Shown here: one piece after another, positions 1 to 64,000 of the stretch
Numbering within the stretch: position 1 is the first letter of the stretch
Layout of the letters: every line of letters starts with the position of its first letter
From: a virus
Taxonomy: Duplodnaviria > Caudoviricetes
IMG/VR virus record: IMGVR_UViG_3300017821_000056
Coordinates: 64,211-128,210 of that record
Direction: 5' to 3' (one strand)
Length of the DNA stretch: 64,000 nt
Program-made: the position numbers and the translations under genes
The notes under the pieces: model-generated
What the model saw: the letters and a program-made list of their open reading frames with translations, nothing else
Told to the model about the DNA's origin: nothing
The model's database searches: none

Positions 1-52
1 CCGGCCGCCATCCACGAGCAAGCTAGTTACGGCAAGGGGGGTGATGCCCCCT

Positions 53-1053
53 ATGTCGACGCCGCTGCCCCTGGGTCTTACTCCGTATATATCTCCTACG
101 ACCCTGCTCACGGCGCCGACATTATCGAAATTGGAATTGATTTTAGTTCGATACCTTCGGGCGACTACACCCAGCCTACGGAAAACTGGGCCGAGTGGTG
201 GAACATGACGGCCAGGGCCACGTCGCGTGTCGACGGCTATTGTTCCCAGGTCTTGCGTGCCACCATCGACACTGAGCCGCTGCACGGCCCGGACTACCGG
301 GTCACCGTGGGCCCCGCTGCGGGCGGATCGTACCCGACGCCGTACTGGGGGAACTCCGGGGCGCAGAACGCGCGGCTGATCCTGTCCCGGTGGCCGGTGC
401 TGCAGGTGACGAACGTGGCGACCTGCCCGAACTCGCTGTGGCCAAGGTCGTGGACGAACCTGCCGGCCGGGTACTACGAGCCCGAGGTGCCCACTCTCGG
501 CGTGTACGGCTCCATCTCCCCGGCCGGGTCCGCTGACGGGGGGCAGGCGATCCTGGTCGGCGGCGGGTACATCGACTGGTCTTACGGGCGTAACGGGTGG
601 GCGATCCTGGTCACCTATATCAACGGGTGGCCGCACTGCTCCCTCACCTCGGCTGTGGCGGCAGGGGCCACGTCGCTGCCGGTGAACGACTGCACCGGGT
701 GGGGGATAACGGACTACAACAGCGTCTTCACCGGGGCGACCGGCCGGATCGTGGACTCGGGCGCCCAGGAAGCCATCCACGTCACGGCCACGTCGGCGGC
801 GTCGGGGCCGGGGAACCTGACCCTCTCCTCGCCGCTGAATTTCGCCCACACCGCGCAGACGCTTGTCACTACCTTGCCGGCGTCGATCGAGCAGGCGTGC
901 ATCCTGTTCTGCGTCGCGGAGGCCCTGACGAGGGGGGCGACGACGACGACGATCCATGACATCGGCGGGCACGCGCAGTCCACCGGGGGGGACGTGGCAG
1001 GGCTGACAGCGGAGGCCGAGCTCTTGTGCCATCCGTTCCGCAGAACTGTATAA
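53..1053 (+). CDS. Head-to-tail adaptor-like virion protein; 5' end apparently split by an 11-nt TTA-initiated gap (122-132)
   Basis: GGGGGGTGA SD-like run, then ATG53 (MSTPLPLGLTPYISPTTLLTAPT). Coding resumes in the frame of ORF 205 at GGA133 (GIDFSSIP...). C-terminal ...LPASIEQACIL...AELLCHPFRR is adaptor-like; gene lies upstream of tail genes. Confidence 0.6.
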
Positions 1054-1094
1054 GTCTCGGTATGGAGTGGCGAGTCATTTTGCTACAGTGGGGC

Positions 1095-1808
1095 ATGGCA
1101 ACCTGCACAGCAGCCGATGACTGCGAGAAGCCCCCGTTCCGGCGCGGCTGGTGCTCCATGCACTACTCGCGATGGCAGCGGTACGGCGACTTCACCACCG
1201 TAAATAAGCCCGGCAACCCTCGGCAACTAGGCGACTGCCACCTCTGCGACAAGCCGGCTCTCGCCCGCGACATGTGCATCAAGCACTACACCCGCTGGCA
1301 GCGGTACGGCGACCCGACGGTTACGAAGCTAGATCGGGACCGCACGCCAGAGGAGCGCTTCTGGCCGCGCGTCAACAAGGACGGTCCAGTATCCGCTCAC
1401 CGGCCCGACCTCGGCCCGTGCTGGGTGTGGACCGGCGGCCTCGCAGAGGGCTACGGGATGTTCTGGCTCGACGGCCGCAACATCCACGCGCACATCGTGT
1501 CCTTCACTTGGGAGTACGGCGACATCCCCGAAGGCTGGGAGCGCGACCATCTCTGCCGCAACCGTGCATGCGTGCGACCTGACCATCTTGAAGCCGTAAC
1601 CCACTGGACAAACGTGGCGCGCGGCATCTCTCCGCACGGGCTGAACGCGGCCAAGACGAAGTGCCGTAACGGCCATGACTTCACGCCGGAAAACACGCGC
1701 GTGAATAGCAAGGGCCAGCGCGTTTGCATCGCCTGCGCTCGCGCAGCATGTTTGCGGTGGTACCACCGTCAGCGCCAGACGGAACCGGTGGCCGACGCCC
1801 TGTTCTAA
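1095..1808 (+). CDS. Free-standing HNH homing endonuclease
   Basis: CWVWTG...YG, DHLCRNRACVRPDHLEAVTHWTN, KCRNGH..CIAC; two N-terminal C..HY.RW.RYGD repeats; TACAGT -10 at 1084 suggests a leaderless start. Confidence 0.9.
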   Translation: MATCTAADDCEKPPFRRGWCSMHYSRWQRYGDFTTVNKPGNPRQLGDCHLCDKPALARDMCIKHYTRWQRYGDPTVTKLDRDRTPEERFWPRVNKDGPVSAHRPDLGPCWVWTGGLAEGYGMFWLDGRNIHAHIVSFTWEYGDIPEGWERDHLCRNRACVRPDHLEAVTHWTNVARGISPHGLNAAKTKCRNGHDFTPENTRVNSKGQRVCIACARAACLRWYHRQRQTEPVADALF

Positions 1809-1820
1809 CGCCCGGAGAAA

Positions 1821-1867
1821 CGGGACGCCCCTTGCGGTCACCCGGAGGCTCCTACGGGGCGTCCCGC
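1821..1867 (+). terminator. Stem-loop after HNH gene
   Basis: CGGGACGCCCC...GGGGCGTCCCG inverted repeat. Confidence 0.5.
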
Positions 1868-1919
1868 CTTCACTACTCCTGTCTCAAGGAGTGGTACCGA
1901 TTATGGCAGTCTTGGCAGC

Positions 1920-2285
1920 ATGACAACCATCCGCCTGCGCGGCATCGCCCACCGGGAGACTCCCGGGCGGTCCGGGCTCGACCCGACCACCATCGTGCCG
2001 GAAACCGTGCCCGTCTACGTTGAGTACGCAGGCACCGCCATCGGCACCGCGGCCCTGCGCCGCGACGACGACGACACGATCTGGGCAGACGCCACGGTGG
2101 AGGACGGCCCCTGGCGGGAAACCTGCCGGTTCTTCGGCATGTCGTTCCGCTGCGGCCACCTCGCAGAAGTGCCGGGCGCCGGGCTCGGGGAGGCTATCGC
2201 GGTATCGCTCACCGCTTCGGTTCTCAGCAACAAGCTCATCCCCGGCCACCGGCCGCCGTTCGAGGTCGCCGACGACGATTTTTTA
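1920..2285 (+). CDS. Hypothetical protein; apparent natural end at in-frame TTA 2283
   Basis: First half of ORF 1920..2768; composition changes abruptly after TTA; new SD and ATG at 2297/2307. Confidence 0.5.
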
Positions 2286-2306
2286 CAGGTCCCCTGGGAG
2301 GCTGCC

Positions 2307-2768
2307 ATGTCCTGCGGGAAGACGGTCACCCGGAGGCAGGCCAAAGCCCGCACCAGTTCCGCCCGCGCACACCAGGCCAGGCGAGCCGCTACTCCCTCCG
2401 CGAAAGCGGCGAAGGCCCGGTACCGGCAGCAGTCCTACGCCGCGTTCGTCCGCCAGCTGAGGCACTACTACCACGTCCGCCACCTCCAGCACGTCGCCCA
2501 CCAGGCCGCTGCGGCAGCGCAGGCCCCGCACCCGGCTAAGCGCCGGGCCGCCCGCGCAGCAGCCCGGCACGGCGTCACGTCGCGGATCCGGTGCAAGCAG
2601 AAGACCCGCAAGGCCGCGGTCGTCCGCAAGGGGCCGGCGAAGAAGAAGACGGCCCCGGCGAAGTCCAGGGCTGTCAAGGCGGCGGCAGGGAGAAGGGCAG
2701 CCCTTCCCTCTGCCGGGGTGCGCGCGGCACGGTCGGCACGGTCGGCGCGGGCGAGGCGGGGACGTTAG
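2307..2768 (+). CDS. Highly basic Arg/Lys/Ala-rich protein (histone-like composition)
   Basis: GGAGG 2297-2301 then ATG2307; almost no acidic residues. Confidence 0.55.
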   Translation: MSCGKTVTRRQAKARTSSARAHQARRAATPSAKAAKARYRQQSYAAFVRQLRHYYHVRHLQHVAHQAAAAAQAPHPAKRRAARAAARHGVTSRIRCKQKTRKAAVVRKGPAKKKTAPAKSRAVKAAAGRRAALPSAGVRAARSARSARARRGR

Positions 2769-3472
2769 GCAAACCTCGATCGGGCCGGAGTCGTTGCGAG
2801 CGGCAGTCCCGCACGCGCCTTGTCCTCCAAGGCGGCAAGCGTCATGTGCGCTTCCTCTGGCGTGGTGCCCCTGATGTGCACTGACCATCCGTACATGACC
2901 GGCTCCGGGTGGAGCAGGGTGGCTGCGGCATAGCGCGGCTGAATGCTCACCAACGGAGAGCCGGGCAGGTCGGCGCAATCCTCGTACGGGACCGTGTGCA
3001 GCGCGACCTGATAGCCGCCCTCGTGGAAGCCATCCACCGTGAGCACGGTGCTGATATCGATGACGGGATAGCGTGCCTTGCGGCGCTGCTGTGGCGGCTT
3101 CTGGCCCTTTTCTATGTAGCCGATCAGCGATTTGTCAGGCTTGTACGGCGGCGGTGCTGGCGGTTCGGGCCTCCACTCCCCGAGCCACTCCTTGCATGAG
3201 GCGTGAACGGGCCAGCTGAATATCTCCGCGAGGTCATCCGGGATCATCTGGTCCAGGTCGGTCATCCCGCACACGGGACAGGTCCGGAGCGTCTCCTCCG
3301 TCGCTGCAGAATCGCCTCGCGGGTACGGGCGGGACATGTCGCGCGGGACTCTCGGATCACCTGCCGGTTCTGGCAGCGCGGCCTTGTGCTGCTGCTGCGC
3401 GGGACGCACGAAGCTGCCATAGAAGGTCATCGCCACCGCAAGGAACGCGAGCGTCATCACGAGGAAGCTCAT
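2765..3472 (-). CDS. Hypothetical membrane-anchored protein, antisense within the structural module
   Basis: N-terminal hydrophobic helix, CPVC motif, fills the gap between + genes. Confidence 0.6.
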   Translation of the reverse strand: MSFLVMTLAFLAVAMTFYGSFVRPAQQQHKAALPEPAGDPRVPRDMSRPYPRGDSAATEETLRTCPVCGMTDLDQMIPDDLAEIFSWPVHASCKEWLGEWRPEPPAPPPYKPDKSLIGYIEKGQKPPQQRRKARYPVIDISTVLTVDGFHEGGYQVALHTVPYEDCADLPGSPLVSIQPRYAAATLLHPEPVMYGWSVHIRGTTPEEAHMTLAALEDKARAGLPLATTPARSRFA

Positions 3473-3505
3473 CCGCTCATCGTGGCACGAAGGGGCGGTG
3501 CCGCC

Positions 3506-4021
3506 GTGCCCCTGGTGTCGGTGCAGTCCTTCCTATTCTCACTGCTGGACCAGCTCCCGATGCCGTACGGCCTCCCCACGGCCAAGGCCTACGTCACGCC
3601 GCCGGACCCCAGGGTGCAGGCGAAGATCCCTGCGATCTACATCTGGCCCGCGGACGGCGATGAGAACCGCACCGAGCAGCTGGGCGGCACGGTCCCCCGC
3701 AACACGGGGCCGGGCACCTCGTCGGGCACCAAGGGGATCATGCACCGGTTCGACGTGTACCTGACGTGGTTCTCCGCCGGGGCCGGGGTGGATCAGGACC
3801 CGAAGTTCCCCGGCATGGTCGACGCGCTGATGTTCAAGCTGCGGACATCCCAGCCGAACCCGTACGCTGCGACCGACCCGAACACGGGCCTCACGTCAAC
3901 GATCTACAACGTCGGCGAGAATATGGTGTACCGTACCGGAATCGAAAGTACGGCCGATGAGCGCACGAAACGGTACGACGCGCTAATCCAGGTTGACGTC
4001 TGGGAGATCATCAACGCCTAG
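3506..4021 (+). CDS. Tail terminator/completion-like protein
   Basis: GTG3506 after AAGGGG; size, PAIYIWP motif and position upstream of the tail tube. Confidence 0.55.
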   Translation: MPLVSVQSFLFSLLDQLPMPYGLPTAKAYVTPPDPRVQAKIPAIYIWPADGDENRTEQLGGTVPRNTGPGTSSGTKGIMHRFDVYLTWFSAGAGVDQDPKFPGMVDALMFKLRTSQPNPYAATDPNTGLTSTIYNVGENMVYRTGIESTADERTKRYDALIQVDVWEIINA

Positions 4022-4350
4022 TCCGGCCGCCCATCGTCCGGCACCCACTCGAACCGCATCCCGTCCGGCAGCAGCAACCCGCTGAGCTCATCCGCGACCT
4101 CCTGCGCCCGGCCTGGAAGCGCGGCAGCGTGCGCCTCCAGCACGGCCCGCGCAGCGGCCTCTGCGGCGTTATAGGACCACCAGTTGATGGCCTTCCCGCG
4201 CCGGTAAGCGAACGTGATCGCGCGCCAGAACCGGACCCTCAGCGGGGGCGGCTCCAGTCCTGCTTCCCACGGCTTCAACCCGAACGCCGCGAGCGTCTGG
4301 CTCCGCAGTCTCGCCGCGAACTCCTCCTCGTCGCTGCCCATGACCGCCAT
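4018..4350 (-). CDS. Hypothetical protein
   Basis: MAVMGSDEEEFAARL... fills the gap with GC3-rich codons. Confidence 0.5.
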   Translation of the reverse strand: MAVMGSDEEEFAARLRSQTLAAFGLKPWEAGLEPPPLRVRFWRAITFAYRRGKAINWWSYNAAEAAARAVLEAHAAALPGRAQEVADELSGLLLPDGMRFEWVPDDGRPD

Positions 4351-4373
4351 TGTCCACGACACAGGAGGCTCTT

Positions 4374-4667
4374 GTGACGCGCGCTGTCTACACCGGCCAT
4401 GAGGCCCTGACCTTCCCCGGCTACATCGACCTGGAGTCCGGGCAGACCCTCCACGCCGAGCCGGGCGGGACGTACGACATCGCCCCGGCGTCAGGGAACG
4501 CGGGGGACGAGGTGCCTTTCCCGTGGTTCGTGGCCGCCGATGCCGGGGCGCAGGCCGCGGCGGAGGCCGCACGGGCGGCAGCGGAGGCTGAGCGGCTGGC
4601 CGCGGAGAACGCAGGGGACGGCGGGGAACCGGGCGGCGAACCCGGGCCCGGCGGCGAAGACATGTAA
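4374..4667 (+). CDS. Small hypothetical protein preceding the tail tube
   Basis: AGGAGG then GTG4374. Confidence 0.65.
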   Translation: MTRAVYTGHEALTFPGYIDLESGQTLHAEPGGTYDIAPASGNAGDEVPFPWFVAADAGAQAAAEAARAAAEAERLAAENAGDGGEPGGEPGPGGEDM

Positions 4668-4727
4668 CTCTCGTCATTCTGGCAGTACATCCCAGCGATT
4701 CGCCTGTAATGGCGAGAGAGGGGCCGT

Positions 4728-6119
4728 GTGAGCCTCGGAACGCCGAACATCTATCCGGGTGTGCTCACCTACATGGGCATCGCACGCGAGCTGACGGCCG
4801 GCACGCCGATCGTGCCCGTGATCACCCACCCGCTGAACCAGTCCGAGTTCGAGCCCGAGGACATGCCCCGCTTCCTCGATGACAAGGCCATCCGCGGATC
4901 GATGACGGACCTGTTCTATAAGACGCTCGGCGTCGAGTCGGCCACGTTCAGCCTGGGCGGCCCCAACTTCCTCGACACCCACGGCTATTTCTTCGACAAC
5001 GTGTTCGGGGACCTGTCCACGACGGGCACCGGCGCCCTGAACCCGGCCACGTTCAACTCGGCGCTCGCGGTCGGCGCGACCCAGGGAACCCTGTCCGCCG
5101 TCCCTCCCGCCCAGTACACGGCCGGGGCGGTCCTCCAGATCGGGACCGGGGCGACCACCGAAGTCGTCGTCATCGGCTCCACCGCCGCCTCCAACGTGGT
5201 CAACTTCGCGATCAGCTCGGGCGGGGAAGCGTACCCGCTGCGGTTCACCCACCCGACCGGCCCGACGGTGAGCACGGTCACATCCCCGTACACCCACAAG
5301 TGGGCCGCCCTCAACTCGGCGCTCGGCTACGGCGGCGCGTACGGGGCGCAGCCCCCCACGCACACCCTGACCGACGTGACGAACCTGGTCAACACGTTCA
5401 CCAGCGCCACCTACGGCACCGTCGCCACCTCCACCTACGGGGCGCGGCAGTACCCGAGCGCCGTCCTCAAGGACATCTCGTTCTCCGGGAACGCCGAGCA
5501 GCTCCTCAACATCCGGATGACCGGCGACTCGTGGCTGTCGGTGATCGCCGGGACCGCCGTCACCAACGTGACGACGAACAGCCGGCCCATCCCGAACTGG
5601 ACCGCCACCGTCGTCCTCGCGGGCAACACGATCAGCAGCAGCAACACCTACAACGGGGTCGGCGAGTTCAACGTCAGCGCCAAGCGCGCCACCCAGGTGT
5701 ACTGGACCGTCCAGGGCACCCAGACCCCGTACATCATCGCCCGCGGCCCGCTGACGATGGACGGCACCATCCAGTTCGACCCGTCGAACTCCGAGATGCC
5801 GCTGGACCTGATGCTGCTGAACAGCCAGGCGCCCCTGAGCATCTCGCTGACCAACGCGAACATCACGAACGCGGGCACCCCGTTCACGCTGACATTCACG
5901 ATGTCCCAGGCGGCGATGACCAAGTCCAAGATCATGCGGAACAAGGCTCTCCTGGGCTTCGGGAACACCATGGAAGCCGTTGCTAACTCAACGGATACGG
6001 GTGGTAGCGGAGGGTTGGGGCCGGGGACGATTACGCTCGTCAACAACACGGCCGTATACGCTCTGTCATCAGATGACTTCGATCTGTATCTGGCGGCGCG
6101 GCACCTGTCGGAGGTCTAG
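4728..6119 (+). CDS. Major tail tube protein (with inserted Thr/Gly-rich domain)
   Basis: YMGIARE...GTP, LDDKAIRGSM tube-like motifs; lies upstream of chaperone and tape measure. Confidence 0.8.
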   Translation: MSLGTPNIYPGVLTYMGIARELTAGTPIVPVITHPLNQSEFEPEDMPRFLDDKAIRGSMTDLFYKTLGVESATFSLGGPNFLDTHGYFFDNVFGDLSTTGTGALNPATFNSALAVGATQGTLSAVPPAQYTAGAVLQIGTGATTEVVVIGSTAASNVVNFAISSGGEAYPLRFTHPTGPTVSTVTSPYTHKWAALNSALGYGGAYGAQPPTHTLTDVTNLVNTFTSATYGTVATSTYGARQYPSAVLKDISFSGNAEQLLNIRMTGDSWLSVIAGTAVTNVTTNSRPIPNWTATVVLAGNTISSSNTYNGVGEFNVSAKRATQVYWTVQGTQTPYIIARGPLTMDGTIQFDPSNSEMPLDLMLLNSQAPLSISLTNANITNAGTPFTLTFTMSQAAMTKSKIMRNKALLGFGNTMEAVANSTDTGGSGGLGPGTITLVNNTAVYALSSDDFDLYLAARHLSEV

Positions 6120-6859
6120 CCGGCTTCTTGCTGGCGCTTTCGCTCGCGCATGCGCCGCTTGCGTTCTCGGGCAAGTTCTCGGACATGCTCCTGCTGCTCG
6201 GGACTCAGTTCCGAGACCTTCGGGATCAGTCCTTCTGCCTGCCGGCGGCGTTGCTGCTCGCGAGCGCGAGCGCGGCGCTTCTCAAGCTCATTGGGCGGCA
6301 GGTCGGCCGATGGTGTCCACACCTGCTTGCCTGTCGCTTTCCTCGCGTAGTACTGCTCCAGTCCGCGCTCGCGCTTGCAGGTCAGGCAGACCCGGCTCCC
6401 CTTGTTGTTGATCATGGTGTTCTCGGGCGTGTACTCATGACCCTGCGGGCACTCGGTGACATTCAACTGCCACGTAGTCCCGTGGCGGTGCTTGTCTCGC
6501 ATGTTCTCGGCATGGGTCCCGTAGATCAGGTTGCCGCCAGCGGCCACGGTCTCCGCTTCATCGCCGGGTGCCCAGCGGTTGTTGCCGGGGTTGCCGTCCA
6601 GGTGGCGGACTTCCTGCCCTTCGGGGCAGGGGCCGACGAACGCCTCCATGACGATCTTGTGGACCTGGCGGGGCTTCTGCTTGCCGTCTTTGGTCAGGGT
6701 GACCCAGTGGTATCCGTTCGCCTTGACAATGACGTGCTTGAGGATGCCGCCGCGGGTTGTTGCTCGCGGCTCGCTCCAGACGTCACCCCGGTCTGATACG
6801 CGGTACAGGCCCTCGTAGTCAGGTACCCAGGCCCAGCGTTCGGGCGTAACGTCATCCAT
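6116..6859 (-). CDS. NUMOD4-HNH homing endonuclease
   Basis: ERWAWVPDYEGLYRVSDRG (NUMOD4); VHKIVMEAFVGPCPEGQEVRHLDGNPGNN...NL; CPQGH..CLTC. Confidence 0.9.
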   Translation of the reverse strand: MDDVTPERWAWVPDYEGLYRVSDRGDVWSEPRATTRGGILKHVIVKANGYHWVTLTKDGKQKPRQVHKIVMEAFVGPCPEGQEVRHLDGNPGNNRWAPGDEAETVAAGGNLIYGTHAENMRDKHRHGTTWQLNVTECPQGHEYTPENTMINNKGSRVCLTCKRERGLEQYYARKATGKQVWTPSADLPPNELEKRRARAREQQRRRQAEGLIPKVSELSPEQQEHVRELARERKRRMRERKRQQEAG

Positions 6860-6890
6860 GTCGGAACCTCTCATCCAGGTTTCGGCCACG

Positions 6891-6941
6891 CCCCCGGACG
6901 ATTTGCACTCGTCGCGGGGGTCTTTTCGTGCCTACATTCTA
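6891..6941. promoter_or_regulatory. Hairpin (terminator-like on +) and TAGAAT -10 box (on -) upstream of the HNH gene
   Basis: CCCCCG-GACGA...TCGTC-G-CGGGGG then TCTTTT; ATTCTA at 6936-6941. Confidence 0.55.
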
Positions 6942-7010
6942 CCAGCTAGGAGCGGCGAATGGGCTTTGCCTCGCGGCATTCAGCCTCCCGCATAGGGGAG
7001 GTGATGCTTT

Positions 7011-8225
7011 ATGGCTAGGCTTATGTGGCACTCATGTGCTCCGTGGTCTGCCAGTTTAAAATGCGGATACGGAACCCAGACCGCGATCTGGACCCGGAAG
7101 CTCAAGGAAATGGGCCATGAGGTCCTGATCAGCAATTTCTGGGGACTGCATGGCTGTTCCCTGGAATGGAACGGCATCCCGGTGCTGCCCGCGTTCGGCG
7201 GGTCGTACTGCACCCCGTCGCTCGCCCAGCATGCGAAGCACGCGGACCCGGACCTGATCATCTGCCTGGGTGACATCTGGCCGATGGACCCGTCGCTGAT
7301 GGCCGGGCTGCCTTTGGCGCACTGGCTGCCGTCGGACTGCCGGCCGATGTCGATGGCGGACCGGGAGAAGGCGGAGGCGGCGGGGCCGCAGCTGATCGCG
7401 ATGTCCCGGTTCGGGGAGGCCCGGTTCCGGGCGGCCGGGTTCCGGGATGTCCGGTACGTGCCGCACGGCATCGACCTGGAGGCGTTCAGGCCGCCGGAGG
7501 ACCGGGACGCGCTCCGGAAGGCGGCGGGGCTGGACGGGGCGTTCGTGGTGGGCGCGAACATGGCCAACAATGACGCGATCCGCAAGGCATTGCCCGAGAT
7601 CATGCTGGCGTTCGCCCGGTTCCACTCCGACCATCCGGATGCGCTGCTGGCCCTGCACACGGGGGTGCACCAGGACGGCGGCCAGGACCTGGAGGCGATC
7701 GCGGAGAACCTGGGGATCACGGACCGGTGCAAGGTGGTGGACCAGTACCGGTACACGTCCGGGTTCGTCACCGAGGAGGACCTGCGCGGCTGGTACGGGA
7801 CGGTTGACGTGCTGTGCGCGGCGTCGTACGCGGAGGGGTTCGGGCTGCCGATCGTGGAAGCCCAGGCCGTCGGCTGCCCGGTGATCACGACGGCGTGCTC
7901 GAGCATGGAAGAGCTTAACCCGCTGGGGATCTCGGTGGACGGCTCGCCATTTTGGAATGGCGTCCATCGCGCCTGGTGGGTCCGCCCCGACGTCCGCGGG
8001 CTTTACGAGGCGTTCTGCCTGGCATACGAAAACCGCGACAGCGTGGACCGGGGGAAGCTGCGGGAGTTCGCGGCCGGCAACTACGAGGTGGGCCACGTGG
8101 CGGAAACGTACATGAAGCCCGTCGTCGATGAGCTTCTGGAAGTTATGGCACAGCGGCGCGGGAAGCGCCCGGAACTACAGGAAGCAGGCGCGGATGCGGA
8201 TAACGCTGCCGTCGAAGCAGGCTGA
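7011..8225 (+). CDS. GT-B (family 4-like) glycosyltransferase
   Basis: GYG near N-terminus, VPHGID, ASYAEGFGLPIVEAQAVGCPVI. Confidence 0.9.
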   Translation: MARLMWHSCAPWSASLKCGYGTQTAIWTRKLKEMGHEVLISNFWGLHGCSLEWNGIPVLPAFGGSYCTPSLAQHAKHADPDLIICLGDIWPMDPSLMAGLPLAHWLPSDCRPMSMADREKAEAAGPQLIAMSRFGEARFRAAGFRDVRYVPHGIDLEAFRPPEDRDALRKAAGLDGAFVVGANMANNDAIRKALPEIMLAFARFHSDHPDALLALHTGVHQDGGQDLEAIAENLGITDRCKVVDQYRYTSGFVTEEDLRGWYGTVDVLCAASYAEGFGLPIVEAQAVGCPVITTACSSMEELNPLGISVDGSPFWNGVHRAWWVRPDVRGLYEAFCLAYENRDSVDRGKLREFAAGNYEVGHVAETYMKPVVDELLEVMAQRRGKRPELQEAGADADNAAVEAG

Positions 8226-8801
8226 CGGGTCGGAGAACTGGGTCGAGGTGAAGGGGGCCGACGACTTCCTCGCCGCCGACCTGTTCGCCATGCACCGGGC
8301 GGTGCGGATCACCAACGACCCGACGGGGAAGACCAGCTACAGTCCTGCGGAGATGGCCGACGACCGGGTGAACGCGTTCCTCGGCGCGGCGATCACCGGG
8401 TGGTCGTTCCCGTCGCCGGTCCCTTCGCAGGCGAACGTAGCGGCGGCGGACGTGGTGATCGGCCGGGCGATGAAAGCCCGTGACTGGGCGGTGCTGCGGA
8501 ACAAGGTCCAGCCGCTGATGGACGAGCTCGAAGGCGCCGACAGCAGCGACGATGCCGGGGACCCAAAAGAGACATCGCCCGGTTCCTGATCTACCGGGCG
8601 AACCCGCAGGCCGACCCGGCCCGCGCCCCGGCGCTGCCGGACGGGTTCCCGGTGGTGATGTTCACGTACCGGATGTTCGCGGAACTGTACGGGTGGACGC
8701 CGGAGCAGGTGCGGTCGCTGCGGCGGGATGAGCTGTACTGGCTGCCGGTGACGGCGGAGGCGTTCCGGGAAGCGGCTGAGACGCTCGCAGGCAAGGATTG
8801 A
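8194..8801 (+). CDS. Tail assembly chaperone with -1 programmed frameshift (short form ends 8589)
   Basis: Slippery C CCA AAA at 8562-8568; -1 frame reads RDIARFL...LYGWTPEQVRSL...* to TGA 8799-8801. Confidence 0.8.
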
Positions 8802-8822
8802 GGACCGGGCCGGGGTGATCGC

Positions 8823-9305
8823 ATGGCCGTGACCCCGGAGCAGAACCTGGCGCATCTGGAGCAGGTGCGGCGCAGGGCCCGGTACGGTGCTACGGCGGCA
8901 GCGACGGCGATGGCGAAGTACGTCCGGGACCGGGCGCGCGACGATACCTTGCAGCGGACCCGGCACCAGAAAGGCGAATGGTACCGGCAGCGGCCCGGCG
9001 AGCCGCCCGCGCGGGCGTCGGGGGCGCTGATCCGGGACATGTTCTACAAGCCGGCGTCCGGGGGCCTGCGGGCCACGGCGCTGGCGGGGAACAAGTCCGA
9101 GTACGGGCGGATCCTCGAGTTCGGGTGCGTGATCGTCCCGGTGAACAGGAAGTTCATGCACTGGACGGACTCCGGCGGGTCCTGGTATCACACGATGCTG
9201 GTCGTCCCCGCGCACCCGTACCTGTCCACGACGACGGACGAGGCGATCGATGACGGGGAGCTTCAGCGGGCTGCGGTAGAGGCGTTCCGGGATTACGACC
9301 CCTGA
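8823..9305 (+). CDS. HK97 gp10-like neck/tail-completion protein
   Basis: PGEPPARASGAL, YGRILEFG, PAHPYL motifs. Confidence 0.7.
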   Translation: MAVTPEQNLAHLEQVRRRARYGATAAATAMAKYVRDRARDDTLQRTRHQKGEWYRQRPGEPPARASGALIRDMFYKPASGGLRATALAGNKSEYGRILEFGCVIVPVNRKFMHWTDSGGSWYHTMLVVPAHPYLSTTTDEAIDDGELQRAAVEAFRDYDP

Positions 9306-9347
9306 CCCTGACCTGCTCCTGCCACGGTGCCCGGATGGGGGTGAGCC

Positions 9348-12300
9348 GTGCCTAGAGGCCTCCCTTCCGTGGAGCAGCAGTTTTCCGCCGAGACGAGCGG
9401 GTACGACGCCGGCATTGCCCGGATGGTCGAGGACAACCGCCGGCTGATCGCCTCGATCGGGGACGTGCAGAAGCAGGTCGGCGAGATGAACCGGCTGCTC
9501 GGTTCCCTGCCTGACCGCAAGGCGATCAGGATCAGCGTCGAAGGCGCCGACAGCGCGATAGCCGAGATAGCCAAGGTGAAGGCCGCGCTGGACGGCCTGG
9601 GCGATAAGAGCATCGCCATCGGCGGCAGCGAGGCGATGGTCCGCGAGCTGCGGGACATCTCGGCGTCGATGGACATGGCGACGTCTTCCATGGGCCGGAT
9701 GGAAGAACACCTGACCGTCATCAGCCGCAGCGTGCAGGATTCGTCCGCTGACCTGATGATGCAGACGCAGATGCTGCGGGACAACGCCGACGCGCACAAC
9801 GCGGCAGCGACAGCGGTAGCAGCGCTGGCGACAGCACGCGGCGGCGCTGGCGGGGGCAGCGGATGGGGTGCCGCAGCAGCCGGCGCCGCCGCGGGTGCCG
9901 CAGCGGGCGGCGGGGGCGGGGGCGGAGGAGGTGCCCCCGGCTTCGTCCCGTGGGCTGGTGGCGGCTGGCAGGCGGTCCGCTTCTGGGGGATGATGGGCGC
10001 CGAAGTCGCCTCCACCGTGGTCCCCGCTCTCGTCGCCGCAGGCTCGGCGGCCCTGGTCGGCGCGCAGGGGTTCGAGCAGTTGCAGAACCGAGCGCAGGCG
10101 ATCTACACGACTAGCGAGGCCCTGGGCGCCTCGCTGAACCAGACGTTCGGCTCGTTTGTCGTCGGCGGCAAGTACGGGAACGCCTTGCAGCAGGCCCAGA
10201 ACATGGCCCAGGGCGCCGTGTACGGGATCGCCGGGGCAGGGATCAATCTTCTCCAGGGAGGCGCGGGCCAGGGGCTGCTGAACATGGGCGTCCAGACCAC
10301 CGACATGATCAGCCGGAGCGCCGCGCAACTCGTGCTCAGTGCCCAGCAGCGGGGTCTCGGCGCGCAGCTCACCGGGCTGGTCGGCGGCGGCCCCCGGTAC
10401 CTGCAGCAGTTCGGGCAGGTCGGGGCGAACCTGGGGAACATCCTGCTGGGTGTCGCGCCGAATCTGCCGGGGGTCGGCAAGGACCTCCTGTCCACCCTGG
10501 TGGGCGGGACCGGGGTCCTGGCGGCCGGTGCCGAGAACATCCCCAGCCCTCTCCTGAAAGGCTTCTTCACATACGAGGCCGCGTCCCGGTGGCTGCCCGC
10601 GCTGCTCGGCGGGCAGGGGCTGATCGGCAGGGCACTGGGCCTGCGGGGAGTCGGCGGCCTCGGCGGGCTGATCAGCAAGGGCGGGGAAGCGCTTTTCACC
10701 CGCGGCATGGGGGGTGCCCTCGGGGATGTCGGGCTCGGCGCGATGGGCTTCGGGGACACGCTCGCGGCGCTGACCGGTCCTGAGGTGGCGATTCCTCTCG
10801 CGCTGATGCAGGCTGAGTTCGCGGGGCTTAACATGCTCCCGCGCGGCGCAGGAGGCGCGGCAGCGGGACAGATCGCGGGCTTGCGGGCGGGGATCACGGC
10901 GGGGGGTTTCACCGGGGCGTGGCAGCCGCTCGCCCAGGCGATCACCAAGATGTCCGGGTTCCAGGCCGGCCTGCCGGACTACGTGAGGATGGCCGCGCCG
11001 ACGCAGCAGATGCTGGCTTCCAGGGAGGGGGCCGGCCTGCAGGCCGCCTACGCCACGTCGCCTCAGGTGCTGACCGGGCAGGCGATGCAGACCTGGACCC
11101 AGCAGCTAGGCGACCTGGTTGCGAGCGGACCGCAGCTGGTGTCCGCTCTGCAGAAAGCGGGGCTGAACACCAGCAACATGGCGGACGCGTTCATGATCGC
11201 GCAAAACGCGGGACTGGACCTGTCGCACTCTTTCAAGGCGAACGGGCAGCTGACCGATGTTGCCACGCAGCAGCTGAAGCAGTACACCGCCGCCATCGCG
11301 CCGATGACGAGGAGCACCGGCGCGTTCGGCGCGGCGGTGTCCGCGCAGTACATCATGGGCCAGCCTGCGGTGCAGAACGTCGCGAAGGTCAACCAGGCCA
11401 TGGATTCCATGACCCAGATCATGACGGGAGGTCCCCTGGGTCAGGCGGGCCTGACCGGTGCGCTGGCGTCGATCCAGACTCTCGGCACCACGCTGTCCAG
11501 TCTCGCCGCCGCACCTCCGGGTGCGGCAGGCCTGGCGAAAGCGAACACGGCGGTAGTCGCGCAGGCTTTGTCCAACGTGATCACCCCGGGCGGGGCGGCG
11601 GCATGGCAGGCGTTCGCCGGGTCCCCGGGCGGGGTTCCCGGGGTGATCCCGTCAACGCAGGCGATCATGGATCAGCTGCGGACGGCGCTGGCGATGGGCG
11701 CGATCGGTATTTCCGGGTCGGTGGCAGGAGGGGCACCTACTCCGGGCGGGGCGGCGGGCCTGGCCGGGTTCAATATTCTCCAGGCGCTCCCGGTTGCCCG
11801 GCAGTCCCCGGCGGCACTGGCATCGCTGATGCAGCAGGGCGCGCAGATGGGCGTGACCCCGTACTACGACCCGACTAAATCCCTGGCGCAGAACTATGCG
11901 GCTGCCGCGACCGCCGCCGGGAAGGTCGCGGACAATGCCAAGACGGCGAACATAGCTACGCAGGGTCAGGTCGTGAACTTGTCCCGGATGCCGCAGCTGG
12001 CCCAGCAGTTCGTCGGCGGCCTGAACGCGCAGACCCTGGCGAACCAGCTCGCGGACGCATCCAAGGCAGTGGGCCAGATCAGCACGCAGGCCGGGAAAGG
12101 GCTGGTCGACAAGGGCGCGCTGACCCAGCTGGTCGGTGATTTCAAGACGGCAGGGATTCAGGGTGCGGGGAATATCAAGGCGGCCCTGGATTCGGCGCTG
12201 ACCACAGCGGGCGTCTCCCAGACGATGCGGCTCAAGATCGAGGCTGAGGTTACGCCGCATGTCGATACCGCCGCAGTGAAGGCGGTGAAAATCCCGGCGC

Positions 12301-13946
12301 AGCTGGAGACGAAGCTCGGCGCGCAGGATCTCCAGCAGCTGAAAGCATCAGGGACGGTCACGTGGACGAATAAGACCACCCCGCTTCCCTCTCAGCATGC
12401 AGGCGGCACGGTTGCGTGGCATAACAGTTTCACGATCCCCGCTGTCCCGACATTGCATGGCCAGATCATCTACACGACGACAATCGTCGGCGGCGTGGCG
12501 ACTATCGGCACGACGAATGCCCAGGGATTCCAGAATGTCTCCCCGATAAAAGCCGCCCAGCGCGGCTTCAAGGTCCCCGGCTTCGGCGGCGGGGACATCT
12601 GGGGCCCGGCGATGCTCGAACCCGGTGAGCTGGTCGTCCCGAAGGGCATGGTGGCGGCCGGGGCGGTCGATCACCTGCGGGGGAAGATCCCCGGGTTCCA
12701 GGGCGGGGGGATGGTCCCGTACTTTCCCGGGGTGAGCGTGGCGATCCGCGCATCCATGCAGGATGTCGCGGCCGAGCTGGTCAGCTTCATCCAGCAGGCC
12801 ATGTCGTCGGTGACCGGAACCCTGCGTTCCGGCGGTGGTTACATGCAGCCTTACGGCGGGCTGCAGCCGTCCATGGTCCGCCCGCCGCATACCGCCGGTG
12901 GGTCGCCTGGTTCTATCCCGGTGCATGTGGCGAGTGTCGCGCCTGCTGCTGCTGCCGCCATGAGCGGCGGTGCTCCCGGTGCGCCGCTGCCGATGCCCGC
13001 GGCGGCGCAGAAAGTCCTCGACGCCTTCGAGAAAACCTTCAAGAGCATGGGTGACCCGTGGGGGAAACTCGCGTCGGAAATCCTCACCGGGCTTGAAGCA
13101 GCGGTGAAAGACCCGATGAAGGAGACAGCGGCAGCAGCGCAGAAACTCGTTAACCAGGTCACGACGGAGATTAATTTCGGGAAGAACCTGGCAGCGCAGA
13201 CCCTGCAGGGCCTGAATCTCGCAGGGATGACCGTCCCCGCCCCGGGGAGCGCTATCCAGATGGTGCAGCCGGGTCCGGGGGCTAAAGGGTTCAACGCTGC
13301 CTCGTACAACGCGTACGTTCAGGCGTTCGCCGGTAACACCCTGCCTGGTGACGTGAACGCTGCGGCGCAGCCGCAGTCGGTGCAGCAGCAGATGCAGTCC
13401 TACCTGAAGTCCATCCAGGCGTTCTCCAAGGACATCGGGGAACTGTCCAAGGGCGGGCTGAGCAAGGCCGTCTTGCAGCAGCTGCTGGCTGCCGGGCCGG
13501 CACAGGGGGATGCGCTGGCGCAGTCGATCATGAGCGGCCCCGGGGGGATCAAGGCGGTCAACCAGCTGTACCAGCAGATCCAGAAGGCATCGACGGGTCT
13601 GGGTGTCGCGGGGATGGAAGGCGTGTACGGGGCGCCGAAACAGCTGGCAGGCGCGATCAGCCAGGTGCATGGGAAGAAAGTGGATATTCAGACGAGCGCC
13701 CCTACGGGTCCGGTGCTGGCGTTGCAGTCCGCGATCAACGCCCTGCACGGCAAGACGGTGACCATCAAGGTGGTCATCGACACCGGCACCGGCGGCGGCG
13801 GCAAAGCCAGCGGTGCCCCTGTCTCCCTCGGGGACCTGTCCAAGGCGGACATCAACCACATCACCGCCCAGGTCCAGGCGTCACTCCTGCAGCAGGCCAA
13901 GCGCAACCGCCGGACCGGCCTCACCCTCCCGGGCTACGGGTCCTGA
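9348..13946 (+). CDS. Tape measure protein
   Basis: 1532 aa, Ala/Gly/Gln-rich; follows chaperone; GGGD..PAMLEPGELVVP motif. Confidence 0.9.
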   Translation: MPRGLPSVEQQFSAETSGYDAGIARMVEDNRRLIASIGDVQKQVGEMNRLLGSLPDRKAIRISVEGADSAIAEIAKVKAALDGLGDKSIAIGGSEAMVRELRDISASMDMATSSMGRMEEHLTVISRSVQDSSADLMMQTQMLRDNADAHNAAATAVAALATARGGAGGGSGWGAAAAGAAAGAAAGGGGGGGGGAPGFVPWAGGGWQAVRFWGMMGAEVASTVVPALVAAGSAALVGAQGFEQLQNRAQAIYTTSEALGASLNQTFGSFVVGGKYGNALQQAQNMAQGAVYGIAGAGINLLQGGAGQGLLNMGVQTTDMISRSAAQLVLSAQQRGLGAQLTGLVGGGPRYLQQFGQVGANLGNILLGVAPNLPGVGKDLLSTLVGGTGVLAAGAENIPSPLLKGFFTYEAASRWLPALLGGQGLIGRALGLRGVGGLGGLISKGGEALFTRGMGGALGDVGLGAMGFGDTLAALTGPEVAIPLALMQAEFAGLNMLPRGAGGAAAGQIAGLRAGITAGGFTGAWQPLAQAITKMSGFQAGLPDYVRMAAPTQQMLASREGAGLQAAYATSPQVLTGQAMQTWTQQLGDLVASGPQLVSALQKAGLNTSNMADAFMIAQNAGLDLSHSFKANGQLTDVATQQLKQYTAAIAPMTRSTGAFGAAVSAQYIMGQPAVQNVAKVNQAMDSMTQIMTGGPLGQAGLTGALASIQTLGTTLSSLAAAPPGAAGLAKANTAVVAQALSNVITPGGAAAWQAFAGSPGGVPGVIPSTQAIMDQLRTALAMGAIGISGSVAGGAPTPGGAAGLAGFNILQALPVARQSPAALASLMQQGAQMGVTPYYDPTKSLAQNYAAAATAAGKVADNAKTANIATQGQVVNLSRMPQLAQQFVGGLNAQTLANQLADASKAVGQISTQAGKGLVDKGALTQLVGDFKTAGIQGAGNIKAALDSALTTAGVSQTMRLKIEAEVTPHVDTAAVKAVKIPAQLETKLGAQDLQQLKASGTVTWTNKTTPLPSQHAGGTVAWHNSFTIPAVPTLHGQIIYTTTIVGGVATIGTTNAQGFQNVSPIKAAQRGFKVPGFGGGDIWGPAMLEPGELVVPKGMVAAGAVDHLRGKIPGFQGGGMVPYFPGVSVAIRASMQDVAAELVSFIQQAMSSVTGTLRSGGGYMQPYGGLQPSMVRPPHTAGGSPGSIPVHVASVAPAAAAAMSGGAPGAPLPMPAAAQKVLDAFEKTFKSMGDPWGKLASEILTGLEAAVKDPMKETAAAAQKLVNQVTTEINFGKNLAAQTLQGLNLAGMTVPAPGSAIQMVQPGPGAKGFNAASYNAYVQAFAGNTLPGDVNAAAQPQSVQQQMQSYLKSIQAFSKDIGELSKGGLSKAVLQQLLAAGPAQGDALAQSIMSGPGGIKAVNQLYQQIQKASTGLGVAGMEGVYGAPKQLAGAISQVHGKKVDIQTSAPTGPVLALQSAINALHGKTVTIKVVIDTGTGGGGKASGAPVSLGDLSKADINHITAQVQASLLQQAKRNRRTGLTLPGYGS

Positions 13947-13990
13947 CTCCTCCTTCCCTCTCGCTGCTGCCTTAAGGCGGTGCCATCACC

Positions 13991-14179
13991 ATGCCCGAAC
14001 CCGCCCCCCTGACCGTCACCTGCGACTCGTGCGGGGCCTCGGCCAGGACCTTTAACGGCTCCGACCCGGACGGTGCCCTGGAGTGCGGCTGCTGCCCGGA
14101 GGACCACAGCCATGCGGGGCTCGGCTGCCGCACCGTCACCATCTCGGCCACGGCGTACCTGACCGGCGAAGCCAGCTGA
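13991..14179 (+). CDS. Small Cys-rich protein
   Basis: CDSC...CGCC..H.H. Confidence 0.55.
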   Translation: MPEPAPLTVTCDSCGASARTFNGSDPDGALECGCCPEDHSHAGLGCRTVTISATAYLTGEAS

Positions 14180-14223
14180 CTTCCCCGGACACCCCGGGCT
14201 TGACCCCGAAGGAGTGAGCAGCC

Positions 14224-14811
14224 ATCAGTACCTACACCGGCACCCAGACCGAGGTGATCTTCGCCAACGGGTTCGCCTACCCCGCGGCAGCCGCCTCATC
14301 GAGCTCGGCCCAGTCGCTGATGACCGGGGCGACCGGGAAGTACCAGCAGCCGGTGTACTGGGGCGGGTTCTGGCAGCAAGGCCGGTCCAACCAGACATCC
14401 ACCATCGACTTCTCCGTCATCCTGGCGGGCCAGGGATCAGCGACCACCGCGATCTTCACCGCCGGGCTGAACACCGCGTCGAACAACATCTCCGGCAGCA
14501 CCCTGGTCGCCTGCAACGCGTTCACGTGCACCTCTTTTTCCTCGGGGACGGTCGCCGGGCATATCGAGATCTCCAACTTCGGCTCCGGGTACGGCACGTC
14601 CTCGGTGGCCACGAACCTGTGGTCGACGATCTCGCTGATCGCCAACAACGGGTCCACCACGGGCGGGGTGGTGGCGGCGGGAGGGCCGACGCAGCTGGCC
14701 ACGATCGACTTCTCGGTGAACCAGTGGCTGTACCTGACGGTCACGTTCTCCACGTCCAGCTCGAGCAATTCGGCGACGCTCCAGCAGCTGATCGTGAGAG
14801 GTGACAACTAG
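14224..14811 (+). CDS. Minor tail/virion protein, probable ATC start
   Basis: AAGGAG at 14209, in-frame TGA at 14215, then ATC AGT ACC TAC ACC GGC...; S/T/G-rich. Confidence 0.7.
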   Translation: MSTYTGTQTEVIFANGFAYPAAAASSSSAQSLMTGATGKYQQPVYWGGFWQQGRSNQTSTIDFSVILAGQGSATTAIFTAGLNTASNNISGSTLVACNAFTCTSFSSGTVAGHIEISNFGSGYGTSSVATNLWSTISLIANNGSTTGGVVAAGGPTQLATIDFSVNQWLYLTVTFSTSSSSNSATLQQLIVRGDN

Positions 14812-14842
14812 GTGGCCTTTCTGCAGCTAAGGCGGTGATTTA

Positions 14843-15310
14843 ATGGCTATGTTCGACCAGACCGACGCCACGAACCTGCTAGCTGCCATCCTCAATAACA
14901 CCAGCTACACCACGGTGGCCGCGACGCACATCCGCCTCGGCACGAATGCGCCCACGGCCGGCGCCAATATGACCGAGCTCGGCGGCGGCTCCGGGTACAC
15001 GACGGGCGGGGCGTCCATCTCCTGGAACACCGTGTCGGCGGCGGCCACGTCGAACTCGGGCACCGTGTCGTGGACGAACTCGGGGTCTGGCTGGACCCTG
15101 GTGGGGCTGGAGATCTGGGACACGGCGGGGACGCCGCTGAGGCACCTGTTCGGGACGTGGACGGGGCAGCCGGTCAGCGTGGCGACGGGCAATACGTTCC
15201 AGGTCGCTGCCGCTGGCATCGCCGTGTCGCTCGTGTTACGGAAAGTAGTTGCGCTAACTGCTGACTGTAACTTAGCGTGCGTCCGAGAGGGTGACCGATG
15301 CCCTCAGTGA
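14843..15310 (+). CDS. Minor tail fiber-like protein; apparent natural end at 15235, before TTA
   Basis: TELGGGSGY, LEIWDTAG...LFG, VATGNTFQVAAAGIAVSLV. Confidence 0.75.
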   Translation: MAMFDQTDATNLLAAILNNTSYTTVAATHIRLGTNAPTAGANMTELGGGSGYTTGGASISWNTVSAAATSNSGTVSWTNSGSGWTLVGLEIWDTAGTPLRHLFGTWTGQPVSVATGNTFQVAAAGIAVSLVLRKVVALTADCNLACVREGDRCPQ

Positions 15311-18300
15311 CGTTTACGTCCAGCGGCACATGGACCTCCGTCGCCACCTCGGTTGACTGCCAGGCCTGGGGCGAGGGCGGCAAAGGGGCCAGCGGCGTAT
15401 CCGGCAGCAGCGGCCACGGCGGAGGCGGAGGCGGCGGCGGCGCCTACGCTGAGGAAACCGCCCTCGCCGTCACGAACGGCAGCAACTACACCTACACGAT
15501 CGGCGCCGGCGGCACCGCGACCAACACTGTCTTCCCCGGAGACAGCGTTACCGTCACCGCTAAATTCGGGGCGTCCACCACCACGCAGAGCGGCGCCGCC
15601 GGCGGCGCGGCCGGTTCCAACGGCATCGCGTTCGCGGGAGGCGCTGGTGCCGCCGGGCAGTCCGGGACGGGCTCCAAGGAGGGCGGCGGCGGCGGCGGCG
15701 CAGCAGGAGCCAGCGGCGCCGGCGGCAATGCGCCCGGGCCCGCTGGCGGGACCGGGACCGGGGGCGGCGGCAGCGGAGGTGCCGGCGGGGGGACCGGCGG
15801 CACGGGAACCGTCCCTGGCGGCGGCGGCGGAGGCGGCGGGAAAGCTAACACCTTCTCCGACCCCGGCGGCAACGGCGCCGGCGGGCAGATCACCCTCATC
15901 TACACCTCCTCGGTCAGCGGCACCGCGACCCTCGCCGGCGCGGGCACGCTCACGGCGGCGGGCACGTCCGCCACGCCCGGCAGCCCGGTCGTCCCGCAGC
16001 AGAACCCGGGCGCGACGTGGCTGCGCCGGTTCGGCGGCTACCGGAACATCAGGCTCCCGTGGAACCAGCTGCAGACCATCGCGGGCACCGCCACGCTGGC
16101 CGGCGCCGGCACCCTGGCGGCGTTCGGGTCAGCCCCCGCGCCTGCCGTGGTCAACCAGTGGGCGAACTCCTACGGCCAGGGCACCGCCTTCACCAGCATC
16201 ACCTCGGCCCTGCAGTCCTGCGTCGTGCCGCTGACGCCCGCCTACTCCGCAGGCCCCGGGTCGGGGTACCCGACGGCGGGGAACTGGCTGTTCGCCATCG
16301 CCTCCTGGACGCAGGACCCGCAGATCATCAACGTCCATGTCGGGACCGGGGACGACATCCACTCATACTGGCGGGAATACCCGGCCGCCGGATCCGGCGG
16401 GTACACCCGCACCGCCATCTCCTACACCCCGAACATCGCCCGCCAGGTCGGCAACGTGTACGTCGCGCCGGACATGGAGATCGCGGCGATCAACGTCCTG
16501 GTCGTGGAGGTCGCCGGCCTCGGCCAGTGGGACACCGTAGTCGGCACGGACATCGCCTACGACGCGGCGTCCACGTCGATCTCCCTGTCCCAGGCTGCCG
16601 GGGCGCAGGCGACGTTCTTCATCGGCGCCGTCGGCGGGGACAACGCGTCCTCCGGGCAGGCGTTCCTGCCGTCCGGGTGGATGGGCCTGGCGACCCAGAC
16701 CCAGACCAACGGGGCCAATAACCTCGCGGACAACATCCTCACCGCCGCCTACCTGCCGTCCTCCAATTCCGCGCAGAACGTCTCCGGGTCGGCGGTGACG
16801 GCGGAGAACCTGTCCGGGTTCATGCTCGCCGTCCTGGTCTCCGGGAACAGCCCCATCCCCGCCGGGCACAACCCGGACTGGCCGTACGTCATCTTCGAAG
16901 CCGGGTTCGGCGCCGGGTACAACACCCCGGACTCGCAGGTCACCTGGACCGACATCACCCAGAACCTGTGGGACTGGAACGAGACCACCGGGATCCAGTA
17001 CCAGCTCGGGCAGCTGCAGGCGACCAACCTGACCATGCACCTGGACGACCTCAGCGGCTACCTGATCCCCTCCAACGCCAGTTCGCCGTACTACCCGGAT
17101 GTCCAGCCGGGGACTCCGGTGAGGATCCGGGCCGCGCTCGGCACGATGGCGGGAGTCAGCTACAACCGCTGGTACATCATCCAGCGGAACGCCACCCAGT
17201 GGGGCGAGGGGATCGACGAGGTCTTCCGCCGCTACTGCCCTGTCTCGGGAACCGACCTGTGGGCGGCGCTGTCCTCGACCCCGCCGACGTTCTACCGGTC
17301 GGAGATCTACGAGGACAAGCCGTACGCGTGGTGGCCGTGCGATGACCAGCCGGGGACGGCGGGCGTGCTCCCCACTCAGATGCTGAACGCCGCGATCGGG
17401 AATACGAATACGCTGAACATCAAGCTGTCTCCCTCCGGGGGGGTCCTCGAACCGTATTACGCTAAAAACGGGGCGGATACTTCTCACGCCACCGTCGGGG
17501 GCTCTGGTGCCGCCGCCAACACCAGCAGTGCTTATCCGCCGGGTATCGCCGTTTACGCGGTCGGCGCGGATGCCGGATGGATGCCGGGAGATCCGCAGAG
17601 TTCTGTCGCGTCCCTGGGTACCGGGAACCCGGTCACGTCTACTCCCGGGTCTGCCGCGTGGCAGGCATCCGGGCAGGCTGGGAACACTGGTTCATTCGGC
17701 TGGTACCTGATCTGCAATGATAACAGCTTCCCGGCGCTATCGGGCGGCGTCACGGTCGAGATCTGGTTTAATGCGGCATATTACCTGACCAGCGCCGGAT
17801 GGTCAGTCGGCGTCCCGATCGGGCAGCCCGGCGGTGAATCAGAGTATCCTATTACCGCACAGCCGTATAATTCTCCCATAACTATATGGGAGATCGCGAC
17901 TAACTCCGCGCCGACCTGCCTTCTCCAGCTGGATACATCCGGGCACCTGAATCTCATCACGGCAGGCACCAGTCACAGTATTTACACCGCCTCGGATCTG
18001 CGCAGCAATTCCTGGCATATGGTCACGGTCACGCTGACGACGACCGCATGGCAGGTTTGGCTGGATGGCGGGGCGAACGCCAACGTCTCGGGAACCGCAT
18101 CGATGGCTTCCGCGTGGACATATTTCATCGCCAACGGCGACTTCGGTTCGTCGGGGGGCGGCAGTCCCGCGTCACTGGTACACGGCGGGAACATCTCACT
18201 GTCCCATATCGCGATCTACCCGTGCGTGCTCCCGTATTACCGGGTACTGGATCATTACTGGGCGGCTATCACCGCGTTCGGGCAGCTGGCTGCGCCTACC

Positions 18301-19560
18301 GGGGTTCAGGTAGCCTGGGTTGAGGGAGTGTACCCGGCTACCGGCGCAGGGCAGAGCGCGCTGCAATCGGGCGAGTTCGTCCCGGACGGTTCCCTCGGGG
18401 GTCCCAACATCCCGCTGGGCGGCGGCATCCTGGGCGCGGGCGGCTATAACGCCTCTTCGGGTACCGGCATCTCCGTCGTGGTGACAGCTGCGGCTCCCGG
18501 GATCACGTCAGGTCCTTCCGCGTGGCTCACCAGCGCGACCTCTTATGCGGCGATAGCGGGTGCCGATACGCCCCTTAATAACGTTTTCCCGTGGGTCTCC
18601 TGGTCCGGGGTGGCTCCTCTTTTCAATGTTTACACCAGTATTAATCTCGGCTCTGAGACGCAGGCCGCCGTGGTCTGCGGGAACGGGGATTCATTCAGCG
18701 GGGGTTACGGGGGGAGTGCTACAGGGAACGGCTTCTCGCAGGTATCCGGGGGAAACGGGTCCGTCCCGCCTGTGGCCGCCTCCGCGATCGGGGACACCGT
18801 GGGGCAGCGGATCGAGCGGCTGATGCGCGGCGGCCGGTGCACGTCCCCGAACCGGTGCATCGACCCCGCCCCCCTCCTGGTGCAGGCACCCGGGGTGAAC
18901 GGCGGCGGGCAGCAGGTCGGCGCGGAGATCCAGGCGATCCAGCAGTCCGACGGCGGCATGCTGTACATCGACAACTGCAACCACCTCACCTACTGGCAGC
19001 GCCCCCACCTAGCATCCCAGTACTCCTCCCCGGTGTGGAACATCGGCCCCACCACCTCGGCGGGCAGGATCCCGTACTACAAGGACATCGAGTGGGTCAC
19101 CGACCCGCAGCGGGTCTGGAACGTGATCACCATCACCCCGCTGTCCCCCACCGGGGCGGCCCTGCCGGAGATCACCCCGAGCAGCGCCTCGGCGGTGAAC
19201 TCCTCGCAGATCCGGTACGGGGCGCAGCCGCTGGCGATCACCTCCTACCTGCAATCCACGGCGGAGATGCAGAACCAGGCGGACTGGCTGCTGTCGAACT
19301 TCGGGACCCCGCAGCGGCACGCGGAGAACGTGAAGATCGACGCCGCAGCCTACCCGCAGGCATGGGAACTGGTCCTGGGGGTCAACGTGGGTGACCTGAT
19401 CACGCTCGAAGATTGGGAGATCGGCGGCGGCGGATCGGTGCAGACGTACCGGGTGACCGAGATCCAGCGGCACATCACCATGGGGTTCGGGGACAACCCG
19501 GCGACGACAGGCAGCGTGACGCTCACGCTCGATGCGGAGCCCAGTAGTTACTGGGCGTAG
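15298..19560 (+). CDS. Large minor tail protein: Gly-rich N-terminus, LamG/concanavalin-like domain, tail-hub-like C-terminus
   Basis: WGEGG.G..GGGGGGAY; PYAWWPCDD, VTVEIWF, WHMVTVT, HIAIYP. Confidence 0.8.
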   Translation: MPSVTFTSSGTWTSVATSVDCQAWGEGGKGASGVSGSSGHGGGGGGGGAYAEETALAVTNGSNYTYTIGAGGTATNTVFPGDSVTVTAKFGASTTTQSGAAGGAAGSNGIAFAGGAGAAGQSGTGSKEGGGGGGAAGASGAGGNAPGPAGGTGTGGGGSGGAGGGTGGTGTVPGGGGGGGGKANTFSDPGGNGAGGQITLIYTSSVSGTATLAGAGTLTAAGTSATPGSPVVPQQNPGATWLRRFGGYRNIRLPWNQLQTIAGTATLAGAGTLAAFGSAPAPAVVNQWANSYGQGTAFTSITSALQSCVVPLTPAYSAGPGSGYPTAGNWLFAIASWTQDPQIINVHVGTGDDIHSYWREYPAAGSGGYTRTAISYTPNIARQVGNVYVAPDMEIAAINVLVVEVAGLGQWDTVVGTDIAYDAASTSISLSQAAGAQATFFIGAVGGDNASSGQAFLPSGWMGLATQTQTNGANNLADNILTAAYLPSSNSAQNVSGSAVTAENLSGFMLAVLVSGNSPIPAGHNPDWPYVIFEAGFGAGYNTPDSQVTWTDITQNLWDWNETTGIQYQLGQLQATNLTMHLDDLSGYLIPSNASSPYYPDVQPGTPVRIRAALGTMAGVSYNRWYIIQRNATQWGEGIDEVFRRYCPVSGTDLWAALSSTPPTFYRSEIYEDKPYAWWPCDDQPGTAGVLPTQMLNAAIGNTNTLNIKLSPSGGVLEPYYAKNGADTSHATVGGSGAAANTSSAYPPGIAVYAVGADAGWMPGDPQSSVASLGTGNPVTSTPGSAAWQASGQAGNTGSFGWYLICNDNSFPALSGGVTVEIWFNAAYYLTSAGWSVGVPIGQPGGESEYPITAQPYNSPITIWEIATNSAPTCLLQLDTSGHLNLITAGTSHSIYTASDLRSNSWHMVTVTLTTTAWQVWLDGGANANVSGTASMASAWTYFIANGDFGSSGGGSPASLVHGGNISLSHIAIYPCVLPYYRVLDHYWAAITAFGQLAAPTGVQVAWVEGVYPATGAGQSALQSGEFVPDGSLGGPNIPLGGGILGAGGYNASSGTGISVVVTAAAPGITSGPSAWLTSATSYAAIAGADTPLNNVFPWVSWSGVAPLFNVYTSINLGSETQAAVVCGNGDSFSGGYGGSATGNGFSQVSGGNGSVPPVAASAIGDTVGQRIERLMRGGRCTSPNRCIDPAPLLVQAPGVNGGGQQVGAEIQAIQQSDGGMLYIDNCNHLTYWQRPHLASQYSSPVWNIGPTTSAGRIPYYKDIEWVTDPQRVWNVITITPLSPTGAALPEITPSSASAVNSSQIRYGAQPLAITSYLQSTAEMQNQADWLLSNFGTPQRHAENVKIDAAAYPQAWELVLGVNVGDLITLEDWEIGGGGSVQTYRVTEIQRHITMGFGDNPATTGSVTLTLDAEPSSYWA

Positions 19561-19589
19561 CCAGTATATTACGTTGCGTTGAGGTGAGC

Positions 19590-19982
19590 ATGCGCGTATT
19601 CGACTGTGTGATCCTCGCCCACTGGGGCGAGATGGGCCTGCTGGAGAAACGGTTCCGCGCCTGCGAGAGCAACCCCGATGTCACCCACGTGATCTGCGAG
19701 GCCCTGGCCGGCCCTGACGGGAACCCGAAACCGGCCGTCTTCACCGGCAGCGACCTGGCGGCCCGGTGGCACGGCAGGTGGAACCACGTCAAAGTGGAAG
19801 CCGGCGAGATAACCGGGCGGACCCGGGAGGAACGCGAGGACTGCCTCCGCGAGTACCTGCTGCACGGGTTCACCGGGGACCCGGATGATCTCGTCATGTT
19901 CAGCGACATCAGGGACATCCCCGCGATGCCCGGCGGCAGGCCGAGGAGCAGCATCACGAAGATGGCGGACCTGGCCTCCTGA
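19590..19982 (+). CDS. Truncated GT17-like glycosyltransferase domain
   Basis: VFDC...LLEKR...VICEA...GNPKP...DDLVMFSDIRDIP. Confidence 0.55.
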   Translation: MRVFDCVILAHWGEMGLLEKRFRACESNPDVTHVICEALAGPDGNPKPAVFTGSDLAARWHGRWNHVKVEAGEITGRTREEREDCLREYLLHGFTGDPDDLVMFSDIRDIPAMPGGRPRSSITKMADLAS

Positions 19983-20023
19983 CACGGAGGGGCGCGCGGC
20001 GGCGCGGTAAAGGGGGATCGCGT

Positions 20024-20278
20024 GTGCCGGATTCCGCCCTGCTGTCGATCCTGTCCTCGGCAGGCGTTGCGGGCGTGTTCTGCGTCCTTTTCATCGCCGG
20101 GTTCATCTTCCCCAAGTCCGTCCTCACCGATAAGAACGCCGAGATCTCCGAGCTCAAGGAGGCGCTGCAGGCCGAGCGGGAACGGGCCAACACCGCGGTC
20201 GCGGCGGCGTCGGCGACCAGGGACATCCTGGCCGCCATCCAGATCGGCCAGAACCTGAAGACCGGATCAGGCCCGTGA
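20024..20278 (+). CDS. Membrane protein with coiled coil (holin-like)
   Basis: One TM helix plus coiled coil; in the lysis region. Confidence 0.6.
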   Translation: MPDSALLSILSSAGVAGVFCVLFIAGFIFPKSVLTDKNAEISELKEALQAERERANTAVAAASATRDILAAIQIGQNLKTGSGP

Positions 20279-20499
20279 GGTGGCTCAGGAAGGCGGCAGC
20301 CGTGCTCCTCCCCTGGGCGTCCCGCCAGCAGCGGCAGGAGGCCATCAGCGATGCCCGCCGGGAGAAGGAGCGGTCCCGGTCCAGTGCCGCCCGCGCGGCC
20401 ATGATCGAGCGGGACATCGAGCGGATGGCGTCGGTGAATCATTTCGCGGCGGCGATAGCGGAGACGATCACGCAGCGGCATCACCGGGACGGGGGCTGA
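20275..20499 (+). CDS. Small lysis-cassette protein
   Basis: GTGA overlap; ends in NHFA...I. Confidence 0.6.
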   Translation: MRWLRKAAAVLLPWASRQQRQEAISDARREKERSRSSAARAAMIERDIERMASVNHFAAAIAETITQRHHRDGG

Positions 20500-20505
20500 T
20501 CTGCG

Positions 20506-20925
20506 GTGCTCAAGCAGGTGACGTGGCGGTCCTCGGTGCTGGTGCCCGGTGTCCTGTTCGCCGTCTACATCGTGCTCGGGCTGACCTGGACACCCCGCGG
20601 CAGCGCCCTGGAATGGATCTTCAAGGCCGGCACGCTCGGGGCATCGTTCGCCCCGCTGTTGCTCGCAGGAATCTACACGGTCACCGGGAACGCCTGGTGG
20701 AGGACGGATGTAGGCGCGGCGCTGGTGCAGCTCGCCCTGAGCATCGTCATCATCGCCGGCCCGCTGGCCTGGGCCTCATGGCTGGATGGGGGGTCCATCA
20801 CCGGGGGCATGGTGGCCTGGATGGAGATAGCCGGGCCGGTGCTGGTGACCCTGGCGATCCTGCGGCTGTGCTACGTCTTCATGCGCATCTACCGGGCCGG
20901 GGACGATCACGGCGAGGAGCCGTGA
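20506..20925 (+). CDS. Four-TM membrane protein (holin-like)
   Basis: Hydrophobic segments. Confidence 0.65.
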   Translation: MLKQVTWRSSVLVPGVLFAVYIVLGLTWTPRGSALEWIFKAGTLGASFAPLLLAGIYTVTGNAWWRTDVGAALVQLALSIVIIAGPLAWASWLDGGSITGGMVAWMEIAGPVLVTLAILRLCYVFMRIYRAGDDHGEEP

Positions 20926-21060
20926 CCCGGTGCCCCTCCTCCCCGCCGTCGCGGCCCTGACTACAGCCCTGGCCCTCGACATCACGGGGAGCGGGCTGAG
21001 CCGCCCGTTTCATGGCGGCCGGGCTGGTGCTCCTCCTCCTCGCCGCGGTCTTCCCCCGCC

Positions 21061-21258
21061 GTGAGCGCCCTCCGGGCCGACGTGTGGGCCGACCTGATCG
21101 CCTGGGCGGCGACGTCCGGGCCGGTGTTCGTCCTCCACCACCTGCTCCTGAAACGGCATGTGACCAGGATCACCAGGAGCCAGACCGGCCACATCGACCG
21201 GCTGACCGCCGAGCAGACGGCTGCCCTTACTCAGCAGCGAGAGGAAGGGATGCCGTGA
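21061..21258 (+). CDS. Small membrane protein
   Basis: GTG start; TGA overlaps next GTG. Confidence 0.5.
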   Translation: MSALRADVWADLIAWAATSGPVFVLHHLLLKRHVTRITRSQTGHIDRLTAEQTAALTQQREEGMP

Positions 21259-21776
21259 GCGAGCATCCGCACTTCGGCTTCACGAAGCACGGGCTGGCGG
21301 TCCATGCCCGCACCGCCGACCATCACCCGGCCGGGACCGCCTACCAGCGGCTGAACAAGAAGGTCGCGCTCGCCCTGACCGCCGGGGTCGGGACGATGAC
21401 CTGCTTCTGGCTGTTCTGCTGCCTGTCGCTGTGCTCGCTGCCGTCCGTGCTGTCAGCGTTCGCGCCGTTCGCTCACACGTTCCCCGCGTGGATGGTCAAG
21501 GCCAGCATCATCGCCCTGGTCGCGTGGATCGCCCAGACATTCTTCCAGCTTGTTTTGCTCCCGGCCCTGATGGTGGGCCAGAACTTGCAGAACGAGGCGG
21601 CTGACGCGCGGGCCGCCAAGACGTTCTAGGACGTAGAAAGCGTCAAGGCGGACCTGATCACGGCCCTGGACCGGCTGGACGTCACCACCGATGGGGGCCT
21701 GAAGGCCATCCTCGACGCGGTGAACGCGCTGGGCGCACGCTCCGCTAGCAGTTCACCAGGGCCGGGCTCTGGTTGA
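21255..21776 (+). pseudogene. DUF1003-like membrane protein with internal TAG (21627-21629)
   Basis: QTFFQLVLLPALMVGQNLQ...AAKTF*DVESVKAD... continues in frame to TGA 21774. Confidence 0.6.
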
Positions 21777-22131
21777 GGATCTGCGCCCGCGTGCTGGTGA
21801 ACTCGGCGTACTCCCCGTCCGCGTCCGGGTCGAAAACGGCCAGTGCGTGGCAGTTCTGGAACGCCAGCCAGACACCGAAATGCCGTCCCGCCGCCGCCCT
21901 CATCGCATCGCTGGCCACGAAGCGCAGGAGCTGGCCGCGGGCGTCCTCGTCCGGCGGGGCGATCTGATTCACCGCAGACGGTCCCCCGCTGGCCCGCAGC
22001 ACGTTAACCAGGCCGGTCACCACGCTCCAGGCATAGGGCAGCGATGAGGCAATGCAGGCGGTGAACGAGGCATCATCCACCTCGCCACGCTCGGCCTGCT
22101 CCAGCAGTCCGGGGGAAACGGTCAGCGACAT
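21745..22131 (-). CDS. SCO5389-family protein (host-type actinobacterial gene)
   Basis: MSL.VSP.LLEQAERGEVD...SLPYAW...PPDE.ARGQLLR...LAFQNCH...FTS.RAQILNQSP. Confidence 0.75.
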   Translation of the reverse strand: MSLTVSPGLLEQAERGEVDDASFTACIASSLPYAWSVVTGLVNVLRASGGPSAVNQIAPPDEDARGQLLRFVASDAMRAAAGRHFGVWLAFQNCHALAVFDPDADGEYAEFTSTRAQILNQSPALVNC

Positions 22132-22200
22132 GCCTGCGTCCTTTCTTCGGTGAGCTATACGAGAACGGTTCTCAATAAGCTAGCAGGGAGGCCGCGCGGG

Positions 22201-22953
22201 GTGGGCAACATCATCATGTTCGACGCAACGGACGTCGGCCAGATACCCGCCGGGCCCGCAGCGGTCGCCGGTTACGTCGATGGCCGGTGGGTAACAGCCC
22301 CGGTGCTGGCACACCGGTTCCCGCACGCCCGGCTCCTCACCATCGCCACCAGCCCCGCCCATGACGCGGACTGCCTGGACATCGAAGGCGGAGACGCGGC
22401 CCCCGCCGACGCGGCAGGCTGGTTCACCCGGCAGCGAGGAAGAGGAGCCGCCCGGCCCTGCCTTTATGCCTCGGTCGGGCTGATGCAGGCCGAGGTGATC
22501 CCCGTCCTGCAGGCGGCGTCGATCGAGAGGCCGCTCGTACGGCTGTGGACGGCTCACTATGCGGGGCTTCATGTCTGCGCGCACGACACGTGCGGGGAGC
22601 TGTCCATCCCTGCGGACGGAACCCAGTGGACCGACTTCGCGTTCGGCCGGCCCGTGGACCAGTCCCTTCTCCTCGCTGATTTCTTTGACACCCCGCCCGC
22701 CCCCAAGCCTGATCCGGTGCCCGCCTGGCAGGAGGCCATGATGCAAGCGCTCCCGGTAGTCCGGCCCGGTGACACGGGTGACGTGGTGAGGACAGTGCAG
22801 GGGCTGTGCGTCGCCCGAGGCCACCAGATCGCAGTCGACGGCGACTTCGGGAACGCCACACATGAGGCGGTCCTGGCGGTGCAGGCGGCGGCGCATATCG
22901 CCCAGGACGGCACTGTCGGGCCGGAGACCTGGCCGCCACTTGCCGGGGTCTAG
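22201..22953 (+). CDS. Endolysin: GH25/DUF1906-like muramidase plus peptidoglycan-binding domain
   Basis: AVAGYVDG, LDIEGGD, RPCLY, LWTAHY, TQWTD; VDGDFG..T...DG.VGPETW. Confidence 0.85.
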   Translation: MGNIIMFDATDVGQIPAGPAAVAGYVDGRWVTAPVLAHRFPHARLLTIATSPAHDADCLDIEGGDAAPADAAGWFTRQRGRGAARPCLYASVGLMQAEVIPVLQAASIERPLVRLWTAHYAGLHVCAHDTCGELSIPADGTQWTDFAFGRPVDQSLLLADFFDTPPAPKPDPVPAWQEAMMQALPVVRPGDTGDVVRTVQGLCVARGHQIAVDGDFGNATHEAVLAVQAAAHIAQDGTVGPETWPPLAGV

Positions 22954-22961
22954 AGCGTCCC

Positions 22962-23156
22962 GTGAAGTGGGGCGTGGCTGCGGTGTGCATTTACGAGGCG
23001 GCCTCGATCACGACCGGCAGGACACCGACGATCACCATGCTCTGCGCCCGCCACAGATGGCTTGCCCCGGCCGTGCTGGCGACGCTCGCTGTTCATCTGT
23101 ACCGGCAGCCGCGAATGCAGCGGCACAGCAAAAGCCCCCAGGAGGCGCGTGCATGA
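22962..23156 (+). CDS. Small membrane protein
   Basis: Two hydrophobic segments after the endolysin. Confidence 0.55.
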   Translation: MKWGVAAVCIYEAASITTGRTPTITMLCARHRWLAPAVLATLAVHLYRQPRMQRHSKSPQEARA

Positions 23157-24295
23157 TACTGGGATGGCAAGGTAACAGCCCCACTACTAACAGTGGCTAC
23201 GGCAAGATGACTGCCCTGTTCGTCCCCCGCATTGCCGCCCTCGGACATGAGTTCGCCTTCATATCCTCCCCGTACTCGTTCGGCGGATCCCCGATCGAGT
23301 GGAACGGCATCCCGATCCTGGGGACGGCCCGGGACATCGCCGGAAACGACACCATCCTGAGAAACCACGAGTACTTCAAGGCTGACCTCACGATTACCCT
23401 CGCGGACCCGTTCGGGCTGCTGAGATCCGCGAAGGAACTCGCCCAGATCAATCTGGCGTCCTGGTTCCCGGTGGACACGAGTCCCGTCGGCTACGGCGAC
23501 GTGACGTTCCTGCGCGAAAGCGGGACCATCCCCATCGCGATGTCCCTGTTCGGGAAGAATGCCCTTGAGAACGAGGGATGCGAGCCGCTGCTGGTCCCCC
23601 ACGGGTTCGACCCGGGCATCTACCATCCCGGCCCCCGCAGCTACCGGGACACGATCCCCGGCGTCACGGATGACACGTTCGTGATCGGGCTGTGCGCGAT
23701 GAACCGGGACCCGAACCGGAAGGGGTTCTTCGAGCAGTTCGCGGCGTTCTCCCGGCTCCACGCGAGGCACCCGGACAGCTTCCTGGCGGTGCACAGTTCC
23801 CCCGGCGGCGGCGGGAAGGGCCTGAACCTGCACGGGATGGCGTGCCAGCTGGGGATCTCGGCAGCCGTCGGCTTCCCCGACTCCTACAGCTACGACCTGG
23901 GGCTGATCACCGAGGAGCAGATGGCGGCCTGGTACAACGGGCTGGACGTCCTGTCCTTGTGTTCTTACGGCGAGGGTTTCGGTTTGCCGCTCATCGAAGC
24001 TCAGGCGTGCGGCGTCCCGGTGATCACCACCGACGCCGCGTCGATGACGGAACTGTGCGGGGCCGGGTTCCTCGTCTCGGGGACCCCGTTCTGGTCAGAT
24101 GGCCACACCTCCATGTGGACGCGGCCTGACATCTCCGACATCGACGCGGCATACGAGGCGGCGTGGAACGCATGGCAGCAGGGCGCGCTCCCGTGCAAGC
24201 CCGCGGCGGACTTCGCCGCGCAGTTCGCCGCGGACAAGGTGCTCGAGGACTTCTGGAAGCCTGCCCTGGCCGAATTGGAGGAACGGATCGGATGA
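23153..24295 (+). CDS. GT-B (family 4-like) glycosyltransferase, paralog of 7011
   Basis: NSGYG, VPHGFD, SYGEGFGLPLIEAQACGVPVI; GGAGG SD. Confidence 0.9.
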   Translation: MILGWQGNSPTTNSGYGKMTALFVPRIAALGHEFAFISSPYSFGGSPIEWNGIPILGTARDIAGNDTILRNHEYFKADLTITLADPFGLLRSAKELAQINLASWFPVDTSPVGYGDVTFLRESGTIPIAMSLFGKNALENEGCEPLLVPHGFDPGIYHPGPRSYRDTIPGVTDDTFVIGLCAMNRDPNRKGFFEQFAAFSRLHARHPDSFLAVHSSPGGGGKGLNLHGMACQLGISAAVGFPDSYSYDLGLITEEQMAAWYNGLDVLSLCSYGEGFGLPLIEAQACGVPVITTDAASMTELCGAGFLVSGTPFWSDGHTSMWTRPDISDIDAAYEAAWNAWQQGALPCKPAADFAAQFAADKVLEDFWKPALAELEERIG

Positions 24296-24570
24296 GCATC
24301 TGCCCCGGTTTCCGCCCGGTAATGGATGGCAAGCGGGTTGTCTACATGCCTGCTGGCGAAGTCAGTGAGCCGACGCCGGTCATGCAAGGCTGGTACCGGA
24401 CCATGCCGGTTCCTGACCAGATGCACTGCACCAACTGCAAGTATGAGTGGATCACGCTTGCCACCTGCCGACCCTGCCTTCCGGGATGCCCGTGCGCTCC
24501 GTTCCATGTGCCCGTGTACCCTGTCCCGCTCCCGGAGACGCTGGCGTCGCTCGAGGAAATGCTCGCCTGA
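24292..24570 (+). CDS. Cys-rich hypothetical protein
   Basis: Stop/start overlaps at both ends. Confidence 0.55.
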   Translation: MSICPGFRPVMDGKRVVYMPAGEVSEPTPVMQGWYRTMPVPDQMHCTNCKYEWITLATCRPCLPGCPCAPFHVPVYPVPLPETLASLEEMLA

Positions 24571-25181
24571 TGCCGCTCGCCCGCACTTACGACGCATCCA
24601 TCGGGAAAGTGGTCACGACCGTTCACGACGCGTTCGCCGACCGGCTCAGCCGCTGGAGTGACATCCAGGAGTATCTTCCGTTCCTGCACGAGACGGCAGC
24701 GTCATACCCGCAGGTCAGGGTCCTGGAACTGGGATCTCGGCGGGGTAATTCGACGCTCGCGTTCCTGGCTGCTGCCCTGACGGTACGCGGCTCCGTGGTC
24801 TCGGCGGACCTGGACCCGGTGGCTGATTATGACGAGGGGATGCGCCGCTGGCGGGACTGCCCCTGGTGGACGTTCGTCCAGGGCGACGACATGGACGAGG
24901 CGGTGCAGGCACGTCTCCCCGCACAGTGCGACGTCCTGTTCGTCGACACGTCGCACGAGTACGCGCACACCCTGGCCGAGCTCCGCGCCTACATGCCGAG
25001 GGTCGTCCCCGGCGGGGTCGCGCTGTTCCATGACACCAGGATCTTCGGCACCTGGTCAGAGCCGGGCGACACGATCCCCCCTGTCGCCAGGGCGCTGGAC
25101 GGCTGGTGCGCGGAGGCCGGCCTGTCTTGGGAGAACCTCCCGGGGGAATACGGCCTGGGTGTCGTGAGGGTGCCGGGATGA
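24570..25181 (+). CDS. Class I SAM methyltransferase (Methyltransf_24-like)
   Basis: VLELGSRRGNST, DVLFVDTSHEY, PGGVALFHDT. Confidence 0.85.
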   Translation: MPLARTYDASIGKVVTTVHDAFADRLSRWSDIQEYLPFLHETAASYPQVRVLELGSRRGNSTLAFLAAALTVRGSVVSADLDPVADYDEGMRRWRDCPWWTFVQGDDMDEAVQARLPAQCDVLFVDTSHEYAHTLAELRAYMPRVVPGGVALFHDTRIFGTWSEPGDTIPPVARALDGWCAEAGLSWENLPGEYGLGVVRVPG

Positions 25182-25428
25182 AACGCTGCAAGCAGTGCGA
25201 GGACGAGGCAAAGCAGGGGCCGTCCGGCCCGGTCAGGATGATCGAGGTTACCCGCCGTGACGCGAATAATGTCCCGGTCGAGTTCCGGGAATACGACCTT
25301 GACCCCGAGGCTGCGGGAGCTGATCGACAGCGGCGGCCTGGACTGGGACAACCCGCGGCATCGTGAGGCGTACCTGCGCGCATGGGCCGCAGGCTGCCTG
25401 CCCGCGGGCAAAGAAGAAGGAGACGGCG

Positions 25429-25644
25429 ATGGCCGAAGTCAATCAGACGAGCCAGCGGCAGTGTGACCGCTGCGGGGCGCAGTCGGATCCGGCACCGAAG
25501 GGGACCGCCCGGGAGGGGTGGCTGACGGGGCTCGGCCTGCACGCCCAGGGGGCGCCCGGAGTGCTCGACGACCTGTGCCCGGGATGCGCCGGGCTGCCCG
25601 TCGCGCAGGCCGTCGTGCCCGTGCCGGGGGAGCAGGCCGCCTGA
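25429..25644 (+). CDS. Small Zn-finger protein
   Basis: CDRC...DLCPGC; AAGGAG SD. Confidence 0.6.
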   Translation: MAEVNQTSQRQCDRCGAQSDPAPKGTAREGWLTGLGLHAQGAPGVLDDLCPGCAGLPVAQAVVPVPGEQAA

Positions 25645-25646
25645 CG

Positions 25647-26354
25647 ATGACCGGTGACCTGCTCGTCATCGTTCCCAGCCGGGGCAGGCCGGGAAGCATC
25701 GCGCGGATGCTGGATGCCGTCCGCGCCACCAGCCGCGCAGTAGCTCACCTGCATGTCGCGGTGGACGAGGACGACGAGGAACTGCCCCGGTACCGGGCGG
25801 TCATGGACAAGGCAGGCAGCGACGGGGACGTCCTGGAGACGGGCCCCCGCAAGGGCCTGTGCGCGTGGACCAACGAGGTGGCGGTCCGCCGTGCCGCCGA
25901 GTACCCGTACCTCGCCTCCTTCGGCGACGACCACGTGCCCCGGACCCCCGGCTGGGATCGGGCGCTGATCCGGGGGATTGAGCGGATGGGCGGCACCGGG
26001 TTCACCTACCCGTGGGACGGCACCCGGGAGGACATCCCCGAAGCCGTGGTCCTGTCCTCGGGCATCGTGCAGGCCCTCGGCTGGATGAGCCTTCCGGGCC
26101 TGGCCCACTTCTACCACGATGACGTCTGGGCCGACCTCGGCCGCGGCGCCGGGTGCCTGCGCCACCTGCGGGCTGTCGCCGTCGACCACCTCAACGTCGC
26201 GTCGGGCCAGGGGAGGCCGGACGCGACCGCCCGGGACAACGGCCGGTCCCTGGAAGCTGACCGTGACGTGTATTACGGCTGGCGCAGGGAGCGGATGGCC
26301 TCCGATATCGCCACGGTCGCCGCGCTGCGGGAGAAGGCGCTCCAGCCAGCCTGA
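25647..26354 (+). CDS. GT-A (family 2-like) glycosyltransferase
   Basis: VIVPSRGRP, GDDH.PRT.GWD, HFYHDD. Confidence 0.8.
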   Translation: MTGDLLVIVPSRGRPGSIARMLDAVRATSRAVAHLHVAVDEDDEELPRYRAVMDKAGSDGDVLETGPRKGLCAWTNEVAVRRAAEYPYLASFGDDHVPRTPGWDRALIRGIERMGGTGFTYPWDGTREDIPEAVVLSSGIVQALGWMSLPGLAHFYHDDVWADLGRGAGCLRHLRAVAVDHLNVASGQGRPDATARDNGRSLEADRDVYYGWRRERMASDIATVAALREKALQPA

Positions 26355-26445
26355 CTTTCCTTTCACCCTCTGATCCGGCCGCGTTACCCGCGTGCCGTCA
26401 ACCCGCAATCCGGTACGTGACCGGCTCAAGAAAGGTGTTCGAAAA

Positions 26446-26979
26446 ATGGCTTTGGCCAGGGTTTACAACGTGGATGCGAACAGCACCACCGGCATCACGA
26501 TCGGTAGCACTACGCCCGGTTCGGAGTTCCCGATCCTGTGGGGGAACACCACCTCCGAGTTCAACGTGTCCGCCATCCGGGTCGGCACATACTCGGGGTC
26601 CTCGGCAAGCTACCCGTCCAACGGGACGATCACGTGGCGGCTGCGCCGCGTCGGGCAGGCGGCCACGTTCAGCGCGGGCCTGCAGGGAGGCACCGGGACG
26701 GCATACCCGGTCGGGCAGTCCACCACCGCAGCCGTGTCCACCTGGTACTACTCCACGTGGACGAACGCCACCGGGACATTCTCGGTGATGACCGCCTCCC
26801 CGGTGTGGGAGCAGACCATCCCCTGCACCGCCGGCGCGAACTGGGGCGAATGGTTCACCCCCGGTTTCGAGATCAATGTCGGGCCGGGGATCGCGACGCT
26901 GGCGCTCACCTACGAGTACGGCGCGGCGGGCACCAGCTCCGCGGTGAACCTGATGGCCGGGCTGGTCATCAGCGAGTAG
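26446..26979 (+). CDS. Ser/Thr-rich virion protein
   Basis: AAAGG SD; beta-rich composition. Confidence 0.65.
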   Translation: MALARVYNVDANSTTGITIGSTTPGSEFPILWGNTTSEFNVSAIRVGTYSGSSASYPSNGTITWRLRRVGQAATFSAGLQGGTGTAYPVGQSTTAAVSTWYYSTWTNATGTFSVMTASPVWEQTIPCTAGANWGEWFTPGFEINVGPGIATLALTYEYGAAGTSSAVNLMAGLVISE

Positions 26980-27011
26980 CAGCCTGTTCTTGTCACTACC
27001 CGGGCGGAGCC

Positions 27012-27152
27012 ATGGTCACGGTCGATGTTGACGACACGACCATGGCTCCGCCCGGGACCCGGCAAGAAGATGACGCCGGGGATCCGGACAACACGGCGCA
27101 GCAGAACACGTCATGGCGGGACGCCGCCGTCTACCTGGGTGTGGGTGCTTGA
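27012..27152 (+). CDS. Small acidic protein
   Basis: GGAG SD; TGA abuts ATG27153. Confidence 0.45.
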   Translation: MVTVDVDDTTMAPPGTRQEDDAGDPDNTAQQNTSWRDAAVYLGVGA

Positions 27153-27794
27153 ATGACGGTTTACACGCTGTTCGGCCAGACGGGCGGCGGGTCGGCCAGC
27201 GGAGATAACGCCTCGTACACGCTGGGAGTGCAGTTCACCGTCTCATCGGTGGTCACTCTCACCGGTATCTGGTGGTACTCTGCGGCCACTCAGAATGTCC
27301 TGCCGGCTGCCTGCTGTATCTTCGCGGAGACGTCCCCTGGAAGCGGCTCAATCGTCTCCGGCACGCAGAATAACTCCCCGTCGTGGTCAGGGGCGGCGGG
27401 ATCGGGATGGGTCAGGTGCTCTTATTCCGCACCCGCCCTGTCTCCCGGGAACACATACAAGGCCTGCGTCCTGGGCTCGGGCGGCGGCACGCCCGGCTGG
27501 TATTCCGCGACGTCCCACTACTGGGACACCGGCTCAGGTTCGGGCGGCCTGGCCAGCGGGCCTCTCAGCGCCCCGGGCAACGCGGGCGGCGACGGCGGCC
27601 AGGATACATTCGTCACCCCGGCCGCAGCGCTGACCTACCCGGCCAGCTCGTTCAACGCGGCGAACTACTGGGTCGATGTTGAGGTCACCGCATCCGGCGT
27701 CACGCCTGCCGGGCCTGCTTATACCGCGCTCATGAGCGGCATGTTATGTCTGCCATCAACATTACCTACAGTAACTATTACCCGTCGCCGGTAA
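27153..27794 (+). CDS. DUF4082-like beta-sandwich protein; apparent natural end at 27743, before TTA
   Basis: YTLGVQFTV...GIWWY, YPASSFNAANYWVDVEV. Confidence 0.75.
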   Translation: MTVYTLFGQTGGGSASGDNASYTLGVQFTVSSVVTLTGIWWYSAATQNVLPAACCIFAETSPGSGSIVSGTQNNSPSWSGAAGSGWVRCSYSAPALSPGNTYKACVLGSGGGTPGWYSATSHYWDTGSGSGGLASGPLSAPGNAGGDGGQDTFVTPAAALTYPASSFNAANYWVDVEVTASGVTPAGPAYTALMSGMLCLPSTLPTVTITRRR

Positions 27795-28840
27795 GCGCGG
27801 ACCCGCAGCCGGCCGGCAACCCGTCAGGCGGCCCGTGGACGCTCGCCTTCAGGGACGAGTTCAGCGACCCGCTGGGTACGGGCCAGCCGGATTGGACGGT
27901 CTGGGCCGATCATTTCATCGACGGGGAAAACGACCGGGGCTACAACAACAGCAACGAGATCGAATGGTACGACCATTCGCACACCGGGGAGATCATCTCC
28001 GGCGGCATCCTGTCCCTCAAGGCGATCAACCGGGGCAGTGTCGCCGCGGTGCAGGCTATCGACCCGCAATGCCCTGATCCGCTGCCCAACGGGCAGCATG
28101 CCACGTACACCTCCGGGATGATCCAGTCGTTCCGCGCCTTCAACTTCACCTACGGCTACGTCGAATCCCGCATCCAGAACCCGAGCGGCGCGGTCACCGG
28201 CTGGTGGCCCGCGTTCTGGATGGTCACCTCCGACAACGCCTGGCCCCCTGAGATCGACATCGACGAGATGGACGTCCCGGGCGTCATCGACAACAACTAC
28301 ATCAACACCGCGGGCAGCTCGCAGACGTCCACCTACTCCGAGGACACGTCCTGGCACGTGTACGGGATGCGCCTGGACGCCTCCCATGTGACGTTCTTCC
28401 GTGACGGCGTGGAGACCTACCAGGCTAACTACGACGGCAACGCCTACCCGTGGTTCATCATCTTCAATGCCGCTGTCAACACCAGCGCAACCGGTGCCGG
28501 GTTCCCGTGCCAGTGGAACATCGATTACGTGCGGGCCTGGACGGTGCAGGGCGTCCCCGGCCAGCCGGTCATCACCTCCGTCACCCCGTCCACGGGCATC
28601 CCCACGGCAGGCACCCTGCAGGTCGCGTTCAGCACAGTCTCCGGCGCGGCGAACTACCGGGCCACCGCCGGCTGGGTGACCGGCTACCCCGGCAGCCATT
28701 CGTTCACCGCGTCCGGGACTGGCAGCCCGCTCACGATCAGCGGCCTGGTCAACGGCGATCAGTACATGGTCACCGTCGGCGCGTCAAATGCCACCGGGTG
28801 GGGTATCGAGTCGCTTCCCGTCCCGGTGCCGCCGGCTTAA
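27746..28840 (+). CDS. GH16 glycoside hydrolase plus FN3 domain
   Basis: WTLAFRDEF, YTSGMI, YGYVESRI, WPAFW, WPPEIDIDE, IDYVRAW; ISGLVNG..Y.V.V.A.N..G. Confidence 0.85.
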   Translation: MSAINITYSNYYPSPVSADPQPAGNPSGGPWTLAFRDEFSDPLGTGQPDWTVWADHFIDGENDRGYNNSNEIEWYDHSHTGEIISGGILSLKAINRGSVAAVQAIDPQCPDPLPNGQHATYTSGMIQSFRAFNFTYGYVESRIQNPSGAVTGWWPAFWMVTSDNAWPPEIDIDEMDVPGVIDNNYINTAGSSQTSTYSEDTSWHVYGMRLDASHVTFFRDGVETYQANYDGNAYPWFIIFNAAVNTSATGAGFPCQWNIDYVRAWTVQGVPGQPVITSVTPSTGIPTAGTLQVAFSTVSGAANYRATAGWVTGYPGSHSFTASGTGSPLTISGLVNGDQYMVTVGASNATGWGIESLPVPVPPA

Positions 28841-28874
28841 ACGGGGACCGGTGCCGTGAGGAAGGCGGGCTAGC

Positions 28875-29600
28875 GTGGCAGCGCCGACCCTCATCCAGTA
28901 CGCCGAGACCAGCTGGACCACCCCCGATACTGCGAAAACCACTGGCAGTATCACCTGGCTAGCCGGGGATGTCATCGTCGCCGTCGCCGGGGACGAGAGC
29001 CAGCGGACCATCCCCACGCCGACGTTCGCCGGCGGCACGTTCGTCGCGATCACTGGCGCGGCCTGCACTAACGCCAGCAACTGCGCCGCCAACGCCTGGT
29101 CCTGCACCCCGGTCTCGGGGGGGTCCGGCGCGGTCAGCATCGCGCTCACGCCGGACATCGACGGTCTCGGCGTCTGGGTGTGGCGGAATAGCGGCGGCAT
29201 CGGGAATGTCGGCTCATCCACTTCGACAGCCAACAACAACCTGACCCAGAGCCTCATCCGGTCCGGTAATAATTCCTGCGTCGTGGGCGGCTGTTTCGAC
29301 TGGAGCGCGACCGCGACCACGGGTTACGGCTGGACGCCGACTGTGGCAAATGACCGGCAGCACGGCCAGGTCAGCGGCCAGTATTCCTATTATGTCGCGG
29401 ACTGGGGTGATCAGGGCAGCGCGGGTACCACCTCCTACGGCCTCACCGGGATTACCGCCGGACCGTTCGCCCGGCTGTTCGTGGAAATCCTGGGCAAAGC
29501 TGCCGCCGCCGTCAGCAAGGCGGGGTCTCCCGTGAAAGCGAAACTTCCCTGGCAGCATGACCTGACCCTTGAACCTCCCGGTCTCATTTACGTCAATTAA
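28875..29600 (+). CDS. Ser/Thr/Gly-rich virion protein
   Basis: AGDVIVAVAG motif; GC3-rich ORF. Confidence 0.65.
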   Translation: MAAPTLIQYAETSWTTPDTAKTTGSITWLAGDVIVAVAGDESQRTIPTPTFAGGTFVAITGAACTNASNCAANAWSCTPVSGGSGAVSIALTPDIDGLGVWVWRNSGGIGNVGSSTSTANNNLTQSLIRSGNNSCVVGGCFDWSATATTGYGWTPTVANDRQHGQVSGQYSYYVADWGDQGSAGTTSYGLTGITAGPFARLFVEILGKAAAAVSKAGSPVKAKLPWQHDLTLEPPGLIYVN

Positions 29601-29610
29601 GGGGGTGCCC

Positions 29611-29856
29611 GTGCACGGCATCTCCCTGCGTCCCCGCGCGAATATTCCCCAGCCCGTAAGGGGACGCTGCAGCAGCACGGCAAGCATTCCCGTGTGCAAC
29701 CCGCGTAGGCGGATCGTGAAGCCGCTGCGGTGCAGGATCCGTGCCCGGCGGCAGCCCGCCGGGAGGGTGCACTCGAGGAAAGCTGCCAGGGCTGCCTGCC
29801 GTTGCATGCTGACGGCGAGGGAACCCGACCAGGAGGAAGATTTACTGCGCCCTTAG
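29611..29856 (+). CDS. Short degenerate relative of the downstream repeat protein
   Basis: PRANIPQPVRGRCSS...PVCNP resembles the repeat unit. Confidence 0.35.
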   Translation: MHGISLRPRANIPQPVRGRCSSTASIPVCNPRRRIVKPLRCRIRARRQPAGRVHSRKAARAACRCMLTAREPDQEEDLLRP

Positions 29857-29865
29857 GGGCGTCCT

Positions 29866-31836
29866 GTGACCACATTCGCGTCCGGGCGGACGATGTGGAA
29901 CTCCGGTGCCCCGGTCAGCAACCCGCAGCCCGGTCCCGTCTTCCGGCAGCGGACAAGCCAGCGGCGCCCGCGCGGGGCAATGTACCTTCCCCGCTCAGGC
30001 GGGGTCTTCGGCGGTTACGGACCTCAGTCCGGGGATACGTCGTTCGGTTCCGGGCGTGTCATGTGGAGCAGCGGCGCTCCCGTCCAGAACCCTCCCGCCG
30101 CTGCGGGGCCGCCGCCTCCGCCTGCGCCCGTCAGGGCGAAGCAGCCGCTACCCGGGCGCGGCAGGGTCTATTCCAATGCCGGCGCCCCGGTCCGCAACCC
30201 GCAGCCAGGACCCGTCTTCCGCCAGGCGGCAGCGCCCATCCGGGTGCGCCTGCCGCAATTGCAGCCGCGCGCCGGGCGGATCAGCAGCAATAAAGGATCA
30301 CTTCCCCCGGTCCCGGCCGGGCCGCCTCCGGTTTACCCGCTACAGGGACCGGTACGTGCCCGCCTGCCGCTGCCCCAGCCTCCCGCCGGCAGGATCGCCG
30401 GGCATGCCGGCGCCCCGGCCGGCAACCCGCAGCCAGGACCCGTCTTCTATCCTGCGGCCTCCCCGATCCGGGCCAGGATCCCGCAGAACGCGCCGCGAGG
30501 ACGCACCGCCTCCGGCACCGGAGGGCCGTTCGTCAACCCGGTCACCGGCACTGGTCCTGTCTTCTGCCCGCGCAACCAGGTCCGGGCGCAGCTTCCGCTG
30601 CCCCGCCGCGGCACCTGCCGGACGATCCGGTTCTACCCGCTTCCTGTCAGCCCCGTGTCCGGCCCGGTATTCACTCAGGCGGTTTCCCCGGCCCGCGCGA
30701 GGATCACCGCCCCGCCACGCGGGCGCGTCTCCTCCAGCCCCGGTGCCGCAGTCCGCAACCCGCAGCACGGCCCGGTGTTCCGCCAGGCCGTACGCCCCGC
30801 GCAAGCCCGGATCTCCCAGATCGTCCCCCGGGGCCGGACCGCCTCCAGCATCACCGTTCCCGTCCCGAATGTCGTCCGGGTCACCGGGGGGATGCCGGGA
30901 CCGGTCCGCGCAGCACTCCCGGTGCACCTGCGCGGGTCTGTCACTTCCAGCCCGGGCGGCCCCGTCCGCAACCCGGTCCCGGGTCCGGTATTCCGCCAGG
31001 CCACATCGCCTGCGCGGATCAGGATCACCCTCCCGCCGCGAGGACGCACCGGCTCCAGTCCGGGCGGCCCGGTCGTGCGCGAGGTCACGGGTCCCCCGTT
31101 CTACCCGGCCCGGTCCCCGGCCAGGGCACGGATCCCGCAGGACGGGCCGCGCGGCAGGATCACCTCGTCGGCGGGCGCACCGGTCCGCAACCCGGTCCCG
31201 GGTCCCGTCTTCGCCGCTGCCGTCCAGCCTGCCCGGGCTCGCGTCCCGCAGGCGTTCAGCAAGGGCAGGGTCTCGTCCTCTGCGGGCGGCCCCGTCCTCA
31301 ACCCGCCGGCGCCGCTTTACCCGCTGCGGGCACCCGTCCGGGGCCGCCCGGCCCTGCCGCCTCGCGGGCGCATCACCTCGAACGCGGGCATCCCGGTTCC
31401 GCGCCTGGCACCGGTCTACCCGCTGCACGGCCCGGTGCAGGCCAGGATGCCGCTCCCGGCACGCGGGCGCATTACCTCGAACCCGGGCATCCCGGTCACT
31501 GCAGCGCCGAAACCAGCACAGGCCTACCCGCTGCACGGCCCGGTCATGGCGCGCAGGCCGCTGCCCCCGCACGGCCGGGTCATCACCGGGAACCCCGGCG
31601 CACCCGTCGCCAACCCGTCCCCGGGCCCGGTGTTCCATCCGGCGGTCAAGCCGATCCGGGGCGTGATCCCGCAGAACGCCCCCCGGGGAAGGACGAGCTC
31701 CAACCCGGGCGGCCCGGTGGAGAACATCCCGTTCAAGCTGATCCTGGTCACCGTCGTCTCCGCCCGCCAGCTCTGGTCGGTGCCCTCGGCCCGGCAGCTC
31801 TGGTCGGTTCCCTCCGCCCGCAACAGCAGCAGCTAA
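29866..31836 (+). CDS. Pro/Arg-rich tandem-repeat protein (656 aa)
   Basis: Repeated GRxxSxxGxPVxNPxPGPVFxxAxxPxRARxP units. Confidence 0.75.
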   Translation: MTTFASGRTMWNSGAPVSNPQPGPVFRQRTSQRRPRGAMYLPRSGGVFGGYGPQSGDTSFGSGRVMWSSGAPVQNPPAAAGPPPPPAPVRAKQPLPGRGRVYSNAGAPVRNPQPGPVFRQAAAPIRVRLPQLQPRAGRISSNKGSLPPVPAGPPPVYPLQGPVRARLPLPQPPAGRIAGHAGAPAGNPQPGPVFYPAASPIRARIPQNAPRGRTASGTGGPFVNPVTGTGPVFCPRNQVRAQLPLPRRGTCRTIRFYPLPVSPVSGPVFTQAVSPARARITAPPRGRVSSSPGAAVRNPQHGPVFRQAVRPAQARISQIVPRGRTASSITVPVPNVVRVTGGMPGPVRAALPVHLRGSVTSSPGGPVRNPVPGPVFRQATSPARIRITLPPRGRTGSSPGGPVVREVTGPPFYPARSPARARIPQDGPRGRITSSAGAPVRNPVPGPVFAAAVQPARARVPQAFSKGRVSSSAGGPVLNPPAPLYPLRAPVRGRPALPPRGRITSNAGIPVPRLAPVYPLHGPVQARMPLPARGRITSNPGIPVTAAPKPAQAYPLHGPVMARRPLPPHGRVITGNPGAPVANPSPGPVFHPAVKPIRGVIPQNAPRGRTSSNPGGPVENIPFKLILVTVVSARQLWSVPSARQLWSVPSARNSSS

Positions 31837-31846
31837 GGGGGGCGCG

Positions 31847-32185
31847 GTGATCACGCTCACCCAGCTGGCTGAGTCAACGGAGTTCGTGCAGCTCCAAGTG
31901 CAGGCCACCCTCAACGGGGCACCATACAACCCGACCGCGGACAGCGTGGCGATTGCCTTCGTTCCGATCACCTCACCGCCGACCTCGCCTGATCCGACGA
32001 GCGGCGAGTGGAACACGGCAGCCTGGGAGACGGACAGCAATCCCGCCACATACTGGGCATCGATCCTCGTGGGCCCTCTCAACGGCGGGGTCAACCTCGC
32101 CGTCGGATCCTACGTGGCCTGCGTCCGCGTCACAGATAACCCGGCAGTCCCCGTCAAACAGGGCTGCTACTTGCTGATCATCTAG
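31847..32185 (+). CDS. Small beta-rich virion/baseplate-like protein
   Basis: GGGGG SD; ...GSYVACVRVTDNP. Confidence 0.65.
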   Translation: MITLTQLAESTEFVQLQVQATLNGAPYNPTADSVAIAFVPITSPPTSPDPTSGEWNTAAWETDSNPATYWASILVGPLNGGVNLAVGSYVACVRVTDNPAVPVKQGCYLLII

Positions 32186-32201
32186 CTCGCGGGGAGGCAG
32201 C

Positions 32202-32516
32202 ATGCGCGCTGTCAGGGCCCTCGCCTCGGTGCCCCCGCACGTGACCGGGTGGGGTATCTTCTGGCTGGCGTGGATGCTCACCGGGACCGGCGTCGAGCTG
32301 TACTGGGTGGCCGTCAACACGGCCAATACGCTGTCGCGGCAGGTCTGGGGGCTGGAGCGGATCGACTTCGCCCACCCGCTGTACTTCTCCGACTGGACGT
32401 GGCTGCACTGGCTGATAGCCGTCGTACTGTGGCTGTTCTTCGGCTGGCTCAGCCTTCACTTCCCTTTTGCCTGGCTAAGGTTATGGCCAGCCGCTCATCG
32501 TAACCCCGCACCCTGA
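32202..32516 (+). CDS. Two-TM membrane protein; apparent natural end at 32480, before TTA
   Basis: Trp-rich TM segments ending ...LHFPFAWLR. Confidence 0.7.
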   Translation: MRAVRALASVPPHVTGWGIFWLAWMLTGTGVELYWVAVNTANTLSRQVWGLERIDFAHPLYFSDWTWLHWLIAVVLWLFFGWLSLHFPFAWLRLWPAAHRNPAP

Positions 32517-32537
32517 CATTCCCCGATTGGAGTCCCG

Positions 32538-32786
32538 TTGTCCGAACCCGCCGCTGTCGAGACACCAGCAGAGCCCGTGAGCGAGCCTGAGGCCACCGAA
32601 CCGGCGCAGGCGCAAGAAGGCGCCGAGGGAGAGGCAGGAGCCGCTGAGGCCGCACCTGAGCCTGCCGCCGCGCCCGCTGAGGCCGAAGCCCCGGCGGACC
32701 ATGAGAGCCTGCTGCACGAGCTCGCCGCGGTCATCCGGGAGGACGCCGGTAAGGCCCTGGACTGGATCCAGGCGCACGGCCTCTAG
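32538..32786 (+). CDS. Acidic Glu/Ala/Pro-rich protein
   Basis: GGAG SD, TTG start. Confidence 0.55.
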   Translation: MSEPAAVETPAEPVSEPEATEPAQAQEGAEGEAGAAEAAPEPAAAPAEAEAPADHESLLHELAAVIREDAGKALDWIQAHGL

Positions 32787-32818
32787 CTAGACCCGCTTTC
32801 CCTTCGCCGCTTCAACGA

Positions 32819-32880
32819 CACCGGCCCCCTACCTCCTGGTCCTGCGGGATCAGCGAGGTAGGGGGCCGGTGCTTCTTTTG
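32819..32880 (+). terminator. Intrinsic terminator ending the late operon
   Basis: CACCGGCCCCCTACCTC...GAGGTAGGGGGCCGGTG followed by CTTCTTTT. Confidence 0.85.
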
Positions 32881-33134
32881 TTTCCGGCCGGTCACGGCCG
32901 GGTACGATCCCGTTGGCTGACTGCTAGCAAGGCAACGCCGCCTCAAGTGCCGGACGGATGCCCCCTGCCCGGCATCGTGCGCTGAGTGAACCGGCGCAGT
33001 CCCGTTCCCTACCCGGAAGCCCTCTCCCCGGCCGCGCGGCTCGCCTTCCAACCTTCATCGCGCCGCGGCCGGGGCGAGGTGACGCCTGGCGGGAGTCCTA
33101 TCCCTTCCCTCGGTGCGATCTTTCAAACGTCACC

Positions 33135-33464
33135 TCACGAGCGGAAGTCCAGCACCTCACTGGACTGGGGGGGCACCGGGGCCGGGGACAGCGTGACCCG
33201 GTACACGGGGCCGTCAGGGGTCACGGACAGGATGGTGAACGTACCCGTCACCAGGCCGACGCCGTGCAGCGTCTCACCTGGGTACACGTCACAGGGAGTG
33301 GTCAGGACGCCGTGCTCGTCGTCGAGGAAGACGTTGGGGTAAGCCAGCCTGGGGTAGACCGGCCTGGGATGGTGGTGATGGACCGGCTTCGGGCAGGCGG
33401 CTGCGGGCAGCACGGCCAGCAGGACGGCAGCCAGGGCCAGGACCGACGTGAACAGGGTACGCAT
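33135..33464 (-). CDS. Small secreted protein
   Basis: Signal peptide; GGAAGG SD. Confidence 0.65.
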   Translation of the reverse strand: MRTLFTSVLALAAVLLAVLPAAACPKPVHHHHPRPVYPRLAYPNVFLDDEHGVLTTPCDVYPGETLHGVGLVTGTFTILSVTPDGPVYRVTLSPAPVPPQSSEVLDFRS

Positions 33465-33504
33465 AACGGTTCCTTCCGGTTGATGAAGTCTCAGCAGGGG
33501 CGAG

Positions 33505-33543
33505 ACGGCGCCGGAGAGAGCGGGAGGACATCTCCGGCGCCGT
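33505..33543. terminator. Intergenic hairpin
   Basis: ACGGCGCCGGAGA...TCTCCGGCGCCGT. Confidence 0.55.
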
Positions 33544-33553
33544 GCGCGGGGAG

Positions 33554-34585
33554 TTACGGGCAGAGCTGGTAGCCAGTGTTGAGCCCGGTAATAGGCTCCG
33601 TGCAGCCCACGATCGTGAACTGCTGGTTGAGCCCGTCATTCTCCGGGTAGGCCAGGCCCCAGGTCCCGCTGCCGCCGTTGCCGCGGTCATCAAGGACATA
33701 CGGGGTGTTCCCGGTGCCGCCGTGGCGGAAGCCGCCCGACAGGGACTCGTTGATCAGCTCGAGACCTGCGGAGCCCTGGACGGGCGCCCACACCTGGTAA
33801 CGGTTGGCGAAGCTCGCCGACACGGAGTTGTCAGACTGCCACGTCCAGCCCGTCGGCGTGCCGCTGGTCCAGGTCACGGTGAACGTCGTGTGCGGCGCGA
33901 CTGCCCACGACGGCCCGTTCCCGCTGACACCCGAGCCGGTGACGCTCAGGCCCGTCACGGTGCTCGTGCCCGTGAACGAGACGTTGACCACGTTGTCATA
34001 GGTGTTGGTGTACGTGGTGCCGGAAGCGCCGAGCGACGGCGCGGTCAGGGTCTCCCCGTAGGTGAACGTCCCGTTGCTGTTCGCGTTACGCAGCACCGTG
34101 TTCCACCGTTCCGCGCCGCGGGGGCCGTTGGCCAGCTGCTCGACGCTGACGGCGTAAACGTCGGTGCCGACCGTGAACGGGCCCGGCGCGGGCACCGCGT
34201 CGGCGTAGCGGACGCCGCCCTGGGTGAACGAGGCGAACTTCCCGTCCGGGGTGTAGACCGCCACGTACTCGCCGAGGCCGCCCGGCCCGTCGGTGACCGA
34301 GCCGTCAACTGCGAACACGGTAAGGTCCTCGGCCGTGGCCCCGGTGCTGTCGCCGAGGAAGCCGACGTGGGAGTTCCAGTAGTTGCCGCCGAGCACGGCC
34401 AGGTCCAGGGTTCCCTTCGCCTGGTAGGCGAGGGTGGCGCCACCGCAGCCGAGCGGCGGCGTGACCTGGTTGGCGATGCCCGTGCATGTGAGCGTCGTCG
34501 CTGACGCTGTTCCTGCCGTTACTGCCAGCCCGGCCAGCAGTGTCACCCCCGCAGCGAGAGCGAGGGCCTTAGTTCGGATGTTCAC
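33554..34585 (-). CDS. Secreted beta-rich protein (moron-like)
   Basis: Signal peptide ending ..TASA; C-terminal YVLDD...NQQF resembles a ricin-B repeat. Confidence 0.7.
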   Translation of the reverse strand: MNIRTKALALAAGVTLLAGLAVTAGTASATTLTCTGIANQVTPPLGCGGATLAYQAKGTLDLAVLGGNYWNSHVGFLGDSTGATAEDLTVFAVDGSVTDGPGGLGEYVAVYTPDGKFASFTQGGVRYADAVPAPGPFTVGTDVYAVSVEQLANGPRGAERWNTVLRNANSNGTFTYGETLTAPSLGASGTTYTNTYDNVVNVSFTGTSTVTGLSVTGSGVSGNGPSWAVAPHTTFTVTWTSGTPTGWTWQSDNSVSASFANRYQVWAPVQGSAGLELINESLSGGFRHGGTGNTPYVLDDRGNGGSGTWGLAYPENDGLNQQFTIVGCTEPITGLNTGYQLCP

Positions 34586-34760
34586 TGTTGATACGTCCCT
34601 TTCATGTGAAGGGGGCTCCACCCCGGCCCTGCGCCTGGGTGGTCCTGCGGGCCCGCCCCGGTGTTAAGCGGGAAGGGACGGGGGGTCTGGGGTCGCTACT
34701 GTTAAAGACGCAGCGAGGAAGAGGAGAGTAAGGGGCCGGGCGACTGCTCTCCGGTGCGGG

Positions 34761-35624
34761 TCAAGACGCCTCCAGGTCATCGTCTAGGTCATCGGCAGGA
34801 TCGACCCAGGAATACCGTGGCCGCATCTGCTCGCACGGCGCGTCATGCTCGCTGCTCACATGCCGCCACATCGAGAAGTAGCCGCCGCGCAGGCTCTTGG
34901 GCTTCACTGGCTGGCCGCAGTGCTTGCATGGCACGACCCCGCCTGCCGCCGCGAACGCCGCCCGCCACGACTTCGCCTCAGTGAGAGCCCGGTCATGCCG
35001 CCCGTTTACCCTCTCCAGGTCCGCGCGGGCCTTCGCCAGCGCACCGCGCAACTCCTCCAGCGACTCGCCTGCGTGCTGCATGTCGGAACTGAGGCCCCGC
35101 ACCTTCGCCTCGGCTTCGGACATCCGGTAGGCAAGCGCGAGCGTCAGCCACGCCGGGATCGTCCGCACCCCCGAGTAGGGGACGCGCTTCGCCCACTCCA
35201 CGTAGTGAGAGCCGCCGAACTGCTTCACCGCCAGCAGCCCCGACCTGGCGGGGATCTCATCCGCCCGCACCAGCCCGGCCGGGACGGCGTAGGCGTGACG
35301 GCTGGCGGTCTCCCGCCATCCCGCCTGCTTCGCCGGGTCTTTCACGTCAGCGAGGAAGTCAGAGCGGCTGACCTTGATCTCGATCGCGAGCGTGTCCAGT
35401 TCCCCGATACCCCGCCTGCGGGCACGGCGGACCAGCAGGACGTCAATGGCGCGGCGGCGCAGGCCGCCCGGCGCTGCCGCTTCCTGCCGCAGGTCGGTGG
35501 ACACCTCGAACAGCACGGCGTACTGGCCGACGTAGTGCCGGTATAGGGCGAGCCGCATCTGCTGCGCGGTCAGCGTGAGGGGCTTCTCCTCCTCGGTGCC
35601 GAAGTCAAGCTCAAGCAGGCTCAC
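34761..35624 (-). CDS. MmcB-like PD-(D/E)XK nuclease
   Basis: RAIDVL...AIEIKVSRSDFLAD...P.KQ. Confidence 0.7.
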   Translation of the reverse strand: MSLLELDFGTEEEKPLTLTAQQMRLALYRHYVGQYAVLFEVSTDLRQEAAAPGGLRRRAIDVLLVRRARRRGIGELDTLAIEIKVSRSDFLADVKDPAKQAGWRETASRHAYAVPAGLVRADEIPARSGLLAVKQFGGSHYVEWAKRVPYSGVRTIPAWLTLALAYRMSEAEAKVRGLSSDMQHAGESLEELRGALAKARADLERVNGRHDRALTEAKSWRAAFAAAGGVVPCKHCGQPVKPKSLRGGYFSMWRHVSSEHDAPCEQMRPRYSWVDPADDLDDDLEAS

Positions 35625-35893
35625 GGGGCCTCACCGCCCCTCCTTCTCCCTCGCTGCTGCCCTTGACCTTGACAGCCTCAGCGAGCCGGTCAACGGACCT
35701 CGCGACCTCAAGCAGCGCCGCAAAGATGATCTCGGCCGCCTGGACTTCAGGGGACCGGCCGCGTGGCGGCGCCTGTAGCGGCAGGCCACTCGGCGGTGGC
35801 GGCTCAGTTGCCCGGTGCCCTCTCATGCTTCTCCCTCGCTGCTGCTCTGACCTGCTCTTATGTCCGGGTTGGGACAGCCCGGGGAGGGGGCGC

Positions 35894-36124
35894 TCATGCG
35901 GCCGATCCGTGAGCATCGGGACCGGATGAGCCGCTGGCCGCCCGGAGGCTGGCGATGTAGTCGGCCACGGCCTGCCGGGGGATGCGCCGGGACCGGCCCC
36001 GCTTGACGGACTCGATCTCGCCGTTGGCGACCATCCGCCACACGGTGCGCCTGCCGAGGCTCATCCTGGCTGCCGCCTCCGGGACCGTGAACATTCCCAG
36101 CGCGTCGTCGCCGACTTCTGTCAT
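35894..36124 (-). CDS. xis: Excisionase (HTH_17)
   Basis: TVPEAAARMSLGRRTVWRMVANGEIESVKRGRSRRIP; near the integrase. Confidence 0.8.
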   Translation of the reverse strand: MTEVGDDALGMFTVPEAAARMSLGRRTVWRMVANGEIESVKRGRSRRIPRQAVADYIASLRAASGSSGPDAHGSAA

Positions 36125-36259
36125 AACCTTCCGCCTCTACGGGACAGTAGGAATTTACGCGACTTCCTACGGTTCGCTGCGATAAGTGAACCGTAACCGG
36201 CTGTGCAAGTCAAGGCAACACGAGACAACGGCTGGCAACTCTGGGATACAGTAGAGTCC

Positions 36260-36883
36260 ATGACCGCAGTCGCACCCGAAGACCACGAGACGGTCACCGT
36301 CCTGGTCGACGTCGACCAGATCGTGGCGATGAACATCCGCTACTGGCGCCGGGTCGCCGCGATGACCCAGGAAGACCTCGGCAAGCTGCTCGGCTGGTCC
36401 GCCCAGAACGTGTCGGCCGCCGAAAGGTCCGCCGACGAGAAACGGGAACGCCGGCGGTTCGACGCAAGCACCCTCACCGCGCTGTCGCTGGCGCTCGGCG
36501 TCCCCCTCATCGCCCTGTTCTTCCCGCCCCCCGACGACAGCCCGGCCCGGCGCTACGTGTTCCCCGCGCTGCCCGGCGACCCTGAAGGCGACACCGAGCA
36601 GGACATGGGCGACCTGCTGGCGCTCGTCCTCATGCCCGACTCCAACGACGAAACCGGCGTCATGGCCTCCTACCGGGACAGGTTCGCCTCGCTGGTCGGC
36701 ACCTACCTGGACCCGGAGATGAGCCGCGAGGTGGCCCGGTGGCTGGCGCGGACAGAGAACGCCGACCTGCGCGCCAACCGCGCCGAGCGGCTCCGCGTCC
36801 AGCGCGCCGGGCTGCTCCGCCTCGCCGCCGAACTGGACGACATGGCCCGCATCGTCGACCCGGAAGGAGGCTCCGGTGGCTGA
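36260..36883 (+). CDS. XRE-family HTH regulator
   Basis: NIRYWRRVAAMTQEDLGKLLGWSAQNVSAAE. Confidence 0.8.
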   Translation: MTAVAPEDHETVTVLVDVDQIVAMNIRYWRRVAAMTQEDLGKLLGWSAQNVSAAERSADEKRERRRFDASTLTALSLALGVPLIALFFPPPDDSPARRYVFPALPGDPEGDTEQDMGDLLALVLMPDSNDETGVMASYRDRFASLVGTYLDPEMSREVARWLARTENADLRANRAERLRVQRAGLLRLAAELDDMARIVDPEGGSGG

Positions 36884-38177
36884 CAGGGAGCGCAAAGCAC
36901 GGCCGAGGACCAGGGCCAACCGGGAAGGCCGCGTCTACCAGCGCGGCAGCGACAAGCGGTGGGTCGGCGTCGTCTGGCCGCCCGAGGTCACCGGAGGCAA
37001 GCCGCGGTACGTCTACGGCAGGAGCCGCGAGGAAGCCAAGGCGAAGAAGGAAGCGCTCGAGGCCGAGCTTGCCGACGCGGTGCCGGGCGCAGCCGGGAAG
37101 GACACCACCCTCGCCCGCTACCTCGAGCACTGGCTGGGCAAGACGCTGCCGCAGGCCGTCGCGGCGGGGAACATGGCGCAGTCGACGCTCGACTCCTACA
37201 CCGACAACGCGGAGAAGCACATCCTGCCCGACCTCGGGCGCATCACGCTGCGGCACCTGACCGTCCCGCGGATCCGCCAGTGGCAGTACGACCTGAGCCG
37301 CAAGCCCTCGGGCCGGCCGCGCCGCAAGCTCCGCAAGGGAGAGAAGGCACTCCCGCCGCCTCCGCTGCTGTCCCCGCGGACCGTCGCCTACTGCCGGGCG
37401 ATCCTGCACAAGGCGCTCGCGGACGCCATCATCGACCAGCAGTGGGGAATCAAGGACAACGTGGTCGGCTTCGTCAAGCCGCCGAAGCAGCGCCGGCAGG
37501 AGATCGCGCCGCCGACCAAGGACGAGGCCGCCGGCCTGATCGCGGCGAGCAGCAACGACACGCTCTGGTGCTACTGGCTGATCGTGCTCGCGCTCGGCCT
37601 GCGCCGCGGGGAAGGCCTCGGCCTGCGGTGGGATGACATCGACTTCGAGAAGAAGACGGCCACCTTGCAGCTCAGCATCCAGCGGATGCGCGGGGCGAAG
37701 GATGCGAAGACCGGGAAGCGCGGCGCGGGGAGGCTGGTCGCCAAGGACCTGAAGACCGAGGCGTCACGGGCGACGGTGCCCGTCCCCGCGAGCATGATCG
37801 ACGCGCTCGCCGACTGGCGCCGGGAGCAGCACGCCATGAGGATGGCCTCGAAGGCGTGGCTTGACGCCGGCCTGGTGTTCACGACGTCGGTCGGCACGGC
37901 GCTCGAGCCGCGGAACGTCAGCCGGGCGTGGGAGGCGGTGTGCGCGCGGGCCGGCGTGCGGCGGCTGCGGATCCACGACCTCCGGCACGCGTGGGGTACC
38001 TACCTCGCGCCGGAGCCGGGCGTCAGCCGGAAGGCGCTCCAGGCCGGCCTGCGGCACGCCCGGTCGTCCACGACGGACATCTACATCCACGTGCTGGAGG
38101 AGATGAGCCGCGAGACCGCCGACGCGATGGACGGCATCCTGGTGGACCTTCGCGCGAGGGCGAGGAAGACGTCGTGA
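36876..38177 (+). CDS. int: Tyrosine integrase
   Basis: GLRRGEGLGLRWDDIDF, KT, HDLRH, LRH...TTDIY. Confidence 0.95.
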   Translation: MADRERKARPRTRANREGRVYQRGSDKRWVGVVWPPEVTGGKPRYVYGRSREEAKAKKEALEAELADAVPGAAGKDTTLARYLEHWLGKTLPQAVAAGNMAQSTLDSYTDNAEKHILPDLGRITLRHLTVPRIRQWQYDLSRKPSGRPRRKLRKGEKALPPPPLLSPRTVAYCRAILHKALADAIIDQQWGIKDNVVGFVKPPKQRRQEIAPPTKDEAAGLIAASSNDTLWCYWLIVLALGLRRGEGLGLRWDDIDFEKKTATLQLSIQRMRGAKDAKTGKRGAGRLVAKDLKTEASRATVPVPASMIDALADWRREQHAMRMASKAWLDAGLVFTTSVGTALEPRNVSRAWEAVCARAGVRRLRIHDLRHAWGTYLAPEPGVSRKALQAGLRHARSSTTDIYIHVLEEMSRETADAMDGILVDLRARARKTS

Positions 38178-38187
38178 GCGAGCGCTT

Positions 38188-38415
38188 GTGTCAGCGCTGC
38201 TGTCAGATTCCGACACTAGCGCGTCAGATGGTCGGCCGAACTGCCTTTTACCTGGGCGCGCCCGGAGGGACTCGAACCCCCAGCCTTCTGATCCGTAGTC
38301 CTGGGCATACAGTGCCACGCTTTGCCGCCTTGTGCCAATTCCGAGGTCAGCGCCTTCCCGGCAACCGGAGGCAAAACCCGGCACTGGTATGCGCTAGTGT
38401 CAGCGCTGCTGTCAG
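38188..38415. repeat. Direct repeats flanking the att core (probable integrase arm sites)
   Basis: GTGTCAGCGCTGCTGTCAG at 38188-38206 and 38397-38415. Confidence 0.75.
38253..38300 (-). other. attP core: 3' half of tRNA-Arg(ACG)
   Basis: Reverse complement GACTACGGATCAGAAGGCTGGGGGTTCGAGTCCCTCCGGGCGCGCCCA; no 5' half; directly after the integrase. Confidence 0.85.
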
Positions 38416-38427
38416 CGGTCCTGCGTC

Positions 38428-38877
38428 ATGAGGCGGTATCCCTCAATGCCGCCGCCCCGCTTCTGGGAGGGCAACCCCGCCTGCTGGCGATGGAAGGTGC
38501 CGGGCCGGGCTGAAGCCGAACGGCTGCAAGACAGGCTCCGCCGGGAACGGCTCGAGTGGAACCCAGACCCGGCGCCTTACCCAGGCGAAGAACTACGCTG
38601 GGTCCTGATGGCCGAGATGCACAAGGAGCGGTGCGCCATATGCGGCCGGCGCTGCAGCCGGAGCCTCCGCACCGACCACGACCACAAGACCGGCCTCATC
38701 CGCGGCTTCCTCTGCCCGTCGTGCAATACGACCGAGGGCTGCGGCAGCACCGGCACCGGGGGCATCTACGGGAAGTACCGGGCGATCCACCCGGCGCTGA
38801 TGTGCGGCGTCCGGGTGCAGTACGTCGGCGCCTGGGGGCACGGATACATGGACGGCCTTACCCCGGCCCCGGAGTAG
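38428..38877 (+). CDS. Endonuclease VII domain protein
   Basis: CAICG...DHDHKTGLIRGFLCPSCN. Confidence 0.85.
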   Translation: MRRYPSMPPPRFWEGNPACWRWKVPGRAEAERLQDRLRRERLEWNPDPAPYPGEELRWVLMAEMHKERCAICGRRCSRSLRTDHDHKTGLIRGFLCPSCNTTEGCGSTGTGGIYGKYRAIHPALMCGVRVQYVGAWGHGYMDGLTPAPE

Positions 38878-38892
38878 AGGAGGGTCGGTCCC

Positions 38893-39366
38893 GTGGCACC
38901 GCGCTGGATCTGGGTCAGCCTCCCCTACGCAACCTTCGGGCTGGCAGCAGAGAACGGGGTAGTGGTGGAGGCGGCCCCCATAGCCCGGTGGGCGGCCGGC
39001 CGCGGGGAACGGGAAGTAGCGGCGTACTACAAGCGACGGCGGGCGGTGTTCCGTGACCTGCCCGACGGGCCGTGCCGGGCCTGGATAGAGTTCCCCCGTG
39101 ATGCCGGATGGGGAGACGTCCAGGTGGTGAGGACGCGGCTGGCAGCGGAGCTCGATTACGTCGTTGCCGAGCTTCGCGGCGCGGGCCCGGTGCTGCTGCG
39201 GTTGTCCGTGGCGGAACTCGACCGGGAGGAACTGCTGAGGGTGCCGGGGCAGCGGTTAAGGACGGCAGCGAGGGTGAAGAGGCGCAAAGGGCGTCGACTT
39301 CGCTTGCCGGAAGCCAGCCCTCGTGAATCTTCCCGTCCCAGTACCAGGAACCCTCGGCATGCTTAA
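38893..39366 (+). CDS. Hypothetical protein; apparent natural end at TTA 39256
   Basis: GC3-rich up to 39255. Confidence 0.55.
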   Translation: MAPRWIWVSLPYATFGLAAENGVVVEAAPIARWAAGRGEREVAAYYKRRRAVFRDLPDGPCRAWIEFPRDAGWGDVQVVRTRLAAELDYVVAELRGAGPVLLRLSVAELDREELLRVPGQRLRTAARVKRRKGRRLRLPEASPRESSRPSTRNPRHA

Positions 39367-39673
39367 GGCCCCCCGAGCACTGGTAGCCTCCCTCGCGGCA
39401 CGGTCCCTGTGAGCCGACGCGTCCGTAACCCCGGCACTTCGGGCACGACCACCACCGGCACCAGTAACCCTTGCGGAACATCTCGATCAGCGCATCGGGA
39501 TGCTTCGTGCACTGGATCGAGTCCTCGTGCAGGTAGCAGTCCTCTACGTCGGTGTACTCGATCAGGTGGCCGGTCGCGTCTAGCGGACCCTCAACGACCG
39601 CGGCGGCCCATGCGGTCAAGTGCCGCCATGACTTGCACTCGCCGCAACGGTAGGCGCCTTCGGCCGTCGTCAT
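39257..39673 (-). CDS. Cys-rich hypothetical protein; apparent natural end at TTA (39259-39257), formal stop at 38915
   Basis: CGEC, CPKC; SD motif upstream. Confidence 0.55.
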
Positions 39674-39703
39674 CTTCCTCTCCCTCGCTGCGCTCTTTAG
39701 CGG

Positions 39704-42700
39704 TCATCCGGCCGGGGGTGTCGTGGTGATCTGGCCGGGCTCCGCGAGGTCGTCCCATCGGCTTGCCAGGACCGTGAAGCCGCCAGCCTTGCAGACGGTC
39801 TCGAAGCGGTGAACCCGCTTGCGCTTGACCATGCCCCAGCAGTTCCGGCACATGATCCCGGCGTTGGCTTCATACGGGAAGGGAGCCGGGCAGGTGCAGG
39901 GGCAGTCCGGCTCGCAGCGGAAGTGGGTCGCGGGGTGGCCGGGGTCGAATAGCCCGGTGTCTCCGTCCACAGATCCTTCTCCCTCGGTGCGCTCTTTGGC
40001 GTTCACGGCCCGTTCTCCGCTGCACCGCGATCAGGCCGGGCGAACCACGTGCGGCAGCGAGGGCACCACCACAGGCCGCAATGAGGGCAGCGGTACAGGT
40101 CGGCGTTGAAGTAGGTCCGGCAGTGCTCGTGCATCACGGTCGCTTCCCGAAGAACCCGAGGCCCACGGCGACGATCAGCGCCCCGGCCAGCGGCAGCAGC
40201 GAGCCCGTCACAGTCATCACCGCCAGCGCCGCCATGGATACGGCGTACATGGCGGCGATCTCGACGGGACGGATCATGTCGGACGGCCATGTGACCCAGC
40301 GGATGATCTTCCAGCCGAGGCGCAGCTGTTCCCGCCAGGGCATCATTGCGGCACCTCTTCCCACGGGCTGCGGGTCACTGTGCGGCGGACGAGCCGGCCG
40401 TTCAGCCTCGCATGGTCAGCAACGGACTGGCGTGCCGCCTTCTCGTCGCGGCCATAGTCGTGGACGTCGGTCAGGCAGTCATCGTGACGCATGCCCCACT
40501 CGGTCACAATGGTTTCGGCGCGGCCCGTGACGATGGCCTCAGCCTCGTCCAGCTCGCGAGTGAGATCCGGTTCCTCAGACAGCACCGGGCACCTCCGGGA
40601 TGAGTCCTTGCTTGCGGCCCCACCGGAGCCACGCCTGCCGACCGCCCTCAATCGTGGTCTCACCACGCGCCTCGTCGTTGCCGGTGAGCACCGTCAGCGC
40701 CCAGAACCAGTAACCGCCCTCCCCGGCGAGGTCTTCCAGGATCAGCGGCACGACGCGGGGGCCGAGGCCGATGATCTGCTGGTAGGAGAGGTCCAGGATG
40801 ATGTGCTGGACGTTCGACTCAAATGAGGTGGCTGCGTGCCAGTCGTGCTTGAGCTGAGCGAACCGGCGGCGCAGCTGGTCGTCCGGTTTCACTCCCCATG
40901 CTTCGGCTAGGAGGGGTGCGGCTGCTTCCAGGGCAGCCCTGGCGAGACGGTCAGGCTCGACGCCGTTGGCCCGGTCGAGCTCATCACGGATGGCTGTCCC
41001 GGCAGCAGCGAGGATAGGAGCCGGGATCTCAGTGCTCATCGCTGCCAGCCTCCTCCCCGGTCAGGGCAGCCGTGATGGCCGCGCGGAGCTTCCTGGCGCA
41101 CTCCTCGAATGCCTGAGCGCGCATGCTCGTCGCAACCCGGGACTGCGGGTCGGCCGTTGACTGAGCCAGTGCGTCCAGCCTCGCCGTCTCCTGCTCCCAG
41201 CCGCCGGGCAGCTCCAGTGCTGCCCCTACAGCAGCAAGGAGAAGCGGTACGTCATCAGCGCTCGCCCTGATGTCCTCTACGTAGGCAGGGCCGTCAATGT
41301 ACAAGTGGCGCGCCCTGATCCCGGCCAGGATGGCGGAGGGGTCGGCGTCAGTCATCGCGAAGGCCCTCGGCCTTATACCCGCGTGCCCGCAGCCAGTAGT
41401 TGGCGCAGTCGTAGTCACAGGTGCAGCGGGAGCCGGTGCCGTTCGGAGCGGTCACGCACGGGCGGTGGTCGGCGATGATCTGCCGGGCTTCGGCTGATTC
41501 GAGCGGGCTGCTCATCAGTCCTCCTCTGTTCCTGCCCCCGCAGGGGCGGCAAAGTAGATGGGGTGGTGCGGCCGGTAGACGCAGAAGCCATCCTCGTCAC
41601 GGGGCAGCCCGCAGCACTTGTCAGCCTTGGCCGGGTCGGCAGTGACGAGGCCGCGCCGGATCAGCATCTGCACGAACTCTGCCTCGGTCACTGGTCTTCC
41701 TTCCCTGCTGCTGTCGCAGCGGTCACCTGGACGGCGGCCCTGCGCTCTTGCATCCTGAGCAGTTGCCGCGCCTTGCGCCGGGCCTCAGGTCCGGGCCGGG
41801 GCAGGTCCCGCTTCCCGTGCTCCGCAGCCTCGGCACCGGAGGCGAACAGCGGCACCGGGGAAACGTAGTCGTAGATGGCCGGGTCGACGTCGCGCCCGTG
41901 CATCCTCATGGCGAGGTTGTTGAACATGTCGTGGCAGCCGGCCCAGCCTGCGCACAGGTGCTCCTGCTGGGAGTGGCAGTGGAACAGGCCGGTCGCGCGG
42001 GCCGTCAACTGCTCAGGGACGTCGCCGTCGTAGCCGGGGAGCTTGCCGTACTCGCTGGCTGCCCAGATGCCGGACGGGACATCGCGGCGGTATGGGCAGG
42101 TGGGGCAAGGGCGCTTGCGGACGGTTATCACGGCTGCACCTCCTCTGGGAAGACCGCGCCGAGGGAGGAGACGAACCGCTCCAGCCACGTCTCAGCCTCA
42201 GCTTTGAGCTCGTCCGGGTCGTCGGCGTAGCGGCGCTCGCCTAGCGCTATGGGGTAATAGGAGGAGAGCGTCCACCGGGGCGTGTGGCTGCTGGGCGGGT
42301 AGATCCTGAACGCCTCGGCTGTGAGGCCGACGGCGTAGCCGATGAGGCTGCCCCTGATGCCGCCGTACGGCTGGTCGTCCTGCCAGCGGATGTGCTCAGT
42401 CATGGCTGGCATTCCTCTCCGTCCTCAGCGCACGGGCATCCGTCAAGGTCGTCCGGGTCAAGGTGGACGTACCGGCCCGTGACCAGCTCGCGCTTGAGTT
42501 CGTGGGAGCAGGTGAAGCACCAGATGTCGGTCATTGCCGGTCTCCGTCCTCAGCAGCAAGGAGAGAAGCCAGCTTCTCGGCGTCCTCAAGGCTGAGGATC
42601 AGGTCGCGGGCCGCAGTGGAGAACCGGGGGCTGACGCCGCTAGCGATGAGGACGAGGCGGATCTTGGCGGCCCGGTCGTCCAGCACCTTCGCTGCGGCGG

Positions 42701-43699
42701 CGAGTGCTGCTTGCCGCCGCGCCTTCTCTTCGGCTGCTTCCCGTCGCTGAGCCATGACCTCATCCCACGGGCCGAGGACGGGCGCGAGCCGGATGAGGAG
42801 CATGAGGCCGATCTCATCGTCCAGGTGCTCCCATCCGGCAGCCTGCGCGTCCGCGAGCGTGACCTTGGCCATGCGGGCGGCTACCTCGTCCCGGTCCATG
42901 CGACGGGTGAACTGGTCGCGCATGATGGCGACGAGATAGCCCGTTGAGCCAGAGCCGTAGGTGCCGGAGCGCGGTTTCGCATCGTCCGCAGCCTTGCGGA
43001 AACGAGTTCCGAGTTCGCTGCGGGGCTGGCTCGCGTAGAGGTCGGCGCTCAGGAGCATGACCGGCTTCGGGTCCTGGTACTTGCCCTCTTGGTAGGCGTA
43101 GACCACGCCGGGCTTGATGTCCTGCTTCCTCATCGGTTACGCCTCCTTGGCCGTGACGATCAGGCGGGGAAGCTCGGGGCGCATCTCGACTGCGTAGCCA
43201 GCGGCATCGATGGCCCTGGCATACCGGGTAAGCTGCGCCAGCCTTTGCGTCATCGACGTGCCCATCGTGACGGAGGAGTAGCGGACCTCCACCTCGGGAC
43301 CGGCGCCGTATTTCGACACGCTGTACCCGGAGACGCCTCTGCGGAGCTTTGAGACGGCGCGGGTGAACCCGGCAGTAGCCAGCAGGCGGGAGATGCCGGA
43401 AGCGGTGGGGGTCTTGGGGGTCACGGGGTCGCCTCCTCGTCCAGCACCCTCAGCAGGTCGCGCACTGCGTTGGCCAGGACGAAGGCCCGGTCCAGGTACA
43501 GAACCTCCGTATTCGTGTCCCACTGCTCGAGGGCCTGCCTGAGCTTGTGCTGCCGCCACTGACGTTCGGTCCAGCCGTCCGGGCGGCCCTGGGGGGCGGG
43601 GGTCTTGGGGGTGGGGGTGGGGTTGGCACCCTCCCGGAGGTGGGGGTCATGGTTGGCACCCTCCCGCCTTGACGGGCCGGGATTTCTTGAGGTATTCAT
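39704..43699 (-). other. Run of small, overlapping early genes (mostly hypothetical)
   Basis: ATGA/GTGA-coupled ORFs, e.g. 40575-41039, 42531-43133, 43137-43424. Confidence 0.6.
41688..42131 (-). CDS. DUF6283-like protein
   Basis: PCPTCPYRRDVPSGIWAASEY.KLP.YD...FHCH...CAGW..CH. Confidence 0.7.
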   Translation of the reverse strand: MITVRKRPCPTCPYRRDVPSGIWAASEYGKLPGYDGDVPEQLTARATGLFHCHSQQEHLCAGWAGCHDMFNNLAMRMHGRDVDPAIYDYVSPVPLFASGAEAAEHGKRDLPRPGPEARRKARQLLRMQERRAAVQVTAATAAGKEDQ

Positions 43700-44934
43700 G
43701 CTGCCCTCCTAGTGGTTCCCGCTGCTGCTTTCGCAGGCTGATGCGGGCGTACGCCCCGTACCCCGGGGCCTGCGCAGGGATCAGCCAACGAGGCCAGTCC
43801 CCGGGCAAGGATGTTCTTCGCAGCATTCGCGTCTGCGTGATCAGTGTGGCCGCACTGCTGGCACCGGAACTCCGCTTGGCTCTCGCGGTTGCCCGGTGAA
43901 GTGTGGCCGCACACGCGGCACTGCTGCGACGTGTGTTTCGGGTTGACGTAGACGACCAGCGCGCCCGATGCGGCAGATTTCTGTTCCGTCCGGGTGGCTA
44001 GGTAACCCCAGCACGACGCGAGGATGCCTCGGCTCAGGCCGGCCTTGGCGCGTGCGCCGTTCCGCAGGTGCGTGCCCGGCTGCTCAGGATCGGGCCTTGG
44101 CTTCGGCTTGCGTACCATCCCGGCCGTGTTCAGCTTCTCGAACACGATCAGGTCATGCTCCATGACCAACCGCGTTGAGACCTTCTCGGCCCAGTCCTTC
44201 CGCCGGTCGGTGACCCTCGCCGTGATGCGTGCCAGTGTCAGGCGGCTCTTTTCGCGCTTCCGTGACCCCTTCTGCTGCCGGGCCAGCCGCCGCTGGAGTG
44301 CCAGGTACCGCGCTGCGCGGCGGTCGCTGATCCTCGGTGCCCGGTAGTGCTGCCCGTCCGAGGTCACCAGCGCCGTGCGGACGCCGCGGTCGATGCCGGT
44401 GACGGCTCCGGTCGGTTCGCGGTCTATGGCGGGCTGCGGGCCAGGGAACGAAACATGCCATCGGCCGGCCCGGTCGAGGGTGACGCGGGCCATGCCGAGC
44501 CTGCCGGGGAGATCCCGCGTCCACCGGAATCGCACCCACCCGCACTTCGGGACGAATACCTCAGCCCACCGGCGGTTCAGTTTGCGGACCTTCGTATCGC
44601 GGATGACGAACCCGCGCGTCCCGCGCTTGGCACTGCGCCAGGTCGGTTTTCCTGCGGGGTTCTCGGGGTCAAGGAATGCGGCCATCGCCTTGTCGAAGTC
44701 CCGGAGGGCCTGCTGCTGGACAGATGACGATCCGGCGGCCAGCCATGGTTCGGCGGCGCGAGCTTCGGCGAGTTGCCGCTGGCGTTCAGCCGCCCCCGGT
44801 GCACTTCCGCGTCCGGGCCTCCACCACGACTGCTGCTCGACGGCTAGGTTCCAGACGAACCGGGCGTGAGCGCAGTGCTCGCGGAGGATTGCTTCCTGTG
44901 CAGTGTCAGGGTAGAGCCGGTAGCGAGTCGCCAT
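43696..44934 (-). mobile_element. tnpB: IS200/IS605-family TnpB RNA-guided endonuclease (no tnpA)
   Basis: RYRLYP..Q, ARFVWNLA; RuvC residues GIDRG, VFEKL, HADANAAKNI; TSQQCRVCG...FRCQQCG zinc ribbon. Confidence 0.92.
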
Positions 44935-44953
44935 CGATCCTCCCTGAAGTAAG

Positions 44954-45004
44954 TTGCGCTCTACAGTGCAACCCTACAACGCTTGCTCTCCAGAGCGCAA
45001 CCCT
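44954..45004. promoter_or_regulatory. Two imperfect palindromic operator-like sites between tnpB and the divergent HTH gene
   Basis: TTGCGCTCTACAGTGCAA-CCCT and TTGCTCTCCAGAGCGCAA-CCCT, 29-bp period. Confidence 0.6.
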
Positions 45005-45018
45005 GTTACCGTGATGAG

Positions 45019-45198
45019 GTGCTGAGCACCACGCAGGTAGCCGACATGGCCCGCACGACGCGCCACACCGTTGAGCGCGAGATCGGACGCGGCAACCTGA
45101 AAGCCGAGATGGTCGGCGGCCGGTGGGTGATCGACCCGGCCGAGGCCGAACGCTGGGCGGCGCAGTTCCGGCCCTACTCGGCGCTGCGCAAGAACTGA
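45019..45198 (+). CDS. HTH_17/MerR-like DNA-binding protein
   Basis: LSTTQVADM...TVEREIGRGNLKAEMVGGRWVI. Confidence 0.75.
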   Translation: MLSTTQVADMARTTRHTVEREIGRGNLKAEMVGGRWVIDPAEAERWAAQFRPYSALRKN

Positions 45199-45245
45199 CA
45201 CGCCGGTCCCGCCGGTAGGCGACGTAAGGGTGAAGGCCCACACGC

Positions 45246-46528
45246 TCACGACAGCACCCACTCCGGTCGCACGGGCCTGCGGTCACCGTACGGCTCGTGA
45301 TCGAGCGTCCACCGGACATCGCGGTTCTCCAGGTCGTCGCCCCAGTACGCCCGGCACTGCGCGCAATGACCACCCGCCCAGCCGGGCGCACAGGTCACAG
45401 GCTCCAGGGGGACGCGGTGAGTAGGGCAGAAGCCTTCGCTGACGGCAGCCCACTGGGGGAGCCACCAGGCGCGCCACTCGGCCAGCGCCTCGGCCTCGGT
45501 CATCACCTGGCCTCCCTTGTCCTTGCCGTCTCTGACCGCTCCACCCCGGCGTCGCTGTGCGCTTCGGCGATATGAGCCGCGACGGCGACCAGCAGTTCCC
45601 GGAGAGTCTCCCAGTCCGGGAAAACGTGATGACAGGGTTCGTGCCAGGTGCGGATGCCGGTCTTGCACCTGCGATCCGGGCGGCTCCGGGACTCATAGTG
45701 CGCACACACGAACTCCGTGGACGTGTTGCGGTCCCAGTCGGAGGAAGCCCAGTAGTCCACCGGCCAGTCCAGCGCCCTGTCTGCGTACGCAGTCACCGTG
45801 CCGTTCTTCTCCTCGCTGCGTTCTTCATCCCCCAGCACCACGTGCGGACGGGTATGCGTTTCCGCGCAGCCGGGCGGGCAGCCCCACATGATGGAGCGCA
45901 TGTCCTGCCGTGCAAGGTCGTCCAGCACCTCACACAGTCCGTACCCGAGAGCAGGACGGCAGATCAGGTCCGGGTCATGGTCCGCATGGCGGCGCAGGAC
46001 AGGCTCAGTCATTCGGGGTCTCCGTTGCAGGCCATGTCCCACACGACCAGGACGGCGACAACCAGGAATGCGGTCACGCAGGCCAGGAAGCCGGCGCACT
46101 CACGCAGCATCGGCGTCATCCTCCCTCGCTGCCTTGCGGTGGTGTTCCCGCTTGTACGCCCGCATTGCCCGCACGCAGTCCGGGTCCGGGTCCTCCCCGC
46201 GGCGCCTGTGCCTCACCCACGCCGCGTAAGTCCCGCACGGCTCGGTCACCGGACGGCCGCCCGCAGGCATCATCAGGGGCATCTGCCGCCACGCCATGAC
46301 CACATCGAGGGTGTCCGTCCACGCCAGCAGGTCGGCCGGCGAGGCGTCCTCTACAGGCCATCCAGCAGCGAGGACGATGATGAGCGCCGCGGTCTCGGTG
46401 TCCCAGCCGCGCGATTCCGCCAGCCGGGCGATGCCCTCGGGGTCACCGTCGCGGACCCGGCAGGCAAGATCGCAGGCGACGGGGACCATGGACTCGGCCA
46501 GGTCGGCGCGGGGATCGTCCGGGGTCAT
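45246..46528 (-). other. Small early hypothetical genes
   Basis: Coupled ORFs; PCGTYAAW.RH...PDPDC motif in the ORF ending at 46100. Confidence 0.5.
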
Positions 46529-46679
46529 CCCGCCTGCCTCAGCACCAGGTCCACGTTGCAGAGGAACAGCCCGAACCCGGCCACGATCCCCGCCAGCTTG
46601 TCCTCGTCGATCACGAACAGGTACGCGGACAGCAGGCCGAGACCGGCAGCGACGACAGCGAGGATCAGTTCGGCAGCCT

Positions 46680-47267
46680 TCACTGCGGAGTCTCCGCAGC
46701 CTTCCGCAGCGCCACGAACAGCCGCCCCTGCTCGATCGCGTCATCAACGGCGACGTGCGGGCGCAGCCCGGTCTTGTCGATCTCCCCGGCCAGTGCGCGC
46801 ACCTGTGCCTTGCGCAGCCCGTAGTAGTCCGGGTGCCGGGCCAGCCCGTTGGCGTAGGAGCGGATGTCCAGGCAGGCGAAGCCGAGCGGATTCCGGCCGC
46901 CGAAGCGGTGGCAGTAGTAGTTGACGAACGCGAAGTCGAACGCGGCAGGCCACGCGACCGCGATCAGCTTGGCCTCGTAGCGGAGTTCCAGCGAGTCGCA
47001 CCACCACAGGAAATCGGGAATGGCGTCGGCTGGCTTCTTGCAGTTGGCGGTCACCTCGGCCCAGGCGTCCGGCTGGGTGGCCCACCACTTCATGGTGTCC
47101 TCGTTCTGGACGGCATCTTCCAGCGGGTGCAGCGTGGAGTACCAGTCGCTGACCTCGGCACCGTCCGCAGTGAACGCGGCAGCGCCGAGGGCCAGCATGG
47201 AGTTCACGCCCGGTGCCGGGCCGTCCGTCTCGATGTCGATGCTGATATAAATCTCAGGCCGTGCCAT
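46680..47267 (-). CDS. DEDDh 3'-5' exonuclease (RNase AS/DUF5051-like)
   Basis: IDIETDG, AFDFAF, HVAVDDA. Confidence 0.85.
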   Translation of the reverse strand: MARPEIYISIDIETDGPAPGVNSMLALGAAAFTADGAEVSDWYSTLHPLEDAVQNEDTMKWWATQPDAWAEVTANCKKPADAIPDFLWWCDSLELRYEAKLIAVAWPAAFDFAFVNYYCHRFGGRNPLGFACLDIRSYANGLARHPDYYGLRKAQVRALAGEIDKTGLRPHVAVDDAIEQGRLFVALRKAAETPQ

Positions 47268-49050
47268 CACGTGCCTCCTTCTCGTCGGTGCGCTCTTGAC
47301 CTGCTGCCTCCATGACGTGCCCGATCCACGCTTCCACGGCCGCGCCGACGCTGGGATGCCACCCGAGGAACACCCGGGAGCAGGCGCACACCGGGTTGTC
47401 TTCGTGCCGGGCCCGGTCGCAGGAGATCCCGGCGAGGTAGTGCTCCCGGAGGGCACGGGTGATCCGCTCCCGGAGGGCTGCCCGGAACCGGTCCCGCACT
47501 ACGGCTGCGACCGCTCCGGCCATCTCCTCGTCCAGCGCCTTGAGTCCGGGGTCACGCTCAGCCCACGGCAGGGGCGGCCACGGACGGGGCCGCCCCTGCC
47601 CGCCGGCTTCCCTTGCCTCGTGGAGGACCTGGCCGAGGGTGCGGTCAGAGGACGGGGTCGGTGAAGGACCAGTCATCGGGGTCGCCTCCCTCCTCGTCGG
47701 CGCCGATTATGGCCAGGATCTCCTGAGCCAGGTGGGGGCAGCAGGACCCCGGCAGCTTCAGGTGCCCCCGGCAGTGAGCGGCGATCCGGGCGAGTCTCAC
47801 CGACCGTGACAGCCGCGCCGAAATCAGCTCCTCCCGCTCGGCCTCCGCTGCCACGGCCCGTTCCCGCCAGCCCTGGTTCTCCAGCAGGAGCGGTCCGATC
47901 ACGTCGAGCATCACGGCGTCGGCCTTCCCGTCACGCCACGGGCTGGAGTCGAGCGCTCGGGCGAGCGCGTCACGGATGCTCTCGCTCTCAAGAGCGGCAC
48001 CGACGGGAAGGGCCGGAACCGCCCCCGCCGCATCCTGCGCGCCGCGCCGCAACTGCGAGACCTCGGCAAAAAGGGCATCCCGCTCACGGGTGAGGCTGGC
48101 CGCGAGTTCCTCCCACGTCCGGTAGCCGCCCGGCCGCAGGTGCAGGTCCACCCAGCGGAAGTAGTCATCCCGCCACCGCACGGCGGCTTCCTGCCATCCG
48201 GGCGTCTTGGCGCAGTCATCCCATCCCGCGTTGGCGATGACGCCCCACGCGGACTCCAGCAACTTAGCGTGCGGCTCGGCGCTCCCCGGCTCGTCCTCCT
48301 CGTTGCCGAACTGCGGCTGCACCTCCCGGCTGCGGATACCGCCCCCCGTCGCCCTGGCCGCCAGCGCCCGGTCTTCGGCAGTCGGCTGGCCTATGTCAGG
48401 GCCGGCCTCTCCCGGAGACGCAGGGACCGCTACAGCGGCTTCCGGCGACCTTCCGGCTGCTATCCGGCCCAGGGTCGCGAGCAGCACGGAAGCCACTTCA
48501 TCCGGGGCCGCGACCTGGCCATGCACTCGCTGGCCGCCGCAGGCCACGAAAAGCCAGAATCCGTCCAGCGCTTCCGCTAGTTCCGCCCCGGTGACGGTCG
48601 CCGGGACTGCCGGGGAGGGGGACTGGGGGTCAGGCATCAGAACGGGCTCCCGTCGTACTCGTACTCACCGTCGCCAGCGGTGAGCGCCCGCTGGTCCCGC
48701 GCCCGCTGCCACTCGGCTTCCTGCCGGGCCCGCTCGGCTGCGCGCCTGCGCTCGGCCTCCCATGCGCGGCGGACGCTCTCCTCGGTGACCGGCCGGCCGG
48801 AGAACCATGCCGTCGCCGCGTACTCGACGCAGGCCAGCGGGTTACCGCCCCACAGCTTCTCCGGCAGGTCGACGTGATAGGCGGGCTGGCCGTTCCTGAC
48901 GATCTCCGTGACATAGCCGGTGTACTCGGCGTGCCCCATGAATGCGATGCAGGCCCAGTAGCCGTCAGGCTCCGCAGCTTCAGCGTCCAGCGCCTCCGCG
49001 AACTCGTCCTCGATGATGGTCCCGGGTGCTTCCTCAGTGCCCACGGCCAC
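47254..49050 (-). other. Three hypothetical early genes (47254-47676, 47645-48637, 48637-49050)
   Basis: Overlapping ORFs with typical codon bias. Confidence 0.55.
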
Positions 49051-49330
49051 CCTCCAGGGCTTCTACCCAGCTAGCGAACATGGCCGTGCACTGGATCAGC
49101 TCCTTGACCAGCTTGTCCCGGTCAACGGGGCGGCCTTCGATCACGGCGTCGTTCAGTTCGCGGGCCACCTCGCCGACTTCCTCCATCGCGATGGCCAGCC
49201 GCCTGTCATTAGTCTTCGGGCCGAGCATCGAGTGCTCGCCGTGCTTCAGGTAGGCCCGTGTCGCCTCTGCCTGGATCGCGTCCAGGGTCAGGGCGGACAG
49301 GGCCAGCCCTGTCGTTTCGGTGGTGGTCAT
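49034..49330 (-). CDS. MazG-like nucleotide pyrophosphohydrolase
   Basis: AMEEVGEVAREL...KELIQ. Confidence 0.7.
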   Translation of the reverse strand: MTTTETTGLALSALTLDAIQAEATRAYLKHGEHSMLGPKTNDRRLAIAMEEVGEVARELNDAVIEGRPVDRDKLVKELIQCTAMFASWVEALEGGRGH

Positions 49331-50318
49331 CTGCTCTCTCCTGGTCTCGGTCCGTTCGCTTGGCCGCGGGCCGCATCCGGCCGCCTCTTCTCGTCGCTGC
49401 GTCTTTCCCGGCTCATGCCGCCCCCGTCCTGGTCCCGTGAACCTGAGCCTGCGCATCCCGGTACTCCCCGAGACCGGCCCGGCGCTTGCCGGATGCGACA
49501 GCACGGGCGTCGAGGACGGTCTTGGTGATCGGCTCCAGCGGGCCAGAAGTCGCCGTGCACGTCTCGCTGTCGCAGTAGCACCTGGCCGGGGCGCAGTACC
49601 GTCTGCTGTCCGGTTCCGGCTGCCCGGCGAGCGCGGCCGGGGTGTGTACAGGGCACCGGGGGCCGCAGGCGTACGGGCGGGTTTCCGCGGAGCCGCAGTA
49701 GCAGGTGGTCATGCCGCCCTCCTCATCACGGGCCATTCAGCCGAGCGGGAATCCCACCGGCCCTGCGGGCTGCGCGGGTTGTGGCCCCTCCGGTACTGGT
49801 GACCCCACAAGACCAACTCGCCGCAGCCGCAGGCGCACGACCGGGCCGCTGCAGCCTGCCGTGCCACGTCCGCCGCGTACTGCCGGGCCAGCGCGGCACT
49901 CGAGCGGCACCGGCCGCGGTGACCCGCAGGACGGGCGCACCCGGCGGCGTCCGGCATCGGCCCGTTTGCTGCCTCGTACCGGGTCATGGGCTTACCGCAG
50001 CGGGGGGCGTTCACGCGGCGTCCGGGTCGTCGTTGCGGTGCAGCAGCCGTTCGCGGGCCTCAGCCGCCCGGTCGTGCCACCTCGGCGTTTTCCCGTCCGG
50101 CACCCTGATCGGGTTCGCGGCAGCGTGCCGCAACTCGGCCGGGTCGGAGTCGCCGCGCAAGACGAGGCGGACGACGTACCGGAACACCTGCTCCCAGGTC
50201 CACCCCGCGTTCTTGGCGGCGAGGATGGCGTTGGCGAGTACGTCGTGGTCCCAGTCGGGGCGCATCCTGCGGGCCAAGGCACGCAGTTCGTCGGGTGCTG
50301 GCTGGATGCAGGTTTCGG

Positions 50319-51425
50319 TCATGATGCCCTCGCTCCCGGGTTGCATCTCGGACAGGGACCTGCGTCGTCGCCGTTTGCGTCCTCAAGGCGCCGGTTAGGC
50401 GCACACTGGCCGCACCACGGCACAGGCGGCGGGCCGGTCCGTTCGTCGGCGCCTTGATGCCACCAGGGACCGTCATGCGACAGCCTGCCCGGGGCCTTCG
50501 ATGCGGGATCGGCGGCGACGGCGAGCATCGCCTTGCGCACCAGCGGCCAGGGCCTCTCGCGGACCGCCGGGTCGTCCAGGGCCCGCCGGATCGACCTCGT
50601 GGACCAGTCCGGGCGCAGGGCGCGCACTTCCGCGACCAGTGCGCCGATGTCGGGGGGTTCATCCTGGAACGAATCCCCCTCCTCCGCTTGAACGTCCGGG
50701 ACGGCGGCGGGCCAGAGTCCGCGGACGGGTTCCGCCGCGGCCACGGGGGAGGGGGAATGGTTAAGGGGAAAGGCCTCCTTTAGTACAGGACCGTAACCCT
50801 CCCCATTCCCCGCAGGGCCGGCGCTACTATTCCGTTGGGGTTCCCGAACCCTTCCAGAGGGGTTTTGACCAGCGCTGTTCCCTGAATTGCCCGCTTTATC
50901 CGAATGGCTGTCATCTGCCGGTTCGCCGTTAGGGCTCGGCGATGGTTCGGTTGGGGTTGGGGAGGTATTGCCGAAGGGTTCCAGATGGGTTATCAGGCTG
51001 TCCCTGATAACCTGGGTCTCACGGGCCACGCCGGCCAGGTCGAGACGGCGCACCTCAGTGTAGAGAGCCGCCTTGATAGGCGATGACTTGGATGCCCTGG
51101 CGGATGCCGCGGCGGCCTTGAACACGTTCGGCTGGCGCCAAATCTCGTCACGGCGGATCAGCGAGCGGACCAGCAGCTCGCCGGCCGTCTCGTCGGTCAC
51201 CACGAACCGGGCCTCGCCTAGTTCCTTGAGGCTCGCGGCTACGTCCTCGAGGGGGATGTCCGTGGAGCGCGCCCACCGCTGGATGCGCAGGGGAATGATG
51301 CCCGAGTGCTCGAGGTCGGCCTGGGAGAGCAGGAACAGGTACATCAGCCGCGATGTGGTGGACAGCTCGCGGAAGTCCTCGTCATCCCAGATGGAGGCTA
51401 GGACGCGGCCGAAGCTGCGGGCCAT
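50319..51425 (-). CDS. Replication initiator-like protein
   Basis: IWDDEDFRELS...LMYLFLLSQ N-terminal domain followed by a low-complexity linker. Confidence 0.7.
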   Translation of the reverse strand: MARSFGRVLASIWDDEDFRELSTTSRLMYLFLLSQADLEHSGIIPLRIQRWARSTDIPLEDVAASLKELGEARFVVTDETAGELLVRSLIRRDEIWRQPNVFKAAAASARASKSSPIKAALYTEVRRLDLAGVARETQVIRDSLITHLEPFGNTSPTPTEPSPSPNGEPADDSHSDKAGNSGNSAGQNPSGRVREPQRNSSAGPAGNGEGYGPVLKEAFPLNHSPSPVAAAEPVRGLWPAAVPDVQAEEGDSFQDEPPDIGALVAEVRALRPDWSTRSIRRALDDPAVRERPWPLVRKAMLAVAADPASKAPGRLSHDGPWWHQGADERTGPPPVPWCGQCAPNRRLEDANGDDAGPCPRCNPGARAS

Positions 51426-52069
51426 GAGACACGCGCCCCCTTGCGGCAGTTGCAGGTCGTGCAGAGCACCTGGAAGTTGTCCAGCCCATCGGGACCGCCG
51501 AGCGATTTCGGCCAGATGTGGTCGATTTCCAGCGTCCGGAATACGGGGCGCCCGGCACCCTTCTTTTCCGGCACTGGGTCGCCGGGTTTCCATCCGCACT
51601 CCCGGCAGCGGTAGTGATCTCGTTCGAGGACGGCCTTGCGCAGGCCGCGGGGCGGCTGGGGTGCCGGCGCGCTGCTGACGAGGGCGCTGAGCTCCGCTGA
51701 CGCGATGGCGCGCAGCTTGTCGGAGTCCACGGCCTCGATCGCCGCGATAGCGCCGATGAGCCGGCGTGGCTGGCGTGCGATCTTCTCGGCCTCGAAGTAG
51801 CCGGAGACGAAGGTGTCCAGGGAGACCTCATCGGTGTATGCCCAGCCGGCCGCTTCCAGTTCGGCCAGGGACGCCTCGACGCGCTCCGGAGTGGTACCGC
51901 CGCAGGCGAACCCGTTCCAGCGCCTCGGCAAGGTCGGGAGGAATCCGCCCGGATTCAGTTCGGACTGGGACAGGAGCAGCAGGTACAGCCATTGGGCATC
52001 CGATGCGAGCGACCTGAACGTCTCATCGCCCCAGATCGATGTGGGCAAAAGCCCGTAGCTTCGGGCCAA
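51398..52069 (-). CDS. Rep-like N-terminal domain fused to an HNH endonuclease
   Basis: IWGDETFRSL...LYLLLLSQ; VLERDHYRCREC...IDHIWPKSLGG...NFQVLCTTCNCRKG. Confidence 0.8.
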   Translation of the reverse strand: MARSYGLLPTSIWGDETFRSLASDAQWLYLLLLSQSELNPGGFLPTLPRRWNGFACGGTTPERVEASLAELEAAGWAYTDEVSLDTFVSGYFEAEKIARQPRRLIGAIAAIEAVDSDKLRAIASAELSALVSSAPAPQPPRGLRKAVLERDHYRCRECGWKPGDPVPEKKGAGRPVFRTLEIDHIWPKSLGGPDGLDNFQVLCTTCNCRKGARVSWPAASAAS

Positions 52070-52233
52070 CTCTGGCCGCCTTCCCGTCCTTCGTTGCCTG
52101 CTCTGCCGTACCGGACGAGAGGCGTCCGGGTTAAAACCCTGCGGTGCCGGGTCGCGCCCGGCCGGGTATCGCTGTCAAACCACGAACTGAAACCACGGTA
52201 CCACAACGGGAACCGATACCGTACACTGGAGTC

Positions 52234-52497
52234 GTGACCGCAGTACTTGAAGATGAGACACTGGCCGGCGTGGACGAGAAGACCCGGCAGGCGCTCGAGG
52301 TTGCGGCCGACAACTACGAGAACGCGCCGGCGCGGCTCAAGGCGGCGATCCTCGCAGCGGCCCGCAAGGGAGAGAAGCCCGGCCGCATCGCGCGCACGAT
52401 CAGGTACGCCTACAGCTACGACTACGTGGCGCGGATCGTCCGCGAGGACCGTGACGCCAATCCCGGCGCTTACCGGCGCGACGCCTCCGCCTCCTGA
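52234..52497 (+). CDS. Small DNA-binding/regulatory protein, probably leaderless
   Basis: TACACT -10 at 52222; HTH-like C-terminus. Confidence 0.55.
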   Translation: MTAVLEDETLAGVDEKTRQALEVAADNYENAPARLKAAILAAARKGEKPGRIARTIRYAYSYDYVARIVREDRDANPGAYRRDASAS

Positions 52498-53135
52498 ACT
52501 GTCCCAGCAGAGCCCCACTAGGCCACCTCCCCCTTTGTCGCTGCGTCCTGGCTGCCGTCCCGGCATTGCCCGCACAGGCCGTCCGGCCCGTCCGCGAACC
52601 GGAAACACTCCCGGACGTCAGCCCGGTAGCAGGGATGGTCCAGCGGGCAATTGCAGAAGGCCCGGGTGACGGGAGTCGTCGGCCTGCCCGCAAGCCGCGG
52701 CGGCGCCGTTCCCGGTCCGGAGCCGCCCGCGCGAGGCTCCCAAGTGACCCCCATCACGCCCGCCACTTCTCCCCGTCCCCGTGCTTCATCTTCTTCCCCG
52801 GCCTGCACACCGGGCAGTTCACAGGTCCCGGCGTGCGCTTCCCGGCCGGTATCTCACCGGGCTTGTGGTCAGCCTGGGTGTGACGTCCGGCCCTGGCTTC
52901 GTTCGCCCGCTGGCGGGCTCTCCTGGCTGCGTTCACGGCTGCTACGCCACCTCTTCTTCCCTCGCTGCGTCTTTGCCGGTGATCGGCGGCCTTCCAGTCG
53001 GGTCCTCAGCCGCGTCCCCAGGCCCCTGCTGCACCATCTCGCCCGGGTCCGGGCCCTCATAGAACGGGCACTGCCGCCGGGTCCTAGACCACTCCTCGCC
53101 CTCAGGGGAACGAAGCCACGCGATGATCTCAGCAC

Positions 53136-53543
53136 TCATGCCGTCCCCTCCCTTGGTGCTGCGCTCGTGATCGCCGGCGCATCGGTGCCGTGCAGGAGGA
53201 AGCAGGCGAGTTCCCAGACGGGCGCGTTCAGCGCCAGCGCGGTGGCCGCCTCGGCGGTCGCACCCTTGGACGCCTGCCATCCGGGGAGGACCACCATGGC
53301 CTCGGCGTGCGCGCAGATCCATGCGAGATCCGCGCCGAGCGCCTCGCGCAGGCTGAATCCGTCCCTCTCTGCGGCGGACAGGTCTCCGTCGTGGCCGGTC
53401 CAGTCGAACCCGTTGAACTGGTCATACTCGGCCGGGCTGAACACCTCGTGGCCGGCCGAGCGCAGCAGCGCGGCCCCCTCGGTGAACGCCGGGCGGTTGA
53501 ACTCCGGGTAGCCGCGCATCGGGCCTGCAAGGTAAATCCTCAC
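53136..53543 (-). CDS. DUF4406 (nucleoside deoxyribosyltransferase-like) protein
   Basis: IYLAGPMRGYPEFNRPAF...LPGWQASKGA.AE. Confidence 0.8.
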   Translation of the reverse strand: MRIYLAGPMRGYPEFNRPAFTEGAALLRSAGHEVFSPAEYDQFNGFDWTGHDGDLSAAERDGFSLREALGADLAWICAHAEAMVVLPGWQASKGATAEAATALALNAPVWELACFLLHGTDAPAITSAAPREGTA

Positions 53544-54017
53544 GCTGCCTCGCCTCCCGTCGCTGCGCTTGTTCCGCCCTCGCGGCCCGCTAGCCACGCT
53601 TCCGCCCCGCTGGCTACCGATGGTGCGGGCCGCCACTCCTCGCATCCGCATCCGGGTCTCCTGCACGGGCGGAGCTCAACATCAGGACGGCGCTCGAGGC
53701 CGGTGTGGTCGTGGGAGGAGGCGGGGTCAGCGCAGAGGCACAAGCCGGTCATCATGCGGCCTCTCTCGGGAACAGGGCACCGTCATCGGCTGGTTCAGGC
53801 TCCAAGAGCGGCAGCGAGGAAGAGGCAGGAGCAGGCCAGGCCCCGTTCGCCGCTGCCCGGTCTACGGCAGCCAGGGCGGCCTTGTAAGCCTTCCGCGATG
53901 CGTCGATCTGCTGCTGCCATTCGCGGACGTGCTCGCACTGGGGGAGGTTCTGCTGGAGGTGGTTGTAGGCAAGCCAGAGGCGTTCGTAGTCGGCTTCCAG
54001 GGCCTCAAGGTCGGCGC

Positions 54018-54638
54018 TCATCCGACCCCCCGCAGCCCGGCAAGCGCCGCCAGTTCCCGCGCGATCTGCCCCGACAGCAAATGCTCAGGACGCCACACCC
54101 CTACGTCGGCCCCGGCCGCGGCAAGAGCGTCGAGCCACTGCTGCTGCTCCGCCGTCACCTGCCCTCGCTGCGTCTTCAGTTCCCGGAACAGGACGCCGCC
54201 AGGGCCGCACAGAACAAGATCAGGGAAACCCTTCGGGCTGCGCCGCGCGTCGTGAGTGTGGTACCTGAGCAGCCCCAGGTCCATGACGAGACGGCGTACG
54301 TGGGCGTCCAGGGAGTCCGGGCCCCGGTCTTCCGTCATCGTTGCTGCCCGGAGGTCAGCCAGGGAGGGGCCTGCCGTGATCCTGCTGGATCCGGCCGGCG
54401 GCGAGCCGTGCGCCATCAAGCTGCCGCCGGCCGGGCTCGGACCCGTGACCGCAGGACCGCTAGCCGGCGTTTCGTCCGGTACGGTCACGGGTGCCTGGTT
54501 CCCCGCCACGGTGAACGGCAGTGGCGGGGAAAGAGGGGTGCCGGGCTCCGCCACGGGGGGGATGTGGACGGAGCCCGGCGGCGCAGCCGGACCTGCGGGG
54601 GCTGGGTCAACGGCGGCGCGTCTCGGGCGAGGGGTCAT
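54018..54638 (-). CDS. VRR-NUC domain nuclease
   Basis: YHTHDARRS.KGFPDLVL...FRELKTQRG..TAEQQQW...VWRP. Confidence 0.85.
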   Translation of the reverse strand: MTPRPRRAAVDPAPAGPAAPPGSVHIPPVAEPGTPLSPPLPFTVAGNQAPVTVPDETPASGPAVTGPSPAGGSLMAHGSPPAGSSRITAGPSLADLRAATMTEDRGPDSLDAHVRRLVMDLGLLRYHTHDARRSPKGFPDLVLCGPGGVLFRELKTQRGQVTAEQQQWLDALAAAGADVGVWRPEHLLSGQIARELAALAGLRGVG

Positions 54639-56196
54639 TGCGCGGTCTCCCCTCGCTGCTGGTCTTTCAATTCCCGCTCGTACGCCTTCGCTGTCTTCGG
54701 CGCGATCCCGATGAGCTTCCCGGCCTGCTGTGCCGTGAGGCCCTGATCCAGGTAGCCGGCGAACTCGGCTAGCCGCTCCTTCCGCCCGGCCATCGCCTTG
54801 GCGTTCGCGGGGTGAAGCTCATCGGGGGCTTCGGCTCGTTCCGGGTAGTAGCGGGGGTCGTTCGGAAACCAGTCCGGGTCTCGCTTGTAGTGGTAGTAGC
54901 CGCCCTCGCCGTCGCCGGCGTCATCGCGGACGGTGGCCGGGCTGGACTGGCCCATCGTGGAGTAGCTGACCCTGATGGTGCTCACGAGCCCTCCTCCCCT
55001 CGCTGCCTGTCTTGCCTTCGCCCGTACAGCCAGTAAGCCGTCCAGGAGACAGCAGTGAGACCGGAGATGACGGCGGCGAAGATGCCTGCCGCAGCGCCGC
55101 TCACGACACGCGCTCCAGCGGTATCGGCCCGGTGTCGGCCTCGGCCATGCCGGGCACGATCCCGGGCGCGTTCCTGGCCGCGTCCGTCGCCTCTGGCTTC
55201 GGCTTGGCCGGCGGTATCACCCGCACCGACAGGGAGAACACGAGCCACTTCTTCGCTATGGCCAGGGTGCCCAGGGAGGCGAGGAAGCCGACGGTGGCGC
55301 AGACGGTCTCAAGAGGGTTCACGATCCCGGCCCTTCCTCGTCGCCGCTGTTGCCGTGCACCTTGCAAGCCGGGTCAGCTTTGATCAGCCGCCATGTCGCC
55401 GGGTCCGCCCGTACCAGCCGCCACGTGCAGCCGCAGCCTTCCGGGATGACAGGGGGGCTGCCGGGCTCGGATAGCAGGTCGCCGGTCACGATGCCCTCAC
55501 TTCGCCGAAGTGGTATTTGCCGTGATGTGCCCTCGGATACGGGATAGCCCCGATGACCTCCAGGACCTCGCGGAGCATCCCCTTCGCCGCCTGCTCGTCT
55601 CCTTCAGCAGCAGCGAGGGAAAGGCTGGCGAGGGTGATGCAGGCGCTCCGCTGCTGCTCCGGGGTGACGGTCCCGGCCTGGATGGCGTCGTCCTCGGGGT
55701 TCACGGTGCCTGCTCCTTCTCGCCGCCGCCGGCCGGATCGCAGGCGAAGCGGAACACTCCTGTGGCCAGGTCCCGCGGCGTCTGGTAGATCCGCCCGACC
55801 ACGCCCTCGACTGGCCGCCCGGCATCGGTGACCGCCGCGATCCTGGCGCCGACCTCGAGCCAGACGGCGGTCCCCAGCGATCCGTCCCGCCTCCTGATGT
55901 CCGCCTCGATGGCGAGCACGCGCTCTATGCGCTTCCGGTACCACGGCATAACGGCTGCCTCCCCTTCGCTGCGAACTGCCCTTCAAGCCAGGGCAGGTAC
56001 GTCTTCTCCTGGGCTGCCAGGTGCTCCTCGCGTGCCCGGGCCCGTGCCCGTGCCTGCCGCCAGCCCGCGGCCCACTCCACGGCCACCACCAGCTCGTAGA
56101 AGGCGAGGAGCACGGCCACCACGGCGAAGGCGACGACGAAGATCGCGGCGAGGGAGACCTGGACGGTGGCCAGGGTGATGCTGGCGCCGGCGGTGA

Positions 56197-56883
56197 TCAT
56201 GCTGCCCCCCTAACTGCTGCCAGGTGCTCAAGCAACTGGGTGCCGATGAACTCCGTGTACGCGGGCGGGATGGCCTCCTTGCAGCCGATCCAGTCGGCCC
56301 ACGGCATCCCCATCGCCTGCCGAGCCTCGGCCAGGGTCTTCGGGGCGCGCTGGATGGTGCCGTCTGCGCGGTCAAACAGCCGCCGCCCGTCGTGATGCTT
56401 GCCGTAGACGCCGAGCGGGTTGGCGACCGGACGTGCCGTCGGCGCGAGGATGAGGACGTTCGACTCGAAGATCCGCGGCCGGTGGACGCCGAGCCCGAAC
56501 ATGCCCCCGTGCAGCGTCAGGGTTGCCTGCATCACGCGCTTGGCGGGCGGCACGTTCTCGACTACCCAGGGCACCGGGAGGCAGCGCAGCAGCGCCAGGG
56601 TCGGCGTCAGCAGGTCGAGGTGGTCGTCGGCCCTGCTGCCCGTGCCGCGGTGCCGGTTGCTCATCGTCGTGAAGTGCTGGCATGGCGGCGAGGCGTGGAT
56701 GGCGGCGAAGGCGGACAGGTCCCAGTGGTCGAGCACGTCGAGCGCGTCGGCCTGGATGAACCCGAACGGGTAGAGCGGCTGCGGCTCAATGTCTATGCCG
56801 ACCACCTCGAACCCGGCGCGGTCATAGCCGGTCCCCGCGCCGCCCTGGCAGCAGAACAGGTCGAGCAAGCGAGGCCGGGTCAT
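56197..56883 (-). CDS. C5 cytosine DNA methyltransferase
   Basis: LLDLFCCQGG, IHASPPCQ, VVENV, EAIPPAY. Confidence 0.85.
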   Translation of the reverse strand: MTRPRLLDLFCCQGGAGTGYDRAGFEVVGIDIEPQPLYPFGFIQADALDVLDHWDLSAFAAIHASPPCQHFTTMSNRHRGTGSRADDHLDLLTPTLALLRCLPVPWVVENVPPAKRVMQATLTLHGGMFGLGVHRPRIFESNVLILAPTARPVANPLGVYGKHHDGRRLFDRADGTIQRAPKTLAEARQAMGMPWADWIGCKEAIPPAYTEFIGTQLLEHLAAVRGAA

Positions 56884-57419
56884 GCCGCCACCTCCGGGGC
56901 CTCGAACAGGTATCCGCCGTCCTCCGACAGCCAGACCGTGACACCTGAGCCGTGCTGACTGCGCAGCAGGATCGGCGTGAGCGCCGGGTCCTGGCCGTTG
57001 CGGAGCCAGAACCCTTCGTCGTTCATCCCTTTGTCGCGGGACTCTGCGAGGCGATGCGCCTCGGTGCTGAGCAGGACTGCGTTGACGATCGAGTTCGTCA
57101 CGGGGTCGGAGGTGCCGCCCATGCCGCGAGCGTCCCGGTGCTGCACCTCGCCGCCATGCCTGCCGAGCCACACTCCTGTCGCCTCGCACCGTGCCTGATC
57201 GGGGTCTCCGTTGCCTGCCCTGGTGCGGACCTGGAGCTTGACCGACCGGCTGAACCCGGTCTCCCTCCTCGGCGCCGTCCTGACCTTCTGCGGCTCCGGA
57301 GCGGACAGGAGGGGAACAGTCCGGGACCACTGGCCGGAAGACTGGAGTCCCGTCCGTGCCCTCAGCGGGGTCCTGACTGCGAGCCGGGCGTTCCGGGCCA
57401 GCCTGCCGCCGCGCCTCAC
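56880..57419 (-). CDS. Degenerate HNH-like protein
   Basis: RCEATG...QHR.ARGMGG...N.VLL...H. Confidence 0.55.
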   Translation of the reverse strand: MRRGGRLARNARLAVRTPLRARTGLQSSGQWSRTVPLLSAPEPQKVRTAPRRETGFSRSVKLQVRTRAGNGDPDQARCEATGVWLGRHGGEVQHRDARGMGGTSDPVTNSIVNAVLLSTEAHRLAESRDKGMNDEGFWLRNGQDPALTPILLRSQHGSGVTVWLSEDGGYLFEAPEVAA

Positions 57420-58382
57420 GGGGCATCCCTCCAGCCTTTCGGCTTGCGCTCGTCCGGAAGCTCATCCACCGCACGGGCCAGGTCCCTGGCAGCGAGGCAG
57501 AACGCCGCGTCAGCTACCCCGGACGCGAGGACGTTTACCGTGTTGTCCAGCAGGCCCCGTTCGGCCCGCAGCGAGTCCAGGGCGGCGCGGAGGGCGTGCT
57601 CCCGGGCGTTGACGTACGCCTCCTGCGCGGCGCTCACGGCGACTCCTCCGCGTCCGTCACGGCCACGCCGCCGTCGTACTCGTAGCCCAGCTCGGTCCAG
57701 GACTTTGAGCCCCACCCCTGGATCTGGTAGGTGCCCGGCTCCGTGATGGGCGTGCCGGAGTAGCGCAGCAAGGACGGGAGCCCGCTCTCGCGTTCCATGC
57801 AGGCGACGTCGCACGTCCAGTCCAGGACCGGGACGCCGCCGTAGTCGCGCTGCTCCAGCCTGCACGACGGCGGGTGCTCCAGGTCGTAGTCCAGGCCGCC
57901 GTCATCGAGCGGGCCACCGGGCAGCCGCACCGAGCGGACGGTGAGGGTGTGCGGGTCGCCGTACCATTCGCTGTCCTTCACGCCGCTGTCCTCTCCGGCG
58001 CTGCCGGATCTGACAGGACCGCCCCGCAACCGCACACGGACCTTCTCTGGTCCCGCCACCCTCCGAAGCAGGCGTGAGGGGAAAGGAACACCCGTGCCCA
58101 CCTCTCGGGGTACGGCTCCTCGTCGTCAGGCTCGTATTCGGGCCACTCAGGCAGCATCGGGATCACCCGCCCAGATGTCATCGGGGACCGGGCCGCGTAC
58201 CCGCTCCGCCAGGCGTACCTGGGGGACGGCGGCGCGGCGCTCAGCCTCGGCTGCCTCACGGCGGGTCATCAGTCCGGCTTCCCGCCGCTGCTCGTTGGTC
58301 ATGGCGGACAGGTCGGGACGGCCGTCGCGGTCACGGGCTATGGCGTCGGCCAGTTGCGCGGCGGTCTGCCGGCGAGGGTCGA

Positions 58383-59312
58383 TCATGCCGCCCGCCCTTC
58401 CCCGTTAACCTGCGGGAACTTGGCCTCGATAAGGGCCGCGACCTGCCTGAACCGGGCTCCGTCGATCGTGCCGTCGTTCAGCTGGTCGGCAAGCTCGGAA
58501 ACCGCCGCAAATGCGTCATCCTCGCTGGCGAGTTCCTCGACCTTGAGCATCCACGGGTCGTCAGAGTCAGGAGAGGCAGGCTCGGCCGGGGCCGCTGCCA
58601 TGAGCTGCTTGCGCTTCCAGTCCAGGTAGACGGCGAGCTTGCCGACGCCGCCGCTGGCCGGGTTGCGGATAAAGGATGCGACCTTCCCCGCTTCGCGGGC
58701 CCGCTTATGGATGCCCTCGATGTCGGCGGGCACGGTCGCCTTATGCGCCTCGTCGGCAAACACCTGCGCGTCATGGTCGATGGCCTCAGCCTCGGCGGTC
58801 CGCGGTCCCTGGTTTGTCGGCCGCGCCGGGGTGGCGCTGTCGAACGCGGCGGCGGCGGACTGGCGGCTGCCGTGATCCTGCTGGGCGCGCTGCCCGTCGT
58901 CATCGTCCTCAAGGACGATGTTGGTCGCGGCGGTGAAGGAGTACCGGCGCCCGTAGGTGATCGCGCTGCCGAGCGATTGCGGCTTCTGGTTCACCGGGCC
59001 GAGCGGCCACTCGCCGCTGCGCTCCTCGCCGGACTCGTGCAGCAGCGACCAGATGAGGATCATCTCCCGCCGGTCAGCCGGGTTGATCGTGGGCGCGCAG
59101 TGGAACGCGAGCCCGTGCTTGGCCATCAGCGGGCCCATGTCCGCGACGACATCGCCTAGGTCGGCGTAGTCGTACTTGTACAAGAGACGGTTCGTCTGCT
59201 GGTCTTTGACCTCGGCTGTCTTGGTCTTGGTGACTTTCGGCATCTCGCCCTGGAGCAGTGACAGGGCCTTGTTCAGGTTCGGCGTCGCCGCCGTCACGGT
59301 GGTCTCAGGCAT
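58383..59312 (-). CDS. ERF-family ssDNA annealing protein
   Basis: YKYDYADL, LLHESGE, PQSLGSAITYGRRY, EDDDDG. Confidence 0.9.
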   Translation of the reverse strand: MPETTVTAATPNLNKALSLLQGEMPKVTKTKTAEVKDQQTNRLLYKYDYADLGDVVADMGPLMAKHGLAFHCAPTINPADRREMILIWSLLHESGEERSGEWPLGPVNQKPQSLGSAITYGRRYSFTAATNIVLEDDDDGQRAQQDHGSRQSAAAAFDSATPARPTNQGPRTAEAEAIDHDAQVFADEAHKATVPADIEGIHKRAREAGKVASFIRNPASGGVGKLAVYLDWKRKQLMAAAPAEPASPDSDDPWMLKVEELASEDDAFAAVSELADQLNDGTIDGARFRQVAALIEAKFPQVNGEGRAA

Positions 59313-61258
59313 GGTTTCCCCCTTCGGTGCCGCTCAGGGCCGCCACGAGAGCGGCAAGAGCAGCAGGATCAGAACCGGCGGCGGCATCGCGGAGCGCCCG
59401 TGCGGTGAAGGCGAGCCGGGAGTCCTCGTCATGGTCACGGCACAGCCCGTCCGCTGCCTTGCGGCAGTCCGGGCAGAAGACGAACCGGGCCTCGAAGTAG
59501 TCCTGTGCCGCCTCGAATGCCTGGAGGATGTCCCCCAGGGTGAAGGCCGGGGCGCGGGTGACGACGGGGGCGTTCATGACAGCCACCCGAACGGCGATCC
59601 GGGCGTGATGGCGACAGCGGCATCCGGCCCGCGCACGCCGCGGATCCAGTCAGCGAAGGAGACGCCTTCCGGGCACCGGCCGGTGATGTAGTACTCCTCG
59701 CCGTAGCCCTTGATGCTGGCCAGCCGCTCGTCCGCACAGCACGGCCCGTAGCCGTAGGAGCCGAACATGAAGCCGCCCGAGCGCGGGTCATCGGTCAGGT
59801 CGGTGTCGCAGGCATCGCAGACGACGAGGCGGCCGAGCGGGATGACCGTGGCCTCCCCGTAGTCGGCTGCGTTCAGGCCGTCGGCGAACTGCTGCCGCAG
59901 TTCCTGCGGAGTCGGGTCGCTCATCACGCCGCCTGCCCTTCCGCCGCAGGCTCGGGCTCGGGGACGCAGTACTCAGGACGGGGACGCCACGTGTAGCGCC
60001 AGTCGTCGTAGTCCCACGCGTACCGGCCGCTCGCCGTCATGATCGACCGCACCGTGATCTCGTGCTCGTGGAAGATGTCCTCCAGCGTCACGCCGGGCTG
60101 AGTCTGCAGGGAGTCCCACCGCGCTGCCCGCTCCGCGTCGGCCAGCCGGCATCCGGGGCAGGTCCACTTGCCGTACCTGTCGTAGTCCCAGCCGGCTTCG
60201 TAGGCGTGGTGCCGCAGCACCCCGAGGACCCGGGTGCGGGTGAGCACGTCCGGGGGGGCGTCCGCGAACGCCGTGCCGCAGTGCCCGCACGGGGGGATGT
60301 CGAAGCCCGGCAGCGAGGAGATGAGGGCGTCCCCGACCGGGAAGTCGGGGAAGGGGCGCTTCTCCGCCGCTGCTTCCTGAACGGCTTCGGGGACTACGTG
60401 CATGGTCACCGTGTCCTCGGTGACGGCCTGGGGCTGGGTCTCGGCGGTGCTCATCGCCCGGTCACCGCCCGCTTCACCACGATGACGAACACGGCGATGA
60501 GGAGGATCGACAGCACCAGCGCCGTGGTGATCCACAGCGGCGACAGCACCCACCACCAGGACCACCCGATCTTGTGCAGGAGCTTGAGCGCGATGAACAG
60601 GATCGTCAGCAGGCCCGTGAAGCCGATGCCGCTGGACGAGGACGAACTGCTGCTGTTGCGGCTCATGACGCCACCTGCTCTCTGTACTCCGGCAGCGGGA
60701 TGCCGGGCTGGGACTCGTACTGCCGCAGGTTCGCCTGCGCCGCCTCGTACTCGTTGTCCGCCCAGTCGATGACGCCCTGGGCCAGTTCACAGATCCGCTC
60801 GTAGTTCTCGCTGATGCGGTTGAACCGGTCGCAGGCTTCCTCGTAGGGGTTCATGCCGCACCAGCCAGTTCCGGCTCACGGGAGGCGGGGACAGCGGAGT
60901 GCAGGTTCCGCTCGGGCAGGTAGAACGCCTCGTACAGGTAGCCGCCGCCCAGGACGATGACCGCCCGGTAGCGGCCGTCCTCATCCCACCGGGCGGGGAC
61001 GTGATGCTTGGCGGCGAACCTGTCCACGGCCGCCGTCCCTTCCTCGTCGCCTGCGGAGGGCAGCGCGGCGGGGCCCTGGAGGATGTCGAACACCGTCCCG
61101 TCTATGGAGCGGTGGGTCATGGACAGTGGGGCCGGGGCGTCTTCGTCGTACTCCATGAGGAGGTAGAGGCGGAGGAAGGCCTGGGTGCGGGCTGCGTGCT
61201 TGCCGCAGTCGGCGGCGTGGAGGCGCTTCTCGCGGTCTGTGAGGTAAGGGCTGGTCAT
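59305..61258 (-). other. Small early hypothetical genes
   Basis: Coupled ORFs, including membrane protein 60451-60666. Confidence 0.55.
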
Positions 61259-61355
61259 GTTCCGCTCCGTCTCGTTGCGTGTCCTGTATGCTGTTGACTG
61301 TCCGTTTCGTCTCGGACTGGCCCGGTGGTTGCGACACCGGGCCTTTGCTTTGCGC

Positions 61356-61670
61356 TTAGGCCGCCGCCCTGTTAGGGCACTCATGGTCGGGTGCCCATAG
61401 CCCGCTGCACTGCACGCAGATGACGGCGAGGCGCTTGTCGGGCGGCCCGTCCTTGCGCTTGAGCTGGTCCGGCTGGCAGCCGAAGACCTGGGCCATGGAC
61501 TCGATGAGCGCTAGCCGGGCGTTGCGCGTGCCGCTCTCGATCATGGAGATGAGGCTGAGCGACACGCCGAGGCGGCGCGCTGCGTCTGTCTTGGTCAGCC
61601 CGGCCTGCTCGCGAGCCCAGACCACGGCCTCGGGGTCGTGGTCCAGAGGGTCCTTCGGGGCGTTTCCCAT
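61356..61670 (-). CDS. XRE/Cro-like HTH protein
   Basis: AREQAGLTKTDAARRLGVSLSLISMIESGTR. Confidence 0.85.
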   Translation of the reverse strand: MGNAPKDPLDHDPEAVVWAREQAGLTKTDAARRLGVSLSLISMIESGTRNARLALIESMAQVFGCQPDQLKRKDGPPDKRLAVICVQCSGLWAPDHECPNRAAA

Positions 61671-61709
61671 GCCCTCAACATACTGTGAAGGGACGTGAAG
61701 GTCAAGCAC

Positions 61710-62204
61710 CTATCGGGCACCTTCACGCCCCTTCTTGTCGCGGATTGGTAACGGAAGGCGCTGCGGACGAGGAGGGAGCGCTGGAGGACTCATCAGGTCA
61801 CGCAAGAGGTTCGAGACCGGAACGAGGACGCCCCACGTCGGGTGGGAGCCGTTGATGCCCCCGTTCCTCCTGCGGCCGAGCGCGTAGTAGTAGCGGGCGA
61901 CCGCCTTCAGCCGATCCACGGGAGCAAAGACGACTGTCTCCGTCGCCAGTACCAGCGCCCATACTTCTGCCGTGGTCACGGAGATTCCACTGGGCTTGTA
62001 CTGGCCGAAGTAGCGGCAGCTGTACTCGATGTAGATGTTCCCTGTCCTTGCCGCCCAGATGTCAGTCTTGGTTTCGACACGGGTTCCGTCTTTGAGGGAC
62101 TGAATTAGATCGATGACGAACAGTTCACCGTTCTTGCCGATCTCCCAGTCGATGTCCCATTCAGGATTCCGGCCGGTCGCCATGCGCTCGGCCACGCTGG
62201 TCAT
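61710..62204 (-). CDS. PD-(D/E)XK-like nuclease/hypothetical protein
   Basis: GELFV...VETKTD...TGNIYIE...PSGI. Confidence 0.55.
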   Translation of the reverse strand: MTSVAERMATGRNPEWDIDWEIGKNGELFVIDLIQSLKDGTRVETKTDIWAARTGNIYIEYSCRYFGQYKPSGISVTTAEVWALVLATETVVFAPVDRLKAVARYYYALGRRRNGGINGSHPTWGVLVPVSNLLRDLMSPPALPPRPQRLPLPIRDKKGREGAR

Positions 62205-63355
62205 GCCTGATTCCCCCAGACTTCCCAGCCGAGGCGGCAGCGCGTGCACTGGCAAGTACCTGGGAGTTGGATGCCCGCCCCGGCTCCGCACCTTGCGAAC
62301 AGTTCGAGGTACGGTCCGGGACTGGCCTTCGTCACCATGTCGTGAAACGCGAGAGGCTTGGCTGAGTGCTGCCCACGCTGAGCCTCAAACCAGTTCAGGA
62401 GTCCGCGATCTCGGGTGCGCAGGTCGCCGCGGGTGCCGAACAGGACGAGTTCGGTGGAGACGCGGAAGTAGTTTCCCATGCCCATCTGCGGACGCCCGTC
62501 GACCTTCTTCTTGACCCAGACGAGGTAGGTCTTATACGTGTAGCCCCAGGCCGACATGACGCTGAATGCCTCAGGCAGATGGCTGGAGGTAGTCCAGAGA
62601 TACAGATGGCCGGGCGATGCTGCCTTTGGGAGCACCACGTCTTCTACGAGATTCCTGCCGTCCGGTAGTGGCTCCGTGCCGCAGAGTTGGGCGATGGAGA
62701 GTGTCCCGTCGTAATGGCCGTGCGCGTTGGCCCGTGTCGCGGTGTTGCCATAGCGCCAAGGCGGGTCGGCTACCAGGGTGGTGCACAGTCCTTCGGAAAG
62801 CGCAGGTTGCGGTGCGCCGGGGCGGAACTGGATACCCTCAAGCAGCGCTTTGCGCGAGACCTTGCCTGCGCTAAGCATCTCTTCGACGAGCGGCTTGTTC
62901 TCGGCCAAGAGCCGGAACTTGTGCCGGTCGTCCTTCGGGATGGCCGGTTGAGTGTTAGCTTCGCTCGCGAGCGAAGCTATAGGCCTGCCGCGTCCTACTT
63001 CAACGCCGGGTTCGGGTGCAGGTCCCAGGAGTTCCCCGATGAGTACCTCGGTACGACGGCACTCAGCGGCCACTAGGTCGCGGGCCGTCTTGTCTGTGAC
63101 GTAGCGGCGGAACGCCTCCAGGCGCCTGCTCAACTCGCGGGCGCCTGCAAGGTCCCGCCACTCGCGGATGCGTTCGCGGAGAGCCTGCGCACGAGGGATG
63201 ACGAGCGTACGTACCTGAGCAACGGTCACTTCCTGCGGTTCGGGAAGGTCTAGCTCTGGCCTGACCGCCATTCCGACGACTTCCCCGGAGTACAGGTCGA
63301 CTACCTTGCCGGCGATCTCGGTGACCTCGCTCGCGGCGAGTGCGTCGGCGGTCAT
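62201..63355 (-). CDS. MT-A70-family adenine methyltransferase
   Basis: VADPPWRY, HLYLWTT, WGYTYKT.LVWVK, GMGNYFR..TE, HSAKP, YLELFAR. Confidence 0.9.
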   Translation of the reverse strand: MTADALAASEVTEIAGKVVDLYSGEVVGMAVRPELDLPEPQEVTVAQVRTLVIPRAQALRERIREWRDLAGARELSRRLEAFRRYVTDKTARDLVAAECRRTEVLIGELLGPAPEPGVEVGRGRPIASLASEANTQPAIPKDDRHKFRLLAENKPLVEEMLSAGKVSRKALLEGIQFRPGAPQPALSEGLCTTLVADPPWRYGNTATRANAHGHYDGTLSIAQLCGTEPLPDGRNLVEDVVLPKAASPGHLYLWTTSSHLPEAFSVMSAWGYTYKTYLVWVKKKVDGRPQMGMGNYFRVSTELVLFGTRGDLRTRDRGLLNWFEAQRGQHSAKPLAFHDMVTKASPGPYLELFARCGAGAGIQLPGTCQCTRCRLGWEVWGNQA

Positions 63356-63531
63356 GCCGCTGTCTCCCGGTGCTCGTCATCGGCGGTCATGTTGCCGGGT
63401 TTCTCTTCCAATGCCTTCTCGATCGTCAGCGCGAGCCAGTTGGACAGGCTGCGCCGGTCGGCTGCCGCCGCTTGGCGCGCTCGTTCGTGAAGTTGCTCGT
63501 CAACACGGAAGTGAAGCCAGCGCATTGCCAT
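63352..63531 (-). CDS. Ribbon-helix-helix protein (59 aa, below the ORF-track cutoff)
   Basis: MAMRWLHFRVDEQLHERARQAAAADRRSLSNWLALTIEKAL... Confidence 0.7.
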   Translation of the reverse strand: MAMRWLHFRVDEQLHERARQAAAADRRSLSNWLALTIEKALEEKPGNMTADDEHRETAA

Positions 63532-63660
63532 ACGCCGATCCTAGAGCCTTATCGAAAGGTTACGCACCTTCTCAGCACCTTCTCGCCGTGTTACCGTCAC
63601 AAATAGATCACGTTCGCGCACTGGATAGACTCAGGTGTGAAGCTATGTGAAGGTTGGACA

Positions 63661-64000
63661 ATGGAACAGCGCCCGGAGCAGCCCCCGGAGGGCAAGCTCA
63701 TCGAAGACGCCGCCGACCGCCTTGACCTCTCCATCAGGGAAGCAGCACGCCGCGCGGGCCTGTCCTACGGCCGCTGGCGGCAGATCGTGCAGGGCTACCA
63801 GAACGTCTCGCCCGGCAGCTACGCCAAGGTCCGGGGACCGGCAAGGACGCTGGCGAGGATGGCGGCCGTCGTCGGCATCACGGCTGAACAGATGGAAGCC
63901 GAAGGCCAGCGTCCCGACGCAGCTGAGGTCATGCGCCGCGCTGCGCCACCGCCGGTACTGACCCCCGTCACCGCCGACGCCATCCTCGCCGAAGCCCGCA
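63661..64000 (+). CDS. Immunity-repressor-like HTH protein (runs off the window)
   Basis: LSIREAARRAGLSYGRWRQIVQG...ARTLARMAAVVGIT; divergent from the early operon. Confidence 0.75.
   Translation, partial: MEQRPEQPPEGKLIEDAADRLDLSIREAARRAGLSYGRWRQIVQGYQNVSPGSYAKVRGPARTLARMAAVVGITAEQMEAEGQRPDAAEVMRRAAPPPVLTPVTADAILAEAR

Follow-up and report, generated by a model that had tools for sequence, protein, structure and literature searches.

In-frame TTA codons at coding gaps and gene ends in an uncultured actinobacterial phage

Why does a phage that almost never uses the codon TTA keep it at a few positions, and what might happen to ribosomes there? The question arises in G000, a 128,210-bp uncultured phage genome from IMG/VR (68.7% GC), half of which is the window analysed here, a stretch of 64,000 nt. 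The host is an actinobacterium, and its placement reaches Actinomycetota but not Streptomyces, so the state of host tRNA-Leu(UAA) is a guess. The whole clade is uncultured, and among isolated phages its portal has no better match than 29%. An earlier note had proposed that UUA codons with hairpins serve in this phage as gaps to hop or as de facto stops, with a putative tie to the supply of host tRNA-Leu(UAA).

Depletion and placement of in-frame TTA

Codons were counted in G000 and five fetched relatives. In each of the six, no sense codon was depleted more strongly than in-frame TTA (observed/expected 0.013-0.175), which had 12 copies in G000 and 2, 3, 2, 5 and 1 in the relatives. In G004 (57.7% GC), only 2 TTAs were in frame against 273 and 225 in the other two frames, while the comparison codons ATA and AAA occurred 201 and 522 times. 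No tRNA gene was found in the 128,210 bp of G000. The relatives with 35-42 tRNA genes carry Leu-CAA, Leu-GAG and Leu-CAG but never Leu-UAA.

The remaining TTAs were not evenly placed. Across the whole of G000, 7 of 11-12 lie within the last 25 codons, against a baseline of 14% (p ~2e-4 per codon; 5 genes), and the pooled figure for the six genomes is 16 of 25. Other NNA codons (CGA, AGA, CCA) are also enriched there, but much more weakly. The full count bears out the positional bias that had been claimed from a manual scan. It also agrees with the claim that TTA never falls inside a domain, as none survives in the conserved interior of a protein. Three classes were distinguished:

122 and 7056 (+): gap type, TTA heads a short insert in a conserved protein
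2283, 15236, 32481 and about 27744, and outside the window 35541 and 60644: stop type, at or a few codons from the stop of homologues
15272 and 27762 (+), 55951 (-) and 61751 (-): tail type

TTAs were confirmed in frame in credible genes at 2283, 7056, 15236, 15272, 27744, 27762, 32481 and 61749-61751 (-), and one at 55949-55951 (-) was added to those listed before. Most of the earlier sites therefore stand in credible genes, but 29842, 39256 (+) and 39259 (-) do not. A real stop codon follows most TTAs 1-24 codons downstream.

TTA-led gaps in gene A and a glycosyltransferase gene

The two gap-type sites lie among the following features:

ending at window position 26, directly 5' of gene A: LAGLIDADG-like gene (LAGLIDADG_3, E 2.3e-5, above the curated cut-off)
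53..121 (+): N-terminal exon of gene A, ATG 53, MSTPLPLGLTPYISPTTLLTAPT, 23 codons, with a conserved GGAGGTGA-type ribosome-binding site 5' of it
122..132 (+): coding gap of gene A, 11 nt, TTATCGAAATT, in-frame TTA first, frame shift -1/+2
133..1053 (+): body of gene A, GIDFSSIP..., 306 aa, kept among the virion-region genes of the clade
1095..1808 (+): HNH homing-endonuclease-like gene directly 3' of gene A (Pfam HNH_3, E 2.6e-11)
6116..6889 (-): HNH + NUMOD4 homing-endonuclease gene, divergent from the glycosyltransferase gene (Pfam HNH_3, E 1.8e-11; NUMOD4, E 2.1e-9)
7011..8225 (+): GT4-type glycosyltransferase (Pfam Glycos_transf_1, PHROG 2170), 60-64% identical to orthologues
7056..7064 (+): 9-nt insert TTA AAA TGC, splitting S / GYG of a conserved N-terminal motif

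TTA 122 is in frame with the 23-codon exon and out of frame with the main ORF. The exon peptide is kept in 11 relatives. Judging from codon differences among the gapped genomes, the exon is translated and under purifying selection, because synonymous differences far exceed non-synonymous ones (10:0 to 14:5). From its first residue on, the body shares 45-75% identity with relatives, and it has no start codon before 205; searches of Pfam, PHROG, PDB and folds gave no match to it. Gene A is continuous in six genomes (G004, L109, L110, L113/114, L115), and the junction motif APT-GIDW is invariant in the continuous homologues. In the gapped genomes other than G000, the TTA-led gap measures 26 nt (L116), 5 nt (G002 and G003) or 7 nt (G001/L112).

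The glycosyltransferase insert is missing from six homologues and paralogues, and S-GYG is invariant in the continuous homologues. At the identical spot, G003 has a 7-nt out-of-frame gap (AGT-TTAAAGC-GGT) that adjoins an HNH/AP2 gene. The insert in G000 preserves the reading frame and may simply be translated. A third gapped gene was found in G001 (TAC-TTAAC-ATC). Over G000 and its relatives, the gaps range from 5 to 26 nt, some of them out of frame, and take-off and landing codons are synonymous or alike at positions 2-3 (ACT/ACC, GAT/GAC, AGT/AGC, TAC/AAC, GGT/AGC, ACA/ACC). The conserved flanks and the differing gaps in relatives support the earlier proposal that 122 and 7056 head gaps to be hopped.

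An endonuclease gene is next to 5 of the 7 gapped sites, compared with 0 of the 4 that lack a gap, yet gene A of G002 and G003 is gapped and has no such neighbour. These homing-endonuclease neighbours, which the earlier reader had missed, offer a simpler origin for the inserts.

Frameshifting at hungry codons is established, and an ordinary +1 or -1 shift at UUA, adding one to four junction residues, was weighed against hopping. The target frame is open over the gap in G000, G002 and G003, so a -1 shift would work there. In gene A of G000, take-off is at ACA but the codon just 5' of the resume point is ATT, so the two are unmatched; the target frame is open upstream there, which makes a -1 shift that inserts 4 residues just as possible. 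Some gaps of relatives cannot be read through: the 7-nt gap of the G003 glycosyltransferase is one case, and just 5' of the resume point of gene A the target frame contains TAG in G001/L112 and TAA in L116, so that a simple shift at UUA is excluded there. Slippery heptamers are absent, the APT-GIDW and S-GYG junctions are invariant in continuous homologues, and mass spectrometry favoured bypass in phage phiHau3, as summarised in a later account. We consider frameshifting an unlikely explanation of the gaps.

It is scarcely credible that the pattern is an artefact, whether of faulty sequencing or assembly or of gene decay in a defective phage. The source is a single metagenome assembly, but independent Logan contigs (probable source run, ~13x depth) reproduce window positions 1-9010 and 9196-15812 with 0 differences, so the sequence of these stretches is not an assembly slip. 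Moreover, differing TTA-led gaps recur in gene A in at least four independent assemblies of other samples, its exon bears the marks of purifying selection, and the genome is complete with terminal repeats. The G000 sequence was not found in any RNA run.

TTA at gene ends

The stop-type and tail-type sites of the window lie in or beside these genes:

1920..2285 (+): 121-codon gene, coding signal stops at TTA 2283-2285
2307-2768: basic protein gene, unrelated to the preceding one, ATG 2307 in the same frame, GGGAGG site at 2296-2301
14843..15310 (+): fibre-like protein (weak Pfam Gp80 match), TTA 15236 in the stop column of homologues
27153..27794 (+): DUF4082 protein, TTA 27744 and tail TTA 27762
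32202..32516 (+): small membrane-like protein, TTA 32481 at the C-terminus of the family, real stop 11 codons on
55925..56200 (-): 91-codon gene, TTA 55951-55949, 8 codons before the stop
61710..62204 (-): PHROG 13596 protein, TTA 61751-61749, 13 codons before the stop

As for the de facto stops, the position holds, since homologues carry a stop codon (TAA, TAG or TGA) in or beside the TTA column at 15236, 32481 and 60644 (outside the window), while termination itself is putative. At least nine homologues of the fibre-like protein end in ...SLV* with TAG, TGA or TAA in the TTA column; the tail behind it is 24 codons long, includes a second TTA (15272) and runs into the region where the following gene starts (ATG 15298). 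Homologue stops lie 0 (G002), -1 (L151/152) and +1 (L153) codons from TTA 32481. Two DUF4082 homologues stop 1-2 codons from TTA 27744, others being longer fusions, and the A of this TTA is the first base of ATG 27746 of the next gene (GH16-like protein). The halves on either side of TTA 2283 match unlinked genes in G003 and other contigs. Behind TTA 60644, 193 codons of the open frame lie antisense to a convergent gene (score -14 vs +53). Homology of L119 (79%) to the PHROG 13596 protein ends exactly at the TTA, and the L119 stop follows 4 codons on. TTA 55951-55949 shares its A with the ATG of an overlapping next gene; a search found no homologue of the 91-codon gene. Among 65 genes with a C-terminus longer than in homologues, the homologue-stop column is TTA in 4 against ~0.01 expected. 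The number of stop-type sites is small, and at some of them the TTA is 1-5 codons away from where homologues stop.

It is possible, though less likely, that these codons are survivors without function. UUA would be costly, and new TTAs would persist where harm is small, that is, at stop-loss sites (TGA or TAA becomes TTA in one step), in disposable tails and at ATG overlaps that fix the third base as A; the gaps would be tolerated endonuclease scars, crossed inefficiently. The general enrichment of NNA codons in the last 25 codons, the TT-ATG overlaps at 27744, 55951 and 41121 of G005, and the offset of several TTAs from homologues' stops all fit this account. C-terminal extensions without TTA exist as well: about four to six others in G000 start with ordinary codons, and stop loss thus occurs in G000 regardless of TTA. 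Against this, TTA accounts for 3-4 of the ~8 stop codons in G000 that were replaced in one step, compared with ~10% expected from TGA/TAA neighbours (a hand estimate). Read-through at 60644, 2283 and 35541 would add 139-193 codons or fuse unrelated genes, and six genomes share same-spot gaps with matched take-off and landing codons and TTA always first.

Reassignment of TTA as a true stop codon with release-factor recognition is very improbable. In-frame TTA is as scarce as a stop, is aligned with homologues' stops and lacks a phage tRNA, but translation must pass UUA in gene A, gene B and the G003 glycosyltransferase, and real stops follow most TTAs within 1-24 codons. We know of no bacterial release factor that reads UUA.

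The earlier note had also set most TTAs at the foot of a hairpin. Only three sites (122, 15236, 29842) beat shuffles, and a general UUA-hairpin class was not upheld.

123..153 (+): gene A hairpin, TATCGAA in the gap pairs with downstream coding TTCGATA; z -2.15, 6 of 200 shuffles as stable
15235..15271 (+): interrupted 15-bp hairpin, GUUACGG..CUGUAAC, spans the first TTA; z -3.07, 1 of 200 shuffles
just 5' of GTG 29866 (+): hairpin CUGCGCCC-UUAG-GGGCGU at 29842; z -2.0 against dinucleotide shuffles
29569..29856 (+): 95-aa ORF holding TTA 29842, negative coding score
38878..39703 (no strand): 826-bp non-coding stretch holding TTAA 39256-39259, coding signal in 0 frames

Folding against dinucleotide shuffles gave no excess at 32481, 27744, 2283 and 7056; relatives yielded no excess structure at their gap sites and no counterpart of the gene A hairpin. 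Mean folds of 60-nt windows were weaker at TTA sites than at ordinary stops (-15.1 vs -18.6 kcal/mol). The 95-aa ORF is probably not a gene, and no terminator-like site was found at its hairpin. The non-coding stretch, near an integrase gene (36876-38177), is possibly an attachment region; an Rfam search of it found no match.

Proposed reading and known systems

We think it probable that UUA is poorly read and that TTA has been purged except at hop inserts, ancestral stops and tails. The data show that TTA is depleted and where it remains, that the gaps have conserved flanks and that endonuclease genes lie beside them; from this we infer stalling at UUA, a hop, the fate of ribosomes at stop-type UUA and the state of the host tRNA. 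The host would read UUA very poorly or not at all during infection; in Streptomyces, the sole UUA-cognate tRNA (bldA) is limiting in young mycelium. Because UUA is poorly read, selection would strip TTA from each position that needs normal ribosome passage. TTA would be kept at the head of 5-26 nt inserts near the 5' ends of conserved genes (122-132, 7056-7064), which most likely came with, or guard against, the adjoining homing-endonuclease genes. Ribosomes would have to skip these inserts; if UUA were read, gene A would be out of frame and the glycosyltransferase would gain three residues inside S-GYG. At or beside an ancestral stop position, a stalled ribosome would already have completed its protein, so UUA would be tolerated there, and it may act as an effective translation end or hold ribosomes over the region where the next gene starts. 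TTA would also be kept in unconserved tails behind such ends.

Several recoding systems resemble parts of this proposal. In T4 gene 60, bypass is reportedly linked to a mobA homing-endonuclease cassette. Both cases have a gap adjoining a homing-endonuclease gene, matched take-off and landing codons and a slow codon after take-off, but in T4 50 nt are skipped, the codon involved is UAG, which is not a sense codon, and bypass depends on a nascent-peptide signal together with a hairpin at take-off; the gaps here are much shorter and hairpins are not general. The byps of Magnusiomyces capitatus mitochondria are said to be another such case. They share several genes per genome and short skipped inserts headed by an unreadable codon, but they are 27-55 nt long, number dozens and are mitochondrial, and we know of no stop-position class among them. 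Codons are also unassigned in high-GC bacteria (AGA/AUA in Micrococcus luteus), and TTA is a stop in NCBI table 23. There, as here, a sense codon is driven out and acts as a non-codon, but we see no sign of host tRNA loss or release-factor recognition.

In Streptomyces, bldA/UUA control includes an upstream ORF of adpA whose UUA precedes the main start by a few bases (PMC10732093). A rare UUA likewise lies near an ORF 3' end abutting the next start at 27744, 55951 and 15272, but in a phage rather than a host regulatory gene; the role is putative in both.

UUA-triggered bypassing in the phiHau3 terminase is the closest known case (PMC10732093). UUA-led gaps of 7-10 nt in the large terminase gene of Streptomyces phage phiHau3 and of the StrepC.1 and S. 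catenulae prophages, with mass-spectrometric support for bypassing, are summarised there (Smith et al. 2013, cited in Antonov et al. 2023, PMC10732093). Both systems have an in-frame UUA directly after the take-off codon, short blocks (7-10 nt there, 5-26 nt here) breaking invariant protein motifs, a high-GC actinobacterial host in which UUA is exceptionally rare, and the proposed logic of bypass when the cognate tRNA is missing. Unlike in phiHau3, the genes here are those of a virion-region protein, a glycosyltransferase and a small portal-associated protein, with no terminase, in an unrelated clade. A further difference is that here many gap lengths occur at one site, one of the gaps keeps the frame, homing-endonuclease genes lie alongside, and there is a stop-position TTA class, which PMC10732093 does not describe for phage genes. 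On this reading, an oddity of UUA decoding that had been published for no more than a few terminase genes of Streptomyces phages would be widened in its reach.

TTA-led gaps in gene A and a glycosyltransferase gene

Two genes in the window are each interrupted by a short block that opens with an in-frame TTA. The parts are as follows:

53-121, N-terminal exon of gene A, a gene in the virion region
122-132, gap in gene A
133-1053, body of gene A
7011-8225, GT4-type glycosyltransferase gene
7056-7064, insert in the glycosyltransferase gene

The ATG of gene A at 53 lies behind a conserved ribosome-binding site, and the exon codes MSTPLPLGLTPYISPTTLLTAPT, after which TTA follows at 122. Conserved sequence, GIDFSSIP..., resumes 11 nt on from 122 in a different frame and lacks its own start codon. 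In six relatives gene A is uninterrupted (APT-GIDW). In five others it carries a gap, all differing from that of the window and each led by an in-frame TTA, as shown in the table. Differences in the upstream exon among the gapped genomes were mostly synonymous (10:0 to 14:5), and the exon is therefore translated. Because the target frame carries a stop within the gap in G001/L112 and in L116, a simple shift at UUA is unworkable there. A hop of 47 nt from ACA 119 to ACC 169 was also considered and was rejected, as the GIDFSSIP segment it would skip is conserved as protein. The unshifted frame of gene A holds a second in-frame TTA at 143-145, seven codons past the first, so decoding of the first UUA would bring a ribosome to a second one ahead of the TGA near 206. 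Sequence searches of Pfam, PHROG and PDB gave no match for gene A. Its AlphaFold model was mediocre, at pLDDT 64.5, and yielded no Foldseek hit below E 0.001. A designation as head-tail adaptor was unsupported.

TTA-led gaps in related phages (G001-G003) and further IMG/VR loci (L112, L116), given as preceding codon / gap / following codon
Gene A, L116: ACA / TTAGCGGAGGGCCTCGAAAGTAAACC / GGA
Gene A, G002: ACT / TTACC / GGC
Gene A, G003: GGT / TTAGC / ATC
Gene A, G001 and L112: GAT / TTAGGAC / TGG
Glycosyltransferase, G003: AGT / TTAAAGC / GGT
Gene B (small gene), G001: TAC / TTAAC / ATC

In the glycosyltransferase gene, a 9-nt insert at 7056, TTA AAA TGC, splits an invariant S-GYG motif and is absent from six homologues. 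G003 has a frame-breaking 7-nt gap at the identical spot, and the in-frame insert of the window therefore belongs to the same gap class. Gene B is gapped in G001. The corresponding small protein forms the C-terminal part of a 1521-aa fusion with a portal domain and a NUDIX domain in the window's own phage (genome 43297-47862, L009:3297-7862, before the window); in G001, G002 and G004 it is encoded on its own, and the G001 gene is the TTA-gapped one.

At 122-132, at 7056-7064 and in eight further gaps in relatives, an in-frame UUA comes immediately after the last conserved codon and opens a short block. Both flanks are conserved and under selection, as judged from the six continuous gene A homologues, the synonymous excess in the upstream exon and the six uninterrupted glycosyltransferases. 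The take-off codon (last before the gap) and the landing codon (last before the resume point) are synonymous (ACT/ACC, GAT/GAC, AGT/AGC) or alike at positions 2-3 in most cases; in the window, ACA/ATT at 122 are unmatched and AGT/TGC at 7056 match at two of three positions. The gap count is a minimum, since a scan for hidden gaps based on coding scores upstream proved too noisy and short N-terminal exons, such as that of the G003 glycosyltransferase, escape it. The earlier note proposed that UUA elements serve as gaps to hop. With conserved flanks and variant TTA-led gaps at the same spots in relatives, a recoding reading of 122 and 7056 is well supported by comparison of the sequences.

The same proposal attached a hairpin to these elements. 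Folding exceeded that of shuffled sequences at 122 (z -2.15), 15236 and 29842 only. No hairpin beyond shuffles was found at 7056, the gaps in relatives had no excess structure, and folding at TTA sites was no stronger than in windows around ordinary stops. The hairpin was not retained as a class feature. An internal Shine-Dalgarno sequence (GGAGGG) occurs within the gap of L116 only.

The neighbours of the gapped genes were also compared. Gene A has a LAGLIDADG-like gene on one side and an HNH gene on the other, and a divergent HNH-NUMOD4 gene lies upstream of the glycosyltransferase. An HNH/AP2 gene adjoins the gapped glycosyltransferase of G003, and an Endonuclease_7 gene lies upstream of both G001 gaps. 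None of the ungapped orthologues checked had an endonuclease neighbour. Adjacency was thus found at 5/7 gapped sites vs 0/4 ungapped ones (one-sided Fisher approximately 0.045, computed by hand). Between gene A and a conserved 171-aa gene, the window has about 2.4 kb extra relative to the gene order of relatives (1095-3472). The extra stretch codes for an HNH endonuclease and a very basic protein rich in Ala, Arg and Lys (2307-2768), and also has the 1920-2282 gene and one gene on the minus strand.

TTA usage, tRNA genes and the phage

Genes were called with a codon model trained on the phage itself, and TTA was set neutral in the second round against bias. The whole phage holds about 215 genes and 38,000 codons with 12 in-frame TTAs. 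Five complete related genomes (G001-G005; 58-70% GC) have 2, 3, 2, 5 and 1. In every genome TTA was the most depleted sense codon (observed/expected 0.013-0.175). GC pressure is not the cause, and the codon itself is avoided, because in G004 (57.7% GC) TTA occurs twice in frame vs 273 and 225 times in the other two frames, with ATA, AAA and TTT each used 148-522 times. On the full count, 7 TTAs fell in the last 25 codons of their genes vs a 14% baseline. The observation in the earlier note was largely right. TTA was never required as a sense codon, and it was present at homologues' stop positions.

G001, G002 and G004 (L049-L060) carry 35-42 tRNA genes each, covering nearly all codons including AUA and AGA; Leu-UAA and Leu-UAG tRNAs are absent from these arrays. 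G003, G005 and the window's phage have zero tRNA genes, and ARAGORN found none in either the window or the whole phage.

The window covers bases 64211-128210 of its IMG/VR record. The record is 128,210 bp long with 123-bp terminal repeats and 68.7% GC. Its phage hallmarks are the portal-NUDIX fusion, an Erf-like recombinase, an integrase and fibre-like proteins. A megablast search of isolated phages with a 4.6-kb gene gave zero matches, and a portal protein search returned distant relatives only (28-32% identity; best identity to an isolated phage 29%). On the strength of a DUF397 protein and an mIHF-type protein, the host is placed in Actinomycetota, a placement that can be made no narrower. 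The mIHF-type protein shares 59-61% identity with counterparts in actinobacterial MAGs (Micromonosporaceae, uncultured Actinomycetes). Positions 1-9010 and 9196-15812 of the window were reproduced exactly by independent contigs (probable source run). Two other sequencing runs (X2, X3) gave only fragments that do not reach the TTA sites, and no RNA run was among those listed. Rfam gave zero matches at the gathering threshold.

Several other features of the phage were observed. Conjugation-type genes lie within this tailed phage before the window (genome 14408-20539, L007). They code for a coupling-protein domain of TraG/TraD type and a large protein carrying a LAGLIDADG insert; an mIHF-like gene comes next. 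A transposase gene (43696-44934, minus strand; PHROG 506, E 1e-81) sits amid an early or regulatory region. A 656-aa ORF at 29866-31836 has internal DNA repeats and no family match, and the gene caller took its 3' half only. Glycosyltransferases are dispersed among the virion genes (window 7011-8225 and 22862-24295; genome 59948-60643 and 56736-59605), as is a nucleotide-sugar pathway (epimerase/dehydratase, C-methyltransferase).

TTA at or near the ends of genes

Each TTA-bearing ORF was compared with relatives and IMG/VR loci, and in none did a TTA survive inside a conserved protein interior. The sites at or near gene ends are as follows:

15236, in nine or more homologues a terminal ...SLV is followed by TAG, TGA or TAA exactly in the TTA column
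32481, stops of homologues at 0, -1 and +1 codons
27744, stop within 1-2 codons in two homologues; the A of TTA is shared with the ATG of the next gene
2283, TTA between two unrelated genes, with GGGAGG and ATG 2307 downstream
genome 60644 (outside the window), end of a glycosyltransferase; stop at the same place in 3/4 homologues
35541 (outside the window), five codons beyond the stop of DUF6221 homologues
15272, 27762, 55951 (minus) and 61751 (minus), short unconserved C-terminal tails

At genome 60644-60646 one triplet is common to two convergent genes, being the plus-strand TTA that ends the GT2-like transferase and a minus-strand TAA stop; past it the open frame runs antisense over 193 codons. 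An all-against-all comparison gave 65 genes with a longer C-terminus than their homologues; in 4 of them TTA aligned with the homologue's stop (expected approximately 0.01). No relatives of 1920-2282 or 55925-56200 were found in IMG/VR, nor of 55925-56200 or 61710-62291 in the five related genomes. A metagenome scan with a 21-mer whose last base is 15235 returned 29 hits, every one an unrelated sequence matching by chance, and no near-identical variant in which a TTA/TGA polymorphism could show. The base 3' of TTA, a signal in the adpA proposal, was not consistent.

The earlier note described such sites as de facto stops. Their position agreed with this, homologues' stops lying at or near the TTA; they may also be stops in function. 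Two of its sites, 29842 and 39256/39259, had to be withdrawn as sites in genes, as neither lies in a credible gene. An 826-bp stretch without coding signal (38878-39703), near a tyrosine integrase gene (36876-38177), had no tRNA-like or Rfam match and could hold the attachment site.

Known bypass systems and the meaning of UUA

In bypass of the T4 gene 60 type, a gap of about 50 nt lies between identical GGA take-off and landing codons, with a stop after take-off and a nascent-peptide signal. The present gaps differ from this layout in length (5-26 nt) and in the sense codon UUA after take-off, and resemble it in being tied to a homing-endonuclease gene. A closer system is the phiHau3 terminase, with a pair of UUA-led gaps of 10 nt; in two prophages the gaps are 7 nt long (PMC10732093). 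The full-length phiHau3 product is made in Streptomyces, and bypass is supported by a junction peptide, as described by Antonov et al. 2023, who review and extend Smith et al. 2013 (PMC10732093). The gaps found here share with that bypass its defining in-frame UUA at the head of a short block and the conserved protein that the block interrupts. The two systems differ in the genes and clade concerned, in how diverse the gaps are, in the linkage to endonucleases and in the class of TTAs at stop positions.

Reassignment of TTA as a stop in the genetic code is very improbable, since conserved coding goes on past TTA in gene A, gene B and the G003 glycosyltransferase. A broader idea, which we consider rather improbable, is that in this phage clade UUA would be a working punctuation mark, its outcome depending on context. 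A matching codon a few bases ahead would lead to a hop, and none would lead to release of the finished protein. In that case several genes would end on a sense codon, among them 1920-2282, 14843-15235, 32202-32480 and the transferase whose end is at genome 60644, which has no stop for 193 codons. If true, UUA would serve conditionally as a stop in place of a sense codon, in dependence on the tRNA state of the host. The stop-position TTAs raise the question of the fate of a ribosome at an unreadable sense codon that ends a finished protein.

Published UUA-triggered bypass comprises three terminase genes; here genes of other kinds bear the signature, in an actinophage clade that is uncultured and unrelated. 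Ordinary gene-calling software will annotate such phages wrongly, with fused ORFs, truncated N-termini and false frameshifts. Gap length (5-26 nt) and position vary naturally, which supplies a ready-made series of mutants from which the rules of short-range hopping could be worked out. The homing-endonuclease link ties these gaps to T4 gene 60/mobA and suggests a general route in which selfish nucleases seed recoding sites.

Follow-up and report, generated by a model that had tools for sequence, protein, structure and literature searches.

A putative head-to-tail adaptor gene of an uncultured soil phage in which ribosomes probably bypass an 11-nt coding gap headed by UUA

Introduction

How can a single protein be made from a gene whose conserved first 23 codons and whose conserved remainder lie in different reading frames, separated by 11 bases that are absent from intact homologues? 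The question is raised by the window studied here, a stretch of 64,000 nt (positions 64,211 to 128,210 of IMG/VR record IMGVR_UViG_3300017821_000056) from an uncultured, high-GC soil phage, whose 128-kb record carries terminal repeats and a completeness rating of 100%. One answer would be programmed translational bypassing, to our knowledge among the rarest decoding events known; the published cases of which we are aware are T4 gene 60 and its relatives, the 'byps' of yeast mitochondria and three terminase genes of Streptomyces phages and prophages. Study of the Streptomyces terminase bypass has stalled for lack of material.

A short bypass initiated at UUA has been described in the large terminase of Streptomyces phage phiHau3 (g6/7/8) and of the StrepC.1 and S. 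catenulae prophages (Smith et al. 2013, J Bacteriol 195:4924, as presented in PMC10732093). The full-length phiHau3 terminase was found in Streptomyces and the junction peptide in E. coli with UAA replacing UUA (Antonov et al. 2023, PMC10732093), and the published set of this type comprises 3 genes and 4 sites with blocks of 7-10 nt (PMC10732093). The 50-nt coding gap of T4 gene 60, in turn, belongs to the cassette of the homing endonuclease MobA (Bonocora et al. 2011 PNAS, as cited in 10.1101/2022.08.31.505936). In the present study we propose, with a probability of roughly three in four, that positions 53-1053 of the window constitute one gene, encoding a 329-aa HK97 gp6-like head-to-tail adaptor, in which an 11-nt gap is bypassed after codon 23.

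Results

One gene in two reading frames

The frame opened by ATG53 (frame 2) reads GCG CCG ACA TTA TCG AAA TTG around codon 23, meets a second in-frame TTA at 143-145 and ends shortly afterwards (Table 1). From GGA133 frame 1 reads GIDFSSIP, and removal of 122-132 fuses ...LLTAPT to this sequence and to the 282-aa ORF that gene callers start at ATG205, the fused product reading ...LLTAPTGIDFSS... across the junction. Intact homologues of 328-331 aa contain ...LLTAPTGIDW/F... unbroken (P0011 reads MTTPLPLGLAPYISPTTLLTAPTGIDW... and P0007 reads ...APTGIDFSTIPSGDD...); they are collinear with frame 2 up to 121 and with frame 1 from 133 onward, with nothing between, and 47 of their residues precede the Met equivalent to ATG205. 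All that the preliminary description had stated of the sequence, namely the ATG53 frame, its two TTAs, its stop and its joining to the 282-aa ORF, holds, and the APTGI motif that it had named is real, being seen in both homologues named above. It had also pointed to an alignment of homologues with the frame-1 sequence ...GADIIEIGID, or to their starting at ATG205, as outcomes that would speak against a joined protein; homologues align instead with the frame-2 N-terminus and begin well before the ATG205 equivalent. An upstream start in frame 1, which it had allowed for, is excluded, since that frame opens at a stop only 17 nt upstream of the window and contains no ATG, GTG, TTG or CTG before ATG205.

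Table 1. Coordinates, within the window, of the features of the adaptor locus.
Feature	Position	Strand	Basis
3' end of LAGLIDADG-type homing endonuclease gene, 361 aa	1..26 (whole gene: L001 441-1526, that is window -1059..26)	+	Pfam, PHROG
Shine-Dalgarno-like GGGGGGTGAT ahead of ATG53	36..45	+	Direct reading; relatives have GGAGGTGATG at the equivalent place
Adaptor ORF part 1, codons 1-23, frame 2 (MSTPLPLGLTPYISPTTLLTAPT)	53..121	+	Collinear with residues 1-23 of intact homologues
Proposed take-off codon ACA (Thr23)	119..121	+	Last codon agreeing with homologues
Putative 11-nt coding gap TTATCGAAATT; TTA 122-124 in the A site, ATT 130-132 preceding the resume codon	122..132	+	
Inverted repeat TATCGAA / TTCGATA	123..153	+	Exact 7-bp complementarity; fold not significant, z = -0.88
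Adaptor ORF part 2, frame 1 (GIDFSSIPSGDY...; stop TAA 1051-1053)	133..1053	+	Homology starts at GGA133
TGA ending the 51-aa zero-frame product if TTA122 is decoded normally	206..208	+	
HNH homing endonuclease gene, overlapping the adaptor gene 3' end	1026..1808	+	Pfam HNH_3 E 3e-11, PHROG 826 E 5.6e-44

A nucleotide search of GenBank phages returned no match, and an exact 29-nt search of IMG/VR for the window allele gave no second copy. A crude genome-wide scan of the 128-kb phage for TTA-led frame switches recovered ordinary TTATG gene junctions only and is not exhaustive, its filter having missed the adaptor site itself.

Identity of the product

Searches of the adaptor against Pfam, PHROG and PDB sequences gave no match, and its genomic neighbours are mostly without recognisable annotation. 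The identification was approached through structure prediction: an AF2 model built from 8 close sequences only was unusable (pLDDT 32), and that of the intact homologue P0011 reached a pLDDT of 87.7. Using VIA-align, this model matched over residues about 6-329 the entries 8q01_b (Z 9.8), 9lw9_D and 6tba_2A (both 9.1), 5ydn (8.7) and 3jvo (HK97 gp6, 7.8), the whole-chain matches including the neck protein of phage 812 (9.8), the Mycofy1 head-to-tail interface and RcGTA (9.1 each) besides HK97 gp6. These Z values are moderate; Foldseek against the PDB returned nothing below E 1e-3, and 'Gp6 domain' proteins in BFVD matched the model with a best E of 2e-7. Gp8 of Arthrobacter phage Mufasa8, annotated as 'head-to-tail adaptor' and encoded two genes after the major capsid gene, shares 24% identity. 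The adaptor function suggested in the preliminary description is supported by the predicted fold, that of adaptors whose N- and C-terminal helices are packed as in gp6, SPP1 gp15 or the Mu neck subunits; the model has an extra β-barrel insert at residues 188-272.

Interruptions at one site in related phages

About 40 of some 85 assessable related loci are interrupted, all at codons 23-28, a proportion that does not represent the population frequency because proteins of the interrupted class served to build the query by which the metagenome sample was collected. The interruptions comprise 28 distinct gap alleles of 5-26 nt, 24 of which open with an in-frame TTA and two (L041 and L050) with TAG; in L047 and L052 neither follows the take-off codon directly. 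The background frequency of TTA is 0.14 per 1000 codons in the gene family and 0.83 per 1000 in the phage genome, and outside the gap starts the codon occurs three times in 20,896 family codons, once in an in-frame gap of L087 and twice as in-frame TTA repeats in L101. The presence of TTA at the gap starts is far beyond chance against both backgrounds.

The codons flanking the gaps are also constrained. Take-off codons end in A or T in 25 of 26 alleles, compared with 39 of 112 for the equivalent codons of intact alleles (p 3.5e-9), and in 18/23 alleles the landing triplet shares both position 2 and the wobble class with the take-off codon (p about 1e-12), the two being synonymous in 8. Two loci (L059 and L060) carry two gaps in tandem, each with a synonymous codon pair, and in some relatives the gap contains GGAGG or AGGA. 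When mapped on the tree of the protein after the gap, the gap state requires at least 12 changes, close relatives differing in whether they are interrupted and in the type of gap. These recurrences, read from the sequences of many phages, support the TTA-triggered bypass suggested for the window at first, and ribosomes most likely hop over the gaps of about 40 related phages.

A different way of joining the two halves would be a programmed +2 or -1 frameshift at ACA-UUA, with the gap translated in frame 1 and 3-4 residues added to the product. At the window itself the preliminary caveat that a -1 shift is possible stands, as frame 1 is open throughout 100-135, gap included: the product would read APT-IEI-GIDF after a +2 slip and APT-IIEI-GIDF after a -1 slip, with no stop blocking either, AUU at 121-123 would re-pair as weakly as AUU at 130-132, and a hungry A-site codon is a known trigger of frameshifting. 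However, a slippery heptamer of the X XXY YYZ type is missing from 100-140, the downstream fold is not significant, and extra residues at the APTGID junction occur in no intact homologue. Among the relatives, a stop of the downstream frame stands immediately 5' of the landing triplet in ten loci (L006, L012, L018, L025, L039, L043, L044, L079, L087 and L116), and the gap lengths, taken modulo 3, fall into every class, so that a shift by one base cannot restore the protein in those loci. The in-frame gaps of L087 and L047, which contain stops, likewise defy a shift of 1-2 nt. We consequently regard frameshifting as an improbable account of the window.

Selection on both halves

Codons 2-22 have a pN/pS ratio of 0.24 among 26 interrupted loci, and the stretch from the resume codon to the internal Met has one of 0.19-0.33 in interrupted loci; purifying selection thus acts on both coding halves. 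This result bears on the reading in which the gene has been split or truncated, so that translation from ATG205 yields the 282-aa protein and no longer form, the 51-aa peptide being made separately or not at all, or has become a pseudogene in a defective phage. ATG205 does exist, and products of 282-288 aa are annotated by gene callers in dozens of contigs; but the approximately 24 codons between the gap and ATG205, which are startless in their own frame, are selected in that very frame, and codons 1-23 are conserved too. A start at ATG205 was rejected on this selection and on the homology upstream of it. Moreover, about 40 interrupted loci show no damage to the gene beyond the gap, and random frameshifts elsewhere are confined to two loci, L005, whose contig is riddled with errors, and L066, which has lost 1 nt; nor does a complete record with terminal repeats suggest a defective phage. 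Truncation or decay is accordingly very improbable.

Least credible of all, to a degree that makes it a far-fetched reading, is that a mini-intron, another RNA excision or transcriptional slippage eliminates or circumvents the gap ahead of translation, or that the gap arose in assembly. Introns are often accompanied by homing endonucleases. An Rfam search near the gap nevertheless found no intron or other RNA family, gaps of 5-7 nt of unrelated sequence are too short to form a ribozyme, and there is no homopolymer on which transcription could slip; furthermore, an in-frame TTA or TAG and rules for take-off and landing at the codon level are meaningful only to a ribosome. As for assembly, the gap-bearing contigs come from many independent samples and assemblers, and real errors look like those of L005 and L066.

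Proposed course of the bypass

In the mechanism that we propose, a ribosome with peptidyl-tRNA-Thr on ACA (119-121) would stall with UUA in the A site, because UUA is very rare and, to judge from codon usage, presumably slowly decoded in this high-GC system; the phage has no tRNA genes. The sole genome match is an Actinomycetes MAG contig. The peptidyl-tRNA would then release the mRNA, which would slide by 11 nt, and decoding would restart at GGA (133-135), yielding ...LLTAPT-GIDFSSIP... with ...TLLTAPTGIDFSSIPSGDY... as the expected junction peptide. Ribosomes that decode UUA would finish at TGA206 and release the 51-aa peptide. Known tailed phages need only about 12 adaptor copies per virion, and therefore a modest efficiency of hopping could be enough.

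The poor fit between landing and take-off triplets, a caveat raised from the start, stands: AUU agrees with ACA at position 1 only, with a possible G.U pair at position 2 with the Thr anticodon. The window falls in a minority landing class together with L087 and L116, which have the same ACA...ATT arrangement, and this weakens the exact coordinates of the hop but not the design seen across the family. The stimulators proposed for bypassing of the phiHau3 type are a stem-loop on the 5' side and an internal Shine-Dalgarno sequence; no Shine-Dalgarno-like motif was seen upstream of the take-off site (119) in the window. Of the pairing between 122-132 and 147-153 described previously, the complementarity is confirmed, 123-129 being the exact reverse complement of 147-153, but the hairpin was rejected as a signal since the local fold around the gap is no stabler than those of shuffled sequences; the folds of the longer gaps in L116, L039, L041 and L079 are similarly unremarkable (z -1.4 to +1.1).

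Homing endonucleases next to the gap

The gene directly upstream of the adaptor gene, ending 27 nt before ATG53, matches LAGLIDADG_3 in Pfam (E 2.3e-5) and the endonuclease family PHROG 4645 (E 5e-28), and homologues occupy the equivalent position in L004, L039, L041, L042, L048, L052 and L087. Immediately upstream, 9 of 29 interrupted alleles have a LAGLIDADG gene, versus 2 of 30 intact ones (p 0.02), an association that is partial, as 20 interrupted alleles are without this gene and two intact alleles have it. Neither this link nor the occurrence of gaps across the family had been noted in the preliminary description.

The loci L038 and L039 form a near-identical pair. L039 has the endonuclease and a 26-nt gap and L038 has neither, its gap-free type of allele reading ...GCTCCCACAGGAATTGACTGG...; a homologue of the downstream HNH gene is present at the equivalent place in L038 and absent in L039. 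The two are 98.8% identical over 912 nt beginning exactly at the landing codon, while upstream only 49/69 nt are identical in codons 1-23 and the identity further up is 81%. In this pair the recombination breakpoint coincides exactly with the gap.

By analogy with T4, the gaps seem to lie where the product of an adjacent selfish endonuclease gene cuts. Codons 23-28 would be the target of the upstream LAGLIDADG endonuclease; a small insert there would destroy the site and leave the protein unchanged, in the way that the 50-nt gap in gene 60 of T4 acts against MobA, and the gaps would persist after loss of the endonuclease gene.

Discussion

As far as the sequences allow it to be judged, the design of the phiHau3 terminase recurs here in a new gene, that of a putative HK97 gp6-like adaptor. 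In both, a rare in-frame UUA directly follows the last conserved codon, a short non-coding block (11 nt in the window, 5-26 nt in the relatives) interrupts an essential virion-assembly gene of a high-GC phage, and skipping of the block restores collinearity with intact homologues. The phiHau3 gaps, GGC|TTACTCC GGT|AAG and TCT|TTAACGG TCC|ACG, pair GGC with GGT and TCT with TCC, and the landing triplet is likewise synonymous or near-cognate in most adaptor relatives, although the window's own is not cognate. The differences lie in the gene itself, a head-tail adaptor and not a terminase, in the lineage, which is uncultured and of about 128 kb, and in the 28 alleles of the adaptor hot spot, with natural UAG variants, tandem double gaps and gaps of 23-26 nt. 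A further difference is the homing endonuclease adjoining the adaptor gene: the account in PMC10732093 mentions none for phiHau3, and we found none flanking its terminase gene apart from the usual HNH gp1.

The locus also resembles the cassette of T4 gene 60 and MobA, in which a free-standing homing endonuclease stands directly upstream of an essential gene with a bypassed gap in a conserved motif. Gap allele and endonuclease travel together, as the L038/L039 breakpoint suggests, and self-protection from cleavage with an unaltered protein would be implied in both. The window locus would, on this analogy, work like the T4 cassette and is not a member of it: its endonuclease is of the LAGLIDADG type and MobA of the HNH type, its gap measures 11 nt against 50, its A-site codon is the sense codon UUA in place of the UAG stop, and it has no significant take-off hairpin, no demonstrated nascent-peptide signal and no matched GGA codons. 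A further related system is the hungry-codon hopping of E. coli reporters (Gallant & Lindsley 1998 PNAS; Gallant et al. 2004 J Mol Biol; as cited in 10.1101/2022.08.31.505936), where a starved A-site codon leads peptidyl-tRNA to detach and to re-pair downstream; those events are synthetic and of low efficiency, whereas selection maintains the adaptor arrangement in genes that are natural and essential.

The inverse bldA logic with which the locus had initially been interpreted is a published hypothesis (Smith et al. 2013 and Antonov et al. 2023, PMC10732093), advanced there for the phiHau3 terminase. Applied here, the gap would be mainly a regulatory sensor, the adaptor being made only while the tRNA that decodes UUA is scarce, as in a bldA-like growth-phase signal, and the endonuclease would be coincidental. 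The interrupted alleles that lack an adjacent endonuclease gene agree with such a role; but the UAG alleles, together with L047 and L052, do not fit a sensor of tRNA-Leu, the gap state has switched repeatedly among close relatives, and both the breakpoint at the gap and the enrichment of endonuclease genes point to a cause at the DNA level. We therefore hold a mainly sensory gap to be unlikely, even though sensing and protection from an endonuclease are not mutually exclusive and can coexist.

The preferred reading, a bypassed gap in an adaptor gene, may extend further. Short gaps led by UUA or a stop may be a general homing-endonuclease 'immunity scar' in high-GC actinophages, with hopping hiding the insert from the protein, a suggestion whose chances of being right or wrong we consider evenly balanced. 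If it is true, the natural series of 28 alleles at one hot spot reveals the rules of short-range hopping, namely a weak NNU or NNA take-off codon, an NNC landing codon, tolerance of a first-position mismatch, interchangeability of UUA and UAG, and a purine after UUA that creates a stop in the +1 frame; it would also unite the two kinds of bypassing published for phages, those of phiHau3 and T4 gene 60.

The locus brings in a new gene, together with dozens of gaps that vary naturally at a single site. Comparing them can therefore yield the sequence rules of take-off and landing, and simple reporters can put those rules to the test. In practice, annotations of essential phage genes are going wrong, since gene callers shorten the adaptor genes to 282-288 aa in many metagenomes. 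The origin offered for the gaps is a concrete one, protection against a neighbouring homing endonuclease, which may compete with the idea of growth-phase sensing through UUA or complement it.

Results

The adaptor gene is interrupted by 11 extra bases

A search of 5.8 billion proteins returned 502 relatives, which fall into two length classes. The class of 328-331 residues, starting MTTPLPLGLAPYISPTTLLTAPTGIDW/F (homologues P0011, P0007, P0004 and others), corresponds exactly to frame 2 of the window through the ACA ending at 121 and then to frame 1 from the GGA at 133. This exact collinearity demonstrates that 11 nt at 122-132 (equivalently 121-131) are extra in the window, as the preliminary description had proposed, and that uninterrupted homologues read frame 2 and then frame 1 without a break. 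The class of 282-288 residues begins at an internal Met (MAEIWNM...) and proved to be a gene-calling artefact of similar interruptions in other contigs. Frame 2 from ATG53 is terminated by TGA 206-208. An upstream start in frame 1, also considered earlier, is discounted: a stop closes that frame 17 nt before the window begins, and no ATG, GTG, TTG or CTG occurs in it ahead of ATG205.

Features of the adaptor region and of the gap alleles (take-off codon / gap including landing triplet / resume codon)
Feature	Position	Strand	Sequence	Remark
Frame-2 opening of adaptor gene	ATG53, GGGGGGTGAT ahead of it	+	MSTPLPLGLTPYISPTTLLTAPT, then TTA (122-124) TCG AAA TTG	
Frame-1 part of adaptor gene	to TAA 1051-1053	+	GADIIEIGIDFSSIPSGDYTQPTENWAEWWNMTARATS	sequence reading
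LAGLIDADG homing endonuclease gene	3' end at 26	+		361 aa; left end of window
HNH endonuclease gene	1026-1808	+		overlaps 3' end (last 9 codons) of adaptor ORF
Window allele	122-132		ACA/TTATCGAA ATT/GGA	11 nt
L020			ACT/TT ACC/GGC	
L027			ACA/TTAG ACG/GGC	
L063, L077			GAT/TTAG GAC/TGG	
L018			GAT/TTAATGC GAC/TGG	
L048			ATT/TTAG CTC/GAC	
L055			GGT/TTAC CGC/ATC	
L039			ACA/TTAGCGGAGGGCCTCGAAAGTAA ACC/GGA	26 nt
L041	about 2418-2446		ACA/TAG...CCA/GGA	26 nt; stop codon replaces TTA
L050	about 121-128		ACC/TAG CC/GGC	stop codon replaces TTA
L059, L060	L059:165-320; L060:1883-2000		GAT/TTAGCGG GAC/TGG ... GGT/TTAG GGC/GAC	tandem pair
L047	codons 26-30		GAT/CAA CCG TAG GAC/TGG	in-frame 12-nt insert; matched Asp codons
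L087			ACA/TTAGGGCCGTGA ATT/GGG	in-frame, with TGA
L116			ACA/TTAGCGGAGGGCTTCCGTGA ATT/GGC	protein 80% identical
L052, L053, L093	codon 28		TCT/CC..	2 nt; UCU to overlapping UCC, +2 shift

Gap alleles cluster at a single hot spot

Related loci were collected from IMG/VR, from metagenomes by means of search patterns far from the site, and from contigs of the closest relatives of the window. With P0011 as tblastn query, 46 loci were scored as intact, 36 as interrupted and 26 as cut by a contig end, proportions that do not represent population frequencies, the metagenome sample having been seeded with interrupted-class proteins. On inspection L087 and L047, first scored as intact, proved to contain in-frame gaps with stops, and L027 and L115-L117 are interrupted too. 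The interrupted loci, about 40 in number, represent 28 different gap alleles. Every allele lies within codons 23-28 (APTGIDWS), and there is one second site at Gly33. Two further loci were rejected: L005 (ENA ERZ25039484) has several single-base indels spread over the locus, as is usual in long-read assemblies left uncorrected, and L066 a single 1-nt deletion at about codon 57 (270-290). Both are ordinary errors or mutations elsewhere in the gene, unlike the hot-spot gaps.

An in-frame TTA starts 24 of the 28 alleles and TAG two more, while among 69 distinct genes (20,896 codons) TTA is found only three times outside these gaps, once in the L087 gap and twice in the in-frame repeats of the distant homologue L101. 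The take-off codon ends in A or T in 25/26 alleles; in intact alleles these four codons do so in 39/112 (Fisher p 3.5e-9). The triplet before the resume codon agrees with the take-off codon in its second base and its wobble class in 18/23 (binomial p about 1e-12), being synonymous in 8/23. Not all alleles are independent by descent, although well-supported branches force at least nine state changes. G or A follows TTA in 18/24 alleles, giving a +1-frame stop. Gap lengths (5, 7, 8, 10, 11, 12, 15, 16, 23 and 26 nt) include all three classes modulo 3, and in many loci a stop immediately before the landing triplet closes the downstream frame; thus single-base frameshifting is not a general solution. 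In interrupted loci pN/pS is 0.24 in codons 2-22 and 0.19-0.33 in the 18-19 codons from the resume codon to the internal Met, a stretch without a start codon of its own. This pattern of constraint argues that both halves are translated and that the second must be entered from the first.

Some loci carry other arrangements. The tandem gaps of L059 and L060 lie seven codons apart with synonymous take-off and landing codons in both, so that two successive hops would be needed. The 2-nt interruption, found in three samples, contains neither TTA nor a stop and adjoins a LAGLIDADG gene. In L101 (37% identity, 146-kb contig), the same N-terminal region (2387-2540) contains the repeats TGG TTA GGT TGG and GCC TTA GGC GCC, in which identical take-off and landing codons are set apart by TTAGGY. 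Each repeat is a candidate for a 9-nt hop within the frame, which either decoding outcome would keep.

A LAGLIDADG gene is linked to the gaps

In the window, L004, L039, L041, L042, L048, L052/L093 and L087 the adaptor start is immediately preceded by a LAGLIDADG gene, of which L018/L070 keep a remnant; the only truly intact loci with the gene are L045 and L051 (9/29 interrupted vs 2/30 intact, p 0.02). Many gap alleles have no adjacent LAGLIDADG gene, which was lost or never present. The tree of the post-gap protein requires at least 12 changes between interrupted and intact states, and close relatives differ in gap type. The most informative pair is L039, with endonuclease and 26-nt gap, and L038, with neither. 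Their identity is 98.8% across the 912 nt that start exactly at the landing codon (60/60 of the first nt), but they match at only 49/69 nt in codons 1-23 and are 81% identical further upstream. Cleavage by the nuclease at codons 23-26, followed by repair that copies donor sequence leftwards from the cut through the endonuclease gene, would produce such a pattern.

A homologue of the HNH gene occupies the same position in L038 and is missing from the nearly identical L039; the adaptor gene thus lies between two mobile nuclease genes that are independent of each other. The N-terminal CxxC...HY.RW..GD zinc-finger repeats of the HNH protein resemble the repeats with which the LAGLIDADG N-terminus is furnished, at about 44% identity across some 80 aa. 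The stretch 91-180 of the window, covering the gap and the first codons beyond, is AT-rich (43-47% G+C vs about 68%), possibly a tract of foreign origin brought in by co-conversion; the codons after the gap, GGA ATT GAT TTT AGT TCG ATA, are an unusual choice for this genome. No more than a few kb from the adaptor gene are genes for a nucleotide-sugar epimerase, a FabG-like reductase and a glycosyltransferase (L114:7736-9482; window 7011-8222), which suggest a glycosylation module amid structural genes.

The modelled protein has the fold of a head-tail adaptor

Sequence searches of Pfam, PHROG and the PDB gave no match. The protein shares 24% identity with gp8 of Arthrobacter phage Mufasa8, which is annotated as 'head-to-tail adaptor'. 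The AF2 model of intact P0011 (67-sequence alignment, pLDDT 87.7), with a beta-barrel inserted at residues 188-272, matches over its whole length the neck/adaptor proteins of phage 812 (Z 9.8), Mycofy1 (9.1), RcGTA (9.1), Mu (8.7) and HK97 gp6 (7.8), and also BFVD 'Gp6 domain' proteins. The proposed head-tail adaptor identity is thereby supported at fold level. In cellular genomes the sole match was a distant homologue, encoded on a MAG contig from Actinomycetes.

Discussion

By the mechanism proposed for phage phiHau3 (below), a slowly decoded UUA in the A site would allow the peptidyl-tRNA to detach from its take-off codon and pair again with the mRNA some nucleotides further 3'. The virus record (128,210 bp, direct terminal repeats, 68.7% G+C), of which the window is the second half, yielded no tRNA genes with ARAGORN, so that the phage depends entirely on the host to decode its in-frame TTA codons, roughly 39 in a crude ORF set. 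In the window the hop would lead from ACA to ATT (130-132), with decoding resumed at GGA. The poor pairing of ACA with AUU, already suspected, is real, and taken alone the window, whose frame 1 is open across the whole gap, might instead use a +2 or -1 slip adding IEI or IIEI; the exact ACA...ATT arrangement recurs in L087 and L116, where a TGA directly before ATT closes the downstream frame. TCGAAA is common to the window gap and the 26-nt gap of L039, which suggests that the former is a shortened derivative. The hairpin once drawn between 123-129 and 147-153 retains its 7-bp complement, but the fold is statistically not unusual.

The adaptor gaps share the UUA-led design that Smith et al. 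2013, as cited in PMC10732093, proposed for the terminase of Streptomyces phage phiHau3 and for which Antonov et al. 2023 (PMC10732093) provided experimental support. Read directly, the phiHau3 sites are GGC/TTACTCC GGT/AAG and TCT/TTAACGG TCC/ACG. At phiHau3 sites UAA works in place of UUA in E. coli (PMC10732093), a substitution paralleled by the natural UAG alleles of the adaptor gene. Short UUA-led bypass is published for three genes and four sites, all in terminases. The joint pattern of endonuclease and gap in L039/L038 would parallel T4 MobA/gene 60, a published cassette of endonuclease plus bypassed gap in which the insert gives protection from MobA (Bonocora et al. 2011, as cited in bioRxiv 10.1101/2022.08.31.505936). 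We found no paper joining UUA-led bypass with an endonuclease cassette, or describing the adaptor gene. New in the present case are the gene itself, the 28 alleles gathered at one hot spot, the naturally occurring variants with UAG or in tandem, and the linkage to an endonuclease, for which a breakpoint was mapped.

Follow-up and report, generated by a model that had tools for sequence, protein, structure and literature searches.

A nine-nucleotide TTA insert in a phage glycosyltransferase gene, probably a UUA-led coding gap of in-frame length

Nine nucleotides that interrupt a conserved motif of a phage glycosyltransferase gene (TTA AAA TGC, 7056-7064) are probably, judging from the comparison of sequences presented here, a UUA-led coding-gap cassette of the kind described in the phiHau3 terminase, in a version divisible by three. 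For this allele we lean slightly towards a translational hop as the main productive route. The allele can be either bypassed or translated as Leu-Lys-Cys, and sequence alone does not choose between the two; we lean to hopping because it is unavoidable at the other TTA gap of the same phage and because in-frame gaps in relatives keep their landing codons.

The window, meaning the whole stretch of 64,000 nucleotides that was analysed, makes up the second half of one 128,210-bp contig (G000) with 68.7% GC and phage structural genes, and a search for tRNA genes across the 128,210-bp genome found none. The insert and its surroundings are laid out as follows.

6995..7004, plus strand: ribosome-binding site GGGGAGGTGA, 6 nt before the ATG at 7011, read from the sequence
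7011..8225, plus strand: GT1, GT4-type (GT-B) glycosyltransferase gene, 404 codons, Pfam Glycos_transf_1 and Glyco_trans_1_4
7053..7055, plus strand: AGT, Ser15, candidate take-off codon, a rare wobble-U codon present in all AGY-type insert alleles
7056..7058, plus strand: in-frame TTA, the sole TTA codon of GT1, candidate stall ("hungry") codon
7056..7064, plus strand: 9-nt insert TTA AAA TGC, encoding L16-K17-C18, a gap in BLASTP against the paralog and missing from orthologs
7062..7064, plus strand: TGC, inferred candidate near-cognate landing codon for Ser-tRNA(GCU), pairing at positions 2 and 3
7065..7073, plus strand: GGA TAC GGA, the G-Y-G motif, candidate resume point; G19, Y20 and G21 are invariant in 70 orthologs
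23153..24295, plus strand: GT2, paralog of GT1 (35% identity), with the canonical loop N-S-G-Y-G and without the insert

GT1 has 677 homologs at E<=1e-10 and carries the hallmarks of the GT4/GT-B class, namely the Glycos_transf_1 domain, two Rossmann-like halves and an E-x7-E motif, with E275 and E283 invariant; its AF2 model (pLDDT 89) alternates strands and helices in both halves. Since the ribosome-binding site lies ahead of the ATG at 7011, the 15 codons preceding the insert are translated. Around the site the codons run GCC (7050-52), AGT (7053-55), TTA (7056-58), AAA (7059-61), TGC (7062-64) and GGA TAC GGA (7065-73), and an equivalent placement of the 9 nt in the DNA is 7055-7063, inside an AGC Ser codon. 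GT1 thus reads W-S-A-S-LKC-G-Y-G, and about 75% of orthologs read W-S-x-S-G-Y-G. The three extra residues fall in the beta1-alpha1 loop (beta1 3-8 and alpha1 20-33 in the AF2 model), within residues 11-20, whose pLDDT of 69 marks the only low-confidence stretch of the N-terminal half.

Both codons at the upstream edge of the insert are unusual for this genome. AGT occurs 93 times vs 636 times for AGC, and a crude gene call of the 128-kb genome, with about 35,500 codons, includes no more than 13 TTA codons, several of which belong to doubtful ORFs. The string TTTAAAAT is one of 15 A/T-only runs of at least 7 nt in the genome. A further TTA at 8143 was considered as a GT1 codon and rejected, the GT1 frame there being GTT ATG. 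Other in-frame TTA codons were noted in passing. Two of them, nine codons apart, lie in a putative 178-codon ORF on the minus strand outside the window (G000 38040 and 38067), one reading GCT TTA GCG and resembling the in-frame GCT TTA GCC allele of L181 listed below; another lies in ATTTTTTA (2278-2285, one of four 8-nt A/T-only runs in the genome), where the ORF 1920-2768, which has no Pfam match, reads GAT TTT TTA CAG; and a tandem TTA TTA occupies an 8-nt A/T-only run at 29267-29274 in a 179-codon ORF on the minus strand. The two GT4 paralogs of G000 sit among virion genes.

Across 6850-7350 the window was identical to a Logan contig (12.4 kb at depth 13) assembled independently from the probable source sample; because this second assembly agrees over the site, the window allele is not an assembly slip. 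Among sequencing runs, the stretch was found only in the probable source run, with only fragments of relatives in X2, X3 and X6; no RNA run contained it.

The sequence-only reading had described a 9-nt TTA insert lacking from the in-window paralog, and this held exactly: BLASTP of GT1 against GT2 opened a 3-residue gap in GT2 precisely opposite L16-K17-C18. Its use of the paralog as an internal control stands insofar as GT2 is free of the insert, but the control is weak; the GT2 orthologs (L280-L282, n=3) are equally canonical. A loose hairpin that the same reading had drawn over the site (CCAG/CTGG with GCGG/CCGC) does appear in the minimum-free-energy fold of 7035-7105 but did not stand out from shuffled sequences (z = -1.1). 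Similarly, the fold of 6990-7130 was no better than shuffled sequence (z = -1.4), insert alleles folded no better than canonical ones (mean z -0.66 for 22 vs -0.47 for 54), and the hairpin was not common to the other alleles. Neither a conserved RNA structure nor a Shine-Dalgarno-like element was found alongside the GT gaps.

We then compared the site among orthologs. The close set comprised 120 sequences of 60-74% identity, all from metagenomes or viral contigs, with the consensus P-W-S-x-S-G-Y-G. Not one of the 120 had a 3-residue insert; eight had two extra residues, always including a Leu, and another eight had been called only from M34. The closest ortholog (P0012, 74% identity) is called from M34. 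The distance from the start Met to G-Y-G was almost invariant in 150 more distant representatives, four of which had a loop longer or shorter by 1-5 residues, without Leu. Reading the site in the DNA of about 110 loci revealed inserts, confined to one group of four codons in the beta1-alpha1 loop, in 20 of the 58 distinct orthologs placed on the tree, and in 12 of 50 loci when these were sampled regardless of their N-terminus. The phages concerned are uncultured, rich in GC and come from soil and wetland. The inserts fell into 13 allele types, each with an in-frame TTA, which by length included the following.

4 nt: TAT-T-TAC, inside a Tyr codon
5 nt: AGT-TT-AGC, seen in four lineages, and ACT-TT-ACC, from a homolog of 40% identity that has Thr at this residue
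6 nt: AGT TTA AGC, GCT TTA GCC (L181), CCT TTA CCC and AGT TTA GGC
7 nt: AGT-TTAA-AGC, CCG-TTAG-CCG and AGT-TTAA-TGC (L040/L045)
9 nt: AGT TTA AAA TGC, the GT1 allele of the window

In every allele the TTA is in the upstream frame and lies immediately 3' of the take-off codon, which is usually NNT. A synonymous landing codon follows 4-7 nt past the take-off in 9 of the 13 allele types, so placed that re-pairing would restore the canonical motif, and take-off and landing codons covary across six codon families (AGT..AGC, ACT..ACC, TAT..TAC, CCT..CCC, GCT..GCC and CCG..CCG), with inserts sitting at three different codons. The TTA of the insert is the sole TTA in each of the 22 insert-bearing genes; canonical GT genes contain 4 TTA in 25,832 codons, and TTA makes up about 0.02-0.04% of codons in these genomes.

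About two-thirds of the inserts break the frame, with conserved flanks on both sides, and in-frame lengths account for about 7 of 20 lineages, the share expected by chance if frame were irrelevant. As frame-breaking lengths are thus about twice as common as in-frame ones, selection does not require the insert bases to be translated. All frame-breaking alleles keep a start codon, the conserved upstream peptide R-I-L-W-H-S-C-A-P-W and an intact downstream ORF of 362-373 codons, and they are therefore neither decaying pseudogenes nor N-terminally truncated enzymes. The internal start M34 was rejected as the functional form, codons 1-15 and 19-33 being conserved in separate frames of the frame-broken alleles. 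In a tree of 68 GTs, inserts were interspersed with canonical alleles and well-supported branches forced at least 11 changes; GT1 formed the longest terminal branch of its clade (0.42), which could reflect relaxed constraint. The earlier proposal that TTA-initiated inserts are real elements is hence borne out, and they recur, since all 13 allele types contain the in-frame TTA and most would need recoding, and the observation that would have spoken against it, 3-residue insertions with ordinary codons among homologs, was not made in the orthologs at this position.

Searches beyond the ortholog set added little. The exact 9-nt allele gave two matches in viral contigs, both by chance, in 36%-GC phages, and none in any other phage contig; no relative was found in bacterial genomes; and the best matches among cultured relatives in the phage collection were 35% for GT1, 24% for the head-to-tail gene described below and none for the capsid. 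A generic scan for frame-breaking patterns of a codon and its landing was uninformative, TTA scoring no higher than control triplets, and its best match in the genome (G000 50594) was discarded as a false frame.

A second TTA-led gap lies near the start of the window, and homing-endonuclease genes adjoin both gaps.

53..1053, plus strand: head-to-tail adaptor-like gene, split by an 11-nt TTA-led frame-breaking gap at 122-132
1026..1808, plus strand: HNH_3 homing-endonuclease gene, the second of the two, overlapping the stop of the head-to-tail gene (Pfam; tblastn)
6116..6889, minus strand: NUMOD4 and HNH_3 homing-endonuclease gene, divergent from GT1, whose start lies 122 nt away (Pfam)

From an ATG at 53 preceded by a ribosome-binding site, frame 2 encodes the N-terminus of the head-to-tail family as far as A-P-T and then meets TTA; frame 1 resumes with G-I-D-F at 133, and full-length homologs read A-P-T-G-I-D-W. 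The take-off codon is ACA, the triplet ahead of the resume point is ATT and the resume codon is GGA. On this sequence evidence, an apparently essential virion gene of the phage depends on skipping a TTA-led gap. Orthologs contain eleven further TTA-led gaps (5, 7, 10, 16 and 26 nt), all within one set of five codons; in the viral contigs concerned (L192-L279) they fall at codons 21-27 of the gene. The 26-nt gap (L199) has GGAGGG inside it and a TAA in the resume frame, and this stop excludes simple frameshifting there. Among the 12 head-to-tail gaps, seven landings are synonymous, three have a first-position mismatch (GGT>AGC twice and ACA>TCA, in the obligatory gaps of L205, L258 and L219) and two have a middle-position mismatch, including the window's own (ACA>ATT). 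Near-cognate landings like the AGT>TGC of GT1 thus appear to be tolerated in nature, and the suggestion that AGT and TGC act as take-off and landing codons is compatible with what these related genes do at gaps they must cross. Internal Met codons had been called as starts in 37 of 120 head-to-tail homologs, calls that probably stem from the TTA gaps.

Two resemblances between the gaps were also recorded. The two gaps in this genome share the ending AAAT(T/GC), with GGA coming next, and an identical 7-nt filler, TTAATGC, stands after the take-off codon in L212 (head-to-tail) and in L040/L045 (GT), unrelated genes of different phages; this may be a coincidence or a hint of copied gap sequences.

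The HNH_3 protein (1026-1808) and the NUMOD4-HNH protein (6116-6889) share 31% identity over 112 residues. Among GT loci with enough upstream DNA, searched with three query proteins, an HNH relative adjoined 6 of 16 insert-bearing and 3 of 42 canonical loci (odds ratio 7.8, Fisher p = 0.0096, a statistic that ignores the kinship of these phylogenetically related loci). An insert and an adjacent HNH gene thus co-occur at GT loci, although the association is moderate; at 10 of the 16 insert-bearing loci the three query proteins detected no HNH gene.

These observations bear directly on how the window allele should be read. An ordinary 3-residue indel in a tolerant loop, without recoding and with its rare codons due to chance, would draw support from the four distant representatives with altered loops, but we regard it as highly improbable: inserts of ordinary codons were seen in none of the orthologs, the in-frame TTA is there in 13 of 13 allele types despite its rarity as a codon, and most inserts destroy the frame. 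Hardly more credible is a hypermutable indel hot spot, with phase variation or recurrent pseudogenisation through T/A runs and the window as the "on" allele. Glycosyltransferases are classic phase-variable genes, and lengths of 4 to 9 nt with A runs of 1 to 4 would suit such a mechanism; however, runs as short as these (1-4 bases) do not slip, the source-sample reads assembled into a single contig free of length variants, and the head-to-tail gene, an essential one, shows the same grammar with gaps reaching 26 nt. Nor would a hot spot explain why take-off and landing codons covary, why the in-frame TTA is invariant or why inserts sit at three different codons. A programmed -1 frameshift at T TTA AAA (7055-7061), where the heptamer fits X XXY YYZ in the zero frame, is just as implausible as the ordinary indel, given that the -1 frame meets a stop after about 20 codons without any conserved coding content, that no downstream stimulatory structure rises above shuffles (z = -1.1), and that the heptamer is absent from the other alleles.

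The competitor that deserves most attention is a fossil, which we judge less likely than not: the insert would descend from a bypass cassette and now only be translated, yielding a glycosyltransferase with Leu-Lys-Cys in its loop. Any effect remaining would come from the rare-codon run AGT, TTA, AAA (codons 15-17), which would throttle translation or tie GT1 to the UUA tRNA in the manner of bldA. The length divisible by three and the imperfect landing codon agree with such a history, as does the closeness of the allele to the frame-breaking 7-nt alleles (L048/L058 and L040), just 2 nt away, expected if restoration of the frame rescued a broken landing codon; in addition, the model puts the loop at the surface with low pLDDT, and GT1 keeps all 80-odd invariant residues of the family. 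Conversely, in-frame lengths among the GT gaps do not exceed chance, most other in-frame alleles keep a matched landing codon, suggesting that in-frame gaps are skipped too, and loop length is nearly invariant across the wider family. Moreover, an essential virion gene of the same genome needs its TTA gap to be bypassed, and UUA must therefore decode slowly during late expression.

For the reading that we prefer, an in-frame version of a bypass cassette, the balance is as follows. In the window allele, UUA lies directly 3' of the last conserved codon, the insert is missing from orthologs in which its flanks are contiguous, and TTA is otherwise nearly absent from the phage; the GT alleles and phiHau3 share one grammar, and the same genome has an obligatory 11-nt TTA gap. 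Counting against it, 9 nt leave the frame unbroken, so that the sequence requires no hop, and TGC matches Ser-tRNA(GCU) at two of three positions, with a first-position mismatch.

In mechanistic terms, Leu-tRNA(UAA) would be scarce in the host, as codon usage suggests, and the ribosome would pause with UUA in its A site. Peptidyl-tRNA on an NNU codon, held by the G:U wobble alone, would then release, re-pair a few bases downstream and let translation resume. In the window, the predicted hop is from AGU to UGC (+9), with the canonical protein as product; were UUA decoded instead, the same mRNA would give W-S-A-S-L-K-C-G-Y-G. At the DNA level, the insert may interrupt the target of the adjoining NUMOD4-HNH nuclease, and nuclease gene and gap would travel together, as do T4 mobA and gene 60. 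Such an immunity model would explain both the patchy distribution of the inserts and their position in an invariant motif.

The closest known parallel is the large terminase of the Streptomyces phage phiHau3, which has two 10-nt frame-breaking inserts, each starting with UUA (Antonov et al. 2023, PMC10732093). Smith et al. (2013), in the account given in PMC10732093, proposed that these inserts are bypassed when a bldA-type tRNA is lacking, and the bypass has support both from Streptomyces, where a full-length product was seen, and from E. coli, where a junction peptide was; inserts of this kind were reported in 3 of 100 terminase genes, those of phiHau3, the StrepC.1 prophage and an S. catenulae prophage (PMC10732093). 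Read directly from phiHau3 DNA, the junctions are GGC TTA CTC C GGT and TCT TTA ACG G TCC, both +10, and so have a longer spacer than the GT alleles. The systems share an in-frame rare UUA after the take-off codon, a short insert missing from orthologs, a synonymous landing (GGC>GGT and TCT>TCC in phiHau3), the near-absence of other TTA codons from the phage and a high-GC host background. In contrast, the genes here are a GT4 glycosyltransferase and a head-to-tail gene rather than a terminase; the GT gaps measure 4-9 nt vs 7-10 nt, with some landing codons overlapping the TTA; dozens of alleles occur in uncultured phages as opposed to three terminase genes; and the window allele is in frame, with a landing that is only near-cognate. 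An HNH gene also adjoins the gap here, and neither an internal SD nor a hairpin was detected.

The HNH neighbours recall T4, in which the gene 60 gap prevents the MobA nuclease encoded next to it from cleaving its own DNA (Bonocora et al. 2011, as cited in bioRxiv 10.1101/2022.08.31.505936). By that account, both involve an insert in a conserved motif of a phage gene beside a free-standing HNH gene, and a patchy distribution among relatives consistent with mobility. The T4 gap as portrayed there is 50 nt long, with a UAG following GGA, a stem-loop at take-off and a signal in the nascent peptide, features of which none was seen here; the NUMOD4-HNH nuclease would, by analogy, cut canonical GT alleles. 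Hops that occur at a low level in E. coli when a codon is slow or starved (Weiss et al. 1987, +5/+6; Gallant and Lindsley; both as cited in PMC10732093) resemble the proposed event in their short forward re-pairing on a cognate codon 5-7 nt downstream with an empty A site. According to the same summary they were synthetic or adventitious and inefficient, whereas here the arrangement is conserved in natural genes. The byps of Magnusiomyces capitatus mitochondria (Lang et al. 2014, as cited in PMC10732093) offer another comparison. By that account, they too are numerous mobile untranslated inserts inside conserved genes with matching take-off and landing codons, but they are mitochondrial, 27-55 nt long, structured and not triggered by UUA. 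Finally, Streptomyces genes under bldA/TTA control, adpA among them, depend on one tRNA for expression through a single rare TTA. There, TTA serves as a normal sense codon and the frame is uninterrupted, and the likeness extends only to the read-through alternative for the window allele.

A bolder view, which we entertain only tentatively and think doubtful on present sequences, is that UUA is effectively never a sense codon in this lineage, that HNH genes spread by means of short UUA gaps which immunise the conserved target motif and are skipped even at two-position pairing, and that the window allele is a two-product switch. If so, hopping would yield the canonical enzyme and a host containing the UUA tRNA would yield a loop-extended one, which would tie virion glycosylation to the physiological state of the host.

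Published examples of UUA-skipped inserts are so far confined to Streptomyces phage terminases. The window allele itself adds a modest point, as it needs no recoding; beside the three terminase genes that represent natural UUA-triggered bypass in the literature, however, the GT series provides 13 allele types (4-9 nt) and the head-to-tail series 12 gaps (5-26 nt). Together these series amount to a natural mutagenesis set of the take-off and landing pairs, spacings and mismatches that evolution has tolerated, whose rules are testable in reporters, and the neighbouring HNH genes connect two known kinds of phage bypass, the UUA gaps and the T4 mobA/gene 60 cassette. Since gene callers truncate such genes (8 of 120 GT and 37 of 120 head-to-tail homologs), intact genes of this type are systematically missed in phage annotations.

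Follow-up and report, generated by a model that had tools for sequence, protein, structure and literature searches.

At which codon does translation of the fiber-like gene that starts at position 14843 come to an end? The window, by which we mean the whole 64,000-nucleotide stretch analysed here, corresponds to the latter half (64211-128210) of a virus record that is complete at 128,210 bp, with direct terminal repeats and 68.7% G+C (G000), which represents an uncultured high-GC phage in the form of one metagenome-assembled genome. With standard decoding the open reading frame (14843-15310, + strand) would give a protein of 155 aa, and its first in-frame standard stop under table 11 is a TGA (15308-15310) that lies 13 nt into the next gene, a large tail gene encoding 1420 aa (15298-19560, + strand) whose start, MPSVTFTSSG, aligns with the starts of its relatives. 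The conserved part of the fiber-like gene comprises 131 codons (14843-15235, + strand) and ends in ...IAVSLV, as given by the ends of homologues and by a match to the Pfam Gp80 profile (PF23140), in which fiber residues 9-128 cover profile positions 7-127 of 128. At this end the codons ATC GCC GTG TCG CTC and a last GTG (15233-15235) are followed by TTA (15236-15238, + strand), CGG, AAA and G-TAG. This TAG (15246-15248, + strand) belongs to the +1 frame and comes 10 nt after the final sense codon, and a second in-frame TTA (15272-15274, + strand) stands directly 3' of a hairpin. The first-pass annotation had singled out this order of codons with its TAG at 15246, as well as the 24 extra residues (LRKVVALTADCNLACVREGDRCPQ) that normal decoding would add across the second TTA and into the gene at 15298, and on these points it read the sequence correctly.

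We suggest that the TTA at 15236, which stands where relatives have TAA, TAG or TGA, acts as a stop-equivalent at which the fiber gene functionally ends, that the product would be a protein of 131 aa, and that the hairpin is probably not the cause of termination. Resting as it does on comparison of sequences, this reading is given a probability of roughly 0.7.

The fiber end in its homologues

In a search of 5.8 billion proteins 372 relatives of the fiber were found, and the counts given here are for the best 120 of the 372. In 107 of these 120 the protein ends exactly at the residue aligned with V131 (...SLV), and on viral and metagenome contigs the relatives with ordinary ends have TAA, TAG or TGA directly after ...SL(V/A), which agrees with the earlier claims that coding ends at ...SLV and that the TTA is the key position. 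The other 13 homologues continue, and in 13 of 13 the first residue added is Leu, followed by mostly unrelated tails of 2-32 residues. Conservation of the extension at the protein level, which the first-pass annotation had named as the outcome that would overturn its view, was thus looked for and not found. Its suspicion that the atypical 24-residue tail is not genuine protein was borne out as well, the tail being absent in the 107 and unrelated to those of the 13.

At the level of DNA, TTA occupies the stop position in all eight continuing loci for which DNA is at hand (the window, L039, L041, L043, L045, L047, L056 and L066) and TTG or CTN in none of them, although TTA is the rarest Leu codon. 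Among the 13 extended homologues 12 are known as proteins only, and TTA is there deduced from the Leu. When a stop codon is lost through random point mutation, Leu is expected in only about 1 in 7-8 cases, and Gln, Lys, Glu, Ser, Tyr, Trp, Arg, Gly and Cys were never seen at the fiber stop position among the 120 homologues. Since only Leu is found where random stop loss would rarely give Leu, TTA appears to be specifically interchangeable with stop codons at the fiber end. On a maximum-likelihood tree built from the 131 core columns the Leu/TTA trait corresponds to about 12 changes, at least 5 of them forced by well-supported branches, and its clustering is no greater than with shuffled labels. 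With TTA at one fixed position in about 10% of its natural variants, the fiber family would provide a clean test case.

It was considered that TTA might be decoded as Leu in the usual way, so that the 155-aa fiber with its 24-residue tail is made and tolerated, the slow codon softening the loss of the stop and for that reason recurring at this place. The frame is open to 15310 with table 11, as this would have it, and some of the 13 tails have L-x-K-V-F/V in common. Nevertheless we regard it as quite unlikely, since the C-terminus is fixed at ...SLV in so large a part of the family, the tails vary in both length and sequence, and GC3 in the fiber ORF falls from 0.90 before the TTA to 0.48 after it. 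Furthermore, in L056 an AAAG-T-TT motif apparently lies in another frame with respect to the TTA (the protein-only homologues having been back-translated by eye), which hints at conservation of nucleotides and not of protein. In one sub-clade (L039, positions 1891-2900, and L043, L041 and L045) a free-standing HNH endonuclease gene (MPRGAKP...HHVNGNRQDN...) is found between the fiber and the next gene, and when TTA is read as Leu in L039 and L043 an in-frame fiber-HNH fusion, a 463-aa ORF, is obtained. Since the fiber would there be fused to an endonuclease, meaningful read-through is unlikely, and at other sites too it would create gene fusions. If TTA acts as a stop-equivalent, the 24-residue tail would not be made in a meaningful amount, and the product would be the 131-aa protein which nearly all relatives encode.

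That the TTA is merely a TAA misread during sequencing or assembly, or that the gene is decaying in a defective phage, would fit with the phage being known from a single metagenome-assembled genome, but is very improbable. The Leu/TTA state recurs in assemblies made independently of each other (JGI, ENA and Logan sources), the genome itself is complete with terminal repeats and has at least 8 sites at which TTA ends a gene, and the substitution is always to TTA. A natural exchange of TAA and TTA was also found at another junction. In L055 the gene upstream of the fiber ends in ...NAEVAP-TTATG (565-569), overlapping the fiber start, and in L057, a close relative of L055, the same junction (just upstream of 169) reads ...NAEVAP-TAATG. 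Apart from this TTATG case, the frame scan in the flanks of TTA-bearing loci was swamped by antisense frames.

TTA elsewhere in the phage genome and its relatives

The genes of G000 were called by our own method, based on codon usage, which gave 167 genes covering 81% of the genome. In their ~34,400 codons 10 in-frame TTAs were counted where 60 are expected from position-specific base frequencies, and all 10 lie at or after apparent gene ends. Three related phages have together a single in-frame TTA in ~76,000 codons against ~211 expected (G002, 1 observed and 59 expected; G001, 0 and 50; G005, with 57.7% G+C, 0 and 102), and we take all these counts as supporting and not decisive, given that the genes were called by our own method, which mildly penalises TTA and accounts for 57-81% of each genome. 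The codons CTA, ATA, GTA, TTT, TAT, AAA and AAT are found at 0.3-1.6 times expectation. Ratios of in-frame to out-of-frame TTA in crude long ORFs were not discriminating, as shadow frames dominate there. No TTA gene end was found in the own gene calls of G001, G002 and G005. Taken at the level of codon counts, TTA seems to be avoided throughout the phage group and to be used as an end in some members only, in a patchy manner. By these comparisons TTA appears never to be used for Leu inside genes in this lineage, and to be exchangeable with TAA, TAG and TGA at gene ends.

At four sites of G000 the TTA is aligned to the residue with the stops of orthologues in G001, G002 or G005, namely the fiber, a glycosyltransferase (GT) gene at genome position 60644, and the sites at window positions 27744 and 32481. 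The TTA at 27744-27746 (+ strand) forms a TTATG overlap between a DUF4082 gene and a GH16 gene; 18 residues separate it from NYW.D.EVT, and the G001 orthologue has the same 18 residues followed by TGA. At 32481-32483 (+ strand, genome 96691) a 104-aa ORF for a membrane-like protein ends in ...FAWLR-TTA, compared with ...FGMWR-TGA in the G002 orthologue. A fifth TTA is supported by a complete DUF6221 domain that ends 6 codons upstream. On the - strand, the TTA at 55949-55951 (genome 120161) is seen from the sequence to form a TTATG overlap with the next minus-strand gene, which with that at 27744 makes two such stop/start overlaps in G000. The TTA at 61749-61751 (- strand, genome 125961) probably ends the gene of a phrog_13596 protein, where the profile match extends to about residue 133 of 164, the TTA is codon 152, and GC3 is low beyond it. 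A further probable end (2283-2285, + strand) lies in a 282-codon ORF that resembles two genes joined in frame. In all, TTA would end about 5-7% of G000 genes, with at least 8 such sites.

The GT family serves as a replicate of the fiber family. Its TTA (genome 60644-60646, + strand, outside the window; L093:697-699) comes 11 residues after RRKF, a distance common to the three sequences compared, of which the other two have TAG in its place. Base for base, this TTA reads on the opposite strand as the TAA stop of a convergent DUF6221 gene, and the 192-codon frame that stays open beyond it is the antisense shadow of that gene. Nearly all of 120 GT homologues end in WVLSRV(A), and the non-conserved extensions, in six homologues known as proteins only, begin with Leu right after WVLSRV in 6 of 6 cases. 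In neither the fiber nor the GT family, then, is a sense codon other than those of Leu seen at the stop position, which is a further point against ordinary decoding of the TTA as Leu. Three GT homologues (P0161, P0180 and P0185) have a conserved extension, (S/H)G..EG..REAGPV.V.AG, whose first residue is not Leu; this extension appears from its conservation to be genuine, in contrast to the TTA tails.

Two features of the flanking sequence were observed along the way. Pooling the ends at window 2283, 15236, 27744, 32481, 55951 and 61751, genome 35541 and 60644, and L039, L041, L045, L047, L056 and L066, the base after the TTA is C or T at 14 of 14, compared with 84 of 167 ordinary stops. With A or G at this place, which was never seen at the 14 ends, the +1 frame would gain a TAA or TAG. 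A second in-frame TTA within 6-12 codons of the first, resembling tandem stops, is found at three sites (window 15272, window 27762 and L047:1909, the last as TTAGCG), and this is not significant, the spacers being A+T-rich.

Release at UUA and the host

Recoding of stop codons is known from phages, where TAG or TGA is read as an amino acid. As in those phages, table 11 misreads the gene ends of the lineage described here, but the change runs in the opposite direction, with a sense codon standing in place of a stop. The closer parallel is found in organelles. UUA was described as a termination codon in labyrinthulean mitochondria, peDinoflagellate plastids and Marsupiomonadales mitochondria, where it was associated with an altered RF2 or RF1 and with a cognate tRNA that has been lost (PMC12574857). 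In G000, as in these organelles, UUA is found at the stop positions of homologues, is absent as a sense codon, and has no cognate tRNA in the genome in question. Going by the alignments, the two marks of a sense-to-stop reassignment as known from organelles (NCBI table 23), UUA at homologues' stop positions and its absence from conserved sense positions, both appear to be present. The cases differ in that a mutated organellar RF2 or RF1 is proposed as the reader in organelles, whereas G000 belongs to a phage of a high-GC bacterium and has no release factor of its own; furthermore, TTA ends only a small share of the genes in G000, while the related phages avoid TTA and have no TTA ends. In a full-text search of the literature TTA was not found as a gene end in phages or bacteria, UUA stops being described in organelles only and UUA bypass in Streptomyces phages only.

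No tRNA gene at all, and hence none with the anticodon UAA, was found in the phage, nor were genes for a release factor (RF-1 domain) or peptidyl-tRNA hydrolase (Pth). As the phage lacks all three, the machinery acting at UUA must come from the host. The region had no match among cultured and GenBank phages in a nucleotide search; a protein search with it yielded nothing beyond two metagenomic records, each 32% identical; no prophage relative of the fiber was found among the 185,579 species genomes searched; and WhiB, looked for as a host marker, was absent. G000 has three DUF6221 genes (genome 1963-2289, 35154-35525 and 60662-61159), and DUF6221 is absent from 14 of 14 control genomes. The nearest bacterial homologues of one of them, all of them weak matches, are from Actinomycetota (n=2), Bryobacteraceae (n=1) and an Acidaminobacter MAG (n=1), and because of these matches an actinobacterial host is likely.

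The route by which the peptide is released would be, in the version favoured here, true termination at UUA by the host, for example through an altered release factor and with no tRNA that reads UUA. As a second option the ribosome may stall at an undecodable (hungry or unassigned) UUA and then be freed by drop-off or rescue. True termination is favoured because of the TTATG overlaps, where a ribosome that merely stalled would obstruct initiation of the following gene. Carried further, this leads to the tentative proposal, for which we would allow somewhat less than an even chance, that UUA serves as a fourth stop codon in a soil bacterium of high G+C, uncultured and most likely an actinobacterium, with an altered release factor and no UUA tRNA, and that its phages, G000 among them, use TTA in free exchange with TAA, TAG and TGA. 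If this is true, the genetic code would have undergone a sense-to-stop change outside organelles, in the world of bacteria and their phages. The TTA pattern may itself help to find the host, which could be sought among bacteria without a UUA reader or with an altered RF2. More generally, if TTA ends translation, standard gene callers would add false C-terminal tails to such genes, fuse neighbours and hide gene boundaries.

The hairpin and a possible bypass

The TTA of the fiber gene lies at the foot of an RNA stem-loop of 37 nt (15235-15271, + strand), which was found by folding and consists of a 7-bp outer stem and an 8-bp inner stem, separated by an AA/GA internal loop and capped by a CGC loop. 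It runs from G15235 to C15271 and thus begins one base before the TTA. The first-pass annotation had its length, internal loop and location right, and the number of pairs is 15 (3 of them G-U) instead of the 14 it gave. The predicted minimum free energy is -14.9 kcal/mol (z = -4.5); this stability was equalled by 1 of 1000 dinucleotide shuffles and by none of 450 windows with similar G+C taken from the 64 kb. Since the reverse complement folds at only -5.7 kcal/mol, compared with -14.9 on the + strand, the hairpin is taken to be a structure of the sense-strand RNA. No Rfam covariance model matched 14800-15700 up to E = 1. A scan of 14000-16000 revealed no intrinsic (rho-independent) terminator, the hairpin being followed by TTAGCGTGCG, and no promoter was found by a scan of the spacer.

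Hairpins do not seem to be regular companions of TTA ends. When -6 to +45 was folded around 12 TTA ends and 167 ordinary stops the z-score distributions were the same and no enrichment was found, the outliers being the fiber site (z -2.2) and one at window 29842 that resembles a terminator (z -1.7). Where relatives end in an ordinary stop, the spacer (9-70 nt) is unrelated and lacks the hairpin. The sole TTA-bearing relative with a homologous spacer is L047, whose fiber is 57% identical. There the 7-bp outer stem and its spacing are kept although three pairs have changed on one side (GC/GU, UA/UG and GU/GC), and the inner stem is its own. The conservation that the first reading had asked for is seen in this divergent relative and absent where the stops are ordinary, and it concerns two sequences (G000 and L047), which are too few for covariation. 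Judged on folding and comparison, the hairpin looks real but secondary to the TTA, and not the cause of termination.

Structures of this kind are known from translational bypassing. Gene 60 of phage T4 has a UAG stop, GGA serves there both for take-off and for landing, the gap spans 50 nt, the nascent peptide carries a signal, and coding continues beyond the gap. The fiber site resembles it in that a compact stem-loop, with the A-site codon at its 5' foot, follows the take-off codon immediately, and none of the other elements (the UAG stop, matched codons, 50-nt gap, nascent-peptide signal or resumed coding) was found at the fiber site.

A second precedent is the Streptomyces phage phiHau3, in whose large terminase gene, as in that of two prophages, UUA-mediated bypassing was described (PMC10732093). 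In the absence of the UUA tRNA, two 10-nt blocks led by UUA are bypassed there; local RNA structure is present, and the bypass has experimental support (PMC10732093). Applied to the fiber gene, a ribosome carrying peptidyl-tRNA-Val would slide over the 10-nt TTACGGAAAG, aided by the stem-loop, and terminate at the TAG of 15246, which would be the landing stop and would give the same 131-aa product. The likeness is considerable, as both are high-GC phages in which UUA is very rare and is surrounded by RNA structure, the possible gap is again 10 nt, and at the fiber site the UUA follows directly on the take-off GTG and is followed by the 15-bp stem-loop. In L047, which keeps the outer stem, a TAA stands at the same +10 offset, and in L056 a TAA stands at +7. 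At the fiber site itself, a hop would account equally well for the hairpin that L047 keeps and for the stop that both sequences have at +10.

Such a bypass nevertheless appears unlikely. In phiHau3 the gap lies inside a conserved ORF that resumes downstream, whereas at the fiber site no conserved ORF resumes after the TTA, the homologues ending at residue 131. The codon reached by a +10 hop is AAG and doesn't match the take-off GUG; the sole GUG that could serve for landing, at 15277, would add 4 more residues before a TGA. An alignment of the fiber with close relatives did not open a 10-nt gap, and the spacers are too divergent for alignment to show or exclude a 10-nt insertion before an ancestral TAG. 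Moreover, in L039, L041, L045 and L066 and at genome 96691, 120161 and 125961 no close out-of-frame stop is present, so that a hop cannot explain these TTA ends; the TTATG overlaps and the TAATG/TTATG pair of L057 and L055 are point substitutions and not inserts; and hairpins are not enriched at TTA ends. The skip of 10 nt onto the TAG that the first-pass annotation had proposed is therefore matched by stops at +10 and +7 in two relatives, but it lacks a matching landing codon and leaves the other TTA ends unexplained. The reading of the TTA as a stop-equivalent is a signal at the level of the codon, which is thereby set apart from a better known phenomenon, the bypass that UUA triggers in Streptomyces phages. 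A +1 or -1 frameshift at the TTA was also considered as a general mechanism and rejected, as the next out-of-frame stop is 3 to more than 39 codons away.

The likeness noticed earlier between the start of the hairpin and positions 27-36 of the window was followed up. The sequence TTACGGCAAG is indeed present at 27-36 and is followed by GGGGGG-TGATG-CCCCC (36-51) and an ATG at 53, and the hairpin formed there stops 2 nt short of this ATG, which had been thought to be hidden in it. TTACGGMAAG as a repeated unit was rejected. Because TTACGG occurs in 27 copies in the genome, mostly as out-of-frame TAC-GG, the likeness is probably due to chance.

The hairpin of the fiber gene is taken to be a local mRNA element of the intergenic spacer, common to G000 and at least one divergent relative, which may serve stability, processing or control of the downstream gene. 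Within the same spacer a small stem (15287-15305) was observed, in which a Shine-Dalgarno-like GAGGGU pairs with GCCCUC in codons 2-3 of the downstream tail gene, and which could damp initiation of that gene.
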